Part shown: positions 1 through 64,000 of the stretch, piece by piece
Layout of the letters: each line of letters opens with the position of its first letter
Numbering within the stretch: position 1 is the first letter of the stretch
Assembly (NCBI GenBank): GCA_964229355.1
Contig: CAXRDE010000016.1
Location: 83,732 to 147,731, forward strand
Reading direction: 5' to 3'
DNA from: Candidatus Sericytochromatia bacterium
Lineage (GTDB): Bacteria > Cyanobacteriota > Sericytochromatia > UBA7694
Length of the DNA stretch: 64,000 nt
Made by a program: the position numbers and the translations under genes
Notes under the pieces: generated by a model
Told to the model about the DNA's origin: nothing
Databases searched by the model: none
Seen by the model: only the letters and a program-made list of their open reading frames with translations

Positions 1-776
1 GCGATGCTTTTCAGCTGGTCCTGAATTTTGTCCAGGCTTTTTTCAAAGCCCTTTTGATTGCGTTGTAAAAGGCTCACCGCATTGGGATCTACCAGGGTTT
101 GGGCCTGATGCAAGTGTTTAATCATTGCGCGGTGTTGGGCTTGAATCATTTGGATGATTTCACTGCGGAGGCCCTCGTAATCGACTTTTTCTTCTTCCGT
201 CTCACCCACCAGCAGTTTCATTTGGCGTTCTTCAATGGCGCTGCCAAAATTTTGGAGTCCTTTTTCTAGCGCAGGAAGCTGTTGTTTGAGGGGCTCGGTT
301 TTAATGCCGATTTCATCCAGGGTTTGCAACTGTAATTGCAAGACAGCATAGTTGTCTTGTAGTGCATCCAGGTTTTGGTACAACACCTCAACCCCATCGA
401 GGTCAGCTTTGGGTAAAACCCGCAACTGCTCGACAATGGTTTGCACCTCTTGCTTGATGGTTTTATCCAGTTCCTGAGCGGCCTGAAGCTTACCCTGGTT
501 AATGCTCGTCGATAAATCCCCGATCTTTTGGTCGAGGGTTTTGACTTCATCGAGAAATTCGTTAAACATTTGAGAGAGCGCTACAAATTCGCGCTCTAAA
601 ATTTCGACTTCGTATTGGGTTCGGCTGAGAATATTTTCACCCAGGTGAGCCACCTGTAAACGTAACTCTGTCGTGTAGTCATCGTCTGTGAGAAGGTTTG
701 ACTGGTTACGGGCAATAATTTCTGTAGCGGTGAGTATCTGCTTTTTCTGAGGGGGGGTGGGAGCAGTATCTGACAT
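1..776 (-). CDS. Cys-free coiled-coil protein; 3' end cut by the window edge (first ~258 aa present)
   Basis: Not in the supplied track. Manual minus-strand translation from the ATG at 776..774 stays open to base 1: MSDTAPTPPQKKQILTATEIIARNQ...LQLQLQTLDEIG...KIQDQLKSI. The start overlaps the TAA of the upstream gene (TAATG). Q/L/E-rich and heptad-like. Confidence 0.6.
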   Translation of the reverse strand, partial: MSDTAPTPPQKKQILTATEIIARNQSNLLTDDDYTTELRLQVAHLGENILSRTQYEVEILEREFVALSQMFNEFLDEVKTLDQKIGDLSTSINQGKLQAAQELDKTIKQEVQTIVEQLRVLPKADLDGVEVLYQNLDALQDNYAVLQLQLQTLDEIGIKTEPLKQQLPALEKGLQNFGSAIEERQMKLLVGETEEEKVDYEGLRSEIIQMIQAQHRAMIKHLHQAQTLVDPNAVSLLQRNQKGFEKSLDKIQDQLKSI

Positions 777-1150
777 TAACCTTTCTCCTGCGGTCTCATA
801 TAAAAGACAAAGCTGGTGAGCTTCTCTAGTTTTTCGATTTTATCATGGGTTTTAACGGGCTCATTTAAGATTTCGCGCATGCGCTTGATTTGATCGTCAA
901 GCAGACCGTAGTGCTCGGCCATGTAGTCTCTGACCACTTCAATGGACTCTGAATATTTGACCATGCCGTCTACCACCGCATAGTAATCCCCGGAGACCAC
1001 ATCGTAATAGTCGTAGAGGCAATCAATCGCTTCTTGCCTGAATTCACAGCGGGCTTTTAGTGCGTTAAGCTGTTTGCTTAAGTTTGAGCGTTCGCGGCTT
1101 AAGTCTTTTAAGGCCTCGATGGCATACTTAATTCGTGATGAGTTGTGCAT
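776..1150 (-). CDS. Small acidic protein (124 aa), unknown family; chaperone-like by size and charge only
   Basis: ORF track. SD-like AAGGGGA upstream of the ATG at 1150. D/E/Y-rich core DCLYDYYDVVSGDYYAVVDGM. No family recognised. Confidence 0.6.
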   Translation of the reverse strand: MHNSSRIKYAIEALKDLSRERSNLSKQLNALKARCEFRQEAIDCLYDYYDVVSGDYYAVVDGMVKYSESIEVVRDYMAEHYGLLDDQIKRMREILNEPVKTHDKIEKLEKLTSFVFYMRPQEKG

Positions 1151-1190
1151 AGAACAGTCCCCTTGCTTTCAGTTTATCATTATGTCATGT

Positions 1191-1221
1191 AAAAAGCACC
1201 GTACAGACGTCTGCACGGTGC
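1191..1221 (-). terminator. Rho-independent terminator downstream of the 1348-aa gene
   Basis: The minus strand reads GCACCGTGCAGAC/GTCTGTACGGTGC (about 11 bp stem, one G-U pair, 4-nt loop) followed directly by TTTTT. It lies 20 nt after the stop at 1241. Confidence 0.6.
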
Positions 1222-1240
1222 CTGGGTCTAAAACAGATAA

Positions 1241-4200
1241 TTAGGTATAACTCTGAACACCGGTTGATGATCTGCGATCGTCATTTACACGTTGTGCGCG
1301 TGATTCTGCCGATTGCGCATTTGCTTGATCCCTTTGTACCCTTTGTCTATTGTGGTCGTTATAGTACTTGTCGCGGCCCTGACTCATGGTCTCTGGGTTT
1401 TGATCACCGTATTCAGGGCGTAATGAATAGTTTGCGGCTGTTTGAGGGAGATCAAAATTGGGTCGCTCATTAAAGTAACCGTTGAGACTTTGGGCTGTAT
1501 TCATTAGGCTACTTGCGTTGCCCAGGTTGTTGGCTACACCTTGCTTAAAGAGTTTTTCTGCCAGGTCATAGAGGGCTTCAGCTCTTTGCATGGTACCTGC
1601 TGCCCAACCTTTGAACAAGCCAGGAAGTCCTTCTACAATTTGCCCCATCTTACTGGTGCCTTCCGCTTCTTCATTGGGCGCTGGGGTCTGTCCTTGCACA
1701 GGGTCTACATAGTTAAAGGCTTCTGCATTTGAAACCTCTTCCATCGGTCTGGTAGGATTGGGATTGATGTCAGGAATCTCCATATCTACACCGGCTGTGT
1801 TCTGCAAACGTTCTGTATAGCTTTGCTGAGCGGGGGGTTGCTCCTCGGTTGGGGTTTGAGCTGAGGGCTGAGCCGTAGCGTTGAATTCAATGGACCGATT
1901 CTGGCCATTTTCACGAATCGTGCCAGCGTCATCTCCGCTGATGTGAATATTGCCGCCACTCTGTACCGCTGTGGCTTCACCCCGCCCTTCTTGAGCGCGG
2001 CTAGCCAGGTCTGCAGCGCTGATGTCAGGGTTGCTTTGCAGAGCCATGAGCGCTCTTAAAGCTGCCCGTCCTTCGTCACCAGCAGTTTCTTGACCGCCAT
2101 TGAGGCCCTGTACGCTCTCATGGTGCTCAATGTGGTGAAAGAGCTCTTCTGTGATGACTTCGTTGAGCTTGGTTTGATCCTGTAAAATATCGTTGGCTAC
2201 GCGAATTTCTCCAGGCCCACCATCGACGCCTCCTACATAAGCGCCATTGGCACCATTAAGTTCACTGCGATCCACTGCCACAATGTTGGGTGGAGTGAGT
2301 AGGCTACCATCGCTGGCCGCCGCGCGCAAGGTGTCATAGTGCCCCGCAATGGTGGGGTTGTTTGCGTCGTAGGCAGGTAGATTGTACACGTTTTGCATAA
2401 AGCTATTAAAAGGTGCGGGATCATCCAGTTCAGCAACGCGCTTCAGTTCCCCTGCGAAAGCTTTTGTCGCCAACTCTACGTTTTCAAAGTGATTGACTTC
2501 CGTGCGTTGGGACAGACTGTGAATACCGTCATTGATGCCTGCGGAGAGATTCAGCTCGGGGACGATGCCTAACATTGTGGTGGCAGATTTTAGATTCTCT
2601 ACAGCACCTATCATCGCCTCAGCCTGCGCAGGATCTGTTACCGCTTCTCGGATCTGTGCCGGTGTGACTTGCGTTACGGCGGCGGGGGAATAAGCACCCG
2701 AAACGACGCCGTGCTCTTGAAGCGCCTGGAAAATATTGCGTGAGCTGCTATCAATGACGCCTCCCAGCTCTTGCTGGTCTTCAGGGGTAATGTCGCCACC
2801 GCGTAGCTTTTGACGAATGTAGTCTTTGACCTGGTTGAGGCTTTCATTCGCGCGCTCAATACCTGATCTCAGTTGCGGCTCTCCATCTTCGCCGGGCGTA
2901 AATAACTGGGGGTTATTCTCAATCATCTGACCTTCTTGAAGACGCATTGCGTCTGTGGCCATGACAGCTTTATTTTTTAACTGCTCAAGATATGCCGGTG
3001 TAAGTTGAATCTCTTCGCTTTCAGGAGGGGCCGTGGTCACCATAATGGGCTTATCACCTGCGGCTTGTAATTGCGCTTCTAGCTGCTCGATATCGCCACT
3101 GATCTCAGCCATTAATCGGTCGGCCGTGCCCGGTGGGTAATTTCCTCCTGTTTCAGCCACATGGGTGTTGGCATGGATGCCTTCCACCGTACTTTTGGGC
3201 CATTCCTGGTCTGCTGTAGCAATGACTTGTGTACGAATGCCGTTCGCATCGCTAAGCCAGTCCTGAGGAGAGATGCTTTGGCCGTTAACTTGCAGGGTCT
3301 GTGCACCGCGCTGCTCCGGAGGGAGCATCTGGATCTGTTCCTCAATGCCTGCAAGCAATGCTTGTTTGCTTTCTGCCGAAAGGCCAGGCGCGTTGAGTTT
3401 ATTCAGATTATCGTTGATGGCGGCGTTGATGCTCGCTGGGGTAGGACCTGTAATTACAGTACCGCCACCGCCGTCTACTGCCACAGGAATAAAACCATTC
3501 CCCACGGTGGTATAGTCTTCTCCACCTGTACCTGCGTTATAACGCTGGGTAATATCGGCCTCTACGTCGTTAAAAATAGAGTCGGCGCCAGCGTTGGCAT
3601 GGCTAGATGAATCATGGAATTGTAGAAACTCCACAATGTTTTCTGCAGGGACAGTGGTTTGTTGACCGTTTCCGTCTGCTACCCGCAGCTCCATATTGGT
3701 GACGCCGCCAAACTGTTGCGCGACGCGATCGTTAATAATGTTTACAGAGTCTTCGCCGTAGAGTAATTGATCTTCACCACCGTTTGAGGTGTTGGCCTCA
3801 AGTACAATTCGAGCGTTCAAAACAGAATCTACAGAGCCTTCAGGGACATTGGCTTTCCCGTTACTAAAGGTAATGCCCAGGCTGGGTTGAAAGGTTTGAG
3901 CATGCAAGGCATACATATCCATCATGCTGGGGTTTGCAGCTCTGATGTCGTCTAAGGAAAGGTTGGTTCCATTTTTGCTATTGTAGAGGGCTTGATACTC
4001 ATCCAGGTAATCGTTGGGAATGGGTGTGTTTTGGGTGGCATCTCTGTAGTCATCAAGACGCGTTCTGCCTTCTCCCGTAGGAAACTGCCTTAAGTCAGAA
4101 GCCGTGAAATATTCATGGCGGGTGTTATCCAGACTGAAGCCGTCATGCATATTCCGAAGATGTCTTTGAACCTGATCGGGGCTTTGTTTGGCCACTTGCC

Positions 4201-5287
4201 CATACAAAGCGGTAGCGTTCAGTTCGTCGGTATAGCCAACGGCCTGGGTAAATTTAACGTGTTCTTGCAGGTTTTGGAAGTTTTCAAAATTTCCCAGCCC
4301 CATTTCTTTGGCCACGGCGTCTTTGTAGGCTTTGCCGTCGACACGCTTACCATCTCGGTTAAGAATAAGTGCTTCACCGTTTTCGGCAATACCCGCATAC
4401 CTGAATCCCAATTTACTTGCCATTTTTTCGTTAAAGCTAACGGCGCCTGGAAGGTTGGGATTGTTAAAGTTAAGGCTCGCACGACCCACATACTGGAAGG
4501 GGACTTGCATTTCACGGCCCAGAATGGCTTCTGCCGTGGCGCCGTCATAGGTGGTATCACCTACCTGCTCACCGTTACCTAAAGAGGGGTAACCCTGACT
4601 TGTGTACTGTTGTACCAGGTGGCTGTTGCGATCTGCCTCTCCAGGCGTACGGGCGATGCGGTAGATTTTTCCTGCAGGCCCCGGGGTTTCTCCATTTTCA
4701 GGTTGCGTAACGGTTTCATTTCTGCGCTCGGGGTTATGGACGGGTACGGGTTCAAACACCGGCTCTCTTGGAGGAATAATCGGTGGGTCTTCAGGTGTTC
4801 TGCGTTCTTCGGGGCTGGGAAGAACGGTCCAGGTTTCTTTTTCGACCCGTGTATAACCCATGCCCACTTTGGCGTTGGGATCTTTGATCATTTCTAAGAA
4901 GAGGGGATCGATTTGGATTGCAGCCACACTGCGAGAAGGACCCACAATGGCGGCGGCCAGCTTGGCTGTAATACTCATAAAGCCTTCGTTGGATTCAGCC
5001 GTTTGGAATTCGCGGCGTACCTGTAAGCTCCCTTTCTCGTAAAGCTCTCGGGTTTGCTGAGGCGTTAGAAGTACATCTCCGCCTAAAGAACCAATGTTTT
5101 CAGGGGTTACCGTAACGATGTCTGCATCAACGAAGGCGCTTTCGGGAATGATGCTGCTACCGCGATAAAGGTTGTTACCTCCATCGGGACCCCGATATTC
5201 GGCCTGGGTTGTTTGAGAGGGGCGCATTTGCCCAATTCTATTTTGATAAGGGTTGCTGGCACCACCAACGCCGCTTACGCTGCTCAT
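1241..5287 (-). CDS. Giant Cys-free protein (1348 aa), unknown function; possible HxxEH motif and Arg-rich C-terminal tail
   Basis: Uninterrupted 4 kb ORF with SD GAGGAG 7-8 nt upstream of the ATG. No signal peptide and no Cys in the translation. Pro-rich stretch PPIIPPREPVFEPVPV. Motif EELFHHIEHHE. Tail RQRVQRDQANAQSAESRAQRVNDDRRSS. Confidence 0.85.
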   Translation of the reverse strand: MSSVSGVGGASNPYQNRIGQMRPSQTTQAEYRGPDGGNNLYRGSSIIPESAFVDADIVTVTPENIGSLGGDVLLTPQQTRELYEKGSLQVRREFQTAESNEGFMSITAKLAAAIVGPSRSVAAIQIDPLFLEMIKDPNAKVGMGYTRVEKETWTVLPSPEERRTPEDPPIIPPREPVFEPVPVHNPERRNETVTQPENGETPGPAGKIYRIARTPGEADRNSHLVQQYTSQGYPSLGNGEQVGDTTYDGATAEAILGREMQVPFQYVGRASLNFNNPNLPGAVSFNEKMASKLGFRYAGIAENGEALILNRDGKRVDGKAYKDAVAKEMGLGNFENFQNLQEHVKFTQAVGYTDELNATALYGQVAKQSPDQVQRHLRNMHDGFSLDNTRHEYFTASDLRQFPTGEGRTRLDDYRDATQNTPIPNDYLDEYQALYNSKNGTNLSLDDIRAANPSMMDMYALHAQTFQPSLGITFSNGKANVPEGSVDSVLNARIVLEANTSNGGEDQLLYGEDSVNIINDRVAQQFGGVTNMELRVADGNGQQTTVPAENIVEFLQFHDSSSHANAGADSIFNDVEADITQRYNAGTGGEDYTTVGNGFIPVAVDGGGGTVITGPTPASINAAINDNLNKLNAPGLSAESKQALLAGIEEQIQMLPPEQRGAQTLQVNGQSISPQDWLSDANGIRTQVIATADQEWPKSTVEGIHANTHVAETGGNYPPGTADRLMAEISGDIEQLEAQLQAAGDKPIMVTTAPPESEEIQLTPAYLEQLKNKAVMATDAMRLQEGQMIENNPQLFTPGEDGEPQLRSGIERANESLNQVKDYIRQKLRGGDITPEDQQELGGVIDSSSRNIFQALQEHGVVSGAYSPAAVTQVTPAQIREAVTDPAQAEAMIGAVENLKSATTMLGIVPELNLSAGINDGIHSLSQRTEVNHFENVELATKAFAGELKRVAELDDPAPFNSFMQNVYNLPAYDANNPTIAGHYDTLRAAASDGSLLTPPNIVAVDRSELNGANGAYVGGVDGGPGEIRVANDILQDQTKLNEVITEELFHHIEHHESVQGLNGGQETAGDEGRAALRALMALQSNPDISAADLASRAQEGRGEATAVQSGGNIHISGDDAGTIRENGQNRSIEFNATAQPSAQTPTEEQPPAQQSYTERLQNTAGVDMEIPDINPNPTRPMEEVSNAEAFNYVDPVQGQTPAPNEEAEGTSKMGQIVEGLPGLFKGWAAGTMQRAEALYDLAEKLFKQGVANNLGNASSLMNTAQSLNGYFNERPNFDLPQTAANYSLRPEYGDQNPETMSQGRDKYYNDHNRQRVQRDQANAQSAESRAQRVNDDRRSSTGVQSYT

Positions 5288-5355
5288 AAGTCTAAATCTC
5301 CTCTAAGTTCTCTTACACGCTTCTAGTGTATATATACCCATTTTTGAGTAAGTTA

Positions 5356-5391
5356 ATCACGGCGATGAAAATATATTTTTATCGCCGTGAT
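5356..5391 (-). other. Intergenic stem-loop between the 2114-aa and 1348-aa genes
   Basis: Perfect 11-bp inverted repeat ATCACGGCGAT ... ATCGCCGTGAT with a 14-nt A/T loop, 12 nt below the stop at 5403. No T-tract follows, so it may be an RNA stability or processing element rather than a clean terminator. Confidence 0.45.
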
Positions 5392-5402
5392 CAGGCGCTC
5401 AG

Positions 5403-8400
5403 TTATAAGACAATACCATCCTGGGGTAATTGGGTAGAGCTTTGTGCTAACTCAAGACGCTCCACAAACTCTCGCATACTTTGAACAGGGTTACTAAAAG
5501 GGCTGCGAAGTTGCTGAATGGTTTCGGTCAACTGCTCCAACATATCCATTTGTTGTGCCTGTTCAATAATCATGCCAGGATTTAAGCCAATTAATACGGC
5601 GATATTGGCGAAGTTAGAGTCGCTGGCCACTGCAGATAGCAATTCGCTTTGGACTTCTTGCTGTTCACCGGTGGTTGCGGGGGTTGTATTCTCGGCGGAG
5701 CTGCCATTTGCATTACCCGTAGCACCAGCACCGCCAGCTCCACCAGCTCCACCAGCATTGCCAGCTCCACCAGCTCCACCAGCACCACCAGCATTGCCAG
5801 CTCCACCAGCTCCACCAGCACCGCCAGCACCGCCAGCACCACCAGCCTCACCAGCTCCACCAACGTCTCCTACGGCATCTCCATTGGTGCTGCCAAAGGT
5901 AACGCCCATTTCATCGGCATACTTTTGGGCTGCAGCCAATTGTTTGGTCGCGGCCTCCAAACGTACGCGCGCATCCTGGAGTGCTTCCATGGCTGCTTTA
6001 TAAGCCTGAATTCCAGGCAGTAGAGCGTTAAGGGTTTCACCCAGGAAGCGGGTGCTTTGGTCCAAAAAGGAACCAAGTCCTTCACCAAAACGCTGTGCAC
6101 CGTTTTGCTCTTCATCGCCATATCGGCTACGCAGGCCGCCTTCGGCCTGAGCAAGCGTTCGCTGGCTTTGAGCCTGTTGTTCTGGTGTCGCTTCTGTACC
6201 ATCAGCAGCTACTGTTGGCCCATTGGAGTTTACATCAACGGTAAATTCTCCCGAGTTTCCGCGTTGAGTGACGTTTACATTGACGGTGCTACGCGTTCCT
6301 TCAGCATTGGTAAACGCCACATTGGTCGCTTGTACTTGAGAAACGCTACCGTCAAAGCTTGCGCCCACTTCAACCCGTCCCAGTGCACTACTGGGGTTAA
6401 ACCGAATCTCTCCAGCAGTGTTTACACCAGCGCCGAGATCCTGAAGGGTAATGCTTCCCCGGTCTAACCCTTCGCTCTCCACGAATCCGTCTAAAATATC
6501 TTGTGCAAGCTTTGTGTCCTTAGCGGTTAAAGCTGCCTGAAGATTTTGTCGGGTTTGGGCAATGCGTTCCGCTTTATCCGCATCTCCCACTTGCACAAGC
6601 GCCTGTGCGTTTTCATCCCCTGTCAGGGCTTGTATGCCCAGGGTCTGAAATTTCACCGAAGCGTTTGCATTGTCAAAAGAGTTGATTAACGCTCTTTCAC
6701 TGCTCACCACGTTATTGTACTGAGTCGCAGCGTTACGTTGGGTTTGTGACTGGAAATTGAGGCGGTTATCCTGAATCACTGCATCGGTCAACTTTTGTAC
6801 TTTTTGTTCGTCATTGACGCCAGCCTGTCTAATGACTTCACTGATGGCTCTTCTCGAATCATCTGTGTTGATGTTACGCAAGGCGTTGTTTTGCAATATA
6901 TTGCTGCTCTTGATATCTTCAATAACTTTCTTAGATGTCTCTTGATTGATTCCGTTTGCCTTTAGAGCTGCAGAGAGGTTTTCGCCCTGTGCGTTGAGCC
7001 TTCCTTTTTGTTCTACCAAACGCTCGGCCGTAATGCTCGCATCGGTTTCGCTCAGCCCCTCTGAGGTTAAGAAGTTGCTCAGTAGCTCTCTTGCCTTTTC
7101 TGGCTGATTTTGTTGAAGTGCAGCGAGAAAATTTTGATCGTTATTGGCTTTATTTAAAGCATTTGAGATATTTGCATCCCTTCTGTTAGCTCCCGTGGTC
7201 TCGCCACCGATATACACGTTCAACTCATTTAGTACAGGTGCCAGGGCTTCTCTTTGCTCAGCGGTTAAGCCCCGAGTATTGAGACGAACGCCTCCATTTT
7301 GGTCAACACCGTAGCCAATATCAAAGTATTGACCACCCAGGTCAAAACGTAGACGACCTTCTTGCTCAAAATTATTGTTGAAGCTGTTGTTGTCATCTCT
7401 TCGTAATGCACTGGTGTTGTTGTTGCGCTCTACAACTTGAACGTTGGTTGCCCCAAAACTCGCAAGTTTATTTTCAAAACCTTTCTTTCGTTGCGCGGCG
7501 TTAAAGAAGTCTGAGCTGCCTTGAATCGACTGTGTACCGGCCTTATCACCAGAGGCATTAACAATCGCTAGCTCACCACTGGCTGCATCACGCTCCAGTT
7601 GAAGCTTCGTACCGTCATTGAGTAAAACACCCGCAGAATAAATGTTACCTTCGCTATCATATTTTAAATTAACACTTTGGACCGATTCACCTGACTTGAA
7701 AATGCCAAAGTCCACCTGGAAAGCGCGATTGAGTTCTGCCGTCAGTTCCCGTGCGGCCTTTTCATTTCTCTCAAATTTCTCCGTAAAGGCTGCTTTATCT
7801 TGTCCCAGAGCTTCAGCAAGATCTCCTGCTGCATTGGCATTATCTGGTCTACCAGGTCCACTGTTGGGACCGCTGATGCCTGTGAACCGGCTAAACGCAT
7901 CGCTAACACGATCTCCGAAATTGCGCTCTCTTCCAGGCTCGTTACCTTCTGTGATTTTGCCATCTGCACCAATGGTAAAACTTCGGGCTGGGTTATTAGG
8001 ACCGTTGGCAGCAATGTTGATAGAAATACTTCCATCGCTATTTGCGACACGTTGGGCTCCAGACAAGTCAAGACCAGCGGCCGTTAAAGAACGCAGGGTC
8101 TGTTGCGCATCTGAGCTGGCGCCCGGTAATTCTCCACCCTGTAACTGATCGTTGTTTTCTTGTCGGACCTCGCCTGTAGTCGTTCCGATCCGCTGTTGAA
8201 TTTGCTGGCTGTTTAGAGGGGTTGCTCTAAGGTTTCGGTTTTTACCTTCCGGATCTAAATAGTCGGCAATAATCCGATTGTACTTTGCGGCATTTTTTTC
8301 AGCCACCCCAGCGTTTTCGTTTGCAAACTCTTCGAGGGTGCGTTGCTGGCCATCTCTGCCGATAATACCTTCTACATTCCCCTGAGCGTTAAATACCAGG

Positions 8401-11400
8401 TCGTTGACGTCGATTCGTCCGAGACCTAAGCCCCCATCAAGGGTGTTTTTGCTTAGGCGGTTGGCAATTTCCTGGCGAACGCCTTGTTCAATATCGCCCT
8501 GGCTTTGTTGTCCACCCGTGCCTGAGGTTCCGGTAACGGTGACCTGGTTTTGACCGTTTTTGTTTGTGGTAAAGCTACCTACTGCGTTGCCACCCTGGCC
8601 GTTGTTGATCAAGCCAGCAAGAGCAGCATCTGCCTCAGCGCTTGTCCCTCTATTTACAATGGCTTGTACTGTTCTATTTTGTTCGTCACCACTTGTTGTC
8701 AAACCAATGCGTGCTTCGAGTGCCCGACCCAGTTGACGTTCGTTGACAGATCCGTTGTTGTTTAAGATTTGCCCGATCTGTTCGCTGTTAAAGCCCAGCC
8801 CTTCCAAAAATTTTGTTTTATCTGTTCCTGTTTTATTCAGCTCACCAATAACGGCCTCTGACAGTTGGGCTTGCGTGTTTTCACGCAGATCTGAGGTGGG
8901 ATCGCTTAAGCCCTGCTGACGTCCAGGAAAACCGCCGAAAAATTCATTGGTCAGTCTGTCGTTACGGTTGCTCGCCCTTGCATCGCGAAGGGCAGACTCC
9001 ACGTTACCAGACCCTGAAAAAGCAGCAGAGAAAGCGGCGCGTGTATCAATTTGATCAGGTCTGTTGAGATTAACACCAAGGGCTCTGCGCTCGCTACGGT
9101 TAAGGTCTCCGTTGGCGGCATCTTTAATGGTTTGGTTTGAGAGTTGTTCTTGACCCCCGCTGGGAGTCGTCACCAGTCTACCATTTCCAATGGCCCGGTT
9201 ATCGATGGTCAATTGAACCGAATTGTTACGATCCCCAATGGTTGCTGATTCCTGGCTGCGGGCGTTTGCGTCAAAGTTGAGGTTAAGATTGTTGTTACCA
9301 TCTCGGGACAGGTTAAGGCCTGCACTGACCGCATTATTGATGCGACCTTTCTCACGGCTGTCTACGCCGACGGTTCCGTTGAGAACGTTCAGGGCGTTTT
9401 TGTTGATGGTAAAGTTACCCTGATTTAGGTTGGCGTTGCCACTGATTGTTATGCCGCCACCTTTTTTAGCATCATTCTGGCTCACCGTGCGGCCGTCTCG
9501 AAGGGTCACCTCACCATTAATGACGCGTGCACCTTTAAGGGCTTCTACGCCGTTGTTTTCAGCAAGTTTATTGACCTGTTCCAGAAGCGCTTTGTTTGCG
9601 TCACTCACTTCGGGCTCTTCGGTGGCTTTTGCGATGCCTTCTGCCGTTGCGGGAGTTTCATTGGTCTCGCTACCGGTAACGTTTTTTGGAGGATCTCCTG
9701 TCGGGTCAGCGGTAGCGTCTGCGCTGACGCTACCGTCCCCGACAGGGGTTCCGTTTGGATTTGCAAAACGCGCTTTGATTTCATTTTGTGCGTTGACATC
9801 ACCTGCTGCAGCACGGGATAAAGTATCTTTGCTAATATCTACCGCTACACCGCTGGCGTTGGTCAGGGTGACATTGTCGCCGTCTTTCACGGTAGCGGTC
9901 AAGGATTGACCTATTTGCTGACCCACTACATTTCCTAAAAATGCCTGTACACCCTGATCTGCCCGGCTCTTTACGTCTGCGTCAGAAAGCTCTTCGCCGT
10001 TTGACTCTGCCTGGACGCGTACACGCCTTTGCAACGATTCTCCAAGACGTGTCTGCGAGCTGGTAGAAACAGCACCCGTGTTTTCTAACTCATCGGCAAT
10101 TTCTTGCTCGTTGCCCTCAAGGTTGCCATTGACGTTTTCTTGGGCATTGGCAGTAGCTGTAGAGAGAGCACGTCCGGGCAATGTGGCAACCCCAATCAGG
10201 GGGTTGACCACAGTGTCGCGAATGGCGCTGCCAATAAGGCCGTTGGCATTGGGGTCACTCACTGCATAAGCCAGGGCATTAATCCCCTGACCCAGGCGGG
10301 CAAAACGACTTTTGGGCTTTTCTGACCCGCTCATTTCATTGAGCTTTTTGAACAGCGCAGCGATCATTTTGAAAAGTTCACCCAGTGCGCTCGGACCTTC
10401 AGGACCATCTTTGATCCCAAGGACGTTAAGCGCTTTGGCGGCACCGTTAGAAACTCTTTCTGAAAAAGAATTGCCCTCTTCATCGGTTTGAGCAGTTGTT
10501 CCACGGTTTTCAATAACGCCTGTATTTGTATCATTGTCTACCGCAGCACTGGCTCGTCCTTGTGTGGTGGAAACAACAAGGTTTTCATCATCTCCGGTGG
10601 TATTTTGATTTTGAGGTGCTGCCGGTGATACTTCATCACCGTTTGTGCTATTGTCTACAGCGTCACTGGTCTGTCCCGGGGTGGTGGTAATGGCGGTACC
10701 GCCGCCATTTGTGTTATTTTGTACGTTGGTATTTACTGGGTTTGCCCCATCATTTTCCACCGCATCAGAGTCGCTGGCTAACGCGTCGGTGTTATCTGTG
10801 GTGTTATTCCCTGTAATGGCGTCGCCACTTGCCCCAGCATTGGTATTTGCCGCGTTAGTGTTACTGTTGCCGTTGAGCACCTCATTAATGGCCGATTGCA
10901 CACGCTGTGTAAGGCCTTCTTCATTAATCGGACCCTCTGCGTTCTCTTCCTCTTGAATGACGGCGTCTACGCGCCCGCGGATTTGTTCTTGTTGCTCGGA
11001 GCTAAGGTTGTTTTCTTCATTGCCCAGTACACTGTTGACGGCGTCTTTGACCCGCGCCAAAATTCCGGCTTTATCTTCGGCATCTGCACCGGGTGCTTCT
11101 GTTAAGTTCTGATCTTCATCATCTGAGGCAATGGCCTGGTCTCGTTGTGGGTTAAGGGTGTCTTGAATGGCTGTGGCGACACGATCGAGTAATCCCTGGT
11201 TGGCGGGACGGGTGACGGTTTGAGTGGTCGAGTTATTTGTGTTGGTCTCGTCGTTTGCATTGGTCTCTTCAACAGGGGGATTGTTCCCCTCTTCTTCATT
11301 GCCGTCTTTGCCCTTGAACTTGTCTGTAATGGCGTTAATAAAAAAGGCTTCTTTAAGAACCTCTATTAAATCTCCCCCGAACCCGCGATCTTCTTGTCTT

Positions 11401-11747
11401 TGATTCGTTGCGGGATCATTGGCGTTTACATCTTCGTCTTCCTGGGCTTTGTTAATACCTTTACCAATTCGGTTGGCAACAAAGGTGGTCACCATTTGTA
11501 AGGTGGCCAGGCCCACTTGTTTTGCGGCAATAGCGGCTTGTTTTTCGGCCAGTTGTTTTGCACTTTTAGCAGCGTAAAGCTCCATTTCGGCTTTGCGCTT
11601 GGAACGGATCTGGGTGTTTTTATCCACCTTATCCATAATGTCTTTGTTGTCATCGTTGACCTGGCGGGTAACCTGTTGAATAGCGCTGGCGACGTTGCGG
11701 GCACGGGTTGTGGCTTCGCGAGCGGCGGTATACATCCGAATGTTCAT
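5403..11747 (-). CDS. Giant secreted- or surface-type protein (2114 aa), unknown family; shares N- and C-terminal modules with the 389-aa upstream gene
   Basis: 6.3 kb ORF with SD AAGGAG 7 nt upstream of the ATG. No signal peptide. No Cys, Trp or His by my reading. N/Q/G/T/S/D-rich with beta-helix-like stretches (GITISGNANLNQGNFTINKNALNVLNGTVGV). Gly-Ala repeat near the C-terminus. Confidence 0.85.
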   Translation of the reverse strand: MNIRMYTAAREATTRARNVASAIQQVTRQVNDDNKDIMDKVDKNTQIRSKRKAEMELYAAKSAKQLAEKQAAIAAKQVGLATLQMVTTFVANRIGKGINKAQEDEDVNANDPATNQRQEDRGFGGDLIEVLKEAFFINAITDKFKGKDGNEEEGNNPPVEETNANDETNTNNSTTQTVTRPANQGLLDRVATAIQDTLNPQRDQAIASDDEDQNLTEAPGADAEDKAGILARVKDAVNSVLGNEENNLSSEQQEQIRGRVDAVIQEEENAEGPINEEGLTQRVQSAINEVLNGNSNTNAANTNAGASGDAITGNNTTDNTDALASDSDAVENDGANPVNTNVQNNTNGGGTAITTTPGQTSDAVDNSTNGDEVSPAAPQNQNTTGDDENLVVSTTQGRASAAVDNDTNTGVIENRGTTAQTDEEGNSFSERVSNGAAKALNVLGIKDGPEGPSALGELFKMIAALFKKLNEMSGSEKPKSRFARLGQGINALAYAVSDPNANGLIGSAIRDTVVNPLIGVATLPGRALSTATANAQENVNGNLEGNEQEIADELENTGAVSTSSQTRLGESLQRRVRVQAESNGEELSDADVKSRADQGVQAFLGNVVGQQIGQSLTATVKDGDNVTLTNASGVAVDISKDTLSRAAAGDVNAQNEIKARFANPNGTPVGDGSVSADATADPTGDPPKNVTGSETNETPATAEGIAKATEEPEVSDANKALLEQVNKLAENNGVEALKGARVINGEVTLRDGRTVSQNDAKKGGGITISGNANLNQGNFTINKNALNVLNGTVGVDSREKGRINNAVSAGLNLSRDGNNNLNLNFDANARSQESATIGDRNNSVQLTIDNRAIGNGRLVTTPSGGQEQLSNQTIKDAANGDLNRSERRALGVNLNRPDQIDTRAAFSAAFSGSGNVESALRDARASNRNDRLTNEFFGGFPGRQQGLSDPTSDLRENTQAQLSEAVIGELNKTGTDKTKFLEGLGFNSEQIGQILNNNGSVNERQLGRALEARIGLTTSGDEQNRTVQAIVNRGTSAEADAALAGLINNGQGGNAVGSFTTNKNGQNQVTVTGTSGTGGQQSQGDIEQGVRQEIANRLSKNTLDGGLGLGRIDVNDLVFNAQGNVEGIIGRDGQQRTLEEFANENAGVAEKNAAKYNRIIADYLDPEGKNRNLRATPLNSQQIQQRIGTTTGEVRQENNDQLQGGELPGASSDAQQTLRSLTAAGLDLSGAQRVANSDGSISINIAANGPNNPARSFTIGADGKITEGNEPGRERNFGDRVSDAFSRFTGISGPNSGPGRPDNANAAGDLAEALGQDKAAFTEKFERNEKAARELTAELNRAFQVDFGIFKSGESVQSVNLKYDSEGNIYSAGVLLNDGTKLQLERDAASGELAIVNASGDKAGTQSIQGSSDFFNAAQRKKGFENKLASFGATNVQVVERNNNTSALRRDDNNSFNNNFEQEGRLRFDLGGQYFDIGYGVDQNGGVRLNTRGLTAEQREALAPVLNELNVYIGGETTGANRRDANISNALNKANNDQNFLAALQQNQPEKARELLSNFLTSEGLSETDASITAERLVEQKGRLNAQGENLSAALKANGINQETSKKVIEDIKSSNILQNNALRNINTDDSRRAISEVIRQAGVNDEQKVQKLTDAVIQDNRLNFQSQTQRNAATQYNNVVSSERALINSFDNANASVKFQTLGIQALTGDENAQALVQVGDADKAERIAQTRQNLQAALTAKDTKLAQDILDGFVESEGLDRGSITLQDLGAGVNTAGEIRFNPSSALGRVEVGASFDGSVSQVQATNVAFTNAEGTRSTVNVNVTQRGNSGEFTVDVNSNGPTVAADGTEATPEQQAQSQRTLAQAEGGLRSRYGDEEQNGAQRFGEGLGSFLDQSTRFLGETLNALLPGIQAYKAAMEALQDARVRLEAATKQLAAAQKYADEMGVTFGSTNGDAVGDVGGAGEAGGAGGAGGAGGAGGAGNAGGAGGAGGAGNAGGAGGAGGAGATGNANGSSAENTTPATTGEQQEVQSELLSAVASDSNFANIAVLIGLNPGMIIEQAQQMDMLEQLTETIQQLRSPFSNPVQSMREFVERLELAQSSTQLPQDGIVL
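5721..5865 (-). repeat. In-frame GC-rich tandem repeat encoding (GAG/GNA)n inside the 2114-aa gene
   Basis: Plus strand shows reiterated ccagctccaccagc(a/t)(c/t)(c/t)gcc units. It translates to GGAGEAGGAGGAGGAGGAGNAGGAGGAGGAGNAGGAGGAGGAG. Confidence 0.8.
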
Positions 11748-11801
11748 ACGGTGAACTCCTTTGGTTTTGTGCTTTCAGGAATAAATCATACTTAAGAAAA
11801 A

Positions 11802-12971
11802 CTAGGCTGGACTTGCGCTAGAACCTGCTGCCAACAAGGCCTCTAGTTTTTGTAACTTCTGCAGGGCTGCAGCAGCTTGTTTTTTGGCGGCCTGATATTC
11901 TACGACGGCATCTTGATATTCTTCTTCATACTGTTTAGCGACACTGTTCATGGCCATAAACTGGTTGAGAGAGGTGCCAAGGGGTTTAAAGAGAACTTTT
12001 TGGAAAGCATCTTTTGCACCCTCACCGAATTTATTAATCACATTTTTCTCTTTGAAGATGTTTTCAGCTTGATTGGCCACGCGATCGTCAATGTTCAGGC
12101 CTCTTTGAATATTTTCGTTTCGCAGCAAGCCCAACGCGCTTTGCGCACTTTGGCGGTAAGCGGGGTTGATTTGCGTGGAGCGACTGAGCATTCCAGCGGC
12201 CATGCGCTCCCCGGCATCGCTTCCTACGGGGGTTGTACTGCCTTCTACAGAGCGTGAACCCTGAGCAAAAAAGCCGTTTTCTCCAAATAACTCACCCCGC
12301 AAGGCGTCGCTCATGTTACCGGTGGCCGGATCTAAATCGCCAGGATTAAAGGCGGGGGGTGGGCCTTCTTGTAGCATGGCACGCAGCGGACTGCCCTCAG
12401 GGGTGTTTTCCAATAAATTGCGAGCCATTTCGGTCTGAGAGACGTTTTGAAAGCCCTCCACCTTACCTGTGGTGGTGTTAACCCCCATAATCGAAAAGTT
12501 TCTTTGAGAGGGGTTATAAGATACAACGGCGCCTTCCTGACTGTTCCCGCCTGCGTTTGCAATTTGAAAAGAAACGGCATATTTGTTAATGTCTGCATTG
12601 CTCATGGGGGCGAGCTGGCTGTCGTCAGACACCTGTCGCTCATCTTTATTGAGCATGTCTGCGACGCCGTCCAAAATGCCTCCACCGAGGGTGCCAAGTA
12701 GTACAAGGGCTGCTGCATCTTTGGCGCGCTCCATACGATCCTTTTTGAGCTGCATCATTTTTTCGGCTTTTTCTTTTTTGATGTCAGCGCTTTTGGCTTC
12801 ATATTCGGCTTCAATCTTGCTACGCATTAATTCGTCTTTGCGTTGTGCATTGGCGGTGCCCACGGTTTTTACATCGTCTTGCACGGCTTTAATGTTTTGA
12901 CCCTGGTTTTGATGGAATTGGAGGGCCGCATCTGCAGCCTGGCGGGCGTATTCAAATGACATAAAGCTCAT
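11802..12971 (-). CDS. Cys-free 389-aa protein, 'mini' paralog of the 2114-aa protein (same N and C modules)
   Basis: SD GAGGAG 10 nt upstream of the ATG. N-module RSKIEAEYEAKSADIKKEKAEK followed by the hydrophobic Gly-rich AAALVLLGTLGGGILDGV. C-module KFGEGAKDAF...YQDAVVEYQAAKKQAAAALQKLQ. Both align by eye to the 2114-aa protein. Confidence 0.8.
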   Translation of the reverse strand: MSFMSFEYARQAADAALQFHQNQGQNIKAVQDDVKTVGTANAQRKDELMRSKIEAEYEAKSADIKKEKAEKMMQLKKDRMERAKDAAALVLLGTLGGGILDGVADMLNKDERQVSDDSQLAPMSNADINKYAVSFQIANAGGNSQEGAVVSYNPSQRNFSIMGVNTTTGKVEGFQNVSQTEMARNLLENTPEGSPLRAMLQEGPPPAFNPGDLDPATGNMSDALRGELFGENGFFAQGSRSVEGSTTPVGSDAGERMAAGMLSRSTQINPAYRQSAQSALGLLRNENIQRGLNIDDRVANQAENIFKEKNVINKFGEGAKDAFQKVLFKPLGTSLNQFMAMNSVAKQYEEEYQDAVVEYQAAKKQAAAALQKLQKLEALLAAGSSASPA

Positions 12972-13086
12972 AAATTAAATTCTCCTCAATATGAAGCGTT
13001 GGTGGATAGGCAGAGAGATCCGCATACCTTATCTGCTATATACCCCGAACCCCTGTGCCTTTAAACAAAAAATTAACAAACAGTTA

Positions 13087-14235
13087 TTAAAAACCGTCCA
13101 GAAGCTGGCGCAGGATATAGCGTTTGTCTTCACCTTGAGAAATGCTGAATTGCTTTTCGCCGAGGACATTTTCCACATCTCGGCTATTTTGAGCGTAAAT
13201 GCGAAAACGGACTTCCGTACGCGTGTCACCTTTCTGGGGCGGTGATGAAATCTCTTCGAGCCGTACGGCTTCTATTTTTTGATGAGAAATGGTGTTCATG
13301 GACTGGATCATCTGGCGTTGGGCATAGTCCTCGTAGGCAGCCACAAGACTATTATGGGCTGCTGTTACTGTGGGGGCATTCACATACAAATAGTACTGAA
13401 ATGGAGCCGTATTGCCTTCCACCTGAATTTCCCAGTATTTTCCGCCCAGTTCGGCTTTGATTTCTGCATCCCTTTCTTCAGGGCTTCGGTAACGGTCATC
13501 TGCCAGGTATTTGGCGGCGATCCAATACCGTGCTGTATCACTGGTTTCGATCTTGAGCCATTGTGCGTTATCGCTCTTGCCCACGAGCAAGACCATTGTG
13601 TTGCGCGGGATTTTCAAATCTACCGTCTGCGCGGGATTGTCGTCTGCTGAGGTGGGTGGTTCCAGATAGACCGGCGGGTTTTCTTGAATGATGTACTTTG
13701 AGGGATAGGGCTCATAGAGCACCTCGGGAATGGTTAAGGTGACCACCGAGGTGCTCTTTTTGAGGGTGCCACCCCCGCCGCCCGGGTTGCGTCCTTTGAG
13801 CTCCACCTGCACCTGATAAGAATCCCCTCGTTCAAAGCGATCTGTGAGTGCTGATGGGCTTGGACTGGGTTCTACCTTGGCGGGTTTGGAAAAGCTTTTC
13901 ATGACCATGGGAATGAGGAGCGCCAGGAGCATGAGCGCCACCAGGGTAATGCTAATACCGGCAATGAGTAGTGCATTTTCTTTGAGGGTATCTAAGAGAG
14001 GCTCCCACCATTTTTTATCGTGGTTGCCTTCGCTTTCTTGCACAAAGGCCACCATGTCGTGAAGTTCGTCAATGGTTTGCTGGACTTCATCGCGGGTGGC
14101 TTCGTCATGTACCCATTTTTGAGCCTGACGATAAGCTTTGAGGGCGCCCACCAAATCTCCTGTGTTATGAAGGCGTTGGGCCTCTTCCAGGGTTTCAGAT
14201 AATTGTTTTTTCTTGTGTTGTAGGGGTTCTGTCAT
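13087..14235 (-). CDS. Single-pass membrane protein with TPR-like cytoplasmic N-terminus and SH3b-like outer domain
   Basis: TM helix ALLIAGISITLVALMLLALLIPMVM. N-terminal LEEAQRLHNTGDLVGALKAYRQAQKW. WLKIETSDTARYWIAAKYL resembles bacterial SH3. Directly upstream of the giant genes. Confidence 0.65.
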   Translation of the reverse strand: MTEPLQHKKKQLSETLEEAQRLHNTGDLVGALKAYRQAQKWVHDEATRDEVQQTIDELHDMVAFVQESEGNHDKKWWEPLLDTLKENALLIAGISITLVALMLLALLIPMVMKSFSKPAKVEPSPSPSALTDRFERGDSYQVQVELKGRNPGGGGGTLKKSTSVVTLTIPEVLYEPYPSKYIIQENPPVYLEPPTSADDNPAQTVDLKIPRNTMVLLVGKSDNAQWLKIETSDTARYWIAAKYLADDRYRSPEERDAEIKAELGGKYWEIQVEGNTAPFQYYLYVNAPTVTAAHNSLVAAYEDYAQRQMIQSMNTISHQKIEAVRLEEISSPPQKGDTRTEVRFRIYAQNSRDVENVLGEKQFSISQGEDKRYILRQLLDGF

Positions 14236-14243
14236 AAGAGGGC

Positions 14244-15074
14244 TCAGGGCTTACACTGTTGCTTGCAGGCGGTTTTATCGCCCAGGCTACAGGCTTTTGC
14301 AAAATCTTGCTGGGCTTGCCTGCATTGGTTTTTGACCTGATAGGCCAACCCACGGTTATAATAAGCGAGCGCCATTTTGGGGTTGTGTTGAATGGCCTGG
14401 GTGAGATCGTAAATGGCTTTGGGATGTTGGCGCAGTTTAAAGTACAAAAGTCCCCGCTGAAACCAGGCTTCTGCAGAACGGGGGTCTTTTTGCACACTAT
14501 AGGTAAAATCTTGCAGGGCTTCTGTGGTCTTTCCCAGGTTTTGGTAGACCTGGCCGCGCTGCATATACAGCAGGGGTTGCGGATTTCTTTGAATGGCGCC
14601 ATTGAGATGAGCCAGAGCTTCGTTCATTTGCTTATTGCTGAGATAACTCTGCAGCAAGGCTTTTTGAAAGGGGGGATGATCGGGTTTGAGCTCGTAAGCC
14701 AGACGAAAATCCTCTAAAGCTTCTTTGTTTTTGTTTAATTTTTGGTATAAGGTCCCTCGGTTAAAATAGGCTTCGCTGTCTAAAGGCAGACGTTTCAAGA
14801 CTTCACTGTAGTCTTGAATGGCTTCGGTGTATTTTTTTAAACCGGTATAGGCGCCTGCGCGATTAAAATAACCGTTGACGTGATTCGAAGCTGCTTTCAG
14901 ACACTGATTATAGGCCTGGAGGGCTTCGTTATACTTCCCTTTCGCTAACCACTGATCTCCGTTTTTACATGCGGTGGGCAGGGCTTCAGCAGCCTGTGCG
15001 CTGAGACCTGATAACGTAACCGGTACTGCTCCCCACAGCAGCATTGAGACCAAAAGAGAGTGAGCAATTTTCAT
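14244..15074 (-). CDS. Secreted TPR-repeat protein
   Basis: Signal peptide MKIAHSLLVSMLLWGAVPVTLSGLSAQA. Repeated 34-aa units such as AYFNRGTLYQKLNKNKEALEDF and AWFQRGLLYFKLRQHPKAIYDL. Confidence 0.8.
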   Translation of the reverse strand: MKIAHSLLVSMLLWGAVPVTLSGLSAQAAEALPTACKNGDQWLAKGKYNEALQAYNQCLKAASNHVNGYFNRAGAYTGLKKYTEAIQDYSEVLKRLPLDSEAYFNRGTLYQKLNKNKEALEDFRLAYELKPDHPPFQKALLQSYLSNKQMNEALAHLNGAIQRNPQPLLYMQRGQVYQNLGKTTEALQDFTYSVQKDPRSAEAWFQRGLLYFKLRQHPKAIYDLTQAIQHNPKMALAYYNRGLAYQVKNQCRQAQQDFAKACSLGDKTACKQQCKP

Positions 15075-15156
15075 GACCCAGTGAGAACCCCGCTTGCGAT
15101 GATTGCCCGATCATAGCATGACTGAGCACATGCGTCTAGAACGGGGCCGTATGGGG

Positions 15157-17646
15157 TTAGCTTAGCCGTTGATAAGCCGTCTGATACTGTTGCTTGAGCC
15201 CTGAGGGAATCAGCTCTCCCGCTTCAATGAAGGTTTGCTCCATTTGTTCTCCCCAGGCTTCGAGCTGGCGCAGATCCTGAGCGGATAGTGCCTGTTCAAA
15301 CAATTGGGCAAACACTGCGTCACAGGTGGGCTCAAACTGTAGCCAGCGGGTGAGGTAAGCCCTGGCCTGTTCGGGTTCTCGACGTGCTTGCCACTGGCGT
15401 GCACACCAGAGAGTCAGCTCACGACCCTGACGCTGGTAGTGTTCCCGCTCTGCTTGCCAGAGATCTGCAAAGTCCAGCTCAGGTAAAAATGTGCCCTGGT
15501 AGAAAGCCAGCGTTTTTTCAACGGTGTCCAGTGCTTCAGGTTCTGCTTTGTGCTTCAACCAGTAGTCATAGCCATCACTAAAGTTTTCCGCATCCCACTG
15601 GTAATGGCTTTGGCGGTTAAAGCGGTAGCAAGCGTCTTGAAAATGAATGTACTGAGACGTTTGCTTGCCTTTGCGCTGAGGTTCGAGCACTTTTCTTAAG
15701 GCATGAATGTGCACGTCTAGCGAGCGCAGGGCTTGCTCCAGATCGTCTTGCCCGGTGAGCCAGTCGGCAAGGGTCTCACGGTGAATGCTGTGGCTGTGCA
15801 ATAAAAGTTGAACCAGGATATGTCGGGATTTTTTTCGGGGCCAGCGTCCCACGGGTTTGTCCTGTAAAAATACCTGAAATCCGCCGAAGGTCTGGATGCG
15901 CAGCTCCGCAGAGGTGGTGGCTAACACGCGGCGTGTGGACGAGCTGGGCTGCGCTTTGCTAGCGGAGACGGGCAGTAAGGCTTCAGCCTCTCTTACCAGG
16001 CCTTGAGAACCGTTTTCCTGGGCCTGGTGCAAAATATGCTGCAGCAGAGGGTAAGCGCTGTCTGGTGGGGTTTGGCGTAAAAGGGAGAGGGCTTGATTGA
16101 GTTGAGCGTAGAGGGCTGCAAAGCTGTTGGGTTCCAGGCGCTCCAAAGCCTGCGCGTGTAAACGCAAGGCGCGATCTTCCTGCTTTAGAAAACGCCATAA
16201 GCGCGCTTCCACGTCCCAAATGAGGGGCCAGAGTGAATCCCAGTTGAGGGTTTCTGCAATTTGTTTGGCCTGGGTGATCAGGGTTTGCGCGAGCGTGACG
16301 TCAATGCGTTCTCCCAATAGTTGAGCAAAGACCAGGTTCAGGTAAATAAGGGGTTGTCGTGTGAGCGGCAGCTTTTGTACCTGTTCTACGAGGGCCAAAA
16401 CCGCTGGAGCATCGGTACTTTGTTGGTGGTCCTGGAGCGCTTGTAAAAAATACAACATGCTCTGAATTTCGAGTTGCATGGCCGTGTTGCTGTCGTGATG
16501 GGCCAGTGCAAGGGCTTGTTGGTAGAGGCTTTCGGTTTGGTGGTATTGTCCCTGCTGATAATAGGTTAAGCCGCGCAATTGCACAGCACGGGTTTGAAAA
16601 CGGGTCACGTGCCGACCCCGTAAATTTTGGAGCTGATCTAAAAAATGGTGGGCTTCTGCATAATGAGCCTGTTGTCGCGCGCGGTTGGCGCGCAGATAGA
16701 GCCAGGCAGCCTGATCCTGAGGGTGGAGTTCTGTGGCGGCTTTCAGGAGTGGCTCAGCCTGACTTAACAGGCGATCACAGTCTTTCCATTGCCCCGCCTG
16801 TAAGTATTGGTGGGCCAGATGGGTCAATACTTTGAGCTGGTGCGCCGGCTCATCACTTAAACCTGCAGCGCGATAGAGATAAGCCCGTCGCTGAGATAAA
16901 TCTTCACTCTGTAGGGCTTGATGCAGCCAATAGTGAGGATTTTCTTTTTCGGCTTCTTTCTGTAGGCGTTGCCAGAGCTCGGAAGGAGCCTGTGTCCAGT
17001 ATGCAGGGGTGCGTTGGCGGTCCTGCAAGCGTCGGGTGAGCACCTGCAGGCACTGGGCGCTAGAGATCTCACCCAGGCGGACTTTGGTGTGTAAGAGCAA
17101 GGCCACGGGCCAGCCCCGGCAGGCTTCCCAGAAGGTTTGATCCTCAGCGGTCCAGGGTAAGTCCAGCCCTTGCCAATACGCCTGGCTGGTCTTCAGAGAC
17201 CAACAAAAATCTGACCTTTGATAAACATGTGCGCCTTCCACAAGCCACTGGCTTAAATCCAGAGCCGGTAAGGCTTCAAAAGCCAGCACAAAGCTGACGT
17301 TTTGGGGTGGGTTTTTTAAAAGGTGTTGCCAGAGTTCTGTGATTTCAGGGGCTGTCAACACCGTTTCGCCGTCGTCTTGAAACCACCACAGGGGCTCTGA
17401 TTGATGCTGTAACCATTGCAAGACATCGTGGCGGTTTGTCAGCGGCTGTTCTGCCTGCTGACTGAGGACCGCAAGATAATTCTGAAAACAAAATTTATCC
17501 AAAGCAGAAGCAGACAAAAATATGCTGTTTTGACCCCCGTGTTGCAAGGTTTCATGCCATTGTCTTAGTTGTTTGCTTTTGCCATACCCCGTGGGAGCCA
17601 CACACAGGGCTCCCGGGGGCTTTAATGCAGGCAGTGCCTGATGCAT
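15157..17646 (-). CDS. Large regulator with P-loop NTPase, TPR-like middle, and C-terminal winged-helix plus BTAD (SARP-type) domain
   Basis: P-loop APTGYGKSK near the N-terminus. C-terminal LRIQTFGGFQVFLQDKPVGRWPRKKSRHILVQLLL...HALRKVLEP (OmpR/SARP wHTH), then a BTAD-like segment FLPELDFADLWQAEREHYQRQGRELTLWCA. Confidence 0.7.
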   Translation of the reverse strand: MHQALPALKPPGALCVAPTGYGKSKQLRQWHETLQHGGQNSIFLSASALDKFCFQNYLAVLSQQAEQPLTNRHDVLQWLQHQSEPLWWFQDDGETVLTAPEITELWQHLLKNPPQNVSFVLAFEALPALDLSQWLVEGAHVYQRSDFCWSLKTSQAYWQGLDLPWTAEDQTFWEACRGWPVALLLHTKVRLGEISSAQCLQVLTRRLQDRQRTPAYWTQAPSELWQRLQKEAEKENPHYWLHQALQSEDLSQRRAYLYRAAGLSDEPAHQLKVLTHLAHQYLQAGQWKDCDRLLSQAEPLLKAATELHPQDQAAWLYLRANRARQQAHYAEAHHFLDQLQNLRGRHVTRFQTRAVQLRGLTYYQQGQYHQTESLYQQALALAHHDSNTAMQLEIQSMLYFLQALQDHQQSTDAPAVLALVEQVQKLPLTRQPLIYLNLVFAQLLGERIDVTLAQTLITQAKQIAETLNWDSLWPLIWDVEARLWRFLKQEDRALRLHAQALERLEPNSFAALYAQLNQALSLLRQTPPDSAYPLLQHILHQAQENGSQGLVREAEALLPVSASKAQPSSSTRRVLATTSAELRIQTFGGFQVFLQDKPVGRWPRKKSRHILVQLLLHSHSIHRETLADWLTGQDDLEQALRSLDVHIHALRKVLEPQRKGKQTSQYIHFQDACYRFNRQSHYQWDAENFSDGYDYWLKHKAEPEALDTVEKTLAFYQGTFLPELDFADLWQAEREHYQRQGRELTLWCARQWQARREPEQARAYLTRWLQFEPTCDAVFAQLFEQALSAQDLRQLEAWGEQMEQTFIEAGELIPSGLKQQYQTAYQRLS

Positions 17647-19305
17647 TTAGGTATACAGTGCCTCAAGGGGTTCGGCATACCGGCTGTAAATCGCTTTTCT
17701 TCGGGGTTTGAGTGAAGAGGTGAGTAAATCCGCTTCAATGGTCAGAACCTGTGGGTTGATCCAAACTTTCTTGAGGGTCTCAAAAGAGGCCAGTTCCTGG
17801 TTGACGTGCTGAACTTGCGCATCGATCAGGGTTTTAACGGCTTCACTTTGTGCCAGTTCTTCCCAGGGGCTTTCATGATCGTTAAAATGTTTGCGAATGG
17901 CATCTTCTTCGAGAGTTACCATGGCGGTGAGGTATTTTTTACCGTCGCCATACACAATCAGATGTTGAATATACGGGTTATCTTGAAAACGGCGTTCAAT
18001 ATTTTGGGGGGGAATATTTTTGCCCCCGCTGGTCACCAAAATTTCTTTTTTGCGGTCAATAATCTGTAAAAAACCGTCTTCGGTCCAACGACCCACATCG
18101 CCGGTTTTAAACCATCCTTCTGCATCGAAGGTGTCGCGGGTGGCTTCTTCATTTTTGTAATAGCCCACAAAGACATTGGGGCCCTTGGCCAAAATTTCGC
18201 CATCTTCGGCGAGCTTAACACTTACGCTGGGGTAAGGGACGCCCACAGAGTCAAAATTAAAGCGTTCGTAACGGTTCATGGTCAGTGTGGGTGAGCACTC
18301 CGTTAAACCATAACCTTCAATGAGCAGCAACCCCAGCGCGTAAAAACCTTCTTTAATTTCTTTCTTGAGCCCTGCACCGCCAGAGAGTCCAAAGCACAAA
18401 CGCCCTCCCGTGACCGCTTTGAAGGCGGCGGCGTCACCCCCCTGCTCCTGAATCTTGAGATATAGCTTTTCCCAATAGGCGGGCACCGATAAAAAGGTGT
18501 GGGGTTTGACGCTGTCGAATTTATCCATGACATCTTTGGGGTTTGCAAAATATGATTGCCAGCCCAATTGATTGCCCAGCATAACCGCACCAATGCCAAA
18601 AGCGTGAGACAGGGGCAGCCAGTGTAAATCTACCGCTTGTTCGGGGATATGGGGTCCGTTGAGTTGAATCCAGTCTTTAGAACTGGCCGCTAAGTTGGCG
18701 TGGCTGAGCATAACGCCTTTGGGAAGTCCTGTGGTGCCAGAGGTGTAAATAATCGTTGCCAAATCACTGCTTTCGGCTTCTGCCAGACGCTGCATGGCCG
18801 TATCACCATGCTGACCCTGGTTCATTGCCTCTGCATAAGCCACCAGAGGCCGAGGGAAATCTGTGGGTAGGATGCTAACGTCCTGGGCATCAAGCACAAT
18901 AATTTGTTGGACCTGTGCCAGATCCAGGGGCCGCAAGGTCTCCAAAAATGCCAGATCGCAGCAGAGCACGGTGGATTCAGAATGGCTTAGAAAGTAGCTG
19001 ATCAACTCCCCTTTGCTGGCAGGATAAATGGGGACCACTACGCCACGCACCGTTTGAATAGCAGAATAGGCGACAATCCAGGCGTAACTGGTTTGCCCCA
19101 GCATGGCGACTTTGTCACCGCTGTCGACCTTTGCGGTCAGAAAGTTGGCAAAGGATTGGGTGTCCTGGGCATAATTCTTCCAGTAAACGGTTTCGTAATT
19201 TTCGTCTTTTTGCGGTAAGAAAAAGCGGGGCAATTCGCTCCATTTTTTTGCCGCAGCAAAAAGATCTAAGGACTGATGTTCACGGGTTACAGCTTTCTGA
19301 GTCAT
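17647..19305 (-). CDS. Long-chain fatty-acid--CoA ligase (AMP-forming)
   Basis: AMP-binding motif IIYTSGTTGLPKGVMLSH. GYGLTE and TGDVGRW motifs present. ATG at 19305 preferred over the TTG at 19317. The stop abuts the next gene's start. Confidence 0.85.
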   Translation of the reverse strand: MTQKAVTREHQSLDLFAAAKKWSELPRFFLPQKDENYETVYWKNYAQDTQSFANFLTAKVDSGDKVAMLGQTSYAWIVAYSAIQTVRGVVVPIYPASKGELISYFLSHSESTVLCCDLAFLETLRPLDLAQVQQIIVLDAQDVSILPTDFPRPLVAYAEAMNQGQHGDTAMQRLAEAESSDLATIIYTSGTTGLPKGVMLSHANLAASSKDWIQLNGPHIPEQAVDLHWLPLSHAFGIGAVMLGNQLGWQSYFANPKDVMDKFDSVKPHTFLSVPAYWEKLYLKIQEQGGDAAAFKAVTGGRLCFGLSGGAGLKKEIKEGFYALGLLLIEGYGLTECSPTLTMNRYERFNFDSVGVPYPSVSVKLAEDGEILAKGPNVFVGYYKNEEATRDTFDAEGWFKTGDVGRWTEDGFLQIIDRKKEILVTSGGKNIPPQNIERRFQDNPYIQHLIVYGDGKKYLTAMVTLEEDAIRKHFNDHESPWEELAQSEAVKTLIDAQVQHVNQELASFETLKKVWINPQVLTIEADLLTSSLKPRRKAIYSRYAEPLEALYT

Positions 19306-19342
19306 GGCACACCTCAATCACAACAAATTTTGAAAGGTGGGT

Positions 19343-20653
19343 TTAGCGGCTCAGCTGTTGATCAATCCACGAAAGGGCTTCTGGCTCCGCCACCAATCCC
19401 AGGTGATGTAAGTCTAACACTTTACTGTCCAATAGGCGAGCCCCGCCTGCGGTAACATCTTGTACTGCACTGGCGCTTTTTACAAAGACAATGCCGTCGC
19501 TGGGTCCAGCACTTTCGTTTAAGACACCTTCCATATTGGCGCGTTTACCTGCCAGCAAGGCTACCTGAATATTGGCGTCAACGGGGGACTTTTTGAGTTG
19601 TCCCACAATATCACCGCCCGCTTGAATGACTTTGTCAATGCCAGGACTGTGGCTCACAAAGCCCTGTCCGCCGTTGTAGGTGGTATACCAGTCGGGGTTT
19701 GTGGGATTCAGGGGATATTCTTGATCCCAGCGGGCGATCATTTGGGATTGTCCTTTAAAATAAGGGCCCATAAAGCTCTCTTCCTGGGTGGTTTTCCAAC
19801 TGCCCAGAATCAGGGCCTTGTCCCAGGCCACAGGAGCGTATTTGACAGGATCGTTGCCCGCGGGCAAGAGAGCCCAGTGCACCACGGAGTTGCGGAAAGT
19901 ATAATCAATACCGCGGTGAGGCGTGCCCACAAAAATGGCTTTACGCAAATGCTTTTGATAAGGCTGTTGCATGCCGGGCCCCATAATATTTGAGGTGTAC
20001 ATGCGTAAGGCAAACCCCCCTTTGCTGTGGGCGACGGCATCTACCTGCTCAGCCCCGGTAATTTGCCGTACCCGCGCCACGGCGTTGTGAATCTGGTTGA
20101 CCCACACAAAGTTATCGTCATGTTTATCGGCAAAGGAGACCGCAAAAACATGGTAGCCCTGGGCTTTGAGATATTGCATTAAGCCTGTTTTTTGGCGGGT
20201 AAAAGGCGGAGCGGCCCAGTTGCTGGTGGCATTCATATTCGCGCCGTGAATGAGCAAGACAGGGGTGTTGTGGCGCAGTTGCTCGGGAGCACCTGCATCG
20301 TGTAAGCACACATCGGTAGAAGGGGGACGATCTTGACCAAAACAGGTGACCACGTCAGGGGCCTGTTGACGGCCCCGCTCGGGCATGCGGGTGGTGGGCA
20401 ACCCGGGGGTGCGTAAGAGTTCCATACGAGGCCAGGTTTTGCCCTGGGTGGTGTTCACCACGGTGAATTGTTCAAAGCCGGTGCGTGCGCTCTGGCTGCT
20501 GGCCGCATCGTTCAGGTTCTGAAAGCGGGCTGCTTGTGCTTGTAAGGGGGTGAAGGGGATATTTTGTGCATTGCGGGGGGCCTGGCAACTGGTAAGTAAG
20601 GCACTGCCCGCAAGGGCCATGGCAAGCAAAGAAAAAGAATGAGTGCGTGACAT
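19343..20653 (-). CDS. Lipoprotein alpha/beta-hydrolase (lipase/esterase-like)
   Basis: Lipobox LLTSC after the signal peptide. Nucleophile elbow AHSKGG (A-H-S-x-G type). Confidence 0.65.
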   Translation of the reverse strand: MSRTHSFSLLAMALAGSALLTSCQAPRNAQNIPFTPLQAQAARFQNLNDAASSQSARTGFEQFTVVNTTQGKTWPRMELLRTPGLPTTRMPERGRQQAPDVVTCFGQDRPPSTDVCLHDAGAPEQLRHNTPVLLIHGANMNATSNWAAPPFTRQKTGLMQYLKAQGYHVFAVSFADKHDDNFVWVNQIHNAVARVRQITGAEQVDAVAHSKGGFALRMYTSNIMGPGMQQPYQKHLRKAIFVGTPHRGIDYTFRNSVVHWALLPAGNDPVKYAPVAWDKALILGSWKTTQEESFMGPYFKGQSQMIARWDQEYPLNPTNPDWYTTYNGGQGFVSHSPGIDKVIQAGGDIVGQLKKSPVDANIQVALLAGKRANMEGVLNESAGPSDGIVFVKSASAVQDVTAGGARLLDSKVLDLHHLGLVAEPEALSWIDQQLSR

Positions 20654-20830
20654 AAAAATGAAGATCCCTCTACGTTATTTCTATCAGTATAAAATTAAAT
20701 GCGCAAAAACACCAGCAATTTTTTGTTTTCTTAAAGGTTTTTTGGTATTTACTTAACCTTTTGTAAGTTCGTTGTAAGCCATTTTTTTTAAGCTAGGTAT
20801 AATAGTGAAGAGAATACAAGGGAGCGTTAT

Positions 20831-22072
20831 ATGCAAAACTCAACGGCTTCAGCCAACGCCACTTCCGTGGCGGGCCCCAGCTTTTTTGAACAGTATAAAA
20901 AATGGTTGATCGGTTCGATTTTATTTGGAATGTATGCCAGTTTTGGCATGAGTTGGATGGGGGTCGTACCCATTTTGCAAGAGTTGCAGGTGGCTTTTCA
21001 GTTTGATAAGGCCGCCGGATCCTGGTTGGTGTCTATTGTTTCAATGGCCAAAAGTATTTTCCCGATTTTAGCGGGTATTTTGGCCAGCCGCTGGGGCTTA
21101 ACCCGCAGTATGCGACTGGGAGCCGTGTTGATTGTGCTGGGAGTAATCGTACCCTTTTTGCCGTCTTTTAGTGCCTGGGTGGTCATGCGCTTTTTGTTTG
21201 GGGTCGGGGGAGCCATTTGGGTCACGCTGATGGGAGCGGTCACTTTGCAGGTGTTTGAGCCGCAACAGCGTCCCATGATTAATGCGCTAAATGGCGTGGC
21301 GGTCACCGTGGGTGTGGTACTGGCACTCCAACTAACCCTGCCTCTGACCGCATGGATAGGCTGGCAATTTACCCTTGCTTTGTATTCTGGCGTGAGCGCT
21401 ATTTTTATGGGGCTACTTTTTGCCGTTGGCCCACTTCCTGGCCAACAACCTGCCAAAAATGGCCCCAGTTTGTTGCAAACCTTAATGGCTTATGGAGCCA
21501 CCATGAAATTACCGGTCACCTGGATTATTTCATTGTCTTTTACCGGCCCACTGGCTCTTTATCTGGTGATGAACTATTGGTTGCCGGTGTACTACCAGGA
21601 GGTCATGCGACTGGAAAAGGTACAAACTATGCAATTGATGACCTGGATGAACATGGGCGGTATCGTGGGTTCTGTGGTCACAGGCTACTTGCTACAAAAG
21701 TTCAATAAAACAAAAGGCTTTATTGCCCTGTCGGCAGTGGTTTTGCCCGTAAGTGCCGGTGTTGCGATGTTGATCACGAACCCAGCCATCTTGCCCTTTA
21801 TTCTTTTTCTGGCGGGTGTGGGTATGTTTTTGAGTGTTTCACCTCTGATTACCCTCTTGCAGTCTCAGCCCGGCATGGATCCCGGAAAAGTGGGGATGAT
21901 TTTAGGCACGATGTTCAGCGTGACCTACATTGTGTCATCTTTGGCCCCTGATATCGTGGGTCGGATTTATGCGGCCAAAACAATGCCTTTGCAATGGGTG
22001 CTGCTGGCTTTCTGCTTAACCACGATATCGCCTGCCCTGGCGCTTTTGCTGCCTGAAAAAGCAGAGGCCTGA
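20831..22072 (+). CDS. MFS transporter
   Basis: About 12 predicted TM segments, 413 aa, MFS-like loops (ASRWGLTRSMRLG). SD AAGGGAG upstream. Confidence 0.7.
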   Translation: MQNSTASANATSVAGPSFFEQYKKWLIGSILFGMYASFGMSWMGVVPILQELQVAFQFDKAAGSWLVSIVSMAKSIFPILAGILASRWGLTRSMRLGAVLIVLGVIVPFLPSFSAWVVMRFLFGVGGAIWVTLMGAVTLQVFEPQQRPMINALNGVAVTVGVVLALQLTLPLTAWIGWQFTLALYSGVSAIFMGLLFAVGPLPGQQPAKNGPSLLQTLMAYGATMKLPVTWIISLSFTGPLALYLVMNYWLPVYYQEVMRLEKVQTMQLMTWMNMGGIVGSVVTGYLLQKFNKTKGFIALSAVVLPVSAGVAMLITNPAILPFILFLAGVGMFLSVSPLITLLQSQPGMDPGKVGMILGTMFSVTYIVSSLAPDIVGRIYAAKTMPLQWVLLAFCLTTISPALALLLPEKAEA

Positions 22073-22085
22073 TTTCAAAATAGGG

Positions 22086-22406
22086 TTAAGCCTTACGTTT
22101 CGAGCCCCCCATGCAGGGGGGCGATTTGGGCACTTGCCCTTCGCGGGCATCCCATTCACTGGGGGTGTAGAGTTTCAGTGACAGGGCGTGTACGCCCTGC
22201 TGGAGTTCGCTGGCCAGGAGTTCATTCACGGTGCGATGCCGTTGCACACGGTTTTGGTTGGCAAATCCACTGCTGACGATCACCAGCTTAAAATGGGTTT
22301 CTGAGCCCGGCGCCACGCTGTGTCGATTGCTTTCGTTGGTGACCTCCAGCACCTCTGGTGACAGGGCCTGGGTAATTTTTGTTTCAATCTGTGTCGCGAC
22401 GCTCAT
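22086..22406 (-). CDS. BolA family protein
   Basis: BolA-like LEVTNESNRHSVAPGSETHFKLVIVSSGF...RHRTVNELL. The ATG at 22406 overlaps the ybeY stop (ATGA). The track start at 22427 is an upstream GTG. Confidence 0.75.
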   Translation of the reverse strand: MSVATQIETKITQALSPEVLEVTNESNRHSVAPGSETHFKLVIVSSGFANQNRVQRHRTVNELLASELQQGVHALSLKLYTPSEWDAREGQVPKSPPCMGGSKRKA

Positions 22407-22858
22407 ACAAGTTCCTTTCCGAAACACTCGTGATAGTAATGTTGCAGCAGTCGATCCTGAAGACTAAACATGCGCTGTTCTTCTTCGGGTTCTGCATGAT
22501 CATAACCTAAGAGATGCAAAAAGCCGTGGGCCACCAGTAAGGCCAGTTCCTGTTCCAGATCGTGTCCTTTTTCTTCAGCCTGTACCTTGGCTTTTTCTAC
22601 AGAGACAATAATATCTCCTAAAATATTGTTCTCCATATCTTGTGGAAAGGACAATACATCGGTGGGGCGATCGATTTCGCGGTACTGAGAGTTTAGATTT
22701 TTGATGGTGTTATCGTCAGTGAAGGTGAGACAGACTTCGGCTTCTTCTTCGCAGTGCATTTCTTGACCGATGCTTTCTAAGAAGCCCACCCAGCGGTGGT
22801 TGTCGGGCAAATAGGTGTCATTGTGAGGATCTAGTTCGAGGTGAATGGCAATTTCCAT
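22403..22858 (-). CDS. ybeY: rRNA maturation endoribonuclease YbeY
   Basis: Signature HGFLHLLGYDH. ATG at 22858 (MEIAIHLELD...) gives the typical ~151 aa, with SD AAGGAA. The longer track ORF would overlap the upstream gene. Confidence 0.85.
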   Translation of the reverse strand: MEIAIHLELDPHNDTYLPDNHRWVGFLESIGQEMHCEEEAEVCLTFTDDNTIKNLNSQYREIDRPTDVLSFPQDMENNILGDIIVSVEKAKVQAEEKGHDLEQELALLVAHGFLHLLGYDHAEPEEEQRMFSLQDRLLQHYYHECFGKELV

Positions 22859-22899
22859 AAAGGTTCCTTTTGTTTTCGTTTCAGGGGGGGTAACAGTGT

Positions 22900-23676
22900 T
22901 CAGGGGCGCTGAAAGTGGGTGAGTACGCCCGTGGACTGAAACTTGGCCCAATGATCGGTATAGAAGGTAATTTCTTCATACATTTTAACCATACCCACCT
23001 CTGGTGCGTACCAATAACGCAAAAAATCTTCGTGTCCGTTGTCATAGCGCAAGTGGTGTTCAATGCACAGGGTTTCAAAATTTCCTGCTGGGGTATTGAG
23101 GTTTTCAAAACCTTTGACAGAAAGGGTTTCTGTGCCCCCTTGAAAGCTGCGGCCTGGCCACTGCTGTCCAGGGGTTAAGGGGGCTTGTAAGGCGGTAATA
23201 AACCCGGTGCTTTGGGGCTTGAATAGGGCGGTGTTCATTGCCGCCTCAGGAAAAGGCAAGGCCCTGAAACTGCTGACATTTAAAGCCTCAGCTCCCTCTT
23301 GATAATGACTCAGTAATACCCGATCCGCAAAGCGACGAGCCAGTCCGGGGCGGGGTTGGGTCGAGACGTCAGGATAACGGCGGCGCAGAATCACGCTGCT
23401 GAGGGGTGTGTTGCTGCGAGACGATTCAGGCAGTGCCTCCTGGGTAATGTGCATGGTGTGAAAACGGGTATTGTCCTGTCCGTCTTGCGACTGGGTTAAG
23501 GCATAGTGCCATTGCAGGCCGGGTGTGGTGGGATAATAACGCGCAATGGCCGTTTGACTGAGACGATTGATACGGGCCGCGCTGGGGGTTAAACCGGAGG
23601 TGTTATGGACAGGCTGACAGGCCAGCAAGCCGAACGAAATCGCAGCCAGTAAACCTTTGGTTGTCTTAAGAACCAT
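22900..23676 (-). CDS. Lipoprotein of unknown function
   Basis: Lipobox FGLLAC. ATG at 23676 with AAAGGA 7 nt upstream (the track start at 23682 is TTG). Confidence 0.6.
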   Translation of the reverse strand: MVLKTTKGLLAAISFGLLACQPVHNTSGLTPSAARINRLSQTAIARYYPTTPGLQWHYALTQSQDGQDNTRFHTMHITQEALPESSRSNTPLSSVILRRRYPDVSTQPRPGLARRFADRVLLSHYQEGAEALNVSSFRALPFPEAAMNTALFKPQSTGFITALQAPLTPGQQWPGRSFQGGTETLSVKGFENLNTPAGNFETLCIEHHLRYDNGHEDFLRYWYAPEVGMVKMYEEITFYTDHWAKFQSTGVLTHFQRP

Positions 23677-24514
23677 GGGCAAATCCTTTCATGCCCACGT
23701 GTAGGCTTCCCTGGCTTTGCCTGGCACAGGCGTTTTGGCCAAAAATAACCTTTTGATGACGCAGGTGTGTCTTTGCGAGGGTCTTTAAAATCTCTGAACG
23801 GCGCACGCCTGTGTGTGGGTCTGTATTCACGATAACACAGCGTTCACAGGCTTTGACAATATCCCATTGAAAGTCCGGTGTGTTTGTGCCTTTCAGAGTT
23901 AAGCTCTGCCAACCGTCTTCGGCATAGGCAGAGGCCTCACTGGTCAGAATCAGATTTGGACGAAAGCGTTCCAGGGTGACGGGCGCTAGCCCCTGGGTCT
24001 GTAAATGGGTGTTCAGATCCTCCAAAGATGCCTGGTGGGCCAGCAAGTAAGGGTAGCCATCGGCGAAGCTGACCTGTTTGCCCGGTGCAAACAGGGGATT
24101 GGTTTCGCGCTGCTGGCTGTCGGGCATAAACACCAATTCACAGGGCACCTGGAGTTGACTTGAAAACCAATCGTTGATAGCCGAAGGATAGCACCAGGCC
24201 TCGCCCTGATAGCGCCAGACCCGAATCACTTTTTGAGTGGGGGCAACGTTTAAGAAAGGAACCCGGCAGATGCTGTCGTGAAAGCGGCACAAAAGTCCCT
24301 CAGATTGCAGTTCCACCTGAAGCTTTGCCATGTGGGGCAATTCCCGTTGGGTGAGAAAGTTGCCTTCGGGTGAGACCAACATCCAGCGTCGATCGTGGGC
24401 CAACCCACGATCTGTGAGTTCTGCTTCAGAGACCGAGATGCCCCGGGCAGATTTAAGGGGGTAAATCCAGATGGCTGAGAGGGTGACCGGGACTTTAGAC
24501 AGGCTGTTGCGCAT
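23666..24514 (-). CDS. MOSC domain protein (YcbX-like)
   Basis: N-terminal beta-barrel IWIYPLKSARG. C-terminal MOSC-type ...CERCVIVNTDPHTG with conserved Cys. Confidence 0.75.
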   Translation of the reverse strand: MRNSLSKVPVTLSAIWIYPLKSARGISVSEAELTDRGLAHDRRWMLVSPEGNFLTQRELPHMAKLQVELQSEGLLCRFHDSICRVPFLNVAPTQKVIRVWRYQGEAWCYPSAINDWFSSQLQVPCELVFMPDSQQRETNPLFAPGKQVSFADGYPYLLAHQASLEDLNTHLQTQGLAPVTLERFRPNLILTSEASAYAEDGWQSLTLKGTNTPDFQWDIVKACERCVIVNTDPHTGVRRSEILKTLAKTHLRHQKVIFGQNACARQSQGSLHVGMKGFAHGS

Positions 24515-25205
24515 AGATCACGTGGGCCGGTTTAAACAGGACCCAGGAGGTTAAGATATATTTGTCATTGGAGCTGGGGACATGTCCCTTGTGGGTATGG
24601 GTGAAACCACTGGGGGCAAAAACCAGTTGTCCCTTGCGGGGGGAAAGCTTGCGCTGTTGGTAATAAAACTCGGTTTCGCCGCCTTCACGCACATCATTCA
24701 GATAATACATAAACAGAAGGACCCGGTGCAGACTTTTTTGTTCTGGATCATGGGCCGATGGATAGTTTTCCGAGTGAAAGTGATGGTAGCCGCCCACCTT
24801 GCGCTCGTACTTTTGCAAATTGACGGTGCCCAGCGTATAAATTTGCTGTACCAATTGCAAAACCGTTGGGTCATCAAGCATGTTTAGAACTTCGGGGGTA
24901 ATGGGCATTTGGGCCCCTGTTTGGGGATCCGGAATGAACATGGTGACAGCCCCGGTGAGCAAATGGGGAAACTCACGCACGTATTTCACCAAATAACGGT
25001 AGGTGATGGCTTCGATCTCTGCATTTTCACTTCGCCAGTCAGCGAAGCTATTGAGCGTAATATCGAGGCTGTTCTTGGCCTGAGTATTGATGCCATGGCC
25101 TGTCATGCCGGGTTTTTTTTCACGGCTGCGCTCAAATTTTTTGATCCAGTTTTTACACTGCTCGGCGCTGAGCACGTCGTTATAAGTGGCAATAAAATCT
25201 TTCAT
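24495..25205 (-). CDS. 2OG-Fe(II) oxygenase superfamily protein
   Basis: GGYHHFHSE (HxE/D-type iron site) plus distal FTHTHKGH. Size and layout match small prolyl-hydroxylase-like oxygenases. Confidence 0.55.
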   Translation of the reverse strand: MKDFIATYNDVLSAEQCKNWIKKFERSREKKPGMTGHGINTQAKNSLDITLNSFADWRSENAEIEAITYRYLVKYVREFPHLLTGAVTMFIPDPQTGAQMPITPEVLNMLDDPTVLQLVQQIYTLGTVNLQKYERKVGGYHHFHSENYPSAHDPEQKSLHRVLLFMYYLNDVREGGETEFYYQQRKLSPRKGQLVFAPSGFTHTHKGHVPSSNDKYILTSWVLFKPAHVIYAQQPV

Positions 25206-25267
25206 ACTAAAGCCTCTTTTTGGGGTTCATCATACCATGAAGACTTTTTGACAATGTGAAATTGCGC

Positions 25268-25296
25268 TTGAGCAAGCGACATAAATGTGCTATAGT
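25268..25296 (+). promoter_or_regulatory. Possible sigma70-type promoter for the CorC/CNNM gene
   Basis: TTGAGC, 17 nt spacer, TATAGT, about 40 nt upstream of the TTG start at 25338. Confidence 0.3.
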
Positions 25297-25337
25297 CAGG
25301 GCATCCATTTTGAAAATTCAGGAGAAAACGTCTTAAT

Positions 25338-26663
25338 TTGGACCCCGACAGTAGTGGCCAATTTGGCTCCGTAATTACCGTTCTTGTTGTCTCTTTAGCG
25401 TTCTCTGGCCTGATCTCAGCCTATGAGGCTTCCCTCACGGATTTATCGAGCATGCGTCTTGAAAAACGTGCTGAAGAGGGAGACCAAAGGTCTGCCTATC
25501 TGCTAAAACTCATTCAAAACCCCCATCACACTTTGCTCACGCTTATGGTCTCTGATTGGCTTGCTGACGTCACGGTGATGGTGTTGAGTGCGTATCTCAT
25601 TTTTCACGCCCTGGGGGCCTGGAGCTGGTGGCATGTGGCTGCTGCCATTTTCGTTTTAACCCCCACACTCTTGATTTTGGGCGAAATCATTCCTAAAAAT
25701 ATTGCCTCGCGTTACGGTGAGCGCTTTGCCTATGCCTGGTTGCCTTTGCTAAAGCTTTTGCTGTTGGTGTTTAGCGTGCCTGTTAAGGTGTTGAGTTTAA
25801 TTACCCGTCCGCTGTTAGAGAGTGTCGGGGCACAACTGGGGCAACTCCTGCCCGAGTTTACCGAAGACGAAATTTTACATATGGTGAGCATGGGCGGCAA
25901 TACCGGGCTTTTAGAAAAAGATGAAACCGAATTGGTGCAACACGCGCTCAATTTTGACGATACCCCCGCCAGTGCTGTTCTGACACCACGGGTGGATATG
26001 ACTTGCTTAGAAGATACCACCACCCTTGAAGAAGCGCTCACGTTAATGGCTGACCCTGAAGGGTATTCACGTCTTCCGGTCTACCGAGATAACTTTGATA
26101 ATATCCTCGGGATTGTCTACATTAAAGATTTGCTTTCGGTGTACCAAAAGCATCCTGAACAGCGCCAAAACCCTGTGATTGATTATGTGCGTAAAGCCCA
26201 TCATATTCACGAGTACCAGCCCATTAATGAGGTGCTTAAAGAAATGCAAGCCCTGCGCACACCCATGTTCATTGTTACCGATGAATACGGGGGGACTGTG
26301 GGGCTGATTACCATGGAAGATTTACTGGAAGAGATTGTAGGGGAGTTACATGATGAGTTTGATCATGATGAAGAAGCCCCCATTGAAAAAGTAGACATGT
26401 ATACCCTGCGCGTGGATGCGAAGGTGAGTGTGACTGAAATTAATAATCTCCTGGATCTGGATTTGCCCAACAGTCAATCGGTGGGCGGTCTTGTCTTTAG
26501 TACGCTGGGTGAAGCACCCGGTCCCGGAGAAGTGATTCACATTCAGAATGTACGCCTGGAAGTGGAAGCCGTGGACGGCATTCGTATTTTACGGGTGCTG
26601 GTGCATAAATTGACCCCTGAAGAAATCGAAACCCAGGCAGAAGCAGAAACCTCCTCCACCTAA
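25338..26663 (+). CDS. CNNM/CorC/HlyC-family transporter (DUF21, CBS pair, CorC_HlyC)
   Basis: N-terminal TM block, CBS region (VLTPRVDM...LPVY...[11 protein letters not shown]) and C-terminal transporter-associated domain. TTG start with AGGAGA upstream. Confidence 0.8.
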
Positions 26664-26684
26664 AGTCAGTCCTCATGCTAAGAT

Positions 26685-28181
26685 ATGAAAAAAACCATGA
26701 GGAATAGTATGCAAAGTCGATTCAAACGTTCTCTAGTCTTGCCGTTGACAGTGGCCCTCAGTTTTGCCTCAGGTATGGCCTTGACCGAATGGCGTCACCC
26801 CCAGGCTGTGCAGGCCCAAAATAGCTCGGTCAAAACCCTCAGTCAACTCAACGATGACTTTATTGAAATTTCTGAGCGGGTAACCCCTGCGGTGGTGAGT
26901 ATTGCCATGACCAAACGGGTGAGCCGCCAGCAGCCTCAGCGCCTGGATCCTCAAAATATGCCCGATGAATTTTTTGACTTTTTTGGCGTTCCCAATCCTC
27001 AGGGGCAAGGTCAGCCCGATAGCCGTCAACAGGGTGTGGGCTCTGGTGTTATTGTGGATGCCGAAAAGGGGTATGTGCTGACCAATAACCATGTGGTGGA
27101 AGATGCCGATGAAATCAAGGTGACCTTGACGGATCGGCGGGTCTTTAAAGCCAAGGTATTGGGTACAGATCCCCGCTCCGATTTGGCGGTGATTCAACTG
27201 TTAAATGCCAAAAACCTGAAGCAAGCCACTATTGGAGACTCTACCTCTTTAGACGTGGGAGAATGGGTTCTGGCCATTGGAAACCCTTTTGGCCTGGACT
27301 CTACCGTAACGGCGGGTATTATTTCGGCAAAGGGTCGTGCCAATGTGGGCGTGGCTGATTTTGAAGATTTTATTCAAACGGATGCTGCTATCAATCCTGG
27401 TAACAGTGGGGGAGCCCTTGTAAATATTAAGGGTGAGCTGATTGGTATTAACACCGCCATTGCGACCCGCTCTCGCGGGTATATGGGCATTGGCTTTGCG
27501 ATTCCCAGCAATATGGCCCGTCAGGTGATGGATTCGCTGATTGCCAAGGGCAAAGTGAGTCGTTCCCAACTGGGGGTTTACATTCAGGAGCTCGATGCTT
27601 CAATGGCCCAAAGCCTGAAGCTTGAGAGCTCCAACGCGGGCATACTGGTATCAGGCATTGTACCGGGCTCCCCGGCGGAAAAAGCGGGTGTTAAAAAATA
27701 TGATGTGATTACCGCTCTAAATGGTAAGCGTGTGACGGACGCCAATCAGTTCCGCAATCAAATTGCCCTGAGTGTACCGGGTTCACAGGCCAACTTGACC
27801 CTGATGCGTAACGGCAAGCAAATTGAGTTGAAGCCCACCCTGACGGAAGCCGAAAGTGCCGCCACAAACGCTCAAAATATGCCTGCGGATTCTATCCAGC
27901 AGGATGACCTGGCGGTTCAAGATTTGACGCCTACTTTGCGTCAGCGCTATCAGGTGTTGCCCGATACCCAGGGCGTGATTGTGGCTGAAGTCAATCCCAA
28001 TGGTATCGCTTCTGAGAAAGGCATACGCCGTGGGGATGTGATTACCGAAATCAATCGCCAGCCCGTGCGTTCCGCAGCCGCCTTCCAGAATGCTTATAAG
28101 CAAATCCCCAAAGGTGAGGTGGTGCTGTTGGCCTTACGTCGAGGCAGCGGTTCGCTGGTGGTGGCTTACGAAAAACCCTAG
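26685..28181 (+). CDS. htrA: Periplasmic serine endoprotease DegP/HtrA with two PDZ domains
   Basis: Signal/anchor segment. Catalytic TNNHVV, D in DLAVIQL, and GNSGGAL. Two PDZ-like segments. Confidence 0.9.
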   Translation: MKKTMRNSMQSRFKRSLVLPLTVALSFASGMALTEWRHPQAVQAQNSSVKTLSQLNDDFIEISERVTPAVVSIAMTKRVSRQQPQRLDPQNMPDEFFDFFGVPNPQGQGQPDSRQQGVGSGVIVDAEKGYVLTNNHVVEDADEIKVTLTDRRVFKAKVLGTDPRSDLAVIQLLNAKNLKQATIGDSTSLDVGEWVLAIGNPFGLDSTVTAGIISAKGRANVGVADFEDFIQTDAAINPGNSGGALVNIKGELIGINTAIATRSRGYMGIGFAIPSNMARQVMDSLIAKGKVSRSQLGVYIQELDASMAQSLKLESSNAGILVSGIVPGSPAEKAGVKKYDVITALNGKRVTDANQFRNQIALSVPGSQANLTLMRNGKQIELKPTLTEAESAATNAQNMPADSIQQDDLAVQDLTPTLRQRYQVLPDTQGVIVAEVNPNGIASEKGIRRGDVITEINRQPVRSAAAFQNAYKQIPKGEVVLLALRRGSGSLVVAYEKP

Positions 28182-28196
28182 CCTATTCATTCAAAG

Positions 28197-28230
28197 AAAA
28201 AGGAACTGTGAAAACAGTTCCTTTTTCTTT
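28197..28230. terminator. Bidirectional Rho-independent terminator shared by htrA (+) and mglA (-)
   Basis: AAAAAGGAACTG tgaaaa CAGTTCCTTTTTCTTT: a stem flanked by an A-run and a T-run between convergent genes. Confidence 0.75.
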
Positions 28231-28276
28231 GAAGTGTCTTGCGCTGATTTCTGGTGAGAAAGCGCGGGGGCCGATT

Positions 28277-28855
28277 TTAACTCAGGCCATTCAAAACAGC
28301 TTTTGAGATGGCTTTAAGCGTGGCAAAAACACCCTGACCGTTGACAGCAACTGCCTCAAAATAGGGCACTCTCTCAGGGTTCAGGTCGTTTTCTAGTTCT
28401 TCGACGGGCATTGAGTCAGGAATATCGCGCTTATTGTATTGAATAATCCAGGGTATTTTACCCAGAACCATACCGTAAGAAGCCAGGTTCTCAATCATGT
28501 TGGCTTTGCTATCAATATTTTCTTGCTTCTTCTTGCGAGAAGAGTCAGCCACAAACACGAGACCGTCGGCGCCGTTCAAAACGAGACGACGGCTGGCGTT
28601 GTACTCTACCTGCCCTGGAACAGTATAGAGCGAGAACTTGGTTTTAAATCCTTGCACAGACCCCAGGTCTAAAGGCAAGAAATCAAAGAACAGGGTGCGT
28701 TCATTGGCTGTGTTTAGCGATACCATTTCACCCCGAATGGTGGGACTGAGTTGTTTATGTAAGTATTCTAAGTTGGTCGTTTTTCCACCCATACCGGTTC
28801 CGTAAAAAACCAGTTTACAGTGAATTTCGCGACTCGCGTAGTTAATTAGCGCCAT
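28277..28855 (-). CDS. mglA: Ras-like small GTPase MglA
   Basis: Close to the MglA consensus: INYASREIHCKLVFYGTGMGGKTTNL, ERTLFFDFLP, LYTVPGQVEY, IQYNKRD. Confidence 0.9.
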   Translation of the reverse strand: MALINYASREIHCKLVFYGTGMGGKTTNLEYLHKQLSPTIRGEMVSLNTANERTLFFDFLPLDLGSVQGFKTKFSLYTVPGQVEYNASRRLVLNGADGLVFVADSSRKKKQENIDSKANMIENLASYGMVLGKIPWIIQYNKRDIPDSMPVEELENDLNPERVPYFEAVAVNGQGVFATLKAISKAVLNGLS

Positions 28856-28867
28856 AGTCTTTTGTCC

Positions 28868-29293
28868 TTATCTCCGATTTCCGCCACTCATACTGGAGAC
28901 CTCGTCGCTGATGCGTTTGGCCATCTGTTGGGTCTTGAGCTTAATCATTCCCAATGTGGTTTTCTCATCAAAAATAACGGTGATCAAGTCCTGAGAGTCA
29001 AGCAGAGAGATAAAGATATTTAAGTTATCACCTTGCTGGAACATGGTTTTAAATTCGGCTTCGCCAAGCAGTCTGGCAATCTCACGGGTGGAGGAGAAGG
29101 CGCCCACGACGAGGGCTGAGAGCGCCATCACGTGAGGAGATTCTTCACCTACAAGTGCAAGATGTTGTCCGCTCTTTTCAACAAGCAGAATAGACTTTGC
29201 ATTGGTTTCGGATTGCAGTTCGGTAAGTAACTCCGTAATGCGCTGAATGCCTTCAGGAGTTATCACGAGACTGCTAAGTTGAGGATTTAACAT
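28868..29293 (-). CDS. mglB: Roadblock/LC7 protein (MglB-like GAP)
   Basis: 141 aa, Roadblock-like pattern (SILLVEKSGQHLA...ALVVGAFSSTREIA), immediately upstream of mglA. Confidence 0.75.
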   Translation of the reverse strand: MLNPQLSSLVITPEGIQRITELLTELQSETNAKSILLVEKSGQHLALVGEESPHVMALSALVVGAFSSTREIARLLGEAEFKTMFQQGDNLNIFISLLDSQDLITVIFDEKTTLGMIKLKTQQMAKRISDEVSSMSGGNRR

Positions 29294-29308
29294 AGCTTGT
29301 GCAACCTG

Positions 29309-30196
29309 TCATAGTTCTATTTTTAATTCTTTTACCCAATGCTGAGTCGTGTCCGGAAAGACACGCTCAACTTTATTGATAACCTGCTGAAGAAATGTTT
29401 CTCCGTAGATCGGGGTGATCAGTTTTAACAAATGATTCAAGCAGATACTGTAAAGCTCAGTCTGTTCCACCAAACTCAAACTTTGTAATTTATCATCCAC
29501 AATGATACCATCTTGTAGCTCGATCATCCAGTTTTTTTCTTCAATCAGCTTTTCGAGCCGCTCATTCATCTCCTGTTTTAGTTTTAAACCACTGATGGAG
29601 TTGAACTCATTGAGCAAAGTGTTCGCCAGGGTCAAAAAGAAGCGTCGCAGCGCTGTGCTGGCCTCTTCTTTCAATTGGACAACGCCTTTGGCTTCTAAAG
29701 CGACGAGGGTTTCAATCACACCAATGGGGTCTTCTGGTACTTGATCCAGAAGTCCATGCAGCGCGACAGGCCCGTCAAAAGCTTTTAAGTGCTCAATCAG
29801 TGTGCTGTTTTGCAACGCGTCGGGAGACCCCAGGTACTGAACGTGGGTGTTAGGCGCAAGGGTGGGATATTTGCGCTGGATTTTTTTCCAGGTTTCGACG
29901 TAGATAATGCCTTGTTGAATCAGGGTGTCTAAATCACTGGAAATGGTGGGTTCAGGCAGTGTGGTTTCTGTTAAAAAGTCGAAGGTGGCACTGCTGCCAT
30001 AATTCAACATCTCATACACCGCAGCCTGTCCTGACAGTTCAGGCGTCTCTGCGTGAGACACCTTGCCGTCATGGACAAAAATACGACTCGTTAGCCCTTC
30101 AAACTCAATCACCAACTCGCCGGTTTTCTGACTGTCAATGAGGATCCTGAGGATATCGGGTAGGCTAAAGTCTGCAAATCTTCCGCTGAACTTCAT
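29309..30196 (-). CDS. DUF4388 / PATAN-domain protein
   Basis: N-terminal FSGRFADFSLPDILRILIDSQKTGELVIEF...RIFVHDGKVSHAE matches the DUF4388 pattern. 4-nt overlap with the upstream gene. Confidence 0.7.
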   Translation of the reverse strand: MKFSGRFADFSLPDILRILIDSQKTGELVIEFEGLTSRIFVHDGKVSHAETPELSGQAAVYEMLNYGSSATFDFLTETTLPEPTISSDLDTLIQQGIIYVETWKKIQRKYPTLAPNTHVQYLGSPDALQNSTLIEHLKAFDGPVALHGLLDQVPEDPIGVIETLVALEAKGVVQLKEEASTALRRFFLTLANTLLNEFNSISGLKLKQEMNERLEKLIEEKNWMIELQDGIIVDDKLQSLSLVEQTELYSICLNHLLKLITPIYGETFLQQVINKVERVFPDTTQHWVKELKIEL

Positions 30197-31167
30197 TCAC
30201 TTACCGCAATAATTAAAGTTTCTTTGTCGGTAAAGGTTTCTTCTGCGTAAGGGTAGGGAATTTCCAGCGTGCTCCGCTTCCAGATCTGCCGTTTTTGTTC
30301 GATTAATCTTTCCACGTCACCCAGTGCCACGCCGCTTTGCTCACTGTGGTGGAAAACGAGTGTGCGAGAGCCACTGCACAGATCCATAAACTGCCCGAGA
30401 GCCTGAAGATAAGCCTGAGGGTCTTCAAAGTGCTGTCCCAATCGTGGCCCGTGTTCGGCCCCTAAGAGACCATCCAGGTTGATTTGAGTTACGCGACGCG
30501 TCCAGCATTCGGCCAGCTCTGCTTTTAAGTGGGTAAAACGAAACCCGCTCATGCCCGGTGGGCTGAGTACCGTAACATGGCTCGGCAATTGGGAAGCCAT
30601 TTCGTAGGCATCGGTAAAGTAAACCATGTTCGGCTGATCGTTGTTGACGACCCAGTCATTGAGCTGTTGCACATAGTGCAGTAAAGCATCTTGGCTGGCC
30701 ATGGGTTTGGGTTGTAAGGCCCGCTGGTTAAATCCGAGCCAGTAGCTCATGGTCAAATAGACCGCAGTATACGCCATGCCTTTGAGTTCAGCGTTGTTTT
30801 GAAAGCTGGGTTCACCTTCGATATTGTTCCACCACTGCGACAGCAATTGGGTTTCTTCTTTGGTGAAATAGTGATCTTGCCAAAGCTCAAAGTCTCCGGC
30901 ACCCTCTAAACCCCCACTGGTGATTAAGTTAAAGTGGTTTGGGGTCAGAATTGCATCGTTGTTTTGCACCAGCGCGACGGACTTCCAGTAGTTGCTTTGC
31001 AAAATTTCAGTGACAAAGGTTTGGTAACCTTTGCGTTTAAACCATTGTGCAACGCGACCGTTGCCTCCAAAGGGAATATAGACACTGCTGAATTCAATAT
31101 CAGCAAGTTCTTCCCATATCCAGGCTGCTAACGTTTTACGGGAGCTATCAAGGGCGGTGTTCATCAT
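30193..31167 (-). CDS. D12 (Dam)-like methyltransferase-fold protein with degenerate catalytic motif
   Basis: YIPFGGNGRV resembles Dam motif I (PFxGxGxV). AYTAVYLTMSYWLGFN resembles LFLYLNRxGYNG. The DPPY position reads SPPG (VTVLSPPGMSGF). Confidence 0.4.
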   Translation of the reverse strand: MMNTALDSSRKTLAAWIWEELADIEFSSVYIPFGGNGRVAQWFKRKGYQTFVTEILQSNYWKSVALVQNNDAILTPNHFNLITSGGLEGAGDFELWQDHYFTKEETQLLSQWWNNIEGEPSFQNNAELKGMAYTAVYLTMSYWLGFNQRALQPKPMASQDALLHYVQQLNDWVVNNDQPNMVYFTDAYEMASQLPSHVTVLSPPGMSGFRFTHLKAELAECWTRRVTQINLDGLLGAEHGPRLGQHFEDPQAYLQALGQFMDLCSGSRTLVFHHSEQSGVALGDVERLIEQKRQIWKRSTLEIPYPYAEETFTDKETLIIAVSE

Positions 31168-31219
31168 AGGGACAGCAATCCTTTCTTCACTACTTTAAGA
31201 TAACATACTTATTCTTGAC

Positions 31220-32215
31220 TTATTGCGATCGATGTACGCAAAAGTGTGCCAGTTCCACGAGGGCTTCTTGTGCGGGGCTTTTGGGTAAAACGTTTAAGGC
31301 CTGTAAGGCCTGGTTCAGATAGCGATCGGCCTCCTGGGTGCAAAGTGCTAAAGCATTGCTATCGAGTACAATGTCGAAGGCCCGCTGCAGACGCTCGGGG
31401 TCTTCAGTCTTGCTAGCAATAATTTCTTTGAGCTCTTGCGCATGGGGGGAATGATGAAGGGCATAGAAGGTGGGTAAGGTGACTTGCCCTTGAATCAGAT
31501 CGTTATGGGCCGCTTTACCCAGGTCGTCAGAACTGACTGTGAAATCAAGCATGTCATCCATAATTTGAAAGGCAATGCCCACGTCATGACCGTAGGTGTA
31601 AAGTGCTTTCTCTACAGCCTGTGATTGTCCGTTGATAATGCCAGCCCCTTGACAACCCACCGCCATCAGCAGGGCTGTTTTGCGTCGAATTTGATCCACG
31701 TACTCTTCAAGAGAAAAGTCTGTGCTATAGCGCCGCCGCAACTGGGTCATTTCACCGTTACACATATCCATGACCATTTGCGAAAAAATGGTGTTGAGGT
31801 GGACTTTTTCAATCATTGAAATGTAATAGCAAGAGCGGGCCAGCAAGAAGTCTCCGGTTAATACAGAGGTACGCAAGCCCCATTTGTTGTTGACGGTGGG
31901 TAAGCCTCTGCGGGTGTCAGAACCGTCAATAATATCGTCATGGATGAGGGTGGCGGTATGGAGAATTTCTACCGCCATTGCCAGCAGGTGATGCTTTGAG
32001 ACCAATTCGCCTTCATGATGAGGATTACTGGCTCGCGCCGCCAGGAGGACCATGAGCGGCCGCAGGCGCTTGCCGCCTGCTTTCATCAGGTGAGTTGCAG
32101 AGGCAACAAGTTCCGCATCATAATTTTCAAGTTCTTTTAAAACAACTTCTTGTAATTGGGCCAAATCAGGGGCCACAAGCTGAAAAAAAGCCTGTTCAGA
32201 AACAGAAGATTTCAT
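31220..32215 (-). CDS. Long-chain polyprenyl diphosphate synthase (IspB/SdsA-like)
   Basis: First and second Asp-rich motifs LIHDDIIDGSDTRRG and FQIMDDMLDF. ATG at 32215 (MKSSVSEQ) with SD AAGGAA preferred over the track start at 32305. Confidence 0.85.
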   Translation of the reverse strand: MKSSVSEQAFFQLVAPDLAQLQEVVLKELENYDAELVASATHLMKAGGKRLRPLMVLLAARASNPHHEGELVSKHHLLAMAVEILHTATLIHDDIIDGSDTRRGLPTVNNKWGLRTSVLTGDFLLARSCYYISMIEKVHLNTIFSQMVMDMCNGEMTQLRRRYSTDFSLEEYVDQIRRKTALLMAVGCQGAGIINGQSQAVEKALYTYGHDVGIAFQIMDDMLDFTVSSDDLGKAAHNDLIQGQVTLPTFYALHHSPHAQELKEIIASKTEDPERLQRAFDIVLDSNALALCTQEADRYLNQALQALNVLPKSPAQEALVELAHFCVHRSQ

Positions 32216-32335
32216 TGGGGTTTTCCTTTGTGAACTCACGCCGTTATTTAGGGTGAGCGAGTCGCAGTAATTGTAGCATGGGAGCAAAGCTTGCTGAGTG
32301 CACAAGTCCTTAAGAAATTTCGCTATAATAAGCCT

Positions 32336-32953
32336 ATGCGTTATCCCGTTATCTCTTTTCTTGCCCTGGGTTTATGGAGCAGTTGCTTTATGTCGGGTTG
32401 TGTGATTAATCCCCAGCCCGATCGGCCCACGCTGTCTGATTTACGCCTGCCCGATTACGAAGACTTAATTTCTGGAGGCGGAACGGATATTTTAGACCCT
32501 GACCTTCCCCGCGGTGGTATTCAATCTCCGACCCTGGATACGGGGGAACTGCGAGAAACCCTGCGTTTACAGTACGGTATTCAACTCAACAATGCCCAGT
32601 GGGCACAATTGCGGGCCTTAACGCAGGTTTCTCCTAACGGAGAATGGTCTGCCAGCGCCAACCGTACCGCTCAAGAAAACCTGGAAGTCAACTATCAGCG
32701 CTTTTCTCCGCTGTTTACGCCTTTGATTACGTCCGTTAACGAATATAAGTTGAAAGCGGTAACGTTTGCTGAAAATCCGCAGGTGCCTTTTTATCTGGAC
32801 GTGAACTACTTCGTCACGCGACAGAGCATTTTACTGGTGAAATGGGATGAGCTCAGTGGTGAGTTTATTCTCTTGCAGCCCGATGGCACGGTGGCTAACT
32901 ACCTGATTACCCGTGATATTACCCCTGCAAACTATGTGAAGGTTCAGTTTTAG
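32336..32953 (+). CDS. Lipoprotein of unknown function
   Basis: MRYPVISFLALGLWSSCFMSGC signal peptide plus lipobox. The track ORF starts upstream at 32291 with a TTG alt-start. Confidence 0.6.
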   Translation: MRYPVISFLALGLWSSCFMSGCVINPQPDRPTLSDLRLPDYEDLISGGGTDILDPDLPRGGIQSPTLDTGELRETLRLQYGIQLNNAQWAQLRALTQVSPNGEWSASANRTAQENLEVNYQRFSPLFTPLITSVNEYKLKAVTFAENPQVPFYLDVNYFVTRQSILLVKWDELSGEFILLQPDGTVANYLITRDITPANYVKVQF

Positions 32954-33251
32954 AGAATATTTTGCTGAGCAGTTTGCGTTTAAGCCAAAAAGCGGCGACG
33001 CCATAAGCCAAAAAGAGGGGGATAAGCAGCGCGATTGTTAAGAACGGAGGGGCCTGTGCTGCCAAAATAAAGTATACGGGTAGTCCGATCACCAGAAAAC
33101 AAGGCATTAAAAACGCCACGATACCAGAGGCTATAAATCCCCAGCCAAATTGGCGATCATAACGTCGATGCAACAGGTGAGTGGTATAGAACGCATAAGC
33201 AACACTTAAAAACAGTGCCGTGGCGAGAGATTCCCAGTGAATGTGAAACAT
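32919..33251 (-). CDS. Small integral membrane protein (3 TM)
   Basis: 110 aa with three hydrophobic helices. No family recognised. Confidence 0.5.
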   Translation of the reverse strand: MFHIHWESLATALFLSVAYAFYTTHLLHRRYDRQFGWGFIASGIVAFLMPCFLVIGLPVYFILAAQAPPFLTIALLIPLFLAYGVAAFWLKRKLLSKIFSKTEPSHSLQG

Positions 33252-33334
33252 GAAAAAGCCCTGAAGTCTACAATACGATTAGGCTGGCATCGTATCATAT
33301 CTTCAGGGCGGTGGTGTGTAAATAAGAGCGGTGT

Positions 33335-34018
33335 TTAAGCTGATCGCTTTTGGGGAGTTTTGCTCGATTGACGGTTCATTTCTTCCAGTTCGGTGAGTAA
33401 ACGAGAAGCCTGATGGCGACTCATGTGTTTCCAACTGGATTGACTGGTTTGTAGATAAGATTTAAGCTGCTCACTGGTCCAACCCAGTTTTTGGCACAGG
33501 GTCTTAATATGCTCTTTTTGGGCGGGTGTGGCTTCAGCTGGTGTGGTGTTGCTCTGCCGTGAACTGTTGATATAAGCGGTCAGATCGCGGATTTTTCGAC
33601 CCTGATCGTCGGCGGGGGCATAGCGGGGTTTGCCGCGATCGTCTGTGCCGTTTTCGACGGCTTTGACCCGTACCGAGGGTAGGCTATACAGAAAGCGTCC
33701 AATGCCCCATTTCACAGCGGCGCGTTTGAAAGCGTCACTGGCCTGGCCTTTTTCGGCTTCAAACTGGGATTGGCTCCCGCAATCTGATTTGGTAATCCAG
33801 GTGTTATCCACGCGGAGCGACAGATCGCAATACACGTTGCCCGCGACCTCTCGGTAATGATCTTGCCAATTTTCAGGTCCCATGACTTCATCGAGAAGAT
33901 CCATCACCTGACGGGCGTCGATGTAAGCGACACAATCGCACCCCCAGGAACGGGCGCTTTGGACTTTCCAACGAAAGGGAATTTCTTGCTTCAGGGCTTG
34001 AAGGGATGATGTTGTCAT
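33335..34018 (-). CDS. Rad52/Rad22-type single-strand annealing protein
   Basis: Core WQDHYREVAGNVYCDLSLRV...KGQASDAFKRAAVKWGIGRFLYSLP matches the Rad52/Sak/DdrA signature (KGAxSDAxKRAAxxFGIGRYLY). Confidence 0.75.
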   Translation of the reverse strand: MTTSSLQALKQEIPFRWKVQSARSWGCDCVAYIDARQVMDLLDEVMGPENWQDHYREVAGNVYCDLSLRVDNTWITKSDCGSQSQFEAEKGQASDAFKRAAVKWGIGRFLYSLPSVRVKAVENGTDDRGKPRYAPADDQGRKIRDLTAYINSSRQSNTTPAEATPAQKEHIKTLCQKLGWTSEQLKSYLQTSQSSWKHMSRHQASRLLTELEEMNRQSSKTPQKRSA

Positions 34019-34041
34019 AAAACCAATCCTTTATGAATAAA

Positions 34042-34085
34042 ATGTATACAGGTGTATGTTGTTATGATAATACATTTGTATACAA
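34042..34085. promoter_or_regulatory. Large imperfect inverted repeat (operator-like) upstream of the Rad52-like gene
   Basis: ATGTATACAGGTGTAT, 12 nt, ATACATTTGTATACAA. Arms match 13/16 and each carries a TGTATACA palindrome. It lies 24-67 nt upstream of the ATG at 34018. Confidence 0.45.
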
Positions 34086-34108
34086 AAAATCAAGTTTTTA
34101 AACGGGGG

Positions 34109-35083
34109 TTAATGCAAAAAGTCGACAGCCTGTTGCATGTCGGTGGGTAGTGGGGCGTCAAAACTAAGCCATTCACGGCTTTGGGGGTGATGAAAACCCA
34201 GGCAGGCGGCGTGCAAAGCGTGGCGCTTCAGATAAGCCGCCAGGGGATGATCTTCGGCCAGGCGTGTGCCATAAAGCCAGTCATGCACAATCGGATGACC
34301 AATATGTGCCAGATGGGTGCGAATCTGGTGCGTACGCCCTGTAAAGAGCTCCACTTCCAATAAGGCAAACCCCTCAAGAGCCGCTAAGCATCGCCAGGCG
34401 GTACGGGCTGTTTTGCCCACTTTGCCCTGGTAGGCAAAATTGGCCATGTACTTACGGTCTCGTGTTGAAGGAGCCAGGTTGGTTTCAATGAGGCCCTGAT
34501 TTTGTGTGGGAACACCGTGCACCAGCGCGCGGTAAATTTTTTTTGGGGTTCGCTTTAAAAACTGTTGTGACAACTTGCGTTTGGCTTCGGGGGTTTTGCC
34601 GATCACCAGCAGTCCAGAGGTATCTTTATCGAGCCGGTGTATAAGGCCGGGTTTAATGGGGGCGTTCATGTCACCCAGTTGCTGACGAAAATGATAAATC
34701 AGGCCGTTCGCGAGGGTGCCGTCCCAATGGCGGTACGTGGGGTGTACCGCGATACCCGGTGGTTTACACACCACGATTAAAGCCTCATCTTCGTAGTAAA
34801 TATCCAGGTCCATGGGTTCGGCAATCATATCTGTAGAGGCGGGACGCATGAGGCTAATTTCTAAACGATCGCCGGCCTGTAAACCATAGGAATTTTTGAC
34901 GGGTTTGCCATTGACGGTGACCCGTTCTTCGGCAATGGCTTTTTGCACGCGGTTGCGGGTAGCGTATTTGATTTTTTGGGTGAGGTAGCTGTCCACCCGT
35001 TGGCGCTCGCTGAGGGTGGGAATCTCAAAAACAAGGGTCTCTTGCTTGAGAAGACGCCCGGTTTTATCAAAGATCTCGGTCAT
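34109..35083 (-). CDS. rluD: RluA/RluD-family 23S rRNA pseudouridine synthase
   Basis: S4-like N-terminus (RVDSYL...SRNRVQKAI) and catalytic HRLDKDTSGLLV. Confidence 0.85.
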   Translation of the reverse strand: MTEIFDKTGRLLKQETLVFEIPTLSERQRVDSYLTQKIKYATRNRVQKAIAEERVTVNGKPVKNSYGLQAGDRLEISLMRPASTDMIAEPMDLDIYYEDEALIVVCKPPGIAVHPTYRHWDGTLANGLIYHFRQQLGDMNAPIKPGLIHRLDKDTSGLLVIGKTPEAKRKLSQQFLKRTPKKIYRALVHGVPTQNQGLIETNLAPSTRDRKYMANFAYQGKVGKTARTAWRCLAALEGFALLEVELFTGRTHQIRTHLAHIGHPIVHDWLYGTRLAEDHPLAAYLKRHALHAACLGFHHPQSREWLSFDAPLPTDMQQAVDFLH

Positions 35084-35258
35084 GGTTTTGGGTTTTGCGG
35101 AATTCGCGGGTTTCGTGAATGCGCCGTAAAAGCAGAGCGATAGAAAAGCCCAAAAAGGCCTGAGCGATCCATTCCTGGGCGGGACGACCGTTGGCTATGC
35201 TCAAAACAACGCCTCCCAGGGTAAACACCGTGACAAAGTAACACAAATTCATAAGCAT
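35067..35258 (-). CDS. Small membrane protein (63 aa, 2 TM)
   Basis: Two hydrophobic helices. Overlaps both neighbours by 10-17 nt, consistent with coupling. Hypothetical. Confidence 0.4.
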   Translation of the reverse strand: MLMNLCYFVTVFTLGGVVLSIANGRPAQEWIAQAFLGFSIALLLRRIHETREFRKTQNHDRDL

Positions 35259-36061
35259 GGCAAAGGTCCTAAGTTGTAGTGGCCTGTCCAGAGGGGGCTG
35301 GCGGCTTTGAGGAACCTTAAGCCAAAGGCCTCACCATAGGTCCAGTGTTTAAGGTAGCGGATACGAGAAGACCATTGCTCGGGTTCCTGGGGCGACAGCA
35401 AACCCCCTTGAAAGCTCACCGCATCCTGGGTTTGCATTTTGCATTGAAATATTTTCTGTGCAAGGGGGGAACGTAAAAGGGGAATCCAGTGTTGATAGGT
35501 CAGTTCAGACACCAGAGCCGCTTGCTGAAAGTAGCGGGACCAGGCTAAAAAACAGCGGTGAATATCCCGGCGAGCAAGATACATGAAGACCCCTTCCGCT
35601 TGCAAAAGCGTGGGGGTATCGGGGGCAAGAGAGAGAAGCCACTCTAAGTCCGTTACAGAGGCTGGGAGTTGTTGTTCTTCTGGAAGGTATTTTTGGCGCA
35701 GGGCAATGACCTCAGGCAAATCCAGGTGCCACCACTGTTGCGGATTACCTCGGCGGTGGGGAGGTAAACGGTGGTAGCGACTATCCAGCCCACATCCCAG
35801 TTGAATGATCTGTCCCTGGGGGTAAGTGGCCAAAAAATCGCGTGCCGCCTGATCGTAATGTTGGGCGCGTGCCACCAGGACTTGTGCCAGGGGGGAGGAG
35901 ACCGGGTGATAGGCTTCGGTATGGCTTGCCACCAGGGCCTCTGCACAGGCATCAAAAAAAGCGTCCCCCCGATCTTTGCTGGCCTGTGCACGGCTTAGCA
36001 GCGGAACCCAAAGGGTTTGGGACACCCCTGGCAAGGGCGTTTTTTTTTGATGCCTTGTCAT
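35249..36061 (-). CDS. Class I SAM-dependent methyltransferase (LCM/TcmP-like O-methyltransferase)
   Basis: IIQLGCGLDSRYHRL matches the leucine-carboxyl-methyltransferase family SAM motif. Confidence 0.65.
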   Translation of the reverse strand: MTRHQKKTPLPGVSQTLWVPLLSRAQASKDRGDAFFDACAEALVASHTEAYHPVSSPLAQVLVARAQHYDQAARDFLATYPQGQIIQLGCGLDSRYHRLPPHRRGNPQQWWHLDLPEVIALRQKYLPEEQQLPASVTDLEWLLSLAPDTPTLLQAEGVFMYLARRDIHRCFLAWSRYFQQAALVSELTYQHWIPLLRSPLAQKIFQCKMQTQDAVSFQGGLLSPQEPEQWSSRIRYLKHWTYGEAFGLRFLKAASPLWTGHYNLGPLPCL

Positions 36062-36066
36062 GGCGT

Positions 36067-37287
36067 TTACTTTAAAGCACCCGCAAGGGCTTCGGCTTTG
36101 TCGGTGCGCTCCCAGGGCAAGTTCAGTTCAGGGCGACCAAAATGTCCGTATGCTGCGGTTTGACGATAAATCGGGCGACGTAAATCCAGGGTGTGAATAA
36201 TACCTGCGGGACGTAAGTCAAAGTGGGTATTGACCAGGTCCGCTAAAGCTTGCTCGCTGAGTTTGCCGGTGCCAAAGGTTTCTACATGTACAGATACAGG
36301 AGCCGCCACACCAATAGCGTAGCTCAATTGCACCTGACATTGTTTGGCAAGGCCTGCGGCCACAATGTTTTTCGCCACGTAACGGGCTGCGTAACTGGCA
36401 GAGCGGTCCACTTTGGTGGGATCCTTGCCTGAAAAGGCACCGCCCCCGTGGGGAGCGTATCCACCGTAGGTATCTACAATAATCTTGCGGCCGGTTAAGC
36501 CCGCGTCTCCGACAGGACCCCCAATTACAAAACGTCCTGAGGGGTTAATCAACATTTTGGTGGCGTCGGTAACCATGTCAGCGGGCAGGGTAGGACGAAT
36601 CACGTGTTCCAGAATATCTTCTTGAATACGTGCCAGTACTTTGTCATTGGCGCTTTCTCCGGCAATTTCAGGATCATGCTGGGTCGAAATCACCACGGTG
36701 TCGATGGCTTTGGGTACACCGTTTTCATACTGTACGGTGACCTGGGACTTTGCGTCAGGGCGCAGATAGCTGAGGGTGCCTGCTTTACGCAGCTCGGTAA
36801 GCCGTTGCACCAGGCGGTGAGCCAGGGTAATGGGGAGGGGCATCAACTCAGGGGTTTCATCACAGGCATAACCAAACATTAGTCCCTGGTCGCCAGCACC
36901 CACCTGATCGAATTGTTGGTCCAGCTCTGCCTCGCTTTTGCCACGCACTTCTAAGGCCACGTCCACAGCGGCAGCAATATCCGGTGACTGGCGGTTAATC
37001 GAAGTCATGACGGAGCAGGTTTGGCCGTCAAAGCCCATGTCTGAGGTGTTATAGCCAATATCTAAAATCACATCGCGTACCACCTGAGGAATATCCACAT
37101 AGGTTTCGGTGGTGATTTCGCCGCTGACCACCACCAGACCTGTGGTGGTTAAGCATTCACAAGCCACACGGGCCTGGGGATCATCTTTAAGGATAGCGTC
37201 TAAAATGGCGTCTGAAATTTGATCGCAAATTTTATCAGGATGGCCTTCGCTTACTGATTCTGAAGTAAACAGTCCGTTCTTAATCAT
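36067..37287 (-). CDS. metK: S-adenosylmethionine synthetase
   Basis: [57 protein letters not shown] at 37287 (MIKNGLF) with SD AAGAGGA. The track start at 37344 adds a non-conserved leader. Confidence 0.95.
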
Positions 37288-37457
37288 AATGTCCTCTTGT
37301 TGGGTGGCGGTGTATAGATAACTCACCGCATAAAATTTAGGCACTAGCGTAGCATAATTTTAGGGTGTACTGCATAAAATGCAGTGGCGATGGGTATAGG
37401 AATGTTATCAGCACGTTTGCAAACCGCTTAATCATTCATTAAGGATCGTTTATTATC

Positions 37458-39710
37458 ATGGTTGCTCAAAACCCCAATGTCTCTTTTTCGCGTGCAAAAA
37501 ATTCCCCTGGTTTTACGGATGTAAAAGCTGCGTCCACAGCGTCTCTTGCGGCCAATCAGATGTCTTTTGAGGTGCAAGCCCCTGTGATCGAACCGGTGGC
37601 TACAGAGAATGCCTTGCAGCATTTTGGGGCTTCCTCTCATGCGCCCAATCGTTTTTCTTTCCAGAAAGCGGCCTCAGCCCCTGCTGATTTGGCGTCCCTT
37701 GCCGCGGAAATCCAGCCGTTGCTCAAACAACACGAAACCTTGACGCGCGCGCTTCAGAATTGGAAAAGCTATGGTATTTCAGGAATGACGCAGCTTCAGG
37801 CCCGTCAGGCCCTGCGTAAAATCTCTCGCACGCTCGAGCCCCTGTTGCAGAATCACAATCAGCTTCAGCAACAGCGTTTAGAGATGCAAAAAGAAGGGCT
37901 AAGCCAGGCGGTTTTTTCTGATTTGCTGTCCCGGTATGCTGCGCAAGATTTAAGTATGAATGAAGTGCGAGACATGAGCTCGCCAAAAGCACAAGCACTT
38001 TTTGATGTCATCGATTACTATACGGTCAATCAGAGCCTGGAAAGCATCGCCCGGGATCCAGACGCACCTCAATTGGACGTGCAAAAAGGCATGGATTTGG
38101 TGTATGCCCGGCTGATGGCTAATTTTGTAGAAAAAGAGACAAATGCCGCAGCAGAGCTGTTGTTTTCTCAGCTGGCTGAAAACCCACATCTGTCTTTGAC
38201 CAGGAGCCAGGAGGAATTGCTTGAAGCCTATGGCATTGTGCCCAATGGGCAGGGGCAATTGCTCAATTATGCGTCGGGGGAGTTTGTGTCAGCGGCGGAC
38301 TTTGATGATTTCAACCAAATTCTGGCTTATCAAAAAGCCCAGGTGTTGGCGTCGGGTCAAAGTTCGGCCACCTTATCAGCCGCTTCCTCACTGCTTCAGT
38401 TTACGGGCATGCAAGGGGCAGAAATGATGCGTCCTATTTTTGAAAACCCAGAGCTTCAGCAACTCACTGAAAGCGCGCGCATGGCCAATGGGACCCTGGG
38501 GCGTGCTTTATTGGCAAAGCAGCATCTCGAATCACAGGGCCAAATCCTGGATCAGGCGCTGGCTGCAGCCAAAGCGGAGCGCAGTCGCCTGGAAAATCAA
38601 AAAAATGATTTGCTAAAGGGCCTGTCTGCGGTTGAAGAACAGCTCGAAACCACCACACAAGCGCAAGGGGTCGTACAAGAGGTGGCCGCTGAAGTTCAAG
38701 ATCTTGAAACCGAATCGGATGTGGTCAGCTATTTAAAGAGCGCTTCTTTGGGAAAGCGAAGCCTATTAGAGGGCCTGGGTATTAAACTGGAAGGCTCTGA
38801 CCATCGTGGGTGGCAGGTGTCTGTGGCCGGTCAGCCCTGGCGCCCTGGGGCAGGCAGGCAGTTTCTGGGGCAGCGCCTGCAAGAAAAAATCACGGCGCTG
38901 GATCTTAAGGTAGAGTCCTTAAGGTCTCAGACGCAGTCTTTGAAAGCCCAATATGAACGGGTGGATGCCGCGCTCCAGGATGCTGAGAAAACCACTCAAA
39001 ATCTGGAAGTCGCAACGCAAGATTACGAACACGCTTTTAACGTGTATGAGACGGAAATTGATGAACTGCGGGCTTTGCGTGCGGATCCCGAAGCCTGGGC
39101 TGCGCTTTCTCCTGAGGAACAGGCCACTGCTGAGCAATTGTTGTCCGAGGCAGATCAACAAGCGGCCTCGGCAAGACGTCGCTTACAGGCTGCGCGAGAA
39201 GAGCAAAAAGCTTTGCAAGCTACGTTGGAAGAAACCCGTGAGGTACTTGTTCAGGCACAAACACGCATTGAGAATATCTTACAGGGCATTCTGGCTTTGG
39301 CTGCTCAACAGCAAATCTTGCATCAGCAAGTGGGTCAACTGACCGGAGGAACGCTGAGTGTTGCCGATGAAAAAGCGCAGGCGTTGGTCAATCGCGCGGA
39401 GCAGCTTTCTCAAGGGTTAACCCTGGCCCCTGATCCAGAAAGCGAAGATGTGGGGGATTTAATTGCGGAGTGGCAGCGTATTTTAAAAGATACCCAGGCG
39501 CATTTTGCGCAATTATCTGCGGCGTTGCACACCTCGCAGCGCATTGAAAAAGAACGTCTGGCTCACTATGCGCAAGAAGCGTTGGAGTTGAATGCTTATA
39601 CCCAATCCTTCTTAGAAAAAAGCAGCACACAAAAGCAGGACTATCTGTCTCAGATTCAGCGTCAAGTTCAGCAACAGATTCAGCGATTGACAGCGGTGGC
39701 CTTGCCCTAA
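37458..39710 (+). CDS. Cys-free 750-aa coiled-coil protein, unknown function
   Basis: Long Q/L/E/A-rich heptad-like regions. No signal peptide and no Cys in the translation. First gene of the PrkA-containing gene string. Confidence 0.75.
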   Translation: MVAQNPNVSFSRAKNSPGFTDVKAASTASLAANQMSFEVQAPVIEPVATENALQHFGASSHAPNRFSFQKAASAPADLASLAAEIQPLLKQHETLTRALQNWKSYGISGMTQLQARQALRKISRTLEPLLQNHNQLQQQRLEMQKEGLSQAVFSDLLSRYAAQDLSMNEVRDMSSPKAQALFDVIDYYTVNQSLESIARDPDAPQLDVQKGMDLVYARLMANFVEKETNAAAELLFSQLAENPHLSLTRSQEELLEAYGIVPNGQGQLLNYASGEFVSAADFDDFNQILAYQKAQVLASGQSSATLSAASSLLQFTGMQGAEMMRPIFENPELQQLTESARMANGTLGRALLAKQHLESQGQILDQALAAAKAERSRLENQKNDLLKGLSAVEEQLETTTQAQGVVQEVAAEVQDLETESDVVSYLKSASLGKRSLLEGLGIKLEGSDHRGWQVSVAGQPWRPGAGRQFLGQRLQEKITALDLKVESLRSQTQSLKAQYERVDAALQDAEKTTQNLEVATQDYEHAFNVYETEIDELRALRADPEAWAALSPEEQATAEQLLSEADQQAASARRRLQAAREEQKALQATLEETREVLVQAQTRIENILQGILALAAQQQILHQQVGQLTGGTLSVADEKAQALVNRAEQLSQGLTLAPDPESEDVGDLIAEWQRILKDTQAHFAQLSAALHTSQRIEKERLAHYAQEALELNAYTQSFLEKSSTQKQDYLSQIQRQVQQQIQRLTAVALP

Positions 39711-39741
39711 GCTCTGCTAAAATAGAGGAAGGAGGTATGTT

Positions 39742-39924
39742 ATGTCGCGGATTACCACACGTCAAATCAAAATTCCTTTACCTCAAGGCCCCGTAACGGC
39801 CAGCCACATCAAAGGTCATGTGAAACGTCAGATGGCAGCATCAGAGAAACTGGTGCGTGTGGCTTTGACTTCTGTAGAGTCAGATCATATGGTTATAGAA
39901 GCTGGAATACAGCACGATGACTAA
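39742..39924 (+). CDS. Small protein (60 aa) upstream of prkA-like gene
   Basis: Very strong SD GGAAGGAGG 7-8 nt upstream of the ATG. The stop overlaps the prkA-like start by 8 nt. Confidence 0.6.
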   Translation: MSRITTRQIKIPLPQGPVTASHIKGHVKRQMAASEKLVRVALTSVESDHMVIEAGIQHDD

Positions 39925-42202
39925 TCAGACTGAAGGAAAAGCCATGCCAGATACTCCAAATTCAGAATCTTCAACCCAGGCCGCTCAAGCGGAGCGGGCC
40001 AATGCTTTGCTTAACAAAGCCATTTTATCGCTCTCAGAATGGAAAGAACTGGCGATGTTGCGGCCCCAGATCATCCGCTCAGCACCTCAGTACGCTAAAG
40101 ACTGTCTGGAGTACTATGCGCAAACTTCAGAGCAGCGTTTTGGTCGCCGTTACAAGGTGTTAGAGGCTCTGAACCTTTCAGAGAAACCCGATGAACAACT
40201 GGTGGGTCATGGGCATGTGCAGGCCCGTTTGTACGAAATTTTAACCACGCTGTGCCGTGACAACAGCAAAATGATTTTGCTGTTGGGGCCCAATGGTTCA
40301 GCCAAAAGTACCCTCTGGAACGCCATGGCCTATGCCCTGGACTGCTATTCCAAAACCCCTGAAGGGGCGCGCTATACCATTGAGTGGGTCTTTCCTCGCG
40401 ATGAACACTACGGTCGCAAACTCGGCTTTGTGGCCGAAGAGCGCATCGAAGATGATGACTTCACCTTTGCGTTTATGGATGACGAAAAAATTGACAAAAT
40501 TGTTGATGATTCAGGTTGCTCACCGGCCTGGCTGTACGAAAAAGAAGCCCGCCTGAAGTATTTCCCACGCAGTCCGCGCAAATACCTTCTTGAGAATGAA
40601 CTGTCACCGCAAGCCTATAAAATTTTACAAGAACTCATCAACATTTATAAAACCAAGCACAAGGTGCTGACCGAATACTCGCCCGATGAAATTTTAAAAT
40701 TGGCGGAACGCCACATTCGTATTCGCCGCACCTATGTGTCTAAAACCTACCAGGAAGGTTTAACGGTGATTGATCCCGGTAATAATCCCGTTTTTATGAC
40801 CCAGAAATCGCGCCAGCAGTTTGTGTTTGATCGCAAGTCAAACCCTCGCATGCTGAAAAATATCGAAGTACCAGAGCTGACGGGACCGCTGTCAAAAGCT
40901 TCAAACGGCATGATGATTTTAGAGGATTCTCTGGAAGGTATTTTACAGTTTGTAAGTCAGTATTTTAACGACAAGCGTAAGCTCAATATTGATGGGGAAC
41001 GCTATACTTTAGATATTTTGGTGGTGGGTTCCATTAACCCTGAAAAATTTAACCTGTTGCGTCAGGATCCTGAATACAATCGTTTCCGTACCCGTCTTGA
41101 AATTATCAATGTGCCCTATCTGCTGGACTATGCCTTAGAAGCCGATATCTATCGCAGTAAAATCGATGACTTACGGGCTTATTACCATATTGCACCCCAT
41201 ACGGAATCTCTCTTTGCCCTGTTTTGTGTCATGAGTCGTCTGGAACCCATGATGAAGAACCCCCAATACAAAGGCTATGATAGCCAGGAAGATCTGCTGG
41301 CGCTCAAAGATAAGCTACAAAACATGTCTTTGCTCGATAAAGCGCAGATTTACCAGGCGCATCGGGTACCTGAGAGCGTCGCTCAGCGCCATAAGCTCAA
41401 CAGTGAGCAACAGCAAACCATCAATCGCCATCTGGACCTTATTTTTAATGAGTGGAGCCAGGAGGGGCGTCAGTATAATTTCTCTTACCGGGAAGTGGAT
41501 GCCATTATTGACCGGGCCATGATTGATGCACCCCATGGTTTTCTGTCTCCCATTTCCCTCATGAAAAAACTGTCCGATGTGATTCGTTATGAGCGGGAAG
41601 ACTATCCTTTTTTGAAGTCTTCAGAGAAAGACTATGAACAGTTGCTACGGGATTTAGATGCAGAATACTTCCGCATTATTAACGAGGAAATGCGGGACGT
41701 CTTCCGCTTTGACTATGAAAGCCAAATCATTGAAGAAATTGAAACCTACCTGGTAAAAGGCTTAAGGGCCTTGTACCTCGACAAAGCACCGATTCTGGAT
41801 CAGTCGGGTAAAGATATGACCGAGGTCTTTTTAAGTGAGCGAGAAAAGGTGATTTTTGGCGAAAAGCAAACCGAAGCCCAACGCCAGAAGTTCTGGTATG
41901 ACTTTTCAGCGCGGGTTAACCCTGAACTCAGTACCACAGACAATATTCGCAAAATCTTTGAAACCCAGGTCTACCAGGCCCGAGAACGCTTGTACCAACA
42001 ACGCCGTTCAGAGATCGAGAAAAAACTCGATCATATGCTGGCCATGTTAGAAGGTGAAAAACTCACGAGCTTGAGTGCTCAGGAGCGTTTAGAGATTGAA
42101 AGCAATATTGAAAAACTACTTGCCAAAGGGTATACACGGGACTCAGCCCATGAGTTAACCGGTTACTTAAAAACCCATCTGGATCGACTGGTGAAGTCAT
42201 GA
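39917..42202 (+). CDS. prkA: PrkA/YeaG-family AAA/serine-kinase-like protein (divergent)
   Basis: Walker A LLLGPNGSAKST. ASNGMMILEDSLEG...ILVVGSINPEKF...RLEIINVPYLLDYALEADIY aligns with YeaG ANQGIMEFVEMFK...IILAHSNESEW...RVYIVKVPYCLRISEE. C-terminal KGYTRDSAHELTGYL resembles KGYTRKQVRLLCEWYL. Confidence 0.8.
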   Translation: MTNQTEGKAMPDTPNSESSTQAAQAERANALLNKAILSLSEWKELAMLRPQIIRSAPQYAKDCLEYYAQTSEQRFGRRYKVLEALNLSEKPDEQLVGHGHVQARLYEILTTLCRDNSKMILLLGPNGSAKSTLWNAMAYALDCYSKTPEGARYTIEWVFPRDEHYGRKLGFVAEERIEDDDFTFAFMDDEKIDKIVDDSGCSPAWLYEKEARLKYFPRSPRKYLLENELSPQAYKILQELINIYKTKHKVLTEYSPDEILKLAERHIRIRRTYVSKTYQEGLTVIDPGNNPVFMTQKSRQQFVFDRKSNPRMLKNIEVPELTGPLSKASNGMMILEDSLEGILQFVSQYFNDKRKLNIDGERYTLDILVVGSINPEKFNLLRQDPEYNRFRTRLEIINVPYLLDYALEADIYRSKIDDLRAYYHIAPHTESLFALFCVMSRLEPMMKNPQYKGYDSQEDLLALKDKLQNMSLLDKAQIYQAHRVPESVAQRHKLNSEQQQTINRHLDLIFNEWSQEGRQYNFSYREVDAIIDRAMIDAPHGFLSPISLMKKLSDVIRYEREDYPFLKSSEKDYEQLLRDLDAEYFRIINEEMRDVFRFDYESQIIEEIETYLVKGLRALYLDKAPILDQSGKDMTEVFLSEREKVIFGEKQTEAQRQKFWYDFSARVNPELSTTDNIRKIFETQVYQARERLYQQRRSEIEKKLDHMLAMLEGEKLTSLSAQERLEIESNIEKLLAKGYTRDSAHELTGYLKTHLDRLVKS

Positions 42203-43041
42203 GTTCGTCCATGGCCATCCGTCCCGCCGCCGTGTCCGGTTTGTTTTATCCTGCCGAACCTGAGCGCTTGCGCGCTGATGTCCTTGCCTACTTAGCTGCC
42301 GGAGAACAGCACCGTCGCCAGCACAACGTGCTGGCGACCTTGACTGAACTCAAGGCTTTGATTGTTCCCCATGCCGGGTATGTGTATTCGGGAGCGACGG
42401 CGGGGCGGGCTTATGCGGAGTTGGCGTGTTTACAGAAAAAACCCCGCAAAATTCTGTTGTTGGGCCCGGCTCATCGGGTATACACGCCGTTTATTTCTGT
42501 GGCTGCTGTACAGGCTTATCAAACACCTTTAGGCCCCGTCAACGTTTCTGAGGTGGCTTTGTCTTTGGCTCAAACCTATGGGTTTATGCCTGCTGTGCAT
42601 CAGCAGGAGCATTCTCTTGAGGTTCAGCTTCCCTTTCTACAATGTATTTTGCCTGATTTTGAACTGATTCCCATTGTGGTAGGGGGCGCTGATCCGGCCA
42701 GATTGGCCACTGTGATTGCACCGCTTTTGGACGATGAAACCCTGTTATTGATCAGCACGGACTTGAGTCACTTCTTGACAGATGACCAGGCACGCCTGCG
42801 AGATGCACAAAGTCACCAGGGCATTGTGAACTTAGATATTGAAGGATTTAGGCAAAAGGGAGACGCTTGCGGTAAAATTGGCGTATTGACGGCAATGATA
42901 TTAGCGAAACAAAACCAGTGGTCGAGCTTCTTTTTAGACTATACCAATTCCAGTGATGCCAGTGGTGATCGCTCGCGGGTGGTGGGCTATGGAGCCTATG
43001 CCATGGGCTTAAAAACAAACCATGAGGACAAACAACAGTGA
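42199..43041 (+). CDS. Memo1/AmmeMemoRadiSam system protein B family
   Basis: IVPHAGYVYSGATAGRAY and HSLEVQLPFLQ motifs. ATGA overlap with the prkA-like stop. Confidence 0.8.
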   Translation: MSSSMAIRPAAVSGLFYPAEPERLRADVLAYLAAGEQHRRQHNVLATLTELKALIVPHAGYVYSGATAGRAYAELACLQKKPRKILLLGPAHRVYTPFISVAAVQAYQTPLGPVNVSEVALSLAQTYGFMPAVHQQEHSLEVQLPFLQCILPDFELIPIVVGGADPARLATVIAPLLDDETLLLISTDLSHFLTDDQARLRDAQSHQGIVNLDIEGFRQKGDACGKIGVLTAMILAKQNQWSSFFLDYTNSSDASGDRSRVVGYGAYAMGLKTNHEDKQQ

Positions 43042-44753
43042 GTTTTATTGAGCGTAAAAAAGCGGCTGTACACAAAATGCATGCCCATATTATGGGGCGA
43101 CATGCTGAAATCGCGGCGGTCAAATACAGTTTAAAGCAAATGCAGGCCCGCTTACAGCAGCAAAAAGTCAAAGATTATGCCAATATTTTTTACTTTTATG
43201 GGATTCCGGGCACCGGTAAGTCGACGCTTTTGCAGGCCATTTATCAAGACTGTGAGCAGGGAGAATTAGGGTATCGTCCGCTGACTGTTTGGCTGGATTT
43301 TCATTTGATTAACACCTCTCACTCCTCAGGCCGAGAAGCTTTTTTGGTGGCCCTGGCCCATGCGATGATGGACATGAGTCAGGAACTGGTCCCCTATTTT
43401 CAACCCTTGTTGGCCCGGTGGGACCGTTTTAACAAAGAAGCCTCAGCCCCGGCCTCTTCCGCCGCTCAGGTGCCTGTGGCTCCACCCTCGCAACAGCCGG
43501 CACCCCGCCGAAGCGCCACCAGCTCAGCCTATGCCACAATGGCTGGTCTACAGGGGGCCGGTAATCGCAGTGTTCAGTCTATTGCCCGCAGTGTTAACCG
43601 CAATATGCAAGCCATTCAGGCAGGTCAGCGCCCTCCGGCCATGGGACAGCCGCCGATGGGAGCGGCAGCGACGCCAGAAGTGCTTCACGAGCTACTGGAC
43701 TTGTTTGTGAAAGCTGTCGACAAAATTTCGGCGTCTTGCCCGGTACTGTTTCTTATGGATCATTATGAGCAGTTTTCGCACCACGACAGTTGGTTCCGTC
43801 AGGGTTTTTTACCCGCTTTTCAACGGGAACTGGTGGTCGCCATTGGCGGACAAGACAATTTGCATGAAGCGTTTAAGCAGTCTTTCGGAAAAGTTGCGGC
43901 TTGTGTGCGTTTACGCCCTTTCAATGTTTTTGAAACCGGCCTGTATTTAAAGCAAAACAACCGCCTTCAGGACGATACACTGATTCAGGCGGTGCAAGAT
44001 TTAACCGGCGGAGTTCCTGTGGCTCTGTCAATGATCTCTAGTGCCTTCCAACATACAATTCAACGCTCTACCCCCGCCCAATTGCTTGAGTTTTTGGCTT
44101 ACCCGGATGTAGACTATGGCGACCAAATGGACAAATATATTGCGTATATCTGTCTCGACGAGTTTCCGGCCACCGACAAAAACATGCTGGCAACCCTCGC
44201 GATTATGCGTGATTTTCAACCGGAGTTGTTCCAGCAATTGTCAGGGGTTATGAATGTGAAGCGTACCCTTGAGCACCTTTCTCAACGCTATCCTTTTGTG
44301 ACCCCCAATGGCCACATGAGTGACTTTGTTTCGCGTACGCTGCGCGGTTATTTTAAGCAAGAGCTGCCAACACTCTTTACAGAAATAAACCAGGGTGCTT
44401 ATGCTTATTATATGAGCTTAATTCAGGCCCATCCCGAAGAGGCTTCGCTTTTCTTTGAGTCGCTTTACTATTACTTTCATTTAGATGCCCATAAAGCCTA
44501 CCAAAACTTTATTCAATTGATTTCACATTATTTGCATAAAGACTTAGACATGTGCGATGAGGTGTGTCTGGCCGCTTTAGAAGCCTCGATTCCCAAAAGC
44601 TGGCGTGAAGAAGTCGAGCGGATTGCAGAGGGATTGGGCGGCTTTCGTAAAAAGGATGCCAGAAGCTCTCAGGTGGTGTTGGCGGCAATCTCAAACTCCT
44701 CGCCACCCAGCGATGACAATTTCTATCTTAACTATATTGAGGCCATATCTTAA
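43038..44753 (+). CDS. P-loop NTPase (AAA/STAND-like) with low-complexity P/A/Q insert
   Basis: Walker A FYGIPGTGKSTLL, Walker B-like VLFLMDHYE. Insert APASSAAQVPVAPPSQQPAPRRS...QRPPAMGQPPMGAAATP. GTG start overlaps the previous stop (GTGA). Confidence 0.65.
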   Translation: MSFIERKKAAVHKMHAHIMGRHAEIAAVKYSLKQMQARLQQQKVKDYANIFYFYGIPGTGKSTLLQAIYQDCEQGELGYRPLTVWLDFHLINTSHSSGREAFLVALAHAMMDMSQELVPYFQPLLARWDRFNKEASAPASSAAQVPVAPPSQQPAPRRSATSSAYATMAGLQGAGNRSVQSIARSVNRNMQAIQAGQRPPAMGQPPMGAAATPEVLHELLDLFVKAVDKISASCPVLFLMDHYEQFSHHDSWFRQGFLPAFQRELVVAIGGQDNLHEAFKQSFGKVAACVRLRPFNVFETGLYLKQNNRLQDDTLIQAVQDLTGGVPVALSMISSAFQHTIQRSTPAQLLEFLAYPDVDYGDQMDKYIAYICLDEFPATDKNMLATLAIMRDFQPELFQQLSGVMNVKRTLEHLSQRYPFVTPNGHMSDFVSRTLRGYFKQELPTLFTEINQGAYAYYMSLIQAHPEEASLFFESLYYYFHLDAHKAYQNFIQLISHYLHKDLDMCDEVCLAALEASIPKSWREEVERIAEGLGGFRKKDARSSQVVLAAISNSSPPSDDNFYLNYIEAIS

Positions 44754-44754
44754 C

Positions 44755-45237
44755 ATGCGTCATTTTTTACTTACCTTTTGTGTTGCTTTGACTTTTTCTG
44801 TGCCGACCTTCGCTTCTTTTACGCAGGCAAAGGCTGCTGAGGTAGAGACTTTTCGTCCCAGTGAGCGCGCCGCAACCCTCTTTTTTCAGGGGCAAGCTTT
44901 TGCCAGCCAGGGCAAGTTTGACCAGGCCATGGACGCCTATGTACAAGCGGTGGCCCTTGAACCCCGTTACAGTCAGGCCCGTCTGTCGCTTGCTATTTTA
45001 TATGGTAAGGCTAAAAAGTATGACAAAGCCTTAAAAGAGATTGCGGTGATCCAAAAGCAAAACCCTAAAGATTATCTGAGTTACAAGGTTCAGGGGCTTT
45101 TGCTCCAGGATACCAAAGCCTACCCCGCAGCGGCTGACGCCTTTGAAATGTATTTGAAGCTGGCACCGGCTCAGCAAGTTAAAGATGCTGAAGAACTCAT
45201 GCAACGTATTGATGCCCTGAGAAAGGAAACGCCATAA
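44755..45237 (+). CDS. Secreted TPR-repeat protein
   Basis: Signal peptide MRHFLLTFCVALTFSVPTFA. TPR units (AATLFFQGQAFASQGKFDQAMDAY...). ATG 1 nt after the upstream stop. The track ORF start at 44605 lies inside the previous gene. Confidence 0.7.
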   Translation: MRHFLLTFCVALTFSVPTFASFTQAKAAEVETFRPSERAATLFFQGQAFASQGKFDQAMDAYVQAVALEPRYSQARLSLAILYGKAKKYDKALKEIAVIQKQNPKDYLSYKVQGLLLQDTKAYPAAADAFEMYLKLAPAQQVKDAEELMQRIDALRKETP

Positions 45238-45524
45238 TGGCCACTTACCGTTACCGCTATTTACGTACCATGTACGATAAAATCGTGGGGGTTGCTGTGC
45301 AAAAGCCGGATGGCAGCCTGATTATGCAAATTGGTAAACAGTTGATTGAGTTTGGCAGTGACGCACCGAGTTTAAATATGTTGAACCATTATGTGGAAAC
45401 CATCGCCGAAAAGCCTCAATTTAAACCGCTAGCCATTTATGATGTCAGCAAGGTATACACCACGCAAAACTTCGTAAGCTGTCAACGATTAATGGACGAA
45501 GGCAAAAACTTTCTTATTGAATAG
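45237..45524 (+). CDS. Hypothetical 95-aa protein, last gene of the PrkA string
   Basis: TAATG overlap with the upstream stop. No family recognised. Confidence 0.5.
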   Translation: MATYRYRYLRTMYDKIVGVAVQKPDGSLIMQIGKQLIEFGSDAPSLNMLNHYVETIAEKPQFKPLAIYDVSKVYTTQNFVSCQRLMDEGKNFLIE

Positions 45525-47475
45525 CTTGAGCGGACTGGGCAACGACTTTTTCGTTGAACCAGTTGAGTACATCAGTTTCTAAGCCTTGAAAATCAAAGGC
45601 ATATTCTTGTACGTGCCGCTGGCAACCCGCTTTTATTTCAGGGTGAGTGGCAACATGAATGGCCTGGGCCACGGGGTCCAGGTGTTGTAGCTCGCTGAGG
45701 CCCTGCCACTGCATGCTTTCATAGAGCTTGTTTACCCAATTCCCATTCCAACTGTCTCGTTCAAAACCAATGATCGGGGTTCCCAGGCTTAAATATTGCC
45801 ACCATAAATGTTTGAGGGGCACATAGGGGGGATCGATTAAAACATCCACGTGTTGGGCTACCGCTGCCTGACTGACCCGGTTAAGGGGCGGCAAGATATG
45901 CATACGCTCTGCGGTTTGAGGGTAGGTATCCTGGATGTGTACACGCCAACTTCTTTCTCCCTCTGGCGTATCGGAGGCCAAAAAGAAAATATTACCCAGG
46001 GGATCCTGTTGCAAGAGGGCATCGCAATGCGCAAAAAATTGAGGGTGCAGCTCCGTAAGGTTAAAGGGACAGAAATAATAGTGTTGATCGGGCTTGAGGT
46101 TAAATGCACTCAGGGGAATGGGGTGTTCGGGTTGAGCGCTTTTTTTAACGGGATCACCGGGCAGTGGCGTGACAGTAAATCCTTGAAGCTCAGCGGGTAG
46201 CGGCTCGGTGGGGGTGGTTTTTTGATAGACCAGGACCTCGTCAATAAAGCGAGGATCCGCAAGGATGCCAGGCTCTGTGGCCCACAATCCTTGATAGGGC
46301 GCAATGCGTTCATTGCTTAGAAAAGTCAGTTGTTTAGGGCTGTGGGCATGGTGTAAATAGAGAATGATATGGGGCTGGTGGCTTTTTACCTGTGTATATG
46401 CCGTTGGGATATCATCAGACAAAATCACCGTTTTTAACCAGTGCTCTTCACTCAGGTCCAAAGGAAAAGCCTGAGAGCCAAAAAGCGTCACGCTGTGTTG
46501 GCGACACATTTTCACAAGTAGGGTGTTCAAGGCTTGCGTTGCAACGGCTGTAAAATCGCCTACAATGGCAATACGTATTGCTGAAGTGGATAGCGGACTA
46601 ACCGACAGCGCCGGAGATGCACTGGCCCAAAAGTGCATACGCTGTTGAATAGCGTGCAGAAGCTGTTTATAGAGTGCCTGAGCTTCAGATGCTGCAGGAT
46701 TGCTGAGGCGCTTATAAAAATGAGGCAAAAACCAGGCGAACAATGGAATGCTCTGGGAGTTTTCGTAACAGGTTTTTTTCTGTAGGGCTTCTTTGTGCAC
46801 TGCGGTGGTATCGTTGATACCGCGGGTAAAAGGCAGATAAGGGCTAAAGCTGGCCGCCATAAAATGGCTTTCCCAGGTGGGGTATTTCTTGACAACTTCT
46901 TCTAAACATTGCCGGGCTGCGGAGAAATGTCCGCGTTGATCATTCAGCATAAGAGACATGGACAAAGCGTGCAGGTGTAGGGTGTTGGTTTCTTTATAAT
47001 AGCCTAAGAAAGTCGTGAGCCACTGTAAGGCCTGTGCCCGATTGCCCATCAAATATGAAATTCGGGCCATAAAAAAAGGAATTTTGCCCGGGGAAACACC
47101 TTTGCTTAAGGCCAGTTGAAACAGGGACAAAGCGTCCTGATACTGCTTTTGGGCCGCAAAGACGTGAGCTGTGCCGCACAACGCATCATGATGGGCCTGG
47201 GGATCACTTTCTGTCCACTGTAGCAGCTTGTGGTAATAAGCCAAAGATTGGATGGGGGAATCACTGAGTGTGTAATAGACAGCCACACGCCAGAGGTCCT
47301 GCAGGTGCCAGTCAAAGGCTTCAATATTGCGCTTCAACAGGCGTTCAGTTACCGTGGTTTTGATTTCTAAGGCGACTTCAGCAACTTTGTCAGGTAAAAA
47401 GAGAAGAAACTCTTTTTGGAATGAAGAAAGGGGTGTCATGGGGTTTGCTCGCTTCGGGACTGAATGAGTCCGCAT
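45514..47475 (-). CDS. TPR plus GT41 (SPINDLY/OGT-like) glycosyltransferase
   Basis: N-terminal TPR-like repeats. C-terminal half resembles GT41 (YYFCPFNLTELHPQFFAHCDALLQQDPLGNIFFL). An alternative ATG at 47439 would give an ATGA overlap with the GT4 stop. Confidence 0.65.
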   Translation of the reverse strand: MRTHSVPKRANPMTPLSSFQKEFLLFLPDKVAEVALEIKTTVTERLLKRNIEAFDWHLQDLWRVAVYYTLSDSPIQSLAYYHKLLQWTESDPQAHHDALCGTAHVFAAQKQYQDALSLFQLALSKGVSPGKIPFFMARISYLMGNRAQALQWLTTFLGYYKETNTLHLHALSMSLMLNDQRGHFSAARQCLEEVVKKYPTWESHFMAASFSPYLPFTRGINDTTAVHKEALQKKTCYENSQSIPLFAWFLPHFYKRLSNPAASEAQALYKQLLHAIQQRMHFWASASPALSVSPLSTSAIRIAIVGDFTAVATQALNTLLVKMCRQHSVTLFGSQAFPLDLSEEHWLKTVILSDDIPTAYTQVKSHQPHIILYLHHAHSPKQLTFLSNERIAPYQGLWATEPGILADPRFIDEVLVYQKTTPTEPLPAELQGFTVTPLPGDPVKKSAQPEHPIPLSAFNLKPDQHYYFCPFNLTELHPQFFAHCDALLQQDPLGNIFFLASDTPEGERSWRVHIQDTYPQTAERMHILPPLNRVSQAAVAQHVDVLIDPPYVPLKHLWWQYLSLGTPIIGFERDSWNGNWVNKLYESMQWQGLSELQHLDPVAQAIHVATHPEIKAGCQRHVQEYAFDFQGLETDVLNWFNEKVVAQSAQAIQ

Positions 47476-48539
47476 TCTTTATCAATTAAGGTATCAAAGG
47501 CAAAGGGTTGGTGTTCAGGCGGTGGTTCCTGGGCAAGACGGGGAAGAATATCTGTTAAATCTTCCTGGGGCGATGTGAGGTAATGTACCCGCGCAAAGGA
47601 GCCCAGCATTTCTCGACATATCGGCAGATCAGAGGTGATCAAAGGGATTCCATAGCTCGCTAGCTCACACATCATCACGCCCTGAGCGTCCAATCGCGTT
47701 GGCATGACTGCGCATCGATAGTTGGGGAGTAAAGCAACCATTTCCTGGGGGGTGAGAAAGCGATTAAACCACACCACGTTGCGGGGTGCCAAATAATGAT
47801 GGAAATAATTTCCCTCTCCAAAAATATGAAAACGCAGATTGGGGTTTGCACGCGCCAAAGCACATACCTGATCAATCGCATATTTGGCTTTATCTAAAGG
47901 ACGAATCGTAATGCAATCAGCACTCGGGAGTTCTCTGGGTTGCCATGTGTGCTTTAAGAATGCTGGGTTTACTGCGTTGGGGATGATATGGGAATACTCG
48001 TTGATCCATTTTGCATTGGGCTTAACATTTTCTAAAAAGGCGTTTTGCATCCATTCACTCACAAAGACAAGTTGCAGGCGCCCCTTTTGTAACCACTTGT
48101 TAAGCATGACGCGTAAAACACGAAGTTTAAACACGTCATAAGCGTTGTCTATAAGTCGCCAGGTGCGATTTTTTTTGATGTCATAAGGATACGGCTCAGG
48201 ATAGTAATTTTGTTTATACAAAACCTCATGCCCATGAATGAAAAAAAACCATCGCTCAAATCTTTCACCGTATTTTTGCAAAAACCTTATATGGTTTCTA
48301 AGGTTAGGCGCATGGGCAATGACGACATCATAATGTTTTGTTTCCTGTCGCCACGTTTGTTCTGTGATAACGGGAATGTTTTCATAAAGATAGTCTTTCT
48401 GTGCGCTAAAATTGAGAACGTAGACTTCAATTCCTCGTTCAATATATCCAAGTAAGCGCGTATGGACGTAAGCCATGTTATAAAGCGCGTTAGGGCTTGG
48501 ATACCCTTGTGTTAAGACCAAAACACGTGATGATGTCAT
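47436..48539 (-). CDS. GT4-family glycosyltransferase
   Basis: GT-B layout. C-terminal ...VMPTRLDAQGVMMCELASYGIPLITSD resembles the GT4 E-x7-E region. ATG at 48539 (MTSSRVLVL) preferred over the TTG at 48563. Confidence 0.7.
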   Translation of the reverse strand: MTSSRVLVLTQGYPSPNALYNMAYVHTRLLGYIERGIEVYVLNFSAQKDYLYENIPVITEQTWRQETKHYDVVIAHAPNLRNHIRFLQKYGERFERWFFFIHGHEVLYKQNYYPEPYPYDIKKNRTWRLIDNAYDVFKLRVLRVMLNKWLQKGRLQLVFVSEWMQNAFLENVKPNAKWINEYSHIIPNAVNPAFLKHTWQPRELPSADCITIRPLDKAKYAIDQVCALARANPNLRFHIFGEGNYFHHYLAPRNVVWFNRFLTPQEMVALLPNYRCAVMPTRLDAQGVMMCELASYGIPLITSDLPICREMLGSFARVHYLTSPQEDLTDILPRLAQEPPPEHQPFAFDTLIDKECGLIQSRSEQTP

Positions 48540-48561
48540 AGCTACTATTGTAGCATTTTTC

Positions 48562-48598
48562 AATCAGGGATCACTTGTGCAAGAGGTGATCCCTGATT
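48562..48598 (-). other. 13-bp perfect stem-loop between the lipoprotein gene and the GT4 gene
   Basis: AATCAGGGATCAC, 11 nt, GTGATCCCTGATT. No T-tract on the transcribed strand, so it may be an attenuator or processing element. Confidence 0.45.
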
Positions 48599-48622
48599 GG
48601 AGAGCTTTTAAAAGAAACCGTC

Positions 48623-49345
48623 CTATAGATTCAGCCCCAGATCCAGACAGAGGGAAATGAGACCTCCACCCGGGCAGTCGTCCGAACCTGAGCTGCCTGA
48701 ACCCGAGCTGCCTGAACCCGAGCTACCTGAACCCGAGCTGCCTGAACCTGAGCTGCCTGAACCTGAGCTGCCTGAACCTGAGCTGCCTGAACCTGAGCTG
48801 CCTGAATTTTCTGACGTATTGTTTTCAGGGAACTGAAGCTCTACTCTAGAAGATACACCCTCGGGACCCACGGCTTCAAGGGCGATGGTGTATTGCGTCT
48901 CTTCTTCAAGCCCTGTGAGAGTGTAGTTAGGTAAAACAATATTTTCTTTCACGAGTTGGTTATCGAGATATAAACGGTAGGTGTGCGGGCTTGTTTCCTG
49001 GCTTTCCCAACCGAGCAGTATGCTACCTGTTGATTGAGAGAGTATGCGTAAGTTGACCGGGGCTTTTAGCGGTAAATTGCCAGAGTTTGATGAGTGACTT
49101 TCGGAGGATGTGGGACTTTGCGCAGCTGCGTTGCTCTGTATTGTATTTCTGTTGGCGTTCGATGAATTGTTTTGGGTCTGGGAAGCGTTGCTTTGGAGTC
49201 CCGGTGCTACCGAGTTATTTGGAAGATTACCCTGGCAGCTTTCAGGCTGCATAAGGCATGAGCTTGGGGTCCCGATGCCCGATTGACACGCTCCAAGTAC
49301 GCCACATATTAGAAGAGAGAGACTTACCTTTACCGTTTTCATCAT
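48623..49345 (-). CDS. Lipoprotein with FN3 domain and (SGSSG)8 repeat
   Basis: Lipobox LGAC. FN3-like PVNLRILSQSTGSILLGWESQ...YTLTGLEEETQYTIALEAVG. Ser/Gly repeat, then the tail DDCPGGGLISLCLDLGLNL. Confidence 0.75.
   Translation of the reverse strand: MMKTVKVSLSLLICGVLGACQSGIGTPSSCLMQPESCQGNLPNNSVAPGLQSNASQTQNNSSNANRNTIQSNAAAQSPTSSESHSSNSGNLPLKAPVNLRILSQSTGSILLGWESQETSPHTYRLYLDNQLVKENIVLPNYTLTGLEEETQYTIALEAVGPEGVSSRVELQFPENNTSENSGSSGSGSSGSGSSGSGSSGSGSSGSGSSGSGSSGSGSSGSDDCPGGGLISLCLDLGLNL
48684..48803 (-). repeat. Eight tandem 15-bp units encoding (SGSSG)n
   Basis: gaacc(t/c)gagct(g/a)cct repeated 8 times in frame. Only synonymous third-position differences between copies. Confidence 0.9.
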
Positions 49346-49570
49346 CGCTATTGTCCTTTGTTGTTTTCTTTACTCTTTGAAATTAACATTTTTAATAAGT
49401 ATTTGTAACGGTTAAAATATAAATATGAGATTAAAATAGCAAAAATTGCTTTTATTATATTTCTAATTGCTTTTGTGTGTTTTAATTGTGTTTTTTTAGT
49501 GTTGTTTTTTGATTAAGCGTGGATGCACGGCGAGAGCACGGGTGCTTGTGAGTTGTTTGTGTTTTTAAAA

Positions 49571-49634
49571 TGTCGTCAATGTCGTTAATGTCGTTATTTT
49601 TTCAAAAAGTCGTCGTTTACATTAATTGTCGTCT
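49571..49634 (+). promoter_or_regulatory. GTCGT direct-repeat array in AT-rich region upstream of the HTH-FlhAc gene
   Basis: TGTCGTCAA TGTCGTTAA TGTCGTTAT as three contiguous 9-bp repeats at 49571..49597. Further GTCGT cores at 49609 and 49628. They lie 40-100 nt upstream of the ATG at 49674. Confidence 0.4.
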
Positions 49635-49673
49635 GGTTTAAGCTAAGGGCACCCTTAAGAAAGGCGTTTTGTT

Positions 49674-50813
49674 ATGACGATATCAATCTCTATTGTTCCT
49701 GAAAAATTTTATACCTCCGAGGAGGTCAGTGAGTTTTTGCGGCTCTCTTTGCGAACCGTGCAACGCTTGCTTGCCAATCGTTCGCTGAATGCTTACAAGA
49801 TACACGGTCAATACCGTATTAAAGGCTTAGATCTTCTCCGTTATTTAGACAGCACCCGTCAGGATGATCAGCCACCTGCGCCGCAAACCCCTGCCCGTTA
49901 TACCGAATTTTTGAATGTGCACCCTTTAACGTTGCGTGTGGGTCAAGGTTGGTTGCCGCTAATAGAGGCAACCCCTGATTCTGAGGTACCCCAGACCTTA
50001 ATGGATCGCTTACCCGCTTTACGCCAGGATGTGGTAAAGACTCTGGGGTTTGTGCTACCGGGTCTGCGTGTGGAAGATAACCTTTCCCTTGCAGAAAGCG
50101 ATTTTGAAATATTTTTACAGGGAGTCTCTGTGTTGAAATCGACAACGGTTTCGCTCGTTGAGCCGCAGCTTGCTCTGGACGCCCTGGTAGACAGTTTAAA
50201 GCGTGTGGTCTGTCGCCACGCCCATGAAATGCTTTCCCGTGATGATGTGGCGGTTATGGTTGAAATGATTCGTGAAAAGCGTCCTGTGGTGGTAGAAGAA
50301 GTGATGCGCACGGAGTTGAATCCGCAGGGGCTTACGCTGGGGCAGCTCACCCAGGTCTTGCGCTATTTGCTCAAAGAGAGCGTGTCCATTCAACATATGG
50401 GGCTCATTTTAGAGGGGCTTGCAGACCACTTAACAGAAATGCCTTTAGATGCCCCCGTAAACAGTCAGCTCGGTGAAGCCTTGCGCCAGTATTTGTGCCG
50501 TCAAATCAATGCACCTCTGGCCAATGCTGAGGGCATTATTGAGGTGTTAACCCTTGATCCAGATTTAGAGCAGTATCTGGAAGCCGGGGCTCAGGGAGGG
50601 CAGCCAGATGATGCTTTTTATACGGTGCTCAACGGTGTGCGTACACAGCTCAAGGAAGCGCCTGCTTCAGTCATTATTTGTAGTCTGCCATTGAGACGTT
50701 ATTTGTTCAGTGCTTTGTACCGTCATTATCCGCAGGTTACCGTCCTGTCTTATCAGGAGATCCATGAGGATTATCGGGTCAAGCCCTTACTGAGTTTGGT
50801 TAAAGGCGTGTGA
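49674..50813 (+). CDS. Excisionase/MerR-type HTH fused to an FlhA/SctV (FHIPEP) C-terminal cytoplasmic domain; no TM region
   Basis: HTH: FYTSEEVSEFLRLSLRTVQRLLANRSLNAYKIHGQYRI. FlhAc-like: LTLRVGQGWLPLIE...LPALRQDVVKTLGFVLPGLRVEDNLSLAESDFEIFLQGV; LGQLTQVLRYLLKESVSIQHMGLILEGLADH; VIICSLPLRRYLFSALYRHYPQVTVLSYQEI. These parallel Salmonella FlhA MEVGYRLIPMVD...IRKKFAQDMGFLPPVVHIRDN, LTTLHKVLQNLLAEKVPIRDMRTILETLAEH and LLVNHALRPLLSRFLRRSLPQLVVLSNLEL. Confidence 0.75.
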   Translation: MTISISIVPEKFYTSEEVSEFLRLSLRTVQRLLANRSLNAYKIHGQYRIKGLDLLRYLDSTRQDDQPPAPQTPARYTEFLNVHPLTLRVGQGWLPLIEATPDSEVPQTLMDRLPALRQDVVKTLGFVLPGLRVEDNLSLAESDFEIFLQGVSVLKSTTVSLVEPQLALDALVDSLKRVVCRHAHEMLSRDDVAVMVEMIREKRPVVVEEVMRTELNPQGLTLGQLTQVLRYLLKESVSIQHMGLILEGLADHLTEMPLDAPVNSQLGEALRQYLCRQINAPLANAEGIIEVLTLDPDLEQYLEAGAQGGQPDDAFYTVLNGVRTQLKEAPASVIICSLPLRRYLFSALYRHYPQVTVLSYQEIHEDYRVKPLLSLVKGV

Positions 50814-51490
50814 CAACATTGTGTAAAGACCTGGAGAGCACCCGGTTGTCCCCACCACTGTCCCTTGCCCATGAATGTGGGTGATGCCTTAAAGCAGCGT
50901 TTTAAGTCCTGACGGAGTGTGGGGGCAGGTGACCAGGTCAATTGAAAGGTGAAAGCATTGAGCAGTACGGGGGGGGGTATCTCGACTTCTTGAAAACCAA
51001 TAAAGCGCTGTAAGGTTGGATGCAGCGCTTTATAAATGCTTTCTTTAAAAGAAAACACGAGGGTTAAGTCCAGGGGGGTTTTTACCCATGTTTCGGCGGG
51101 ATGCAAAATTTGCGATCGGAGACGTTGTGCTTTGTCTTCGGACATGACCCTTTCAACGTCGATGCCAATACCGCCGTAGCGGCAGAGGGGAACCAGCGTG
51201 GCTACCGCCAGCGTCGAGCTATGACTAATAGAGCCCGTAAAGCCCTTTGGCCACTGCGGCGCACCATGCTGGGGGTGGCTCTCAGGGTGCATGGGCAAGT
51301 GATCCCAGTTCAGGCCATAACGTGAGTACAGGATCTGCGCACAGGCTCGTCCGGCCAGATAGCTTTGCTGTCGTTGTTGTACCGCCTGATGCAGATGAGG
51401 CGGTAAGATCAGCGGATAAACTAAGCCGTCGAGGGTTCTTTGTAAGGTGTCTAAGGGTAGAAAGACGCAGTCCATTGCAGGCCTTGCCAC
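50771..51490 (-). CDS. 4'-phosphopantetheinyl transferase (Sfp/EntD type)
   Basis: GGIGIDVERV and FSFKESIYKAL motifs. Confidence 0.75.
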   Translation of the reverse strand: MARPAMDCVFLPLDTLQRTLDGLVYPLILPPHLHQAVQQRQQSYLAGRACAQILYSRYGLNWDHLPMHPESHPQHGAPQWPKGFTGSISHSSTLAVATLVPLCRYGGIGIDVERVMSEDKAQRLRSQILHPAETWVKTPLDLTLVFSFKESIYKALHPTLQRFIGFQEVEIPPPVLLNAFTFQLTWSPAPTLRQDLKRCFKASPTFMGKGQWWGQPGALQVFTQCCHTPLTKLSKGLTR

Positions 51491-52443
51491 CCTTCTCGCA
51501 CCAGATCAGGATCTTGAATTCCTATGCCATACCGATAAAGATACAGGCAGGAATAGAGGGCCCGAAATTGTGCTTTGCGCTGTGTCTGTTCAGAAACCCT
51601 GCCATAAGCTTGCCAGAAATGTTCATGAAGGTGGGGGGGAATTGCACTGTAAACAATGGCTAAATCCGTTGCGATGTCTCCCTGGTGAGTATCTCCCCAG
51701 TCAATGAAGCCTGTTAAATGTCCTGTCGCATTTACGGTAAGATGCCGAATATAAAGGTCGCCATGCAGTAAAGCCAGGGGTTGTTCGCCCTCATTGGGCC
51801 GGGTAAGATCATGACTCAGGGCCGTGAGTAAGCGCTCAATGGCTGTTTCAGGGAGTTTTTGCTGCCGGCTATGGGCACTTTGACGCGCCAGTATCCGTTG
51901 CTCTTGAAACCAGGGCAAACGATAATCCAAGTCTGCGCGCTGAAGGGTGTCCCCAATCAGGCCTTCAGGAATGGGGTGTTGATGAAGGCGCCGTAAGGCT
52001 TTACCTAAGCTTATGGCCCAGTGCTTACGCCGGTCTGGTGGTACCTGTACCTGACAGGCGCTTTGTCCTGGAACCCAGGTGTATCCCATGAAAGGCCAGT
52101 CAAAATGCTGGTCTGCGATGGTGTCGGCCTGACCGTAAAAGCAGGGTTTTGGATAATCCAGGGGGAAGTCGCTTAAGGCGTTTAGGGTTTGTATTTCCTG
52201 GGTAAAAAGAGGCACTGCGCTCTGGCGTCGTGGAAAGCGAAACACCCAGGTGTGATTGATCCAAAAAACGGTGTTATCCCAGCCCGCTCCCAAATACTGG
52301 GCATTTACGGGTGCCAATTCAGGAAACTGTTTTTCGATGAGTGCACAGGCAAAAGCCCTGGTCATCGTGTATTCGGGTGACCAGGGCTGAGGGTTTGATG
52401 CGGGAGATTTAGAATCCGAGGGCGCCACGAATACTAATGCCAA
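51451..52443 (-). CDS. Aminoglycoside-phosphotransferase (APH)-fold kinase
   Basis: LLHGDLYIRHL (HGD catalytic loop) and FIDWGD (DxG-equivalent). Confidence 0.7.
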   Translation of the reverse strand: MALVFVAPSDSKSPASNPQPWSPEYTMTRAFACALIEKQFPELAPVNAQYLGAGWDNTVFWINHTWVFRFPRRQSAVPLFTQEIQTLNALSDFPLDYPKPCFYGQADTIADQHFDWPFMGYTWVPGQSACQVQVPPDRRKHWAISLGKALRRLHQHPIPEGLIGDTLQRADLDYRLPWFQEQRILARQSAHSRQQKLPETAIERLLTALSHDLTRPNEGEQPLALLHGDLYIRHLTVNATGHLTGFIDWGDTHQGDIATDLAIVYSAIPPHLHEHFWQAYGRVSEQTQRKAQFRALYSCLYLYRYGIGIQDPDLVREGWQGLQWTASFYP

Positions 52444-52984
52444 GGACTAAATTCGCTTTGACATACTCCCGTTTATTGACCAGACCGTCCAGGTTGCTGT
52501 CTAAGCGAGGATCGCGATTGGCCATATAGATGCGACCGACAGAGCCAATTTCAGCAATATTCAAATGACTATCTCGGCTTACATCTTTTTGATCAAAACT
52601 GGCTTCTAAGCGATCTTTACGGTATTTAGCATACTCTTTTAAATCGACTTTATTGTCGTAATTACGATCTGCGGCATCAAACTCAAAAGGGTTGAGGGTG
52701 GCCACAGTAAATTCGCCACGGTTCAAACTGCCGTCGAAGTTCAGATCTACCTGTTGAAATTCTCGCTCTACCAGATGATACATTTCGCCCATGCCCATGC
52801 TGTAAGAAATGTCGGACATCAGCTCACCCATGCCGTTGCCAAAGCGTTTAAAGAAGCCTGCTGAGAGTTCATCTTGTCCATAGGTTTCGGGCTGTTGGGG
52901 GGTCGTGGATTGAGGGGCTACAGGTGTGGAACCCGTGCTCTGGGGCATTAAGTTTCTTAAAAATGCGGGAGCTTCAATTTTCAT
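52409..52984 (-). CDS. EF-hand calcium-binding protein (4 loops)
   Basis: DLNFDGSLNRGEF, DRNYDNKVDLKEY, DVSRDSHLNIAEI, DSNLDGLVNKREY. Confidence 0.75.
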   Translation of the reverse strand: MKIEAPAFLRNLMPQSTGSTPVAPQSTTPQQPETYGQDELSAGFFKRFGNGMGELMSDISYSMGMGEMYHLVEREFQQVDLNFDGSLNRGEFTVATLNPFEFDAADRNYDNKVDLKEYAKYRKDRLEASFDQKDVSRDSHLNIAEIGSVGRIYMANRDPRLDSNLDGLVNKREYVKANLVLGISIRGALGF

Positions 52985-53103
52985 AACGACCTCTTTGTAC
53001 GCTTTGTTTTCTTAAGCTTATTATCTTATAAAACCGGAGAAAAGTTGCGTCTGAAAATTAAGTGGTGTTTTTTATAAGTTTAAAAAAAGTTTAAGCTTTA
53101 AGG

Positions 53104-53814
53104 CTAGAAGCCAGGAATGTACTCTGCAATGCCTTTTACATTCAGCAGGACGATTTCTTTTTTATCGAGTTGAATCAGACCTTGCTGCTTGAATCGGGTC
53201 AGGTTACGGACGGTGGTCTCGATGGTGGTGCCCAATAAGCTGGCCATTTCTTCACGACTTAAACGAATGGCCAGGTGAATGTGTCCATTAGCGTCGGTTT
53301 CGCCATAGCTCTCTTTAAAGGTAAGCAGCATTTCAGCCAGTCTTTCGGGCACCGATTTATAGGCCAAATCTCGGGCCCGGTTTTCAGCCTGCTTTAGATC
53401 ATTGCCCAACTGTTCCATCAATTGCATGGCAAATTGAGGATTGTCTTTCAGGGCTCTCATAAAGGGTTCGCGTTCAATAAAACAGATGGTGGCGGGTTCA
53501 ATGACTTCAGCGGTGGCCGAATAGGGTTCGTTGGTTAAAAAAGCGCGATAGCCCAGCAAGTCGCCTTCTGTGGCAATACGGGCAATATAGGTTTTGCCGT
53601 CAGGGGTATACTTCGTGAGTTTGACCTTGCCAGACTCAATGCAATAGACGCCATAAGGACGGTTATCTTCATAAAAGATGATTTGTCCCGCTTCATAGTG
53701 ACGGCCTGTTTTGCTAATATTAAACTCTTGTAGCGCTTCTTCAGGCAAGCAGGCCAAAGAGCTCATGCATAATGAACCGCAGGAGCCACAGTCTGGAATA
53801 TTTTTCTTTGACAC
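53104..53814 (-). CDS. fnr: FNR-type Crp/Fnr transcription regulator (Cys cluster)
   Basis: N-terminal CGSCGSLCMSSLAC, a cNMP-binding fold, and C-terminal HTH MASLLGTTIETTVRNLTRF. Adjacent to the cco cluster. Confidence 0.85.
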   Translation of the reverse strand: MSKKNIPDCGSCGSLCMSSLACLPEEALQEFNISKTGRHYEAGQIIFYEDNRPYGVYCIESGKVKLTKYTPDGKTYIARIATEGDLLGYRAFLTNEPYSATAEVIEPATICFIEREPFMRALKDNPQFAMQLMEQLGNDLKQAENRARDLAYKSVPERLAEMLLTFKESYGETDANGHIHLAIRLSREEMASLLGTTIETTVRNLTRFKQQGLIQLDKKEIVLLNVKGIAEYIPGF

Positions 53815-53910
53815 GATATCACCTCTGCAAGATACGTTTTTATCGTCTTGCTGGAAGCATTATACCGTGGCCCGTAGGTTATCTTCAACGCTTAGGATGA
53901 GGAGACTGTT

Positions 53911-54654
53911 TTAATGGCATTGAATTTCCTGGGTGAGGTCATGAAGATGTTCGGCCGTAATCGAGGCTTTGCTGTTGAGTTTGAGTCCGACGTTAAGTAA
54001 CGCCAGGCATACAAAGGTTAAAGCCACTCCTTTGCGGGTGAGCCCCTGATGTTGTCGTAACCAGCGGCTTAAAAAACCAGGCCCCCACCACAGGGCGGGT
54101 AAAGTACCCAACCAAAAGCTAAACAAAAAAGCGCCTCCTAGCCAAATATTACCCGTGAGCAGGGCTCCCAGAACAAAGCTATACAGCCATCCACAAGGCA
54201 TAAACACCGTCAAAAAACCCAGCAGACCCGAAGCCAGCGTCTTTTGTGATTGAGAAAGCTGGTGGCCAATGGCGCGTTCTAAAGGCCGCTTAAACCATGG
54301 GGGCAAAGGAATGTGTAAGGGGCGTCCTTGCCAAAACATCCAGGCCAGGGCTAAAAAACTTGCTGAAACGAGTAGGGCAGACACCCCAGAGAGCAATTGC
54401 TGGTAAGCCATAAGCCAGCTTCCGGCCAGACCCGCTAAGGTACCGATCAAAAGATACCCTGTCAGACGTCCCAGGTGATAGAAGGCATGATGCTTTTTCT
54501 GGGGAGGCAGGGCCATTACAATACCTCCGCACATGCCCACGCAATGTAAGCTGCCTAGCAGGCTTGCACCCACCACCAGAAAGGGGATCCAAAATTGTGC
54601 TTGTTGGGCAATCAGTTGTGGGTGTGCCCCAAAACTTTGTAAGGTGTTCCACAC
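53911..54654 (-). CDS. DsbD_2/TauE-like membrane protein commonly linked to cbb3 clusters
   Basis: SLHCVGMCGGI and FMPCGWLY motifs. About 6 TM. Confidence 0.7.
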   Translation of the reverse strand: MWNTLQSFGAHPQLIAQQAQFWIPFLVVGASLLGSLHCVGMCGGIVMALPPQKKHHAFYHLGRLTGYLLIGTLAGLAGSWLMAYQQLLSGVSALLVSASFLALAWMFWQGRPLHIPLPPWFKRPLERAIGHQLSQSQKTLASGLLGFLTVFMPCGWLYSFVLGALLTGNIWLGGAFLFSFWLGTLPALWWGPGFLSRWLRQHQGLTRKGVALTFVCLALLNVGLKLNSKASITAEHLHDLTQEIQCH

Positions 54655-54669
54655 GGCTTGGCTTCTCCT

Positions 54670-56127
54670 TTAATAGGGGCCCACAAGGGGCAATACTTGT
54701 GTTCCCACGTGTTGCCAACTGCCATCATCGGCCTGGCTTTGCAATTGAATGTCAATGCGTGCTGAGCCCTGGGTAAGCAAGGATTTTTTAAAGCGCAAGA
54801 AAAAGCCCTGATTTTTTTCTTCTCCGGCTTCTAAATGAATGGGGTTGGCTTGCGACACCACTTCAACGCCGTCAGGCACTACGAGTCGCAGTGCCCCCGC
54901 TTTAAAGGTATAGTTTGAAGCCACCACGTAGTAGCGATTGGTTAATACGGTTTCCTGGGCGGTTTGGCTGAGGACTTCATAGGGGGTGCCCTTGGCGTTA
55001 AATACGGTGGCTTTGACGGGAGGTCGGGTGAGTAACACATAACTCAAACCGGCCACGACGCCTGTGAGAGCCACACTCAGAATAATGACCCGTGCGCGAA
55101 ACAGGTTATACACGAGATAGGCGTATTTTTGTTTCCAGGAGCTGGGGGCTTCGTTTTCTACCGGGATGGTACGCTGTAAATCGTTATAAGAAGTGTAACG
55201 AATCAGGCCCCGCGGCTTGTGCACTCTGTCCATAATAGTGTCACAGGCATCAATGCAGGCCGTACAGGCCACACACTCCATTTGCACACCCCGGCGAATA
55301 TCGACGCCCGTGGGGCAAACCTGCACACATTGGTAACAATTAATGCAGTCTCCGGTTTCTCCTTGCTGCTCTTCTACACTGCCCCGGCGGGGTTCGCCTC
55401 TTTTGGCATCGTAACCCACCACCATGGAGTCCTCGTCCATGAGCACCGACTGAAAGCGTCCATAAGGGCACATAATGATACAAAACTGTTCACGGAACCA
55501 GCCAAAGGAAAAGAGCAGTACGCCGGTGATGAACATCATGCTGAAAAATGCCGTGGGGTGCTCTGACGGAGATGAAATCATCATCTTAGCCAGGGCGTCG
55601 GTACCAATAAAATAGGCCAGAAAAGCATGGGCCAATTGCCAGGAGATAAACGTAAAGACCAGCCATTTGGCTCCTTTTTTAAAGGTTTTCTCAACGGTCC
55701 AGGGACCGTCAGATAAGCGTTTTCTCTGGACAGCATTGCCTTCAATCCAACGCTCAATCTGACGGTAAAGCCGTTCCACAAAAACGGTTTCCGGGCAGGC
55801 CCAGCCACACCAGACCCTGCCCCATACTGCTGTGATTAAAGAAATCCCCAGGAAAACGCTTCCAAACACAAACACCAGCATGGGTGCATCGTGTGCCCAG
55901 AAGGTCATGCCTAAAATGGCAAACCGTCGGTGGGCAATATCTAGAAGTACAGCCGGGTGACCGTTGATTTGAATCCAGGGCAGTACCACAAACAGCGCCA
56001 TGAGAATCCATTGAAACATCATGCGTCGGCTGTGGTATTTTCCCCGAACATCGGCAGGAAACAGATAAACCCGTTTTCCTTTTTCATCGGTAGAGGCCAG
56101 TCTTTCCTGGGGTAATTCTTTAAGCAT
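54670..56127 (-). CDS. ccoG: cbb3 oxidase accessory protein CcoG/FixG (4Fe-4S ferredoxin)
   Basis: CINCYQCVQVCPTGVDIR and CVACTACIDACD clusters, with TM segments and a C-terminal Ig-like region. Confidence 0.85.
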   Translation of the reverse strand: MLKELPQERLASTDEKGKRVYLFPADVRGKYHSRRMMFQWILMALFVVLPWIQINGHPAVLLDIAHRRFAILGMTFWAHDAPMLVFVFGSVFLGISLITAVWGRVWCGWACPETVFVERLYRQIERWIEGNAVQRKRLSDGPWTVEKTFKKGAKWLVFTFISWQLAHAFLAYFIGTDALAKMMISSPSEHPTAFFSMMFITGVLLFSFGWFREQFCIIMCPYGRFQSVLMDEDSMVVGYDAKRGEPRRGSVEEQQGETGDCINCYQCVQVCPTGVDIRRGVQMECVACTACIDACDTIMDRVHKPRGLIRYTSYNDLQRTIPVENEAPSSWKQKYAYLVYNLFRARVIILSVALTGVVAGLSYVLLTRPPVKATVFNAKGTPYEVLSQTAQETVLTNRYYVVASNYTFKAGALRLVVPDGVEVVSQANPIHLEAGEEKNQGFFLRFKKSLLTQGSARIDIQLQSQADDGSWQHVGTQVLPLVGPY

Positions 56128-56132
56128 AATAA

Positions 56133-56753
56133 CTACAGTTCCTTTTTGTCTCCCTGAGGGGCTTTTGCATTGGGCGGATTGCTGCCCCGCAAGGACACCA
56201 CATAGGCTGTAATCTCCACCAGTTGTTGATCAGAAAATACAGCTTCCCAGGCGGGCATCCCTTTGGTGGTCACGCCCTTGTCAATCAGGGTTTGAATGGT
56301 AAGGGGTTTACCATCTCCATTGATCCAATAATCATCCGTTAGGTTTGGGCCAATTTGGCCTGCGCCTGCGGCGGCGTGGCAAGAAATACAACGCTCGTTG
56401 TATAAGGCGCTTCCTGCCTGAATCACTGCTGGATCATTGATCTTTTCCAGCATTTGTTCAGGTGTCAGGGTAACTGCCTGGGCCTGATTTTTTTCTGCCT
56501 GGGTTTGCTCGTAAGCCTGCAGTTCGCTAGCGTAGCGTTGCGCATGGACATCCGCAGGGTTGAGAATGTTGTGGTACGCAAAATACACCACACCCACCAC
56601 GATGGTGATATAGAAGGTGGCAAGCCACCAGCCAGGCAGGGGATTATCCAGTTCTTCAATCCCGTCATAATCGTGGTCCAACACAGGCTCATTCAGGGCC
56701 TCGTCCATCCGGCGAATATGGGGATCTTTTTCTGGGGTATGTTCTGCTTTCAT
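56133..56753 (-). CDS. ccoP: cbb3 oxidase subunit CcoP (single haem-c motif)
   Basis: FixP N-terminal signature DHDYDGIEELDNPLPGWW. One CISCH motif and GMPAW. No second CxxCH seen. Confidence 0.8.
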   Translation of the reverse strand: MKAEHTPEKDPHIRRMDEALNEPVLDHDYDGIEELDNPLPGWWLATFYITIVVGVVYFAYHNILNPADVHAQRYASELQAYEQTQAEKNQAQAVTLTPEQMLEKINDPAVIQAGSALYNERCISCHAAAGAGQIGPNLTDDYWINGDGKPLTIQTLIDKGVTTKGMPAWEAVFSDQQLVEITAYVVSLRGSNPPNAKAPQGDKKEL

Positions 56754-56917
56754 GCTTCATCCTCCTCCAGAGGAAGGTGCCCCAGGTAATCGTAGAGCAC
56801 TCCCCGGTTTTTTTGCATTACAAATAACACCATGATCGTAAAGAAGCTAAAGAAAATCATTAAACCCAAAAGCGATAAGTGGGGCATATGAAATAAACGC
56901 ATGACTTCTGACTTCAT
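56750..56917 (-). CDS. ccoQ: CcoQ/FixQ-like small membrane subunit (55 aa)
   Basis: Not in the track (<60 aa). Manual translation: MKSEVMRLFHMPHLSLLGLMIFFSFFTIMVLFVMQKNRGVLYDYLGHLPLEEDEA. ATGA overlaps at both ends (ccoNO stop, ccoP start). Confidence 0.7.
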   Translation of the reverse strand: MKSEVMRLFHMPHLSLLGLMIFFSFFTIMVLFVMQKNRGVLYDYLGHLPLEEDEA

Positions 56918-59130
56918 TCTTTTCCTCCTGCGGCCACAGCCGTGACGGCTTCCGGCACAAAATCACTACTGGGTTTGCCCAGGCGCTGTAGGTAGGCAAT
57001 CAAGGCGACCACCTCGCGTGATTCAAGCTCGGGGTCTTGAACACCCCCTTCTCTCAGGCGATCGCTAATAACTTTGGCCTGTTGCTTTGCGTGCTCTGAT
57101 GCTTTGGCGACCTCTTCATCGCTGTAGGGAACACTCAGGGTTTGCATGACGCTCAGTTTTGAGGTCAGGCTGTCAAAGTCGGTTTGATCTTTGGCCAACC
57201 AACCATAGTTGGGCATAATGGACTGAGGCACAATATCCCGAGGATTGATCATATGGCGGAAATGCCACATGTCGGGGTATTTTGATCCCACGCGGGCCAG
57301 ATCTGGCCCTGTACGTTTAGAACCCCATTGGAAAGGCCGGTCGTACTGCGATTCTGCGGCAGTGCTGGGCTTTCCGTAGCGGAGGGTCTCATCCATGGTG
57401 GGGCGAATCATCTGGGAGTGACAGGTATAGCAACCTTCACGCACAAAGATGTCTCGGCCAGCCAGTTCCAGAGAGGTATAGGGTTTATGGGCGGTGCTGC
57501 GGGGCATAAACTCTTGCATGGTTAGCGCAGGAATAATTTCAATAATTGAACCTACCAACACAGCGAGAATGGTCAGAATACTGAACACTGCGGGTAAACC
57601 TTCCAGAACGCGATGGGCATGGTGGCCCAGTTCGTTGGCGGGAATTTTGTCTACACTGGCTAAAGCATAGGCTTTATGGGTTTGCTCTTCAGGAACATGA
57701 CCCGATTTAACGGTTTTATACAGGTTGTAAATCATGATGATAAAACCTGCAATAAAGAGCAGTCCGCCAATGGCGCGTACCCAGTAAAGGGGGACAATCC
57801 GGGTGACGGTTTCAATAAAGTCGGGATAGGTCAAGGTGCCTTCGGCGTTGAGTGCTCGCCACATCAGGCCCTGGGTAATCCCTGCGGCCCACATCGAAAG
57901 CATATAGACGCCGACGCCAGAAATGCCCAGCCAAAAATGGGCGTTCGCCAGTTTGTCACTGTACAGTTTGGTATTCCAGAGCTTGGGCACCAGATAATAC
58001 AGAATGCCGAAGGTTAAGAGGCCGTTCCAACCCAGAGTGCCCCCGTGAACGTGACCGATGGTCCAGTCTGTGTAGTGGCTCAGGGAGTTGACGGCTTTAA
58101 TAGAAAGCAGAGGGCCTTCAAAGGTCGACATACCGTAGAAGGTAACGGCCGCCACCAGAAATTTAATGGTGGGATCCGTACGTAAACGGTCCCAGGCACC
58201 CCGCAAGGTGAGCAGACCGTTGATCATACCGCCCCAGCTGGGGGCCCACAGCATAATGGAGAGCACCATACCCAGGGTTTGGGCCCATTCAGGCAAGGCG
58301 GTATACAACAGGTGGTGTGGACCGGCCCAGATATAGATAAACACCAGCGCCCAGAAGTGAATGATCGACAGGCGATACGAATAAACGGGGCGTTTGGCTG
58401 CTTTGGGGATGTAGTAATACATCAAGCCCAAAAAGGGAGTGGTCAAGAAAAAGGCCACGGCGTTGTGACCGTACCACCACTGTACCATGGCATCTTGAAC
58501 CCCTGCATACACCGGGTAAGATTTCAAGAAGCTGACGGGCAGCGCCACGGAGTTTACCACGTGGAGCAATGCCACCGTAATTAAGGTGGCAATATAGAAC
58601 CAGATGGCCACATAAATGTGACGCTCTCTGCGTCGAAACAAGGTGGCAAAAAAGTTCACCGAAAAAGCAACCCAAACCACGGTAATGGCAATATCAATGG
58701 GCCACTCCAATTCAGCATACTCTTTGCTGACGGTATACCCCAGCGGTAGGGTAATGGCCGCAGCCAAAATAATGGCTTGCCACCCCCAAAAGTGAATGCG
58801 ACTTAGCGTATCTGAAAACATGCGTGTTTTTAAGAGGCGCTGTGAGGAATGGTAAATTCCCATGAAAATGGCATTTCCGGCAAAGGCGAAAATAGCGGCA
58901 TTGGTGTGCAATGGGCGTAAGCGCCCAAAGGTTAACCACGGAATATTAAAGTTAAAGGGCCAGTAGGCCAATTGGAGCGCAGCCAGTAAGCCCACCACAA
59001 AAGAGATCAGAGCCCAACCTACGGTGGCGTAGGCAAAGTAACGGACGATTTGGTCATCGTAGCGAAAACTTTCGGGTTCCGGCTTTAATGGCATGGCTGC
59101 GTTATCAAGCGAATGATCAACGGTTGACAT
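56914..59130 (-). CDS. ccoNO: Fused cbb3 oxidase subunits I+II (CcoN-CcoO)
   Basis: 738 aa. Haem-copper oxidase helices with the His ligand region (GHVHGGTLGW; HFWALVFIYIWAGPHH), followed by the CcoO-type segment with CYTCHSQMIRP. Confidence 0.9.
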   Translation of the reverse strand: MSTVDHSLDNAAMPLKPEPESFRYDDQIVRYFAYATVGWALISFVVGLLAALQLAYWPFNFNIPWLTFGRLRPLHTNAAIFAFAGNAIFMGIYHSSQRLLKTRMFSDTLSRIHFWGWQAIILAAAITLPLGYTVSKEYAELEWPIDIAITVVWVAFSVNFFATLFRRRERHIYVAIWFYIATLITVALLHVVNSVALPVSFLKSYPVYAGVQDAMVQWWYGHNAVAFFLTTPFLGLMYYYIPKAAKRPVYSYRLSIIHFWALVFIYIWAGPHHLLYTALPEWAQTLGMVLSIMLWAPSWGGMINGLLTLRGAWDRLRTDPTIKFLVAAVTFYGMSTFEGPLLSIKAVNSLSHYTDWTIGHVHGGTLGWNGLLTFGILYYLVPKLWNTKLYSDKLANAHFWLGISGVGVYMLSMWAAGITQGLMWRALNAEGTLTYPDFIETVTRIVPLYWVRAIGGLLFIAGFIIMIYNLYKTVKSGHVPEEQTHKAYALASVDKIPANELGHHAHRVLEGLPAVFSILTILAVLVGSIIEIIPALTMQEFMPRSTAHKPYTSLELAGRDIFVREGCYTCHSQMIRPTMDETLRYGKPSTAAESQYDRPFQWGSKRTGPDLARVGSKYPDMWHFRHMINPRDIVPQSIMPNYGWLAKDQTDFDSLTSKLSVMQTLSVPYSDEEVAKASEHAKQQAKVISDRLREGGVQDPELESREVVALIAYLQRLGKPSSDFVPEAVTAVAAGGKE

Positions 59131-59135
59131 GATTA

Positions 59136-59282
59136 TTACCTTTCTATTTCATCATAAAGAATGCGGTAGGCAGGGGTTTCGAGATCGTCGAACTGGCCTG
59201 CTTTACTGGCCCATAAAAAAGCCAATAAAAACGCAAAGGATACACATATCGCCAGGGGCACGAATAAAATTAAGACTTCCAT
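59136..59282 (-). CDS. ccoS: cbb3 oxidase maturation protein CcoS (48 aa)
   Basis: Not in the track. Manual translation: MEVLILFVPLAICVSFAFLLAFLWASKAGQFDDLETPAYRILYDEIER. This matches the CcoS pattern (TM helix plus GQFDDLE). Overlaps the ccoI stop by 13 nt. Confidence 0.8.
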   Translation of the reverse strand: MEVLILFVPLAICVSFAFLLAFLWASKAGQFDDLETPAYRILYDEIER

Positions 59283-61690
59283 CGGTGGTGACCTCCTACG
59301 GCGATGGCAATGACAGCAAAGGCACTGATGGGCATGAGAATAGCGGCACTGAGGGGGGTAATGTAACCCGCTACCGCCGCCATAATCGTGCTCAGGTTAT
59401 AAAGCAGTGCAAAGCCCAGGGTAATCAACAGCAATTGTCGGGTTTGTTTGGCAAGGGCCAAAACCTCTGGCAATTGCAGTACCCCCTGTTCCGCCAAATA
59501 GATATCAGATTGGCAGACATTTTCTTCGAGTCCACCCTGTACTGAAATGCCCACTTTGGCACAGGACAGGGCCTCTAAATCATTGATGCCATCGCCAATC
59601 ATAATGGCATCATGGGTTTGTAAAAATTGCGCTTTGTCTTCAGGGGTTTGACCGTAATAGACGTGTTCACGCTCAATGCCCAAATGGTTTGCCACCTGGT
59701 AACAAGCGGCTTTACTATCCCCTGATAATAAATACAGCTTGTAGCCGGTGTCTTTGAGCTGAGCAATGACGGGCTTTATGTTTGGAATCAAAGCATCGCC
59801 CAGGCGAATCTGCGCCTGTAACTCGGCCACACCGTCCACTGAGACTTTGAGCACGTGTAAATGCAACTCAGGCTGTAGTTTGGTCTGTGACAGCGTATCG
59901 GTATTGGTTTCTCCGGCATAGGCCACAGGTTGTATTTTCCACAGCTGAAACTTACCGTTGGCATCTTGAATTTCACCAGCGATGCCGCCAGCGGGCAAAA
60001 TATGGAACCCGCGAACGTCTTGCACCGCCTGAGGCTGTTGGGCCTGAATGTAACGTACCAACGAGGCGGCCACGGGATGCTGAGAGCAGGACTCTAAAGC
60101 AAGTACGGCTTTGCTCACTTCGCTGTCGAAGAAGCCGGGGCTGGTCCAGAGGACGTCAAAATTGCCCCGGGTTAAAGTCCCGGTTTTGTCAAACACTAAG
60201 GTTTTTAAAGTGGGGAGATTTTCTAAGACGTTGGGGTGCCGTACAAAGATGCCGCGGTTTAGGGCCGCCTTGAGAGACAGATGAAAAATCAGAGGTGTTG
60301 CCAATGCCAGTCCACAGGGACAGGCAATAATGCTCAGTGCCAAAAAGCGTGACAATGCCACCGTCGGCTGATCCCAAAAGTTAAAAAAGATAAGGGCTGA
60401 CATGATCACAATACCCAGCGCAAGAATTCGAGCCGCGGTTTCAGCGGTGCGAATCCAACGGGATTTTTGGGCCGAAAAATGCCGTGCAGTTTCTAAAATT
60501 TTACCCAGGCGGGTGTTTTGGCCCAGGGCAGTAATTTCAATGTCCAGAGCGTTTTGTTGGTTTTGGGTACCGCGATAAACCCAATCTCCGGGAGCCACTT
60601 TGAGAGGGTAGGGCTCCCCTGTTAACAGGGCTTGATCGACCCGAGAGTGACCCAGGATAATTTTACCGTCGGCCACAAAGGTTTGGCCGCGAAAGACCCG
60701 AATATGGTCTCCGACGTGGAGCTGATCCACGTTAACCTTTTCAATACCCGTGTCGGTTTTTTTTGCGACTTTGCTGGTGTGCCGGGTTTCAAACTGTGGA
60801 TAGCTTTGGCTCCAAATGCGCTGTTGGGTTCGCAAGAGTAAATAGCGGCTGAACAAAAGCAAAAATACAAGCATGCTGAGCGAATCAAAATACAGCTGAT
60901 GGCTCCCCCAAAAGATCTCATAAACGCTGCCCAGACTGCCGAAAAAGAGAGACAGGGCAATGGGGGTATCGGTAGAAAATGTGCGAGAGCGGAGGGCACT
61001 GAGGACGCCTTTCTGGTAAAAAGGCCACGCTGAAAAGGTTAAAACAGGCAGAGCCAGAAACAGTGAAAGCATTTCAAAATACCGAGAAAGGGTGCCTTCA
61101 ATACCGGTGTAAGCCGCCAGTGACAAAATCATCAAGTTGCCGCTACAAAAAGCAGCGACACCTATCCGCCATAACATGTGATGGCGCTCTTGCTGTGCCA
61201 GATGGATTTCCTGGCCGCTTTCGGCAATCCAGGTGGCACCATAGCCCCAAATTTGGAGTTGTTGGGTAATGGCATTCAAAGGGGTTGCTTCCTTAAAGTG
61301 CAGGGTGAGCACGTGAGAAGACATATCCATGTGGGCGCTAGAGAGGGTGGGAATAAACACAGGCAATTGCTCAATCAGCCAGAGACAGGCGGTGCAGTGT
61401 ACCCCTTGAATATAAAAGCGCTCTGTGCCCTGAACAAGGGTGCCCTCATCTTCCACAGCGTTGGGTATTTGCGGCCTGGGGAAGCGCTCGACATCTTCAC
61501 ACAGCTCATTGCGCAAAGCGTAGTAGGTGCCCAGGTTCTGATCTTGCAAAATCGTGTACACCATTTTGCAAGCTTCACAACAAAATGCTTCTTGAGAAGG
61601 CAATAAAGTATCGTGGCAATGTTTACAGGTTGCGGGTCCTGTGCGAATTACCGCTGGTGCTGTGGTTTTGTCTTTTTGCATGCGATCCAT
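59270..61690 (-). CDS. ccoI: Copper-translocating P-type ATPase CcoI/FixI
   Basis: N-terminal Cys-rich CKHCHD...CCEACK, CPC motif IIACPCGLALATP, DKTGTLT, GDGINDLEAL. Confidence 0.9.
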   Translation of the reverse strand: MDRMQKDKTTAPAVIRTGPATCKHCHDTLLPSQEAFCCEACKMVYTILQDQNLGTYYALRNELCEDVERFPRPQIPNAVEDEGTLVQGTERFYIQGVHCTACLWLIEQLPVFIPTLSSAHMDMSSHVLTLHFKEATPLNAITQQLQIWGYGATWIAESGQEIHLAQQERHHMLWRIGVAAFCSGNLMILSLAAYTGIEGTLSRYFEMLSLFLALPVLTFSAWPFYQKGVLSALRSRTFSTDTPIALSLFFGSLGSVYEIFWGSHQLYFDSLSMLVFLLLFSRYLLLRTQQRIWSQSYPQFETRHTSKVAKKTDTGIEKVNVDQLHVGDHIRVFRGQTFVADGKIILGHSRVDQALLTGEPYPLKVAPGDWVYRGTQNQQNALDIEITALGQNTRLGKILETARHFSAQKSRWIRTAETAARILALGIVIMSALIFFNFWDQPTVALSRFLALSIIACPCGLALATPLIFHLSLKAALNRGIFVRHPNVLENLPTLKTLVFDKTGTLTRGNFDVLWTSPGFFDSEVSKAVLALESCSQHPVAASLVRYIQAQQPQAVQDVRGFHILPAGGIAGEIQDANGKFQLWKIQPVAYAGETNTDTLSQTKLQPELHLHVLKVSVDGVAELQAQIRLGDALIPNIKPVIAQLKDTGYKLYLLSGDSKAACYQVANHLGIEREHVYYGQTPEDKAQFLQTHDAIMIGDGINDLEALSCAKVGISVQGGLEENVCQSDIYLAEQGVLQLPEVLALAKQTRQLLLITLGFALLYNLSTIMAAVAGYITPLSAAILMPISAFAVIAIAVGGHHRWKS

Positions 61691-61776
61691 TGCCTCCTGC
61701 TAATAGCATAGGAGAAGGCAATGGGTAAAGCATTGTTAGCACACAAGGCTTTTTTTGATTGTGAAGGGGTCTTTTA

Positions 61777-61790
61777 TTGATCTATATCAA
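61777..61790. promoter_or_regulatory. FNR/anaerobox TTGAT-N4-ATCAA upstream of ccoI
   Basis: Perfect palindrome TTGATCTATATCAA, 87-100 nt upstream of the ccoI ATG. An FNR gene is encoded at the other end of the cluster. Confidence 0.7.
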
Positions 61791-61800
61791 CTTGTGGAGG

Positions 61801-62238
61801 TTAATCCGAAAAGAGGCTGAGCAGGCCTTCTGGAACCAGGTGTTTATCGCCCTGAGTAAAAGACTTCAGAGGAACCCACAGTACCTTGAAGGGGGTACCA
61901 TTGTCTTCATGGGCCGTAAACTGTTCTTGCTGGTACAAATCGTCATCGCGCAAGTCAGCACGATACACCCTGACCATTTCATGGCAGACTTTACCTTTAT
62001 AAATAAAAATATTTTCTAAGGTATCGATGTATTGGGGGGTGGTGAGGTGGTGTTCTGTTTCTTCAAAAAACTCTCGCTGTACCGCATCACTGCCGGTTTC
62101 TCCCAGTTCAATACCGCCACCCAGTGGGCGATAAAACCGGGTGTTTGCCACAGGATCATGGCCTTCAGCCACAAGCCAGCGTTGATGCTGCTGCACCACA
62201 CAAATGGCGATACAGCGAATCCGAGAACGATCTGCCAT
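61801..62238 (-). CDS. NUDIX hydrolase
   Basis: Nudix box GGGIELGETGSDAVQREFFEETE. Confidence 0.85.
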   Translation of the reverse strand: MADRSRIRCIAICVVQQHQRWLVAEGHDPVANTRFYRPLGGGIELGETGSDAVQREFFEETEHHLTTPQYIDTLENIFIYKGKVCHEMVRVYRADLRDDDLYQQEQFTAHEDNGTPFKVLWVPLKSFTQGDKHLVPEGLLSLFSD

Positions 62239-62262
62239 GAAAACTCCTTTGAGTGCCCAAAC

Positions 62263-62288
62263 AAAAAGCCTGCAGACGCAGGCTTTTT
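62263..62288. terminator. Bidirectional Rho-independent terminator after the 213-aa gene
   Basis: AAAAAGCCTGC agac GCAGGCTTTTT. On the minus strand the stem is followed by TTTTTGTTT, 20 nt after the stop at 62308. Confidence 0.75.
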
Positions 62289-62307
62289 AGATTAAAAATA
62301 GATAAAA

Positions 62308-62949
62308 CTAGCGGATAACGTCAAGGGCGTTTTGCAGGTTACCTACCACAACGCTCAAGACTTTGGTCATGCCTTCCATGGCGTTGGAATAGTCGGCAAT
62401 ACGACTGTTAATGGCCGCCAGCGCAAGGCCGGTAACCCCGTCGTATTTGGTGGCACCTACCAGGACACCTGAAAAGGCTGCATTTGAAGGATCACGGTCA
62501 AGAACGTCACGAATAAGGTTGGTAGAAGCATCCCAATAGGCGTTCCGGTAAATTTCACCGGTAATAGGGTTCACTGCGAAGCTATTGTTGACGTCGCTAA
62601 GTGGGCCTGCAGCGGTAAGGGGATCATCGTTGATTGAAATTACCGAAGTGCCGATGCCCCCGGGGTTTGCACCGGTTAGGCTTTCTTTACTGACCTTGTA
62701 CTCCTGGTCAAAGTTGTCTTTGAGCCACAGTTCAAAGATAGGCAGAGAGCCTTCTTTGTCGTAACGTACTTTCATAAACGTGGGGTATTTAAAGGGGACC
62801 TCTTGATCGTCTTCGATCTCCAGAACCTGGGCAGTGTCATCTTTGTCTCGGGGGCTGGGCAGCACCAATGCCTTCGATAAACGTGCCTGTTCAGCACGGA
62901 TGGGACGGTAGTCAAAACTTGCGGTGCCAAAAGCGACGGGTACAACCAT
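62308..62949 (-). CDS. Hypothetical 213-aa protein with C-terminal ...LQNALDVIR helix
   Basis: SD AAGGAG upstream of the ATG. No signal peptide and no family recognised. Its C-terminal helix resembles that of the upstream gene product. Confidence 0.65.
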   Translation of the reverse strand: MVVPVAFGTASFDYRPIRAEQARLSKALVLPSPRDKDDTAQVLEIEDDQEVPFKYPTFMKVRYDKEGSLPIFELWLKDNFDQEYKVSKESLTGANPGGIGTSVISINDDPLTAAGPLSDVNNSFAVNPITGEIYRNAYWDASTNLIRDVLDRDPSNAAFSGVLVGATKYDGVTGLALAAINSRIADYSNAMEGMTKVLSVVVGNLQNALDVIR

Positions 62950-62962
62950 GGGTATATTCTCC

Positions 62963-64000
62963 TTAGCGAATTACAGATAAAATGCTTTTAAATTGATTGG
63001 TATCGGTGCCAGCGATGATGGTGGTGAGAGAGGCCAGGACACCCTGCGCTTTTTGCAGTTCGTCATTGGTGTCCTCGATGGCCACTTGATCCTGGAGCCT
63101 GTACTCAATTTTGCCCACAATACCGAGGACGCTGCGTTTGGACGCGGACCAATCCAGGGTATTAATCGACTGAAATGAGTTGGTGGTCGACAAATCGACG
63201 CCGTTAAACATGCCTTCTACGCGAATACCTGCAGAGGTGGCTGAGTCTGTTTGCGTTGCGCGGATCACAAGATGGTTATTGCCTTCTTTGACAAAGCGCT
63301 GGATATAAATGTCGGGGTCAATACTTTCGTTGGCTTTGAGCTGATCGTTTTGGTGATTGGGGTCAAAGAACGGGATGGTAATGACGCCTCCGGTATTGCT
63401 AATGGCCAATTTAGCACCATTGAGCTCTACCTCATAGGTCACACCCGGAGGCGAAGAAATCCGAATATTTGTGTATTCTCCGTCGGGGGCGGGTAAGTTA
63501 AAAGCCGTGGATATGTTAGGTGCTGCGTTGCTGGCCACAGGGTCTATGGGGTTACCCAGTTCTTCTGCACCTGTGGGGGGACCACCCGGAGCTACCGCTG
63601 AGGGCGGTGTGGTACGCACAGGAACCATCTTGCCAAAATAGTAGGGGGTATTTAAGGCATTTTCGGGATGCCATACATAATCGTTTACACCGCCGTTGGG
63701 CAGCGCACCCCCGGGCGCTGGTCCAGCCACGTTGTTGCCATTGCGGGGACGATATCTCACCAAACCATAAACCCGGTCGACCTGGTAGCGATTTTCATCG
63801 ACCAAATAGGAGCTGTACCGGTCGGTCACACGGTAGGATTCGTTTAAGAAGGGATTGACGTACTCTCGCCCTTTGATGAGGAGGTGAGAGCCGATACCCG
63901 GCGGGGCAGATAGCGGCTGGTTTAGGTTGAGGGTGTTGCCCGTAATGGAATCAATGGTGCGAACCTCGCCGTTCACTTCGATTTCCATTCCGGCGATAAA
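62963..64000 (-). CDS. Hypothetical protein, 5' end probably outside the window; C-terminal ...FKSILSVIR helix
   Basis: The reading frame stays open from 63988 to base 64000 (FIAG before the first in-window Met). P/G/N-rich, beta-rich middle (GVTYEVELNGAKLAISNTGGVITIPF). Confidence 0.6.
   Translation of the reverse strand, partial: FIAGMEIEVNGEVRTIDSITGNTLNLNQPLSAPPGIGSHLLIKGREYVNPFLNESYRVTDRYSSYLVDENRYQVDRVYGLVRYRPRNGNNVAGPAPGGALPNGGVNDYVWHPENALNTPYYFGKMVPVRTTPPSAVAPGGPPTGAEELGNPIDPVASNAAPNISTAFNLPAPDGEYTNIRISSPPGVTYEVELNGAKLAISNTGGVITIPFFDPNHQNDQLKANESIDPDIYIQRFVKEGNNHLVIRATQTDSATSAGIRVEGMFNGVDLSTTNSFQSINTLDWSASKRSVLGIVGKIEYRLQDQVAIEDTNDELQKAQGVLASLTTIIAGTDTNQFKSILSVIR

Follow-up and report, generated by a model that had tools for sequence, protein, structure and literature searches.

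Organization and conservation of the gene string

What do the large, cysteine-free proteins encoded at one end of this Sericytochromatia contig do, and do they leave the cytoplasm? The stretch of DNA analysed here in full, termed the window, comprises 64,000 nucleotides; a preliminary description had proposed that it carries a regulator-linked operon of giant cysteine-free proteins with traits typical of export cargo. Reading of open reading frames and SD sites bears out a string of six consecutive minus-strand genes running from 14235 down to 1, with strong SD sites GAGGAG, AAGGAG, GAGGAG and AAGGGGA preceding p389, p2114, p1348 and p124, respectively. The ATG of the coiled-coil gene at 776 overlaps the p124 stop (TAATG). 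The features are as follows.

15157–17646, minus strand: large regulator-like protein, lineage-specific neighbour
14244–15074, minus strand: secreted TPR protein, lineage-specific neighbour
13087–14235, minus strand: p382, single-pass membrane protein, lineage-specific upstream neighbour outside the conserved core
13037–13065, minus strand: putative sigma-70-type promoter of the p389–p2114–p1348 unit, from reading of the intergenic sequence
11802–12971, minus strand: p389, first core gene, ORF of 389 aa
5403–11747, minus strand: p2114, the giant, ORF of 2114 aa
1241–5287, minus strand: p1348, third large protein, ORF of 1348 aa
1189–1223, minus strand: intrinsic terminator directly 3' of p1348, 13-bp perfect stem, 4-nt loop, U5
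776–1150, minus strand: p124, ORF of 124 aa
1–776, minus strand: coiled-coil acidic protein, running off the window edge, N-terminal 258 of 391 aa in the window

The core of the string is p389, the giant, p1348, p124 and the coiled-coil protein, a conserved five-gene block without a known protein family. Pfam, NCBIfam, PHROGs, PDB and Foldseek searches (the last with AlphaFold models of p389 and p1348) gave no significant match for the five proteins, which the preliminary description had likewise been unable to place. The five-gene order is kept in every relative and lineage recovered, down to a p389 identity of 34%, and in one related locus (L024) all five genes lie on a single contig. The chromosomal place of the string is fixed, with lipB, truB and rbfA always next. 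Remote p389 relatives of 289–301 aa, from genomes of 39% and 61% GC, likewise have a giant and a third large gene downstream. The GC content and codon usage of the string agree with the rest of the window, and the five-gene module would be specific to Sericytochromatia and vertically inherited.

Evolutionary rates divide the block. Identity to the closest complete relative is 41% for the giant, 48% for p1348 and 69% for p389, compared with 83% for p124, 86% for the coiled-coil protein and 83–84% for the flanking acyl-CoA ligase and hydrolase. The large proteins thus diverge far faster than their neighbours while their N-terminal modules stay conserved, and p124 and the coiled-coil protein evolve at a housekeeping-like pace.

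The epithet "regulator-linked" does not survive this comparison: the regulator, TPR and p382 genes accompany the string in closer relatives only, and other genes lie upstream in distant Sericytochromatia. Homologues of p382 were found only in L002, L003, L006 and L007, and p382 is absent upstream of the core in L001, L004, L008, L012–L017 and L021. Its TM segment lies at ~90–110 (Kyte–Doolittle peak 2.85 at 90–108); the SH3b-like domain ascribed to it gave no SH3b match at E < 0.1. The TPR protein (TPR_1, E = 7.7e-42) has a plausible Sec signal by inspection, in keeping with its earlier description as secreted. The regulator has a P-loop at its N-terminal end, TPR repeats, and an OmpR-type winged helix at its C-terminal end; the last is borderline (Trans_reg_C, E = 1.2e-5, 25.7 bits, just below the cut-off of 26.2). 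As there was also no match to BTAD, the label "SARP-type" is not upheld.

Transcription units

The putative promoter at 13037–13065 reads TTTAAA, 17 nt, TATATA, and is followed by a 5' UTR of ~58 nt beginning GATAAG. The TATATA/GATAA(G) block is kept upstream of p389 homologues in L002, L006, L007 and L008 and takes a variant form at other loci; the site is not among the promoters listed by a consensus promoter scanner. From this position, ~60 nt upstream of p389, one transcript would cover p389, the giant and p1348 and would stop, at least partly, at a strong terminator. The terminator proposed earlier at 1191–1221 is real, with a 13-bp perfect stem followed by U5, and folds as 1189–1223 at -24.5 kcal/mol (z = -5.3; equally good folding in 0 of 200 shuffles). 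GC-rich hairpins occupy the same position in four relatives (L018, L019, L020 and L023). The string probably forms two units, p389–giant–p1348 and then p124 with the coiled-coil gene, the latter two presumably tightly linked.

In L024 the hairpin is absent and p124 starts 4 nt past the third gene. The coiled-coil stop overlaps the lipB start in several relatives. Since a terminator lies between p1348 and p124, and lipB and truB are equally syntenic, the case for grouping p124 and the coiled-coil protein with the three large proteins rests on three points: adjacency, a matching class restriction and the one lineage with 4-nt spacing.

Composition and synthesis cost of the large proteins

As the preliminary description had noted, p389, p2114, p1348 and the coiled-coil part contain no Cys (nor does p382), against 42 expected over the 4109 Cys-free residues; p2114 also lacks Trp and His, with 0 C/W/H versus 117 expected in 2114 aa (ln P(0) = -120). 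Both expectations derive from the other 39 ORFs of the window. Orthologous giants of 1863–2763 aa have 0 Cys, 0–2 Trp and 0–9 His (0–2 His in all but one), and C/W/H avoidance persists in orthologues whose centres no longer align. Synthesis costs, in ~P per residue, are 19.0 for the giant, 20.8 for p1348 and 20.8 for p389, compared with 23.6 +/- 1.5 for other ORFs; the giant falls 3 SD under the window mean, and the three large proteins are the second to fourth cheapest to synthesise among 45 window ORFs. Exported positive controls in the window cost 18.6 (lipoprotein) and 21.2 (periplasmic HtrA), and extracellular proteins are known to use cheap amino acids (reportedly Smith and Chapman 2010). 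By the same measure p124 (24.6, an ordinary value) and the coiled-coil protein (22.0) look cytoplasmic. The codon bias of the three large genes is unremarkable (ENC 47–52), which speaks against a coat made in very large amounts, for example an S-layer or flagellin. Inspection of the three large proteins revealed neither a Sec nor a Tat signal, consistent with the earlier reading, and none has a lipoprotein signal.

Conserved C/W/H avoidance, low cost and fast divergence indirectly support the idea of extracytoplasmic cargo. We tentatively favour an arrangement in which three exported or surface proteins are made from one transcript and two cytoplasmic partners serve them.

p389 and the giant

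p389 begins with an invariant N-terminus, MSFMSF(D/E)YA, followed by a charged helix of ~90 residues, a Gly/Ala-rich, weakly hydrophobic segment (86–104), a central alpha/beta domain and a C-terminal helix. The MSFMSF peptide is invariant and its codons are synonymously variable, indicating that selection acts on the peptide. An AlphaFold model (pLDDT 71.5) has a helix at 5–95, an alpha/beta domain at 125–310 and a helix at 334–385, and gave no significant Foldseek match against PDB and BFVD. The family alignment holds 26 sequences at 43–81% identity; a profile search of 1.84 billion protein representatives recovered only 15 relatives.

The giant shares this plan at its ends. Its conserved N module (~1–100) comprises a helix and a Gly/Ala hydrophobic segment and leads into a low-complexity linker of acidic character; next comes a fast-evolving centre of ~1750 aa without repeats, followed by a conserved helix (~1880–1945), a (GAG)n linker (~1950–2005) and a conserved terminal domain of ~75 aa. 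Orthologues range from 1383 to 2763 aa, with conserved ends and unalignable centres. Scans of p2114 for internal repeats and RTX motifs were negative, as were searches against Pfam, NCBIfam, PHROGs and PDB. The end modules that p389 and p2114 were said to share find support, though it is weak: BLASTP gave E = 1e-4 for the C end and 0.04 for the N end, and hhalign of the family profiles 2.5e-5 (C helix) and 3.6e-4 (N module), so that statistical support for their apparent paralogy is modest.

The hydrophobic segment admits another reading, which we regard as unlikely, namely that p389 and the giant belong to the cell envelope and are anchored in the inner membrane. Their N-terminal 75 residues would remain cytoplasmic, with the helix binding the coiled-coil protein and p124; the Gly/Ala segment would be an uncleaved signal-anchor inserted by Sec/YidC, and the bulk of each protein, on the C-terminal side, would cross the periplasm or envelope and serve as scaffold or tether, like TonB or AsmA-like proteins. 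The position of the segment is kept (~76–105) in p389 and all giants, its flanking charges obey the positive-inside rule for N-in topology by inspection, Pro/Gly-rich linkers follow directly, and the best-conserved parts are the helix on the cytoplasmic side, p124 and the coiled-coil protein. However, the segment is less hydrophobic than an ordinary TM: Kyte–Doolittle values span 1.1–2.1, reaching 1.9–2.1 in six of 11 giants but only 1.22 in p2114 and 1.1–1.8 in most p389 members, against 2.85 in p382, so that it points to no clear signal-anchor, and to no clearly soluble protein either. Moreover, p1348 has no such segment, and the extremely cheap composition and hypervariable centre suit an exposed or lost protein better than a periplasmic one.

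p124, the coiled-coil protein and the question of an export route

Inspection of its sequence predicts a mostly helical fold for the small, strongly conserved p124, which has an invariant YYDVVSGDYYAVVDG motif and a C-terminal FVFYM(R/K)P. Described earlier as acidic, it is barely so (22 D+E versus 20 K+R), and it contains 2 Cys. It is 59–83% identical in lineages whose giants are at 29–41%, and in seven lineages its gene immediately follows the third gene. It has no significant match in family databases or PDB; p124 probably resides in the cytoplasm and could be a chaperone or adaptor. In relatives the coiled-coil protein has ~386–440 aa with repeated units of ~100 aa. Its family comprises 53 clusters at 49–92% identity and has no match in PDB or Pfam; with a single exception, the clusters come from records of Sericytochromatia or Blackallbacteria.

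The large proteins could be substrates of a type-III-like, flagellum-derived export system, leaving the cell in an unfolded state as flagellar axial proteins or translocators do. Polymerisation outside the cell would proceed through their conserved terminal helices, and p124, a small conserved partner encoded beside them, would act as a FliS/FlgN-like export chaperone. The earlier statement that the window holds no secretion-related gene calls for one qualification that bears on this scheme: the product of ORF 49674–50813 joins an HTH to an entire FlhA/SctV cytoplasmic domain (E = 9e-44 for FHIPEP and 2.6e-29 for FlhA_C of B. subtilis), a soluble protein that might sense chaperone–substrate complexes and couple export to transcription. 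The giant resembles flagellin in composition (no Cys, Trp or His, few aromatics, many Ala, Gly, Asn, Thr, Ser and Gln) and in its conserved ends and hypervariable centre; the Gly/Ala-rich segments of p389 and the giant are similar to those of translocators, and flagellin and FlgL are among the best, non-significant fold matches of p389. However, Flagellin_N/C, Flg_bb_rod, translocator and chaperone families all gave no match at E < 0.1; Foldseek probabilities for flagellar proteins are at most 0.06. The HTH–FlhA_C gene lies 36 kb from the string, has no membrane domain and is absent from all 23 related loci checked, and the invariant N-terminal peptide differs from T3SS substrate signals, which are degenerate. 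We consider this scheme improbable. The T3SS or T1SS route named in the preliminary description is an analogy only: RTX repeats are absent, flagellin and T3SS families gave no match, and no export machinery was identified in the window or in any related locus (~20 kb each).

p1348 and a possible effector function

p1348 has a disordered N-terminus, a near-invariant module at ~70–160 (ESNEG...GPSRS...IDPLFLEMIKDPNA...GYT), a linker rich in Pro, a body that is largely helical, a conserved GANGAY...EEMFHHLE...GDEGRAG region (~985–1090), and a disordered Q/N/R-rich tail. All 18 sequences of its family are from Sericytochromatia. No Pfam family is common to the members and a PDB profile search found nothing; the best PDB match by Foldseek of an AlphaFold model of residues 1–1200 (pLDDT 65.9) is not significant (E = 0.15).

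The conserved motifs GANGAY...G.ILLARDL...EEMFHHLE...GDEG presumably resemble the arrangement of zincin-type effector domains, and the best, non-significant fold matches are helical domains of secreted effectors and toxins such as YpkA/YopO, SdeC and XaxAB. Together with the fast divergence, this could suggest an effector or toxin set for predation or competition, with p389 as a membrane-inserting translocator, the giant as the delivery or binding part, p1348 as an enzyme with a zincin-derived site and p124 and the coiled-coil protein as chaperones. Yet 16 of 18 members have Glu in place of the first His, which breaks the HExxH motif. Peptidase and toxin families gave no match, and Foldseek E values are at least 0.15. 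Unlike polymorphic toxin loci, the string is single-copy, syntenic and vertically inherited across the class, carries no immunity-like gene or mobile-element signature, and varies centrally rather than C-terminally. This reading is quite doubtful. A wholly cytoplasmic scaffold or cytoskeletal assembly, its composition set by low-complexity or structural constraints, would accord with the lack of export signals and of adjacent secretion genes, the coiled-coil partner and the ordinary codon bias, but is very improbable, as the cytoplasm offers no reason for complete, conserved C/W/H avoidance over >2000 otherwise freely diverging residues, the cost signature is like that of the window's exported controls and unlike its cytoplasmic proteins, and cytoplasmic proteins encoded alongside evolve two to three times more slowly than the giant.

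A proposed surface assembly

Returning to the favoured arrangement of three exported proteins and two cytoplasmic partners, we propose that the three large products would be exported and function on the cell surface or outside the cell. All three begin with a strongly conserved module, after which comes a low-complexity linker; the module of p389 and of the giant consists of a charged helix of ~75 residues and the Gly/Ala-rich hydrophobic segment. These two proteins would co-assemble through paralogous helices, as their common C-terminal helix suggests, with p389 as base, adaptor or cap and the non-repetitive, fast-evolving centre of the giant as the exposed part. The helical p1348 may add an accessory activity, and its conserved EEMFHHLE...GDEG region may bind metal. 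p124 and the coiled-coil protein would remain cytoplasmic, handling the N-terminal modules before export as chaperone, adaptor or scaffold. Sericytochromatia are a non-photosynthetic class of cyanobacteria, and the block is conserved across this class; most likely, it would build a cell-surface structure.

A conserved gene string and its transcription signals

The locus is read on the minus strand, and its core proteins are named by their length in residues; in order of transcription its features are as follows.

15157–17646, minus strand: 829-aa regulator-like protein (reg829), upstream of the six-gene string
14244–15074, minus strand: TPR protein (TPR276), upstream of the six-gene string
13087–14235, minus strand: single-pass membrane protein (p382)
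11802–12971, minus strand: p389
5403–11747, minus strand: p2114, the giant
1241–5287, minus strand: p1348
1189–1223, minus strand: strong intrinsic terminator
776–1150, minus strand: p124
776 to the window edge, minus strand: coiled-coil ORF, with 258 of its 391 aa inside the window

ORF listing and translation place six minus-strand genes in a row, from p382 through the coiled-coil ORF, bearing out the string drawn in the preliminary description, and the SD sites quoted there are present in the sequence. The terminator directly after p1348 consists of a 13-bp hairpin and U5 (z = -5.3), and strong GC-rich hairpins occupy the equivalent position after the third gene in four relatives; in a further related locus, L024, the p124 homologue starts only 4 nt after gene 3. 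Within the window, the p124 stop and the coiled-coil start overlap (TAATG). Upstream of the p389 homologues, a TATATA/GATAAG block is conserved about 60 nt before the ATG, the window version reading TTTAAA, 17 nt, TATATA at 13065–13037. The most economical reading of these signals is a p389–giant–p1348 transcript with incomplete termination and, downstream, a p124/coiled-coil unit that may extend to lipB. A structured 5' UTR was rejected, as the p389 leader folds no better than shuffled sequences (z = -0.2). In three related loci, the coiled-coil gene overlaps by 4 nt the start of a BPL_LplA_LipB-family gene (L018, 12536–13216; L020, 15650–16279; L023, 11158–11841); the overlap suggests that translation of the coiled-coil protein is coupled to that of a lipoate or biotin ligase-type enzyme.

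Conservation and inheritance

Window proteins were mapped onto 24 related loci, across which gene order proved constant.

Constant gene order in the related loci
First: p389-like protein, 386–544 aa
Second: giant, 2254–2763 aa where complete
Third: p1348-like protein, 1334–1686 aa
Fourth: p124-like protein, 120–137 aa
Fifth: coiled-coil protein, 385–440 aa
Sixth: lipB and an unknown gene (about 260 aa), with truB and rbfA on the opposite strand

All genes of this order occur in one stretch on the single metagenome contig L024. Two remote p389 relatives (289 and 301 aa), from genomes of 39% and 61% GC, one of them a closed 5.18-Mb contig, again each have a giant next in line (2285 and 1383 aa) and then a third large gene. 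Wherever relatives of p389, p1348 or the coiled-coil protein are named, their records carry the labels Candidatus Sericytochromatia, Blackallbacteria or unclassified Cyanobacteria; the single exception is a partial coiled-coil sequence marked Candidatus Obscuribacterales. An exhaustive profile search, in which 26 p389 homologues were compared with 1.84 billion representative proteins, returned no more than 15 of them, with no giants and no outgroup families at E ≤ 1e-3.

The genes upstream of the string behave differently from the core. A set comprising a hydrolase, an acyl-CoA ligase, the regulator, the TPR protein and p382 accompanies the string only in closer relatives (p389 identity 52–72%), whereas two other subclades carry different genes at this position. 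With the upstream neighbourhood differing in three subclades, a functional link to the regulator, TPR and transmembrane proteins was rejected as a core feature; the regulator link of the preliminary description is thus lineage-specific synteny, outside the core. The GC content and codon usage of the string are like those of the rest of the window, and a viral origin was rejected, since no relatives were found in IMG/VR; the module is vertically inherited chromosomal material. One 67-kb contig, CAWCRG010000015.1 (loci L011 and L006), holds a second, convergent copy of the region from hydrolase to giant, frameshifted into many short ORFs; this copy is a duplication in decay or else an artefact of long-read assembly.

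Searches for known families

Pfam searches with the eight locus proteins and with 18 of 18 members of the p1348 family gave no significant match for the core proteins, and the conserved C-terminal domain of the giant had no Pfam match either; NCBIfam likewise returned nothing significant for the five core proteins. PHROGs left the core unmatched except for a marginal hit of p124 to a transposase family (E = 0.001), which we treated as coiled-coil noise. Sequence and profile searches of the PDB with the p389, p1348, coiled-coil, p124 and giant C-terminal domain alignments and with the giant itself yielded nothing significant, and sub-threshold matches to a designed Kelch repeat and to Gly/Ala linkers were set aside as artefacts. 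At the level of predicted fold, the best Foldseek matches to the PDB were non-significant (E = 0.14 for p389 and 0.15 for p1348), as was that of the p389 model to BFVD (E = 0.11). The top non-significant matches, comprising a cyanophage pre-ejectosome protein, flagellin, FlgL, colicin Ia, YopO, XaxAB and SipD, are long-helix proteins and reflect helical architecture only. Literature on Sericytochromatia or Blackallbacteria in connection with flagella, secretion or FHIPEP contained nothing on this locus.

The five core families are thus orphans by every test available, and on that ground the module is provisionally categorically new; together with the synteny of the string in relatives, this upholds the earlier proposal of a novel and conserved system. 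Several of the labels first given to individual proteins fared less well. That of a SARP for reg829 is doubtful: the protein scores 25.7 bits for Trans_reg_C, just below the gathering cut-off of 26.2, it has no BTAD match, and large SARPs show the reverse of its domain order (P-loop, TPR, then wHTH). The SH3b label and the description of the small partner p124 as acidic could not be sustained.

Anatomy of the large proteins

The p389 family begins with an invariant MSFMSF(D/E)YA. Its MSFMSF peptide (window 12954–12971, minus strand; homologous positions in L001–L017) is identical in 26 of 26 aligned homologues while its codons vary synonymously, so that strong selection acts on the peptide itself, which is perhaps an export or assembly signal or a site of N-terminal processing. 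The AlphaFold model of p389 (pLDDT 71.5) has a well-predicted alpha/beta domain at 125–310, preceded by a charged helix some 90 residues long and a Gly/Ala-rich segment (86–104) and followed by a C-terminal helix of 52 residues.

The giants are 60–77% identical class-wide over residues 1–70 (MNI(R/K)MYTAAREATTKARNVASAIQQ...), after which come a Gly/Ala/Val hydrophobic segment at about 76–100 (Kyte–Doolittle 1.2–2.1) and a low-complexity linker that is either acidic or Pro/Gly. Tandem-repeat copy number in this linker differs even between two assemblies with identical p389. Loci L002 and L003 have unequal short-tandem-repeat copy number there (locus positions 12262–12542), and in one of the two assemblies small indels leave the giant as two ORFs, 1891 and 322 aa long. 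The centre, about 1750 aa, is non-repetitive and unalignable between subclades, and in the C-terminal part a (GAG)n linker connects a conserved helix to a terminal domain of about 75 aa that is conserved as well. Profile–profile comparison indicates that the C-terminal helices of p389 and the giant are paralogous (E = 2.5e-5, probability 75%), with less support for paralogy of their N-terminal modules (E = 3.6e-4). An inner-membrane signal-anchor topology would accord with the position and flanking charges of the hydrophobic segment, but the low hydrophobicity of that segment speaks against it and we consider this arrangement unlikely.

Members of the p1348 family share a near-invariant module at about 70–160, with a Pro-rich linker after it; in an AlphaFold model of residues 1–1200 (pLDDT 65.9), most of the body is helical. 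A conserved region, GANGAY...G.ILLARDL...EEMFHHLE...GDEGRAG, recalls a zincin site without its first His, and its layout (Gly-rich strand, hydrophobic strand, ExxH helix and acidic GDEG downstream) is one that we take to resemble zincin effector domains. Assignment of residues 985–1090 as a zincin metallopeptidase was rejected, as the HExxH motif is replaced by E-E-M-F-H-H-L-E in 16 of 18 members: whereas the zincin-like domains of secreted effectors (HExxH; DUF4157-type) have a metal-binding first His, p1348 has Glu (EEMFHH) in nearly all members. The region gave no Pfam, NCBIfam, PDB, peptidase-family or fold match.

Composition, cost and evolutionary rate

As first described, p389, p2114, p1348 and the portion of the coiled-coil protein in the window contain no Cys, and p2114 also lacks Trp and His; p382 is Cys-free as well. 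These three residues together make up 5.5% of the other 39 ORFs of the window, from which 117 would be expected in 2114 aa against the zero observed (ln P = -120). Their avoidance is maintained in ten orthologous giants whose centres have diverged beyond alignment. It is established that extracellular proteins are built of cheap residues, as Smith and Chapman reportedly found in 2010. Using Akashi–Gojobori synthesis costs, the giant (19.0), p1348 (20.8) and p389 (20.8) rank second to fourth cheapest among the 45 ORFs of the window, the other ORFs averaging 23.6 ± 1.5; as internal positive controls, a lipoprotein is the cheapest ORF and a periplasmic HtrA the sixth. The costs of the two partners, 24.6 for p124 and 22.0 for the coiled-coil protein, resemble those of cytoplasmic proteins.

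Rates of divergence follow the same division. The best conserved members are p124 (59–83% identity to the window protein) and the coiled-coil protein (59–86%), which evolve at a housekeeping rate; in the same genomes identity is lower for p389 (40–69%), p1348 (27–48%) and the giant (29–41%), whose evolutionary rate is two to three times that of the housekeeping enzymes flanking the string. Composition, cost and rate, as three independent lines, point to action of the three large proteins outside the cytoplasm and of p124 and the coiled-coil protein inside it. An intracellular scaffold, which would place all five in the cytoplasm, is accordingly very improbable.

Comparison with known secreted and surface systems

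The giant resembles the flagellar axial proteins (flagellin/FlgK/FlgL with FliS/FlgN) in lacking Cys, Trp and His, in its richness in Ala, Gly, Asn and Thr, and in having conserved helical termini around a hypervariable centre; like them, the module shows no Sec signal, a smaller paralogue and a small conserved partner gene adjoining. This pattern of conserved termini, hypervariable centre and absence of Cys and Trp is common to several unrelated surface-protein classes and does not signify membership. There is no sequence or fold homology: p389, p2114 and p1348 have no Flagellin_N/Flagellin_C or Flg_bb_rod match at E < 0.1 in Pfam or NCBIfam, and Foldseek aligns flagellin and FlgL only at E ≥ 1, with a probability of at most 0.06. 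In contrast to flagellar systems, the giant has four to five times the length of an ordinary flagellin and includes a Gly/Ala hydrophobic segment and an additional domain at the C-terminus, the N-terminal peptide is invariant, and no flagellar genes adjoin the module.

The translocators of T3SS (YopB/YopD, IpaB/IpaC and their class II chaperones) offer a second comparison, being likewise consecutive Cys-free hydrophilic proteins with coiled coils, Gly/Ala-rich hydrophobic segments and a small partner gene; p389 matches a minor translocator in size and layout. We know of no translocator of 2114 aa, however, and the core proteins showed neither family matches nor similarity of SctE/SctB/SctA or CesAB/SycD type, with no injectisome genes seen. 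Unlike a class II chaperone, the sole nearby TPR protein, TPR276, has a signal peptide, and its conservation does not follow that of the core; TPR276 alone scores for LcrH/SycD-type TPRs (52.6 bits against a cut-off of 104.8).

Across the 64-kb window and about 20 kb of flanks read, one gene is related to the flagellar T3SS.

49674–50813, plus strand: HTH-FlhA_C, a soluble 379-aa protein with an N-terminal HTH_17 and a complete FlhA/SctV (FHIPEP) cytoplasmic domain

This domain docks chaperone–substrate complexes in flagella and injectisomes. HTH-FlhA_C matches FHIPEP at E = 9e-44 and B. subtilis FlhA_C at E = 2.6e-29 over two stretches, and is without the transmembrane part; here a T3SS substrate-docking domain may have been turned into a transcription factor. 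The gene lies 36 kb from the operon, tblastn found no copy in any of 23 related loci, and a metagenome scan gave no close relatives; by this distance and absence, a link to the operon is only a hypothesis, one that nonetheless makes export by a T3SS-like route testable. Such a route seems to us quite unlikely.

The giant surface proteins of T1SS and cyanobacteria (LapA; RsaA; Synechocystis Sll1951; Synechococcus SwmA/SwmB) are similarly giant, acidic and Cys-free, with no signal peptide, a cheap composition, conserved ends and a variable body. Surface exposure is likewise the most economical reading. The giant differs from RTX adhesins and S-layer giants in having no RTX nonapeptides, tandem Ig-like repeats, SLH or other S-layer family match. 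An RTX adhesin was rejected on GGxGxD counts (none in the window giant; 0–4, scattered and without arrays, in orthologues), self-BLAST of p2114 gave no internal repeat at E ≤ 1e-3 that could mark tandem extender domains, and Pfam and NCBIfam revealed no SLH or other anchoring domain. Whereas T1SS giants have ABC, MFP and TolC genes alongside, none adjoin the string in the window or any related locus, although such genes may be encoded at a distance in the genome. Codon bias is ordinary, a further difference from these giants, and not as strong as in a very abundant filament protein (ENC 52.4 for the giant and 51.8 for p1348, against a window range of 42–56); this counts against a very abundant coat and led us to reject S-layer-level expression, although bias is weak genome-wide and the test has low power here.

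An effector or toxin set, to which the zincin-like region of p1348 might belong, is improbable: the locus is unlike a polymorphic toxin system in that its variable part is central and the C-terminus conserved, the downstream genes are highly conserved, and the whole is syntenic and vertically inherited. A phage or contractile-injection origin is not indicated, with no credible PHROGs match, no relative in IMG/VR and a best BFVD E-value of 0.11.

Other genes of the window

Several further genes were noted.

28277–28855 and 29309–30196, minus strand: Arf/MglA-like small GTPase adjoining a DUF4388 (PATAN-type) protein
33335–34018, minus strand: Rad52/Rad22-family single-strand-annealing protein
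37458–39710: 750-aa Q-rich coiled-coil protein of cheap composition with no family match, just upstream of the next run
39917–44753, plus strand: signalling-type run with a PrkA-like AAA/kinase (761 aa), a Memo-like protein and a STAND/AAA_16-type NTPase
48623–49345, minus strand: lipoprotein, divergent from the HTH-FlhA_C gene
54670–61690, minus strand: cbb3-type oxidase cluster

Motility and polarity regulators of myxobacteria and cyanobacteria typically show such a pairing of a small GTPase with DUF4388. The Rad52/Rad22 family is usually phage-associated in bacteria; here its context is chromosomal. The lipoprotein, which has the cheapest amino-acid composition of the window and no Pfam match, carries the lipobox LGAC, a (GSS)n repeat and, by eye, an apparent FN3-like domain. 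A single 738-aa ORF of the oxidase cluster joins CcoN to CcoO (COX1 and FixO); CcoP, FixG and a P-type ATPase are encoded there too.

Proposed function and implications

We tentatively propose that the module encodes an exported or surface three-protein assembly with two cytoplasmic partners, a reading that is plausible rather than probable. In such an assembly, p389 and the giant would pair through their paralogous terminal helices, the fast-evolving centre of the giant would form the exposed part, and p1348 would contribute an accessory function, possibly metal-dependent, while in the cytoplasm p124 and the coiled-coil protein would deal with the conserved N-terminal modules. The suggestion in the preliminary description that the products are exported cargo stands to the extent that they are probably exported; use of a T3SS or T1SS was not borne out.

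A bolder proposal, and a long shot, is a new kind of surface appendage with its own export logic. The giant, flagellin-like in composition and architecture, would co-polymerize with its small paralogue via the terminal helices, p124 serving as a dedicated chaperone escort and the coiled-coil protein as a scaffold; export would proceed without a Sec signal, by a new pathway or a remnant of the flagellar T3SS, and soluble HTH-FlhA_C would sense chaperone–substrate complexes. With such an appendage, the Sericytochromatia would have a cell-biological trait that defines them.

Sericytochromatia are an uncultured sister class of oxygenic cyanobacteria, and to our knowledge almost nothing is known of their cell biology. 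The five-gene module occurs in every recovered genome of the class, at one chromosomal site, and its proteins have no relatives elsewhere; it likely underlies a lineage-defining envelope or surface structure. If the assembly is merely a divergent coat or adhesin, the value of the finding lies mainly in the annotation of five 'dark' families. If instead the export route is new or a repurposed flagellar gate, it would bear on the evolution of protein secretion. The conserved, complete avoidance of Cys, Trp and His makes the giant a clean test of how a signal-less giant protein leaves a diderm cell. The module, with its unusual giant, is a trait shared across a class about which little is known.

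Follow-up and report, generated by a model that had tools for sequence, protein, structure and literature searches.

Homologous end modules around unrelated cores in adjacent mini and giant proteins of Candidatus Sericytochromatia

The Sericytochromatia are an uncultured, non-photosynthetic sister lineage of oxygenic cyanobacteria and, to our knowledge, almost nothing is known about their cell biology. In a 64,000-nucleotide stretch of a Candidatus Sericytochromatia genome (assembly GCA_964229355.1, contig CAXRDE010000016.1, positions 83,732–147,731 of the forward strand; hereafter the window), two neighbouring genes encode proteins of 389 and 2114 amino acids, referred to here as the mini and the giant. 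A preliminary description of this DNA proposed that they are two versions of one scaffold, with conserved terminal modules around a replaceable core, and compared them with type III secretion system (T3SS) translocators and flagellar axial proteins. The locus therefore raises two questions: whether the resemblance of the ends reflects common ancestry, and what kind of structure such proteins may form.

Organisation of the locus and distribution of the family

Both reading frames were confirmed, with 54 bp between the mini stop codon and the giant gene that follows it downstream (Table 1). Scans for promoters (19 found, 13.3 expected from shuffled sequence) and terminators (28 found, 25.2 expected) were uninformative. 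The mini gene is followed by the giant gene in all 17 Sericytochromatia-type loci, and the second giant comes next wherever the available sequence is long enough to show it (nine loci). An order of mini, giant, and large protein is also present in two distant Cyanobacteriota contigs; homology of the third gene of these loci to the N-domain of the 1348-aa protein was rejected, none being detectable. A third copy of the modules within the 1348-aa protein was rejected as well, since no HMM matched it. On the same strand, the upstream gene invariably encodes an envelope protein, be it a TM protein, a lipoprotein, or a PD40/CarboxypepD_reg protein, but these neighbours are non-homologous: the 382-aa protein, whose conservation is limited to close relatives, has no homology to the 330-aa upstream protein of locus L004. 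The 276-aa protein contains six or more TPR repeats; loci L001, L004, and L008 lack it but retain the mini–giant pair.

Table 1. Features of the mini–giant locus, with positions counted from the first nucleotide of the window
Feature	Position	Strand	Description
Second giant	1241–5287	−	1348 aa; no Cys; own conserved N-domain; lacks the shared modules
Second-giant N-domain, residues ~56–198	4694–5122	−	Conserved
Giant gene	5403–11747	−	2114 aa; no Cys, Trp, or His
Giant-only C-terminal tail, residues 2026–2114	5406–5672	−	Five-helix domain; alignment A5, AF2
Giant Gly/Ala-rich linker, residues 1951–2025	5673–5897	−	Disordered in AF2
Tandem repeat in giant linker, 9/36-nt	5723–5862	−	Encodes GAGGAGGAGN
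Giant C-module, residues 1876–1950	5898–6122	−	BLASTP, hhalign, HMMs, AF2
Giant core, residues 111–1875	6123–11417	−	N/G/A/T-rich, fast-evolving
Giant N-module, residues 1–110	11418–11747	−	42 columns invariant across the class; hhalign
Giant hydrophobic segment, residues ~75–96	11460–11525	−	Follows charged helix (net +7)
Mini gene	11802–12971	−	389 aa; Sericytochromatia family ~390–450 aa
Mini C-module, residues 307–389	11805–12053	−	BLASTP, hhalign, AF2
Mini core, residues 111–306	12054–12641	−	Conserved alpha/beta domain; AF2, invariant columns
Mini N-module, residues 1–110	12642–12971	−	hhalign, merged alignment, AF2
Mini hydrophobic segment, residues 86–104	12660–12716	−	Gly-rich; KD 1.73
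382-aa protein upstream of mini	13087–14235	−	One clear TM helix, residues 90–108, KD 2.85
276-aa TPR protein and 829-aa TPR/winged-helix regulator	14244–17646	−	Upstream; close relatives only
Orphan HTH-FlhA_C protein	49674–50813		Within the window, 38 kb from the pair

All members of the superfamily that were found come from basal, non-photosynthetic Cyanobacteriota, namely Sericytochromatia, Blackallbacteria, UBA7694, and a few unclassified MAGs, and the giant N-module is rare, with 23 matches among 1.84 billion representative proteins. A metagenome scan with the profile of the distant N-modules gave two loci, both of one known type, while a word-indexed query with the profile of the giant N-module yielded two fragments only and missed known giants owing to a limitation of the index. 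Searches of Pfam and NCBIfam yielded nothing above noise for the 389-, 2114-, 1348-, and 382-aa proteins. Among seven giant orthologues, five distant members, and 22 N-modules there were two exceptions: P0035, the only orthologue with a PG-binding domain (PG_binding_1, 38 bits, right behind the anchor), and P0052, a distant member with a borderline HEAT_2 match and HEAT-like repeats in its core. Neither the giant sequence nor the profiles of the mini, the second-giant N-domain, and the merged N-module found a match among PDB sequences, and Foldseek searches with AF2 models of the mini (pLDDT 69.8; best E = 0.56 in PDB and 0.27 in BFVD) and of the giant C-region (pLDDT 53.6; best E = 1.2) were also negative. 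Literature searches on Sericytochromatia secretion systems or flagella, and on FHIPEP in cyanobacteria, found nothing relevant. The modules thus have no counterpart among characterised domains in Pfam, NCBIfam, PDB sequences, or Foldseek, contrary to one outcome envisaged earlier. The family is uncharacterised and lineage-restricted; its two sequence modules and its small folded domain are new, none of them being represented in Pfam, NCBIfam, or PDB.

Homologous end modules and unrelated cores

In a direct BLASTP comparison of mini and giant the N-terminal similarity is weak (22 of 71 residues identical, E = 0.042), and the first family profiles compared with hhalign gave a probability of 23% (E = 8.6e-4). 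Profiles that include distant relatives align with a probability of 94.6% and E = 7.1e-8 over 102 columns. The match is collinear, joining residues 3–110 to residues 4–105 with a single 2-residue gap (merged alignment A6), which bears out the register first drawn by eye, whereas mismatched controls (N against C profiles) gave about 1% probability and E values of 0.06–0.58. Among 2508 six-frame ORFs, the HMMs of each family matched only the other family, at the correct position. A bridging sequence is provided by the distant mini of locus L020, which begins with MSIESLRAAREASDAALQFQQGQ, a mix of mini and giant N-terminal motifs. In both families the N-module opens at Met1 with a positively charged helix some 75 residues long (AF2 helix 6–94 in the mini), followed by a Gly/Ala/Val-rich hydrophobic stretch of about 20 residues at a fixed position (residues ~75–105). 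The K/E-rich stretch had been described as an amphipathic helix, but its hydrophobic moment is only 0.1–0.3.

The C-modules are similar even in BLASTP (residues 307–369 against 1879–1940, 24 of 63 identical, E = 1e-4). Comparison of the family profiles gave 95% probability and E = 2.3e-8 over 69 columns (93.9% and 1.6e-7 when run alongside the extended N-module profiles), and the score exceeds that of essentially all decoys, including 10-residue block shuffles that preserve composition locally. Both C-modules are Pro-kinked helix–helix units of about 70 residues. In the mini, FKPLGTSLNQFM is followed by a long helix that reaches the C-terminus (AF2 helix 334–384); in the giant, a helix is followed by a kink at LLPGIQ and a second helix (AF2 helices W2114 1887–1908 and 1910–1946). 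The C-terminal match proposed earlier is homologous but not terminal in the giant, where about 165 further residues form a GAGGAGN (Gly/Ala) linker and a conserved tail (pLDDT ~80). The tail is missing from the minis and from short distant members, and its fold had no Foldseek match.

That the resemblance is a mere matter of composition, two unrelated proteins both happening to have K/E/A-rich helices, is hardly credible: although the pairwise N-terminal E value is modest and 10-residue block shuffles equal the N score in 1–2% of trials (p ~0.01–0.02), this explanation is refuted by the profile E values (7e-8 for N, 1.6e-7 to 2.3e-8 for C) relative to the controls, by the collinearity of the matches from residue 3 or 4 onwards, by the specificity of the HMMs across families, and by the intermediate sequences. 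Taken together, profile alignments, HMM specificity, and distant members establish at the sequence level that the mini and the giant are adjacent paralogues built on one plan of N-module, variable core, and C-module, in which both modules are homologous and the cores unrelated.

The cores measure about 195 aa in the mini and 1765 aa in the giant, somewhat more than the ~170 and ~1700 aa of the preliminary description, whose observation that they are dissimilar was upheld by BLASTP among other tests. The mini core carries the motifs VNTTTG, GPPP.F, and GFFAQGS, has columns invariant in the family, and is modelled at a pLDDT of ~76–92 over residues 120–310, with a lower block (57) at 241–250; no Foldseek or PDB match was found for it. 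All 30 mini homologues align over their full length. With the minis of distant loci L019 (301 aa) and L020 (289 aa), the Sericytochromatia mini HMM aligns only in the N- and C-modules, leaving the core unmatched, and distant giants of 851–2285 aa likewise retain the two modules but differ widely in what lies between them. Cores thus differ between distant lineages, but within the Sericytochromatia that of the mini is conserved and folded and not replaceable. The giant core diverges much faster than its modules. Relative to the homologue P0031, its identity is about 20% in residues 100–400 and mostly 40–50% in residues 400–1900, compared with 84% in the N-module, 73–81% in the C-terminal region, and 78% for the minis of the same genome pair; with distant giants it is alignable in patches only. 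Self-BLAST of the giant revealed no internal repeats.

Putative membrane anchor and proposed arrangement

The threshold for a TM anchor was set at a hydrophobic stretch of at least about 19 residues and a KD of at least about 1.6. The KD of the N-module segment is 1.25–2.08 in Sericytochromatia giants and 1.14–1.78 in minis, with the window mini at 1.73 and the window giant at the low end. In the closest homologues of the giant it is about 1.25 or less and the segment includes Q, T, N, and R; in distant giants no other part of the protein is as hydrophobic as this segment (KD 1.87–2.07, ~22–25 residues). The Gly-rich segment of the mini is modelled at a pLDDT below 50. The flanking charges follow the positive-inside pattern, with +7 (giant) and +2 (mini) before the segment and −5 and −3 after it. 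A second, weaker hydrophobic segment lies in the C-module, some 240 to 1800 residues from the first. Membrane insertion through the termini, as suggested earlier, suits the N-module, whose segment is fixed in position and most hydrophobic in distant members. Cysteine is absent from the 389-, 2114-, 1348-, and 382-aa proteins and from about 24,800 residues of ten related giants, against a window background of 1.0%. This absence, the PG-binding domain of P0035, and the envelope proteins encoded upstream speak for cores beyond the membrane.

The reading that we favour, tentatively and with a probability of about 0.4, is that the mini and the giant are paralogues, both of them envelope proteins anchored N-in in the membrane; their modules would serve for anchoring and pairing, and a fast-evolving, Cys-free core would be displayed outside the membrane. 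The hydrophobic segment would act as an N-in signal-anchor, and the periplasm or cell wall, beyond the cytoplasmic membrane, would house the Cys-free cores. Through their shared modules, mini and giant could pair or oligomerise by two contacts, namely a bundle of juxtamembrane helices and small-residue TM segments and a coiled coil of C-modules. The mini would be the constant partner in an envelope structure whose variable, displayed part is the giant. Given some 4000 Cys-free residues in the trio of mini, giant, and second giant, extremely conserved end modules, and a fast core, the trio probably makes up a major component of the envelope or surface.

It is unlikely that these proteins are instead cytoplasmic or membrane-peripheral scaffolds, in which the modules would be coiled-coil oligomerisation elements and the hydrophobic segment a buried helix–helix interface instead of a TM helix. 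Such an arrangement would suit the marginal hydrophobicity and polar residues of the window segments, the long, low-confidence AF2 helices, the apparent lack of a signal peptide, and the HEAT-like repeats, usually cytoplasmic, in the core of one distant member. However, the KD of about 2 over ~22–25 residues in distant members, the flanking charges that obey the positive-inside rule, the PG-binding domain of one orthologue, and the complete absence of Cys, unusual for cytoplasmic protein encoded by about 25 kb, argue for anchored envelope proteins. The trio offers a concrete handle for cryo-ET, proteomics, and heterologous expression in Sericytochromatia, and the pair is a clean natural case of paralogues that kept their end modules while the middle was exchanged.

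Comparison with known systems

Flagellar axial proteins (flagellin, FlgK/FlgL) resemble the pair in their conserved terminal helices, size-variable centre, and lack of Cys and Trp, and flgK and flgL are adjacent paralogues with common ends. It is nevertheless doubtful that the mini and the giant are exported, self-assembling subunits of a flagellin-like or hook-associated type, with terminal helices packed in a filament core, either extracellular or periplasmic, the centre displayed, and export by a putative route. Conserved termini around a variable centre are present, which is a design feature and not proof of flagellar membership. The terminal helices are conserved on all faces from Met1 and border on a hypervariable centre; Cys, Trp, and His are missing, as they are from flagellins; and the window contains an orphan HTH-FlhA_C protein. 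Foldseek lists flagellin and junction proteins, but only at E = 1.3–3.5 and with TM-scores of 0.10–0.18 on model helices of modest confidence, so that no D0/D1-type fold was recognised. Flagellin_N/C and Flg_bb_rod/Flg_bbr_C motifs were found in neither Pfam nor NCBIfam searches, and neither flagellar genes nor an export apparatus were found among the scanned ORFs of the 64-kb window or in the gene-called loci. Axial proteins, moreover, have no hydrophobic segment behind the N helix, and the C-module of the giant is not terminal but followed by extra domains.

Rather improbably, the trio could form the central framework of a novel Cyanobacteriota-specific envelope or surface structure, whose paralogous subunits would co-assemble via their helical modules by flagellin or pilin logic without homology and display the rapidly diversifying giant core; the orphan HTH-FlhA_C protein would then possibly be left over from a T3SS-type recognition step or regulate one.

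T3SS translocators (SctE/SctB, such as YopB/YopD and IpaB/IpaC; PF04888) are likewise encoded by adjacent genes and combine a helical N-part, moderately hydrophobic segments, and a helical C-part. The preliminary description had likened the charged helix and moderately hydrophobic Gly-rich segment to SctE/SseC. A TPR gene lies near the pair in some genomes, in the window two genes upstream, and its 276-aa product matches LcrH/SycD below threshold (52.6 bits, cutoff 104.8). Yet it is highly improbable that the two proteins are pore formers of this kind, which a TPR chaperone would help to secrete and whose hydrophobic segments would enter a target membrane. PF04888 was not matched, neither protein having a Pfam match at E = 0.1 or better, and one of 22 N-modules at E = 0.043 against PF04888 is noise; the single N-proximal segment is not a central two-helix hairpin; sizes of 2000–3000 aa far exceed those of translocators; no injectisome genes (SctV, SctN, SctC, and others) occur among the window ORFs scanned or the gene-called loci; and more distant loci retain the trio but not the TPR gene. 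Both the T3SS and the flagellar analogies remain analogies of layout, and no secretion system was found in the vicinity of the genes.

Type VII substrates of the PE/PPE and LXG/WXG100 groups share with the pair a small conserved helical N-domain before very large Gly/Ala/Asn-rich variable regions, as well as paired adjacent genes with helical domains that would pair. They differ in that the mini and the giant have no PE, PPE, LXG, or WXG100 match in Pfam and possess an additional conserved C-module and an anchor-like segment, and the hosts are diderm Cyanobacteriota, with no T7SS genes, including EccC-like ones, in the gene contexts. Bitopic N-in proteins (FtsB/FtsL, TolA-type anchors) show no homology to the mini and the giant, in which the long conserved helix would be cytoplasmic, ahead of the anchor, and a second helical module lies far downstream; they resemble them in having one probable anchor near the N-terminus and a large portion beyond the membrane, partners that would pair through helices, and K/E/A-rich extended regions like those of the distant members.

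Homology of the end modules

Mini (389 aa) and giant (2114 aa) share helical end segments, the N-module and the C-module, whose likeness is, judging from their sequences, real homology. The alignments made by eye in the preliminary description were recovered by BLASTP at both ends: residues 307–369 of mini match residues 1879–1940 of giant (24/63 identical, E 1e-4), and residues 1–71 match residues 1–69 (22/71 identical, E 0.042). Against the single giant, a profile built from 30 minis detected the C-module alone (E 0.0026). Comparison of family profiles gave 95% probability (E 2.3e-8) for the C-module and, with the first family profiles, 23% probability (E 8.6e-4) for the N-module, against E 0.11–0.58 for the mismatched-module controls. 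HMM scores were also set against 3000 composition-preserving decoys, including 10-residue block shuffles. The C-module score exceeded virtually all decoys, block shuffles included, and the N-module score was equalled by 1–2% of block shuffles; at this stage local composition might have accounted for the N-module likeness.

An exhaustive HMMER search of 1.84 billion representative proteins with the giant N-module yielded only 23 matches, among them distant proteins of 851–2285 aa, all of which begin with the N-module (residues ~3–105) and end in a recognisable C-module. On two contigs with distant giants, the gene immediately upstream encodes a small protein, of 301 aa on one contig and 289 aa on the other; the Sericytochromatia mini HMM matches their N- and C-modules and not their cores, and the 289-aa protein starts with MSIESLRAAREASDAALQFQQGQ, a mixture of mini and giant N-terminal motifs. 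Profiles with distant sequences added ruled out local composition as the explanation: N against N reached 94.6% probability (E 7.1e-8, 102 columns starting at residue 3 or 4) and C against C 93.9% (E 1.6e-7), with mismatched-module controls at ~1%. The merged N-module alignment contains a single 2-residue gap, and R50 and A62 are invariant. When the module HMMs were run over 2508 six-frame ORFs from the window and 22 loci, the matches of each family were the other family alone, at the correct position; the second giant (1348 aa) was excluded as a module carrier, since it lacks the modules in this search. The distant-relative profiles, the mismatched-module controls and this cross-family specificity together show homology at both ends, and support for the shared ends is stronger than could have been known by eye. 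BLASTP and profile comparison of mini and giant found no similarity between the cores, and the idea of one scaffold with common ends and a differing middle is correct at the superfamily level.

Several details require correction. The modules are terminal at the start of both proteins and at the end of mini, but not at the end of giant, where three elements lie beyond the C-module: a short conserved motif, MGVTFG; a linker, GAGGAGGAGN, encoded by a tandem repeat (window positions 5723–5862, period 9 nt with 15.6 copies, or 36 nt) and varying in sequence and length among giant orthologues; and a conserved C-terminal tail of five helices (pLDDT ~80), missing from minis and short distant members. 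The core proved replaceable in giant and between distant lineages, but not in mini within Sericytochromatia, where it is conserved in 30/30 homologues and modelled by AF2 as an alpha/beta domain (pLDDT ~76–92, with one lower block at residues 241–250). Giant and its closest orthologue are 84% identical in the N-module, ~20% in residues 100–400, mostly 40–50% in the remaining core and 73–81% in the C-terminal region, while the minis of the same genome pair are 78% identical. In the N helix, the K/E-rich stretch, previously described as amphipathic, is not (hydrophobic moment 0.1–0.3); moderate amphipathicity is limited to giant residues 7–42 and the first C-module helix.

Gene order and distribution

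Mini and giant belong to an unbroken series of six minus-strand genes, running from an 829-aa protein, which may regulate the cluster, to the second giant. Pfam and NCBIfam scans assigned no family to mini, giant or the second giant, and all matches of the 382-aa protein were sub-threshold.

Genes of the cluster and other genes of interest in the window
Feature	Position	Strand	Remarks
TPR/winged-helix protein, 829 aa	15157–17646	-	AAA-like N-terminus (weak), TPR repeats, OmpR-type winged helix at residues 606–660
TPR protein, 276 aa	14244–15074	-	
382-aa protein	13087–14235	-	single clear TM helix
Mini, 389 aa	11802–12971	-	
Giant, 2114 aa	5403–11747	-	starts 54 bp past mini
Second giant, 1348 aa	1241–5287	-	
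Small Arf/Ras-like GTPase, 192 aa, with adjoining DUF4388 (PatA_N-type) protein	28277–30196	-	perhaps an MglA-like module of polarity or motility
Rad52/Rad22-domain protein, 227 aa	33335–34018	-	E 1e-12; uncommon in bacterial chromosomes except prophages
HTH–FlhA_C protein, 379 aa	49674–50813	+	excisionase-type HTH (HTH_17) fused to FlhA/SctV C-terminal cytoplasmic domain
COX1 (CcoN-like) and FixO (CcoO) protein, 738 aa	56914–59130	-	single ORF, a fused cbb3-type oxidase subunit; adjoined by FixG-like, DsbD_2 and P-type ATPase genes

The second giant, which matches no known family, has a highly conserved N-domain of its own type (ESNEG...VGPS.S..AI.IDP.FLEMIKDPNA..G.GYT, residues ~70–165), followed by a Pro-rich linker, and carries an HHIEHH motif around residue 1010.

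The mini/giant family is rare and lineage-restricted. Mini homologues come from MAGs named Candidatus Sericytochromatia, which places the window in a non-photosynthetic lineage related to cyanobacteria. When each GTDB species was sampled by one genome, the scan returned 12 loci, every one in Sericytochromatia, Blackallbacteria or UBA7694. Mini is followed by giant in 17/17 Sericytochromatia-type loci, and a homologue of the 1348-aa protein comes next wherever the locus reaches far enough. The TPR protein, the putative regulator and the 382-aa protein accompany these three genes in close relatives only; elsewhere, the same-strand gene upstream encodes a lipoprotein or a PD40/CarboxypepD_reg protein, and these neighbours are mutually non-homologous, yet envelope proteins throughout. 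A distant relative from a Cyanobacteriota bacterium MAG is solitary, with no mini upstream, and two further loci, both of this type, were all that a metagenome scan contributed. On CAWCRG010000015.1, from a Sericytochromatia MAG, the cluster (regulator, TPR, 382-aa, mini, giant) occurs twice in convergent orientation (L006 and L011); long ORFs are nearly absent from the second copy, which is either decaying or riddled with long-read indel errors.

A predicted envelope anchor

With modest confidence, mini and giant can be read as N-in envelope proteins held by a predicted membrane anchor, on the basis of the position and hydrophobicity of one segment, its flanking charges, the absence of Cys and one recognisable domain. 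The segment, hydrophobic and rich in small residues, lies at the identical position in both families. In distant giants it is the hydrophobicity maximum of the whole protein (KD 1.87–2.07, ~22 residues), and it is marginal in the window's own mini and giant. The helix before the segment carries a net positive charge (+7 in giant, +2 in mini), and the stretch after it is acidic (-5 and -3). Cys is absent from the 389-, 2114-, 1348- and 382-aa proteins, and giant also lacks Trp and His; ten related giants (~24,800 residues) contain no Cys, against 1.0% in the remaining window ORFs. A giant orthologue on a 29-kb contig (P0035) carries PG_binding_1 at residues 282–320 (38.3 bits), shortly past the N-module, the sole recognisable domain found in any giant core. 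The common modules would anchor both proteins, pairing a constant mini with a fast-evolving giant.

Comparison with secretion and flagellar systems

The likeness to T3SS translocators and flagellar proteins proposed in the preliminary description is unsupported in its specific form. The sequences match none of the SseC, flagellin and rod families, PDB sequence searches with family queries gave zero matches, and Foldseek returned flagellar chains only at E > 1 with TM-scores < 0.2. No secretion-system genes were found among the window ORFs scanned, and the only flagellar/T3SS-type gene in the window encodes the HTH–FlhA_C protein (FHIPEP positions 456–655, E 9e-44), which lacks the membrane domain; its presence is a curious coincidence, with no link to the cluster found. 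At another locus (L019), the distant trio is followed 8 kb downstream by a weak FHIPEP-like ORF (25220–25576).

Unlike T3SS translocators, mini and giant show no central TM hairpin, and, unlike both T3SS and flagellar systems, their neighbourhood contains no injectisome or flagellar genes. By analogy, the two proteins may still assemble by a flagellin-like logic, consistent with module helices conserved on every face from Met1, a composition free of Cys, Trp and His, and paralogues side by side. The family matches nothing described, and of the criteria applied to the translocator and flagellar analogies the one that it shares is generic, conserved ends around a variable centre.

Follow-up and report, generated by a model that had tools for sequence, protein, structure and literature searches.

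Within the 64-kb stretch of DNA analyzed here (the window), the gene at positions 49674–50813 of the plus strand encodes a soluble protein of 379 aa, HTH-FlhAc, in which an excisionase-type helix-turn-helix (HTH) domain is joined to a trimmed cytoplasmic domain of FlhA (FlhAc). The protein is restricted to Sericytochromatia, which are non-photosynthetic relatives of the cyanobacteria. The conserved array of 9-bp repeats that lies over the gene's own promoter makes it most likely that HTH-FlhAc represents an undescribed family of self-regulating transcription factors rather than a part of a secretion machine. On balance, we favor the view that HTH-FlhAc acts as a lineage-specific, autoregulated transcription factor of Sericytochromatia, in which the FlhA-derived domain would provide head-to-tail oligomerization and possibly docking to an export gate.

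Domain architecture of HTH-FlhAc

The gene is monocistronic and starts with an ATG located 9 nt downstream of a Shine-Dalgarno-like AAGAAAGG (49657–49664, plus strand). It is preceded by an AT-rich intergenic region of 328 bp, beyond which lies a divergent fn3 lipoprotein gene, and it shares 43 nt at its 3' end with the 3' end of a convergent 4'-phosphopantetheinyl transferase gene. The initial annotation, made from the sequence, had described the product as a soluble protein composed of an excisionase-type HTH and the FlhAc subdomains SD1, SD3 and SD4 without SD2, an architecture that was confirmed by Pfam, phmmer, an AF2 model and Foldseek. The two profile searches it had proposed both returned matches: HTH_17 at aa 12–60 (E 2.8e-11; 44 bits versus a cut-off of 27) and FHIPEP (PF00771; E 9e-44; 150.5 bits versus a cut-off of 29.1), the best FHIPEP stretch being aa 170–366, which corresponds to profile positions 456–655 of 657 and hence to the C-terminal half. 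The NCBIfam "excise" domain matched as well (34.5 bits, cut-off 28.8). HTH-FlhAc scored 145 bits against the NCBIfam FlhA model and 89 bits against that for SctV, both far under the full-length cut-offs, since HTH-FlhAc lacks the N-terminal half; with FlhA outscoring SctV, the module is of the flagellar rather than the injectisome type as judged by profile. No transmembrane (TM) segment was found in the protein (maximum Kyte-Doolittle 19-residue mean, 1.22).

The AF2 model (pLDDT 85, pTM 0.73) retrieved exclusively FlhAc/SctVc structures among its top 50 Foldseek matches in the PDB (50/50), the best being 3mix (E 2.9e-23, TM 0.80 normalized to the target). From the N-terminus, and all on the plus strand, the protein comprises a BldC/Xis-type winged HTH (wHTH; aa 12–60; 49707–49853; assigned by Pfam HTH_17), a flexible proline-rich linker (aa 61–72; 49854–49889) with pLDDT below 50 at residues 63–71, and a remnant of the FlhA linker (FlhAL) together with SD1 (aa 73–157; 49890–50144), which aligns with positions 34–117 of the B. 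subtilis FlhAc chain and carries the FHIPEP motif LGFVLPG. The scar of the SD2 deletion follows (aa 158–175; 50145–50198), then the C-terminal helix of SD1 with the all-helical SD3 (aa 176–283; 50199–50522), delimited by alignment and by AF2 helices at 164–282 and including the motif ESVSIQHMGLILEGLAD, and finally the alpha/beta subdomain SD4 (aa 284–375; 50523–50798), delimited by phmmer alignment, AF2 and Foldseek. In the linker remnant, the hydrophobic Tyr76 aligns with Trp354 of the Salmonella FlhA linker (alignment via G368=G90, numbering of chain 6ai2).

HTH-FlhAc thus has the SD1, SD3 and SD4 fold in common with FlhA/SctV (PF00771; 3mix, 3a5i, 7amy, 7alw; homology E 9e-44). It differs from FlhA/SctV in lacking the N-terminal polytopic membrane domain of about 330 aa with 8 TM segments; in lacking SD2 and the pocket, whereas FlhA/SctV has four subdomains, SD1–SD4, and a chaperone-binding dimple; and in carrying a DNA-binding domain, to which FlhA/SctV is not fused.

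The possibility raised by the initial annotation that the gene is a fragment of a disrupted flhA was rejected. No FlhA membrane-domain remnant was detected in the window or at any of the related loci by tblastn with four FlhA N-terminal domains, the region upstream is intergenic, and about 30 intact orthologs have the same architecture.

Orthologs and their conservation

These full-length orthologs, which are 33–84% identical, share both domains and contain no frameshifts. The family is small: among 1.84 billion proteins, it has about 17 representatives at 50% identity and 19 at E<1e-30, below which there is a score gap, with canonical FlhA reaching at most 116 bits. The survey that the initial annotation had called for yielded about 30 full-length fusions, and every named one comes from a Sericytochromatia, Blackallbacteria or Cyanobacteriota MAG. 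The same assignment holds for all nine loci (9/9) in the GTDB species set; a metagenome scan added 5 loci. Each locus carries a single HTH-FlhAc copy, in a distribution that looks vertically inherited within one class.

Conservation is highest in the HTH (74% mean pairwise identity), followed by the SD3-containing segment (54%); the FlhAc subdomains range from 34 to 54%, and the linker, which is variable in length, reaches 24%. The motifs LGF(I/V)LPG and VSI(R/Q)N..ILE.LAD are retained in the family, and the FlhA-linker remnant is conserved across it. Judged from these comparisons, HTH-FlhAc is a real gene family under selection. A full-text literature search found no description of an HTH-FlhAc fusion, which speaks against the initial annotation's reservation that it might belong to an already characterized regulator family.

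Similarity of the HTH to BldC

Modeled alone by AF2, the HTH reached a pLDDT of 85.7, with strands at residues 12–14, 41–43 and 46–50 and helices at 15–22, 26–34 and 51–62. Sequence searches with the domain were weak: a single-sequence search against the PDB returned a designed repeat protein as its sole match, and a profile search found BldC at a weak E of 0.23, in an alignment that pairs BldC Arg30 with Arg31, which is invariant in the family. A structure search was therefore needed for the BldC match. The best Foldseek match was the BldC-DNA complex 6ama (TM 0.70–0.81, rmsd 1.4 Å over 51 residues); Pukovnik Xis, RacA and RdfS ranked next after the BldC-DNA complexes. The Foldseek E-values for this 63-residue domain were no better than about 1e-2. 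The HTH_17 match, the AF2 elements and the Foldseek match to BldC agree on a MerR-like/Xis-like wHTH fold, which runs from a beta-strand through the HTH and a beta-hairpin wing to a C-terminal helix.

BldC of Streptomyces (6ama, 6amk) belongs to the same HTH_17-type wHTH class and occupies direct repeats of 9 bp (AATTxxxxC) in a head-to-tail manner, each repeat taking one protomer, with Arg30 reading the conserved C-G pair (PMC5859096). Its repeats, which vary in copy number, consist of an AT-rich part followed by the conserved C-G (PMC5859096). The arrays at HTH-FlhAc loci, known here from DNA sequence, have the same 9-bp period and the same AT-rich-then-CG layout, while their consensus is ATTGTCGTT rather than AATTxxxxC. 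The two proteins differ further in that BldC is a single domain of 68 residues governing a developmental regulon, its family consisting of small proteins (about 70 aa) devoid of any effector or dimerization domain, whereas HTH-FlhAc adds a FlhA-derived domain of about 300 residues and has its own promoter as the sole evident target. Since BldC oligomerizes via its HTH alone, the FlhAc part may serve some other purpose.

Classical MerR regulators differ from HTH-FlhAc. They possess an effector pocket and a C-terminal coiled-coil dimerization helix and act on a palindromic operator in a 19–20-bp spacer, whereas HTH-FlhAc has no coiled coil after the wHTH in the AF2 model and its loci carry direct repeats and a 17-nt spacer.

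A repeat array at the HTH-FlhAc promoter

The initial annotation had proposed GTCGT repeats upstream of the gene as a DNA target, which phylogenetic footprinting strongly supports. GTCGT occurs six times on the plus strand and not at all on the other strand between 49571 and 49634, the sole such cluster in 64 kb. A pattern search delimited a distal block of three tandem 9-bp direct repeats (TGTCGTCAA / TGTCGTTAA / TGTCGT) at 49571–49594 of the plus strand, the only place in the 64 kb where TGTCGYNNNTGTCGY matches exactly. Upstream alignment located two proximal repeats on the same strand. R4 (GTCGTCGT; 49609–49616) abuts the putative -35 hexamer TTTACA (49616–49621, plus strand), assigned because its distances to the repeats and to the -10-like box are conserved; the equivalent of R4 forms an invariant TGTCGT-TGAC junction in 12 of 15 other lineages, and the hexamer reads TTGACC in most orthologs. 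R5 (TTGTCGTC; 49626–49633) lies within the 17-nt spacer that precedes the putative -10 box TAAGCT (49639–49644, plus strand), itself assigned from conservation and spacing. Nearly all lineages have a repeat 15–16 bp downstream of R4; in the window and in L001 the distance is 19 bp. The -10 boxes of the orthologs (TATGCT, TAAACT or TAGACT) amount to a poor TAnnCT overall, and a simple sigma-70 consensus scan did not call the HTH-FlhAc promoter because its -10 matches at 3/6 positions.

Same-strand repeats, always on the coding strand, were present in 16/16 independent upstream regions. Their 67 sites define the consensus TATTGTCGTTA, and the commonest interval between sites is 9 bp (19/51). Each array contains 2–5 tandem copies at a 9-bp period plus two copies that bracket a TTGAC-type -35 and its 17-nt spacer, and the repeats keep a fixed distance from the HTH-FlhAc start, overlapping the -35/-10-like boxes. 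The operators contain 17 motifs per kb and none on their opposite strand, whereas about 284 kb of flanking sequence, with both strands counted, contains 0.11 per kb. A regulon search for TGTCGY/GTCGT clusters and the tandem pattern, covering the window and all loci, found them at the promoters of HTH-FlhAc itself and nowhere else.

Predicted mode of action

Structural similarity and the conserved repeats suggest that the BldC/Xis-type HTH binds DNA head-to-tail, with one protomer per 9-bp ATTGTCGTT repeat. The binding array would consist of 5–7 same-strand repeats, 2–5 in tandem upstream and two more at the -35 and in the 17-nt spacer. Because these two repeats bracket the -35 and fill the spacer, occupancy of the array would exclude RNA polymerase, and negative autoregulation is the simplest expectation. 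We infer DNA binding, the sign of regulation, the oligomeric state and any ligand, partner or non-self target, and it is phylogenetic footprinting together with structural similarity that points to DNA binding and autoregulation.

The C-terminal two-thirds of the protein were probably recruited from the cytoplasmic domain of a flagellar-type FlhA. The nonameric, head-to-tail ring of FlhA/SctV is built from SD1, SD3, SD4 and the FlhA linker, and the most likely job of the FlhAc part would be to hold several HTHs in a ring or helical head-to-tail oligomer that matches the repeats. A second job could be docking to a retained fliPQR-flhB export gate, which would tie occupancy of the DNA to the gate. 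Cooperative higher-order oligomers on repetitive, non-palindromic DNA, such as we propose for HTH-FlhAc, are formed by Xis and RdfS (PMC11963761) and by the ring-shaped, DNA-wrapping regulator RemA, which is described as a ring oligomer that regulates transcription from repeated sites (PMC8481266). The literature searched contained no description of a FlhA ring domain as the oligomerization module of a DNA-binding protein.

Export-gate genes in the window and in related genomes

In the window, Pfam searches of HTH-FlhAc and 39 other ORFs of 150 aa or more (all non-nested ORFs of that length except the last two, at 62.3–64.0 kb) revealed no flagellar or injectisome gene, and tblastn found no FliP, FliQ, FliR or FlhB. 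The claim of the initial annotation that the gene lacks a flagellar context thus held for the window and failed for the family, since related genomes show linkage to export-gate genes. Its speculative link to the giant and coiled-coil proteins of the window found no support either: neither the giant nor the coiled-coil proteins have a Pfam match, a nearby repeat array or conserved synteny, and a link to the giant proteins, at 1241–11747, was rejected.

Whereas FlhA/SctV genes typically lie directly after flhB/sctU, as flhA does in the canonical operon of L026, the HTH-FlhAc gene of the window has no flagellar or type III secretion system (T3SS) neighbors. In the related genomes, fliPQR-flhB cassettes stand isolated, with neither flhA nor any other flagellar gene next to them, and in two lineages the fusion gene lies less than 4 kb from export-gate genes. 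In Blackallbacteria CG17 it is divergent from fliP-fliQ-fliR-flhB, the operator-bearing intergenic region being common to both; in L022, an intact flhB paralog with an NPTH site lies 3.7 kb from it. The assembly GCA_053550095.1 has a cassette and the fusion gene on one 424-kb contig. An all-against-all ORF comparison of 13 contexts identified no conserved neighbor shared beyond close relatives. No full-length canonical FlhA from the lineage of HTH-FlhAc was found, the closest non-family matches being of unknown or other origin. P0058 belongs to a normal flagellar operon in a different organism, and P0326, P0331 and P0333 are N-terminally truncated canonical FlhA rather than soluble paralogs. 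A full-text literature search found no description of flagellar genes in Sericytochromatia.

These data bear on a possible, though clearly less probable, account in which HTH-FlhAc senses the state of a gate. Its FlhAc part would bind the export gate (the cytoplasmic domain of FlhB, FliPQR-FlhB, or a FliH/I/J-like partner), and sequestration at the membrane would free the operator, so that transcription would follow the assembly or activity of a flagellar-type T3SS. The logic would resemble FlgM export or ExsE secretion and is compatible with a scaffold role of the domain. The linkage in two distant lineages argues for it; two linkages in about 14 independent contexts would arise by chance with a probability of about 1e-3, a rough estimate that assumes 1–2 gate loci per 5-Mb genome. 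Cassette and fusion gene also share a contig or samples, SD3 with its canonical VSIRN/ILExLAD motif is well conserved, and the clades are similar in size (about 33 FlhB clusters versus about 31 for the fusion). However, the window has no gate genes, and close relatives can differ in adjacency (L024 versus L003). Furthermore, operator repeats are missing ahead of fliP in both L015 and L016, indicating that the export-gate operon is not a general target.

A bolder and rather doubtful version is that an ancestral flhA was itself converted into a DNA-binding ring that shuttles between its promoter and an orphan FliPQR-FlhB gate. Sericytochromatia would have kept a stand-alone FliPQR-FlhB gate, with soluble HTH-FlhAc as the remainder of FlhA, and a FlhA-like ring of up to nine subunits arranged head-to-tail would offer its BldC-like domains to the phased array. 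Nine subunits at 9 bp each would span about 81 bp in a nucleosome-like wrap.

Loss of SD2 and the chaperone pocket

A phmmer search against the PDB aligned HTH-FlhAc with B. subtilis FlhAc (3mix, E 2.6e-29) in two blocks, residues 70–157 with 34–117 and residues 176–370 with 179–375 of the 3mix chain. Between the blocks there are 18 residues in HTH-FlhAc and 61 in FlhA, so that about 43 aa are missing where SD2 would be. The absence of SD2 noted in the initial annotation was thus borne out by this gap, while its figure of 60–70 aa for the missing insert was somewhat too large. The deletion of SD2 is shared by the window protein and at least half of the family; across the family as a whole, the segment enclosing the SD2 position varies from 25 to 75 aa. 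One member, P0027, keeps a complete SD2 (75-aa segment) and matches B. subtilis FlhAc from end to end (E 3e-49). Going by these sequences, SD2 is dispensable within the family.

The chaperone pocket of FlhA is formed at the SD1-SD2 interface and includes Asp456, Phe459 and Thr490 in Salmonella. The Foldseek matches of HTH-FlhAc include the D456V, F459A and T490M entries 6ai1–6ai3. Members that retain SD2 no longer have these pocket residues; in P0027 the DPAF motif reads NPIN, so that the equivalents of Asp456 and Phe459 are both Asn. Loss of SD2 and the altered pocket residues argue against the model of the initial annotation, in which the docking domain would bind free T3SS chaperones or chaperone-substrate complexes and report their level to transcription. 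FlhAc does serve as a chaperone-substrate docking platform in flagella and injectisomes, with 6ch2, 6ch3 and 7qij among the fold matches, and its overall fold is kept in the AF2 model and by Foldseek. Nevertheless, no chaperone-like or substrate gene was found nearby in any context inspected, and we consider chaperone sensing improbable.

Improbable mobile-element and relic origins

Still less probable is that HTH-FlhAc is an excisionase, a recombination-directionality factor (RDF) or some other architectural protein encoded by a mobile element, with the repeats serving as recombination or arm-type sites. The HTH matches the NCBIfam "excisionase family" and, weakly, PHROG 66 (E 0.0018), Xis and RdfS are among its structural neighbors, and Xis-type proteins also bind tandem direct repeats. 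However, excisionases and RDFs are encoded beside an integrase in an att-bounded element, whereas neither the neighborhood in the window nor 12 related contexts contained an integrase, transposase or phage gene. The single copy per locus with its vertical-looking distribution, and repeats fixed relative to the gene's own start over the -35/-10-like boxes, likewise fit an element-borne factor poorly. A defense-system or phage origin was also rejected, as a PADLOC search gave no match and the PHROG matches of the HTH were weak. Finally, the progressive loss of SD2, a flagellar gene set that looks reduced and cassettes devoid of flhA could suggest a decaying flhA relic without present function, but intact orthologs down to 33% identity and strong conservation of the HTH, the FHIPEP core motifs and the cis-element make this the least credible reading.

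Discussion

The only role known to us for the cytoplasmic domains of FlhA and SctV is to form the ring on which type III export gates dock their substrates. HTH-FlhAc is a case of domain reuse, in which FlhAc was freed from the membrane, lost the chaperone-binding subdomain and was joined to a DNA-binding domain. The state of a T3SS is coupled to transcription by FlgM/sigma-28, FliT/FlhDC, ExsADCE and IpgC/MxiE, which share with the gate-sensing account the flow from apparatus status to gene expression. Their co-regulators are secreted anti-activators or chaperones, and we know of no such coupling that uses a copy of an export-gate protein as the DNA-binding regulator. Should HTH-FlhAc indeed be a converted FlhA ring, it would be the first transcription factor built from the ring of a secretion machine and would provide a direct mechanical link from a T3SS-type gate to gene expression.

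The conserved four-gene fliPQR-flhB cassettes of Sericytochromatia, with neither flhA nor other flagellar genes adjacent, pose a second puzzle; the presence or absence of a membrane FlhA in this class bears on whether the absence of FlhA still allows a T3SS-type gate to exist or to be repurposed. For the autoregulated transcription factor that we favor, an operator resolved to single base pairs in 16 lineages, together with a 9-bp phasing that predicts the binding mode, makes the system directly testable. If our interpretation is true, head-to-tail binding of direct repeats of the BldC type would extend to a multidomain protein outside the actinobacteria, one that has been kept, together with its cis-element, through the whole history of a class-level lineage.

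A soluble HTH-FlhAc fusion that lacks SD2 belongs to a small, narrowly distributed family

The fusion gene (49674-50813, + strand) encodes a protein of 379 aa from an ATG start, with the ribosome-binding motif AAGAAAGG upstream. Pfam searches assigned residues 12-60 to HTH_17 (E 2.8e-11) and matched FHIPEP (E 9e-44), the latter confined to the last third of the profile. The flagellar FlhA model of NCBIfam scored 145 bits versus 89 bits for the injectisome SctV model, both far under the full-length cut-offs. The top match among PDB sequences was B. subtilis FlhAc, the cytoplasmic domain of FlhA (3mix, E 2.6e-29), in two blocks (residues 70-157 with chain positions 34-117, and 176-370 with 179-375), which implies that about 43 residues are missing precisely at the SD2 insertion point in SD1. 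An AF2 model built from the family alignment was confident (pLDDT 85, pTM 0.73), and its top 50 Foldseek matches were all FlhAc/SctVc structures. The window protein has no hydrophobic segment (maximum Kyte-Doolittle 19-residue mean 1.22), and tblastn with four FlhA membrane domains as queries gave no match in the window. Based on Pfam, where both HTH_17 and FHIPEP were supported, the 3mix alignment and AF2/Foldseek, the initial annotation of this gene as an HTH joined to an FlhAc domain without SD2 is correct.

A word-indexed search recovered about 30 proteins of 366-423 aa (33-84% identity) that share the two-domain architecture, and a later search added further members, including one of 456 aa (P0321) on a 5.18-Mb contig. 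In an exhaustive HMMER search of 1.84 billion representative sequences, only 19 were found at E<1e-30, separated by a score gap from ordinary FlhA proteins at ≤116 bits. All members with a named source come from Candidatus Sericytochromatia, Blackallbacteria or unclassified Cyanobacteriota MAGs, as do 9/9 loci in the GTDB species set, and a JGI metagenome scan yielded only five extra loci. We found no published description of the fusion in the full-text literature. The HTH-FlhAc architecture defines a conserved, apparently undescribed protein family.

Other FlhAc fusions were encountered on the way. The nearest non-family match to the window protein, P0046 (locus L014, 32-2719), is a soluble FlhA-derived protein without a membrane domain, in which two complete FlhAc domains are each followed by HEAT repeats; both keep SD2 and a DPxxG..WI motif, and the cluster includes P0313 (952 aa). 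P0176 (745 aa, JGI, annotated as FliG) combines an N-terminal FlhAc at 14-303 with FliG_N at 538-605.

A conserved repeat array precedes the gene

The GTCGT repeats first noticed at 49571-49634 turned out not to be a local oddity, as an equivalent array lies upstream of every orthologue examined. It is always on the coding strand, in 16 independent upstream regions whose proteins range down to 32% identity with the window protein. Two to five tandem 9-bp units are followed by an A-rich gap, a copy fused to a -35-like hexamer, a copy within the 17-nt spacer and, 3' of this spacer, a -10-like box (TAnnCT); the repeat/-35-like junction reads TGTCGT-TGACC or, in the window's clade, GTCGTCGT-TTACA. 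The consensus from 67 sites is TATTGTCGTTA, and the most frequent inter-site spacing is 9 bp (19/51 intervals); spacings of 15-16 bp, the next most frequent, belong to the pair flanking the -35 box. Counted on both strands, core-motif density is 17 per kb in the 140-bp operator regions and 0.11 per kb in the flanking DNA (about 284 kb), a difference of about 150-fold, and within the operators the motif has zero occurrences on the non-coding strand. The tandem pattern was found neither elsewhere in the window, with one mismatch allowed and about 0.7 chance matches expected, nor elsewhere in any retrieved locus.

Of the new evidence on the family, this conserved cis-element is the strongest. Such tight co-variation between a cis-element and the gene for a DNA-binding domain usually signals autoregulation, and because the array co-varies with the HTH-FlhAc gene in this manner, we infer that the gene is autoregulated. 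The sites cover the -35 box and the spacer, which suggests that the protein would act as a repressor of its own promoter.

The HTH domain resembles BldC

The HTH is the most conserved segment of the family, with a mean pairwise identity of 74%, ahead of SD3 (54%), SD1 (36%), SD4 (34%) and the linker (24%). When modelled alone (AF2, pLDDT 85.7), its best structural matches in the PDB were the BldC-DNA complexes 6ama and 6amk (TM 0.70-0.81, rmsd 1.3-1.6 Å), followed by mycobacteriophage Xis, RacA, the oligomeric excisionase RdfS, GlnR and MerR-family N-domains. BldC places one protomer on each 9-bp direct repeat (AATTxxxxC); the arrays vary in length, the protomers on them follow one another head-to-tail, and Arg30 contacts a conserved C-G pair (PMC5859096). 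In the HTH profile alignment, a weak sequence match (E 0.23), BldC Arg30 corresponds to the family-invariant Arg31. A BldC-like binding mode for HTH-FlhAc would fit the repeats found here in period, strandedness and variable copy number, and also in their layout, with CG after an AT-rich part.

The recognition-helix motif of the family, SLRTVQRL, is nearly the same as one in the N-terminal HTH of the cyanobacterial CAST transposase TnsB (EAAEKLNVSLRTVQRLVKN), and it may represent an HTH variant common in cyanobacteria.

The FlhA-derived domain as a probable oligomerisation scaffold

Across the family, the SD2-containing segment ranges from 75 down to 25 residues. One member, P0027, keeps a complete SD2 and aligns end-to-end with B. 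subtilis FlhAc (E 3e-49). Despite the retained SD2, its DPAF motif, which carries the chaperone-pocket residues Asp456 and Phe459 in Salmonella FlhA, has become NPIN. Because P0027 has SD2 yet NPIN, the sequences indicate that the canonical chaperone-substrate docking site was abandoned early and that SD2 was lost repeatedly later. Both the shrinkage or loss of SD2 and the altered pocket motif speak against the earlier idea that the protein senses free chaperone or cargo.

The family retains the last part of the FlhA linker, SD1, a well-conserved SD3 and SD4, which in FlhA/SctV form the head-to-tail contacts of the nonameric ring (e.g. 7amy, 7alw, 7osl). Linker residue Trp354 of FlhA (numbering of chain 6ai2, in which G368 equals G90 of the window protein) contacts the adjacent subunit; it aligns with Tyr76, a position that is hydrophobic in all family members. 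Since a direct-repeat array geometrically requires a head-to-tail oligomer, a scaffold role is favoured, and the FlhA-derived domain is most likely an oligomerisation scaffold.

Genomic surroundings and linkage to export-gate genes in some relatives

In Pfam scans of 39 other ORFs of ≥150 aa and in tblastn with FliP/Q/R/FlhB, neither flagellar nor injectisome genes turned up in the 64 kb, in line with the initial annotation. No link emerged between the fusion gene and several large ORFs of the window; those at 1241-5287 (-), 5403-11747 (-), 11802-14235 (-), 15157-17646 (-) and 37458-39710 (+) (1348, 2114, 389, 382, 829 and 750 aa) gave no Pfam match at E≤1e-5. Adjoining genes encode an fn3 lipoprotein, a GT1 glycosyltransferase, a TPR protein, a phosphopantetheinyl transferase, an APH-type kinase, an EF-hand protein and a Crp-type regulator, and a cbb3 oxidase cluster lies farther along.

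The divergent upstream neighbour (48623-49345, -) encodes a putative lipoprotein with a single fn3 domain and a C-terminal run of about ten (SGSSG) repeats, which read (PEPEL)n on the other strand. Downstream, the convergent phosphopantetheinyl-transferase ORF (50771-51490, -) and the fusion gene overlap at their 3' ends by 43 nt (50771-50813). In the ccoP/ccoG/DsbD_2/P-type ATPase cluster (54.6-61.7 kb), one 738-aa ORF (56914-59130, -) carries both COX1 (CcoN) and FixO (CcoO) domains and thus is a fused cbb3-type oxidase subunit. An Arf/Ras-like small GTPase and a DUF4388/PatA_N (PF14332) protein are encoded about 450 bp apart (28277-28855, -, and 29309-30196, -).

Whereas the surroundings in the window are uninformative on an export gate, those in related genomes are not. 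In the Blackallbacteria genome CG17, the HTH-FlhAc gene is divergent from fliP-fliQ-fliR-flhB, with the operator in the common 255-bp intergenic region. A search with CG17 FlhB defined a clade of about 33 clusters at 50-77% identity, and 5/5 contexts retrieved were an isolated four-gene cassette: flhB is not followed by flhA, and within 10 kb there is neither fliO nor any further flagellar gene. These conserved Sericytochromatia/Blackallbacteria cassettes lie at L003 6862-9746 (-), L015 8191-11068, L016 8154-11065, L024 1029-3907 and L025 1357-4283; their FlhB proteins are 60-77% identical between genomes and keep the NPTH cleavage site. A 640-650-aa PatA_N protein adjoins the cassette in two Blackallbacteria contigs (L003 4202-6163, L024 4614-6542). 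In a bioreactor MAG (L022), an intact, divergent flhB paralogue (5138-6337, -; 399 aa, 34% identity to cassette FlhB, NPTH kept) stands alone 3.7 kb upstream of the HTH-FlhAc gene, and the same sample contains an ordinary cassette (L025). The stand-alone cassette could belong to a flagellar regulon that is scattered, or it could be an export gate that is orphan or has been repurposed.

One cassette and one fusion gene share a 424-kb contig, and for two other cassettes, fusion genes occur in the same samples. In contrast, a canonical flhA among the nearest non-family matches belongs to a normal ...fliO-P-Q-R-flhB-flhA-flhF-flhG operon. FlhB and the FlhAc module are both most similar to Firmicutes-type flagellar proteins. 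On these grounds, HTH-FlhAc plausibly descends from an flhA that once followed fliPQR-flhB. Two other genomes lack the operator repeats upstream of fliP; direct targeting of the cassette is therefore not general.

Proposed mechanism

The best-supported mechanism for HTH-FlhAc is that of an autoregulated BldC-type repeat-binding transcription factor. The HTH would bind the 9-bp repeats at its own promoter while the FlhA-derived domain would most likely scaffold the oligomer, and this domain may also form a link to a residual FliPQR-FlhB gate. Specific tests disfavoured each of four alternatives: chaperone sensing, a function as an excisionase, a role in defence and status as a pseudogene. The two domains and the binding mode all belong to kinds already known; it is their combination that is new.
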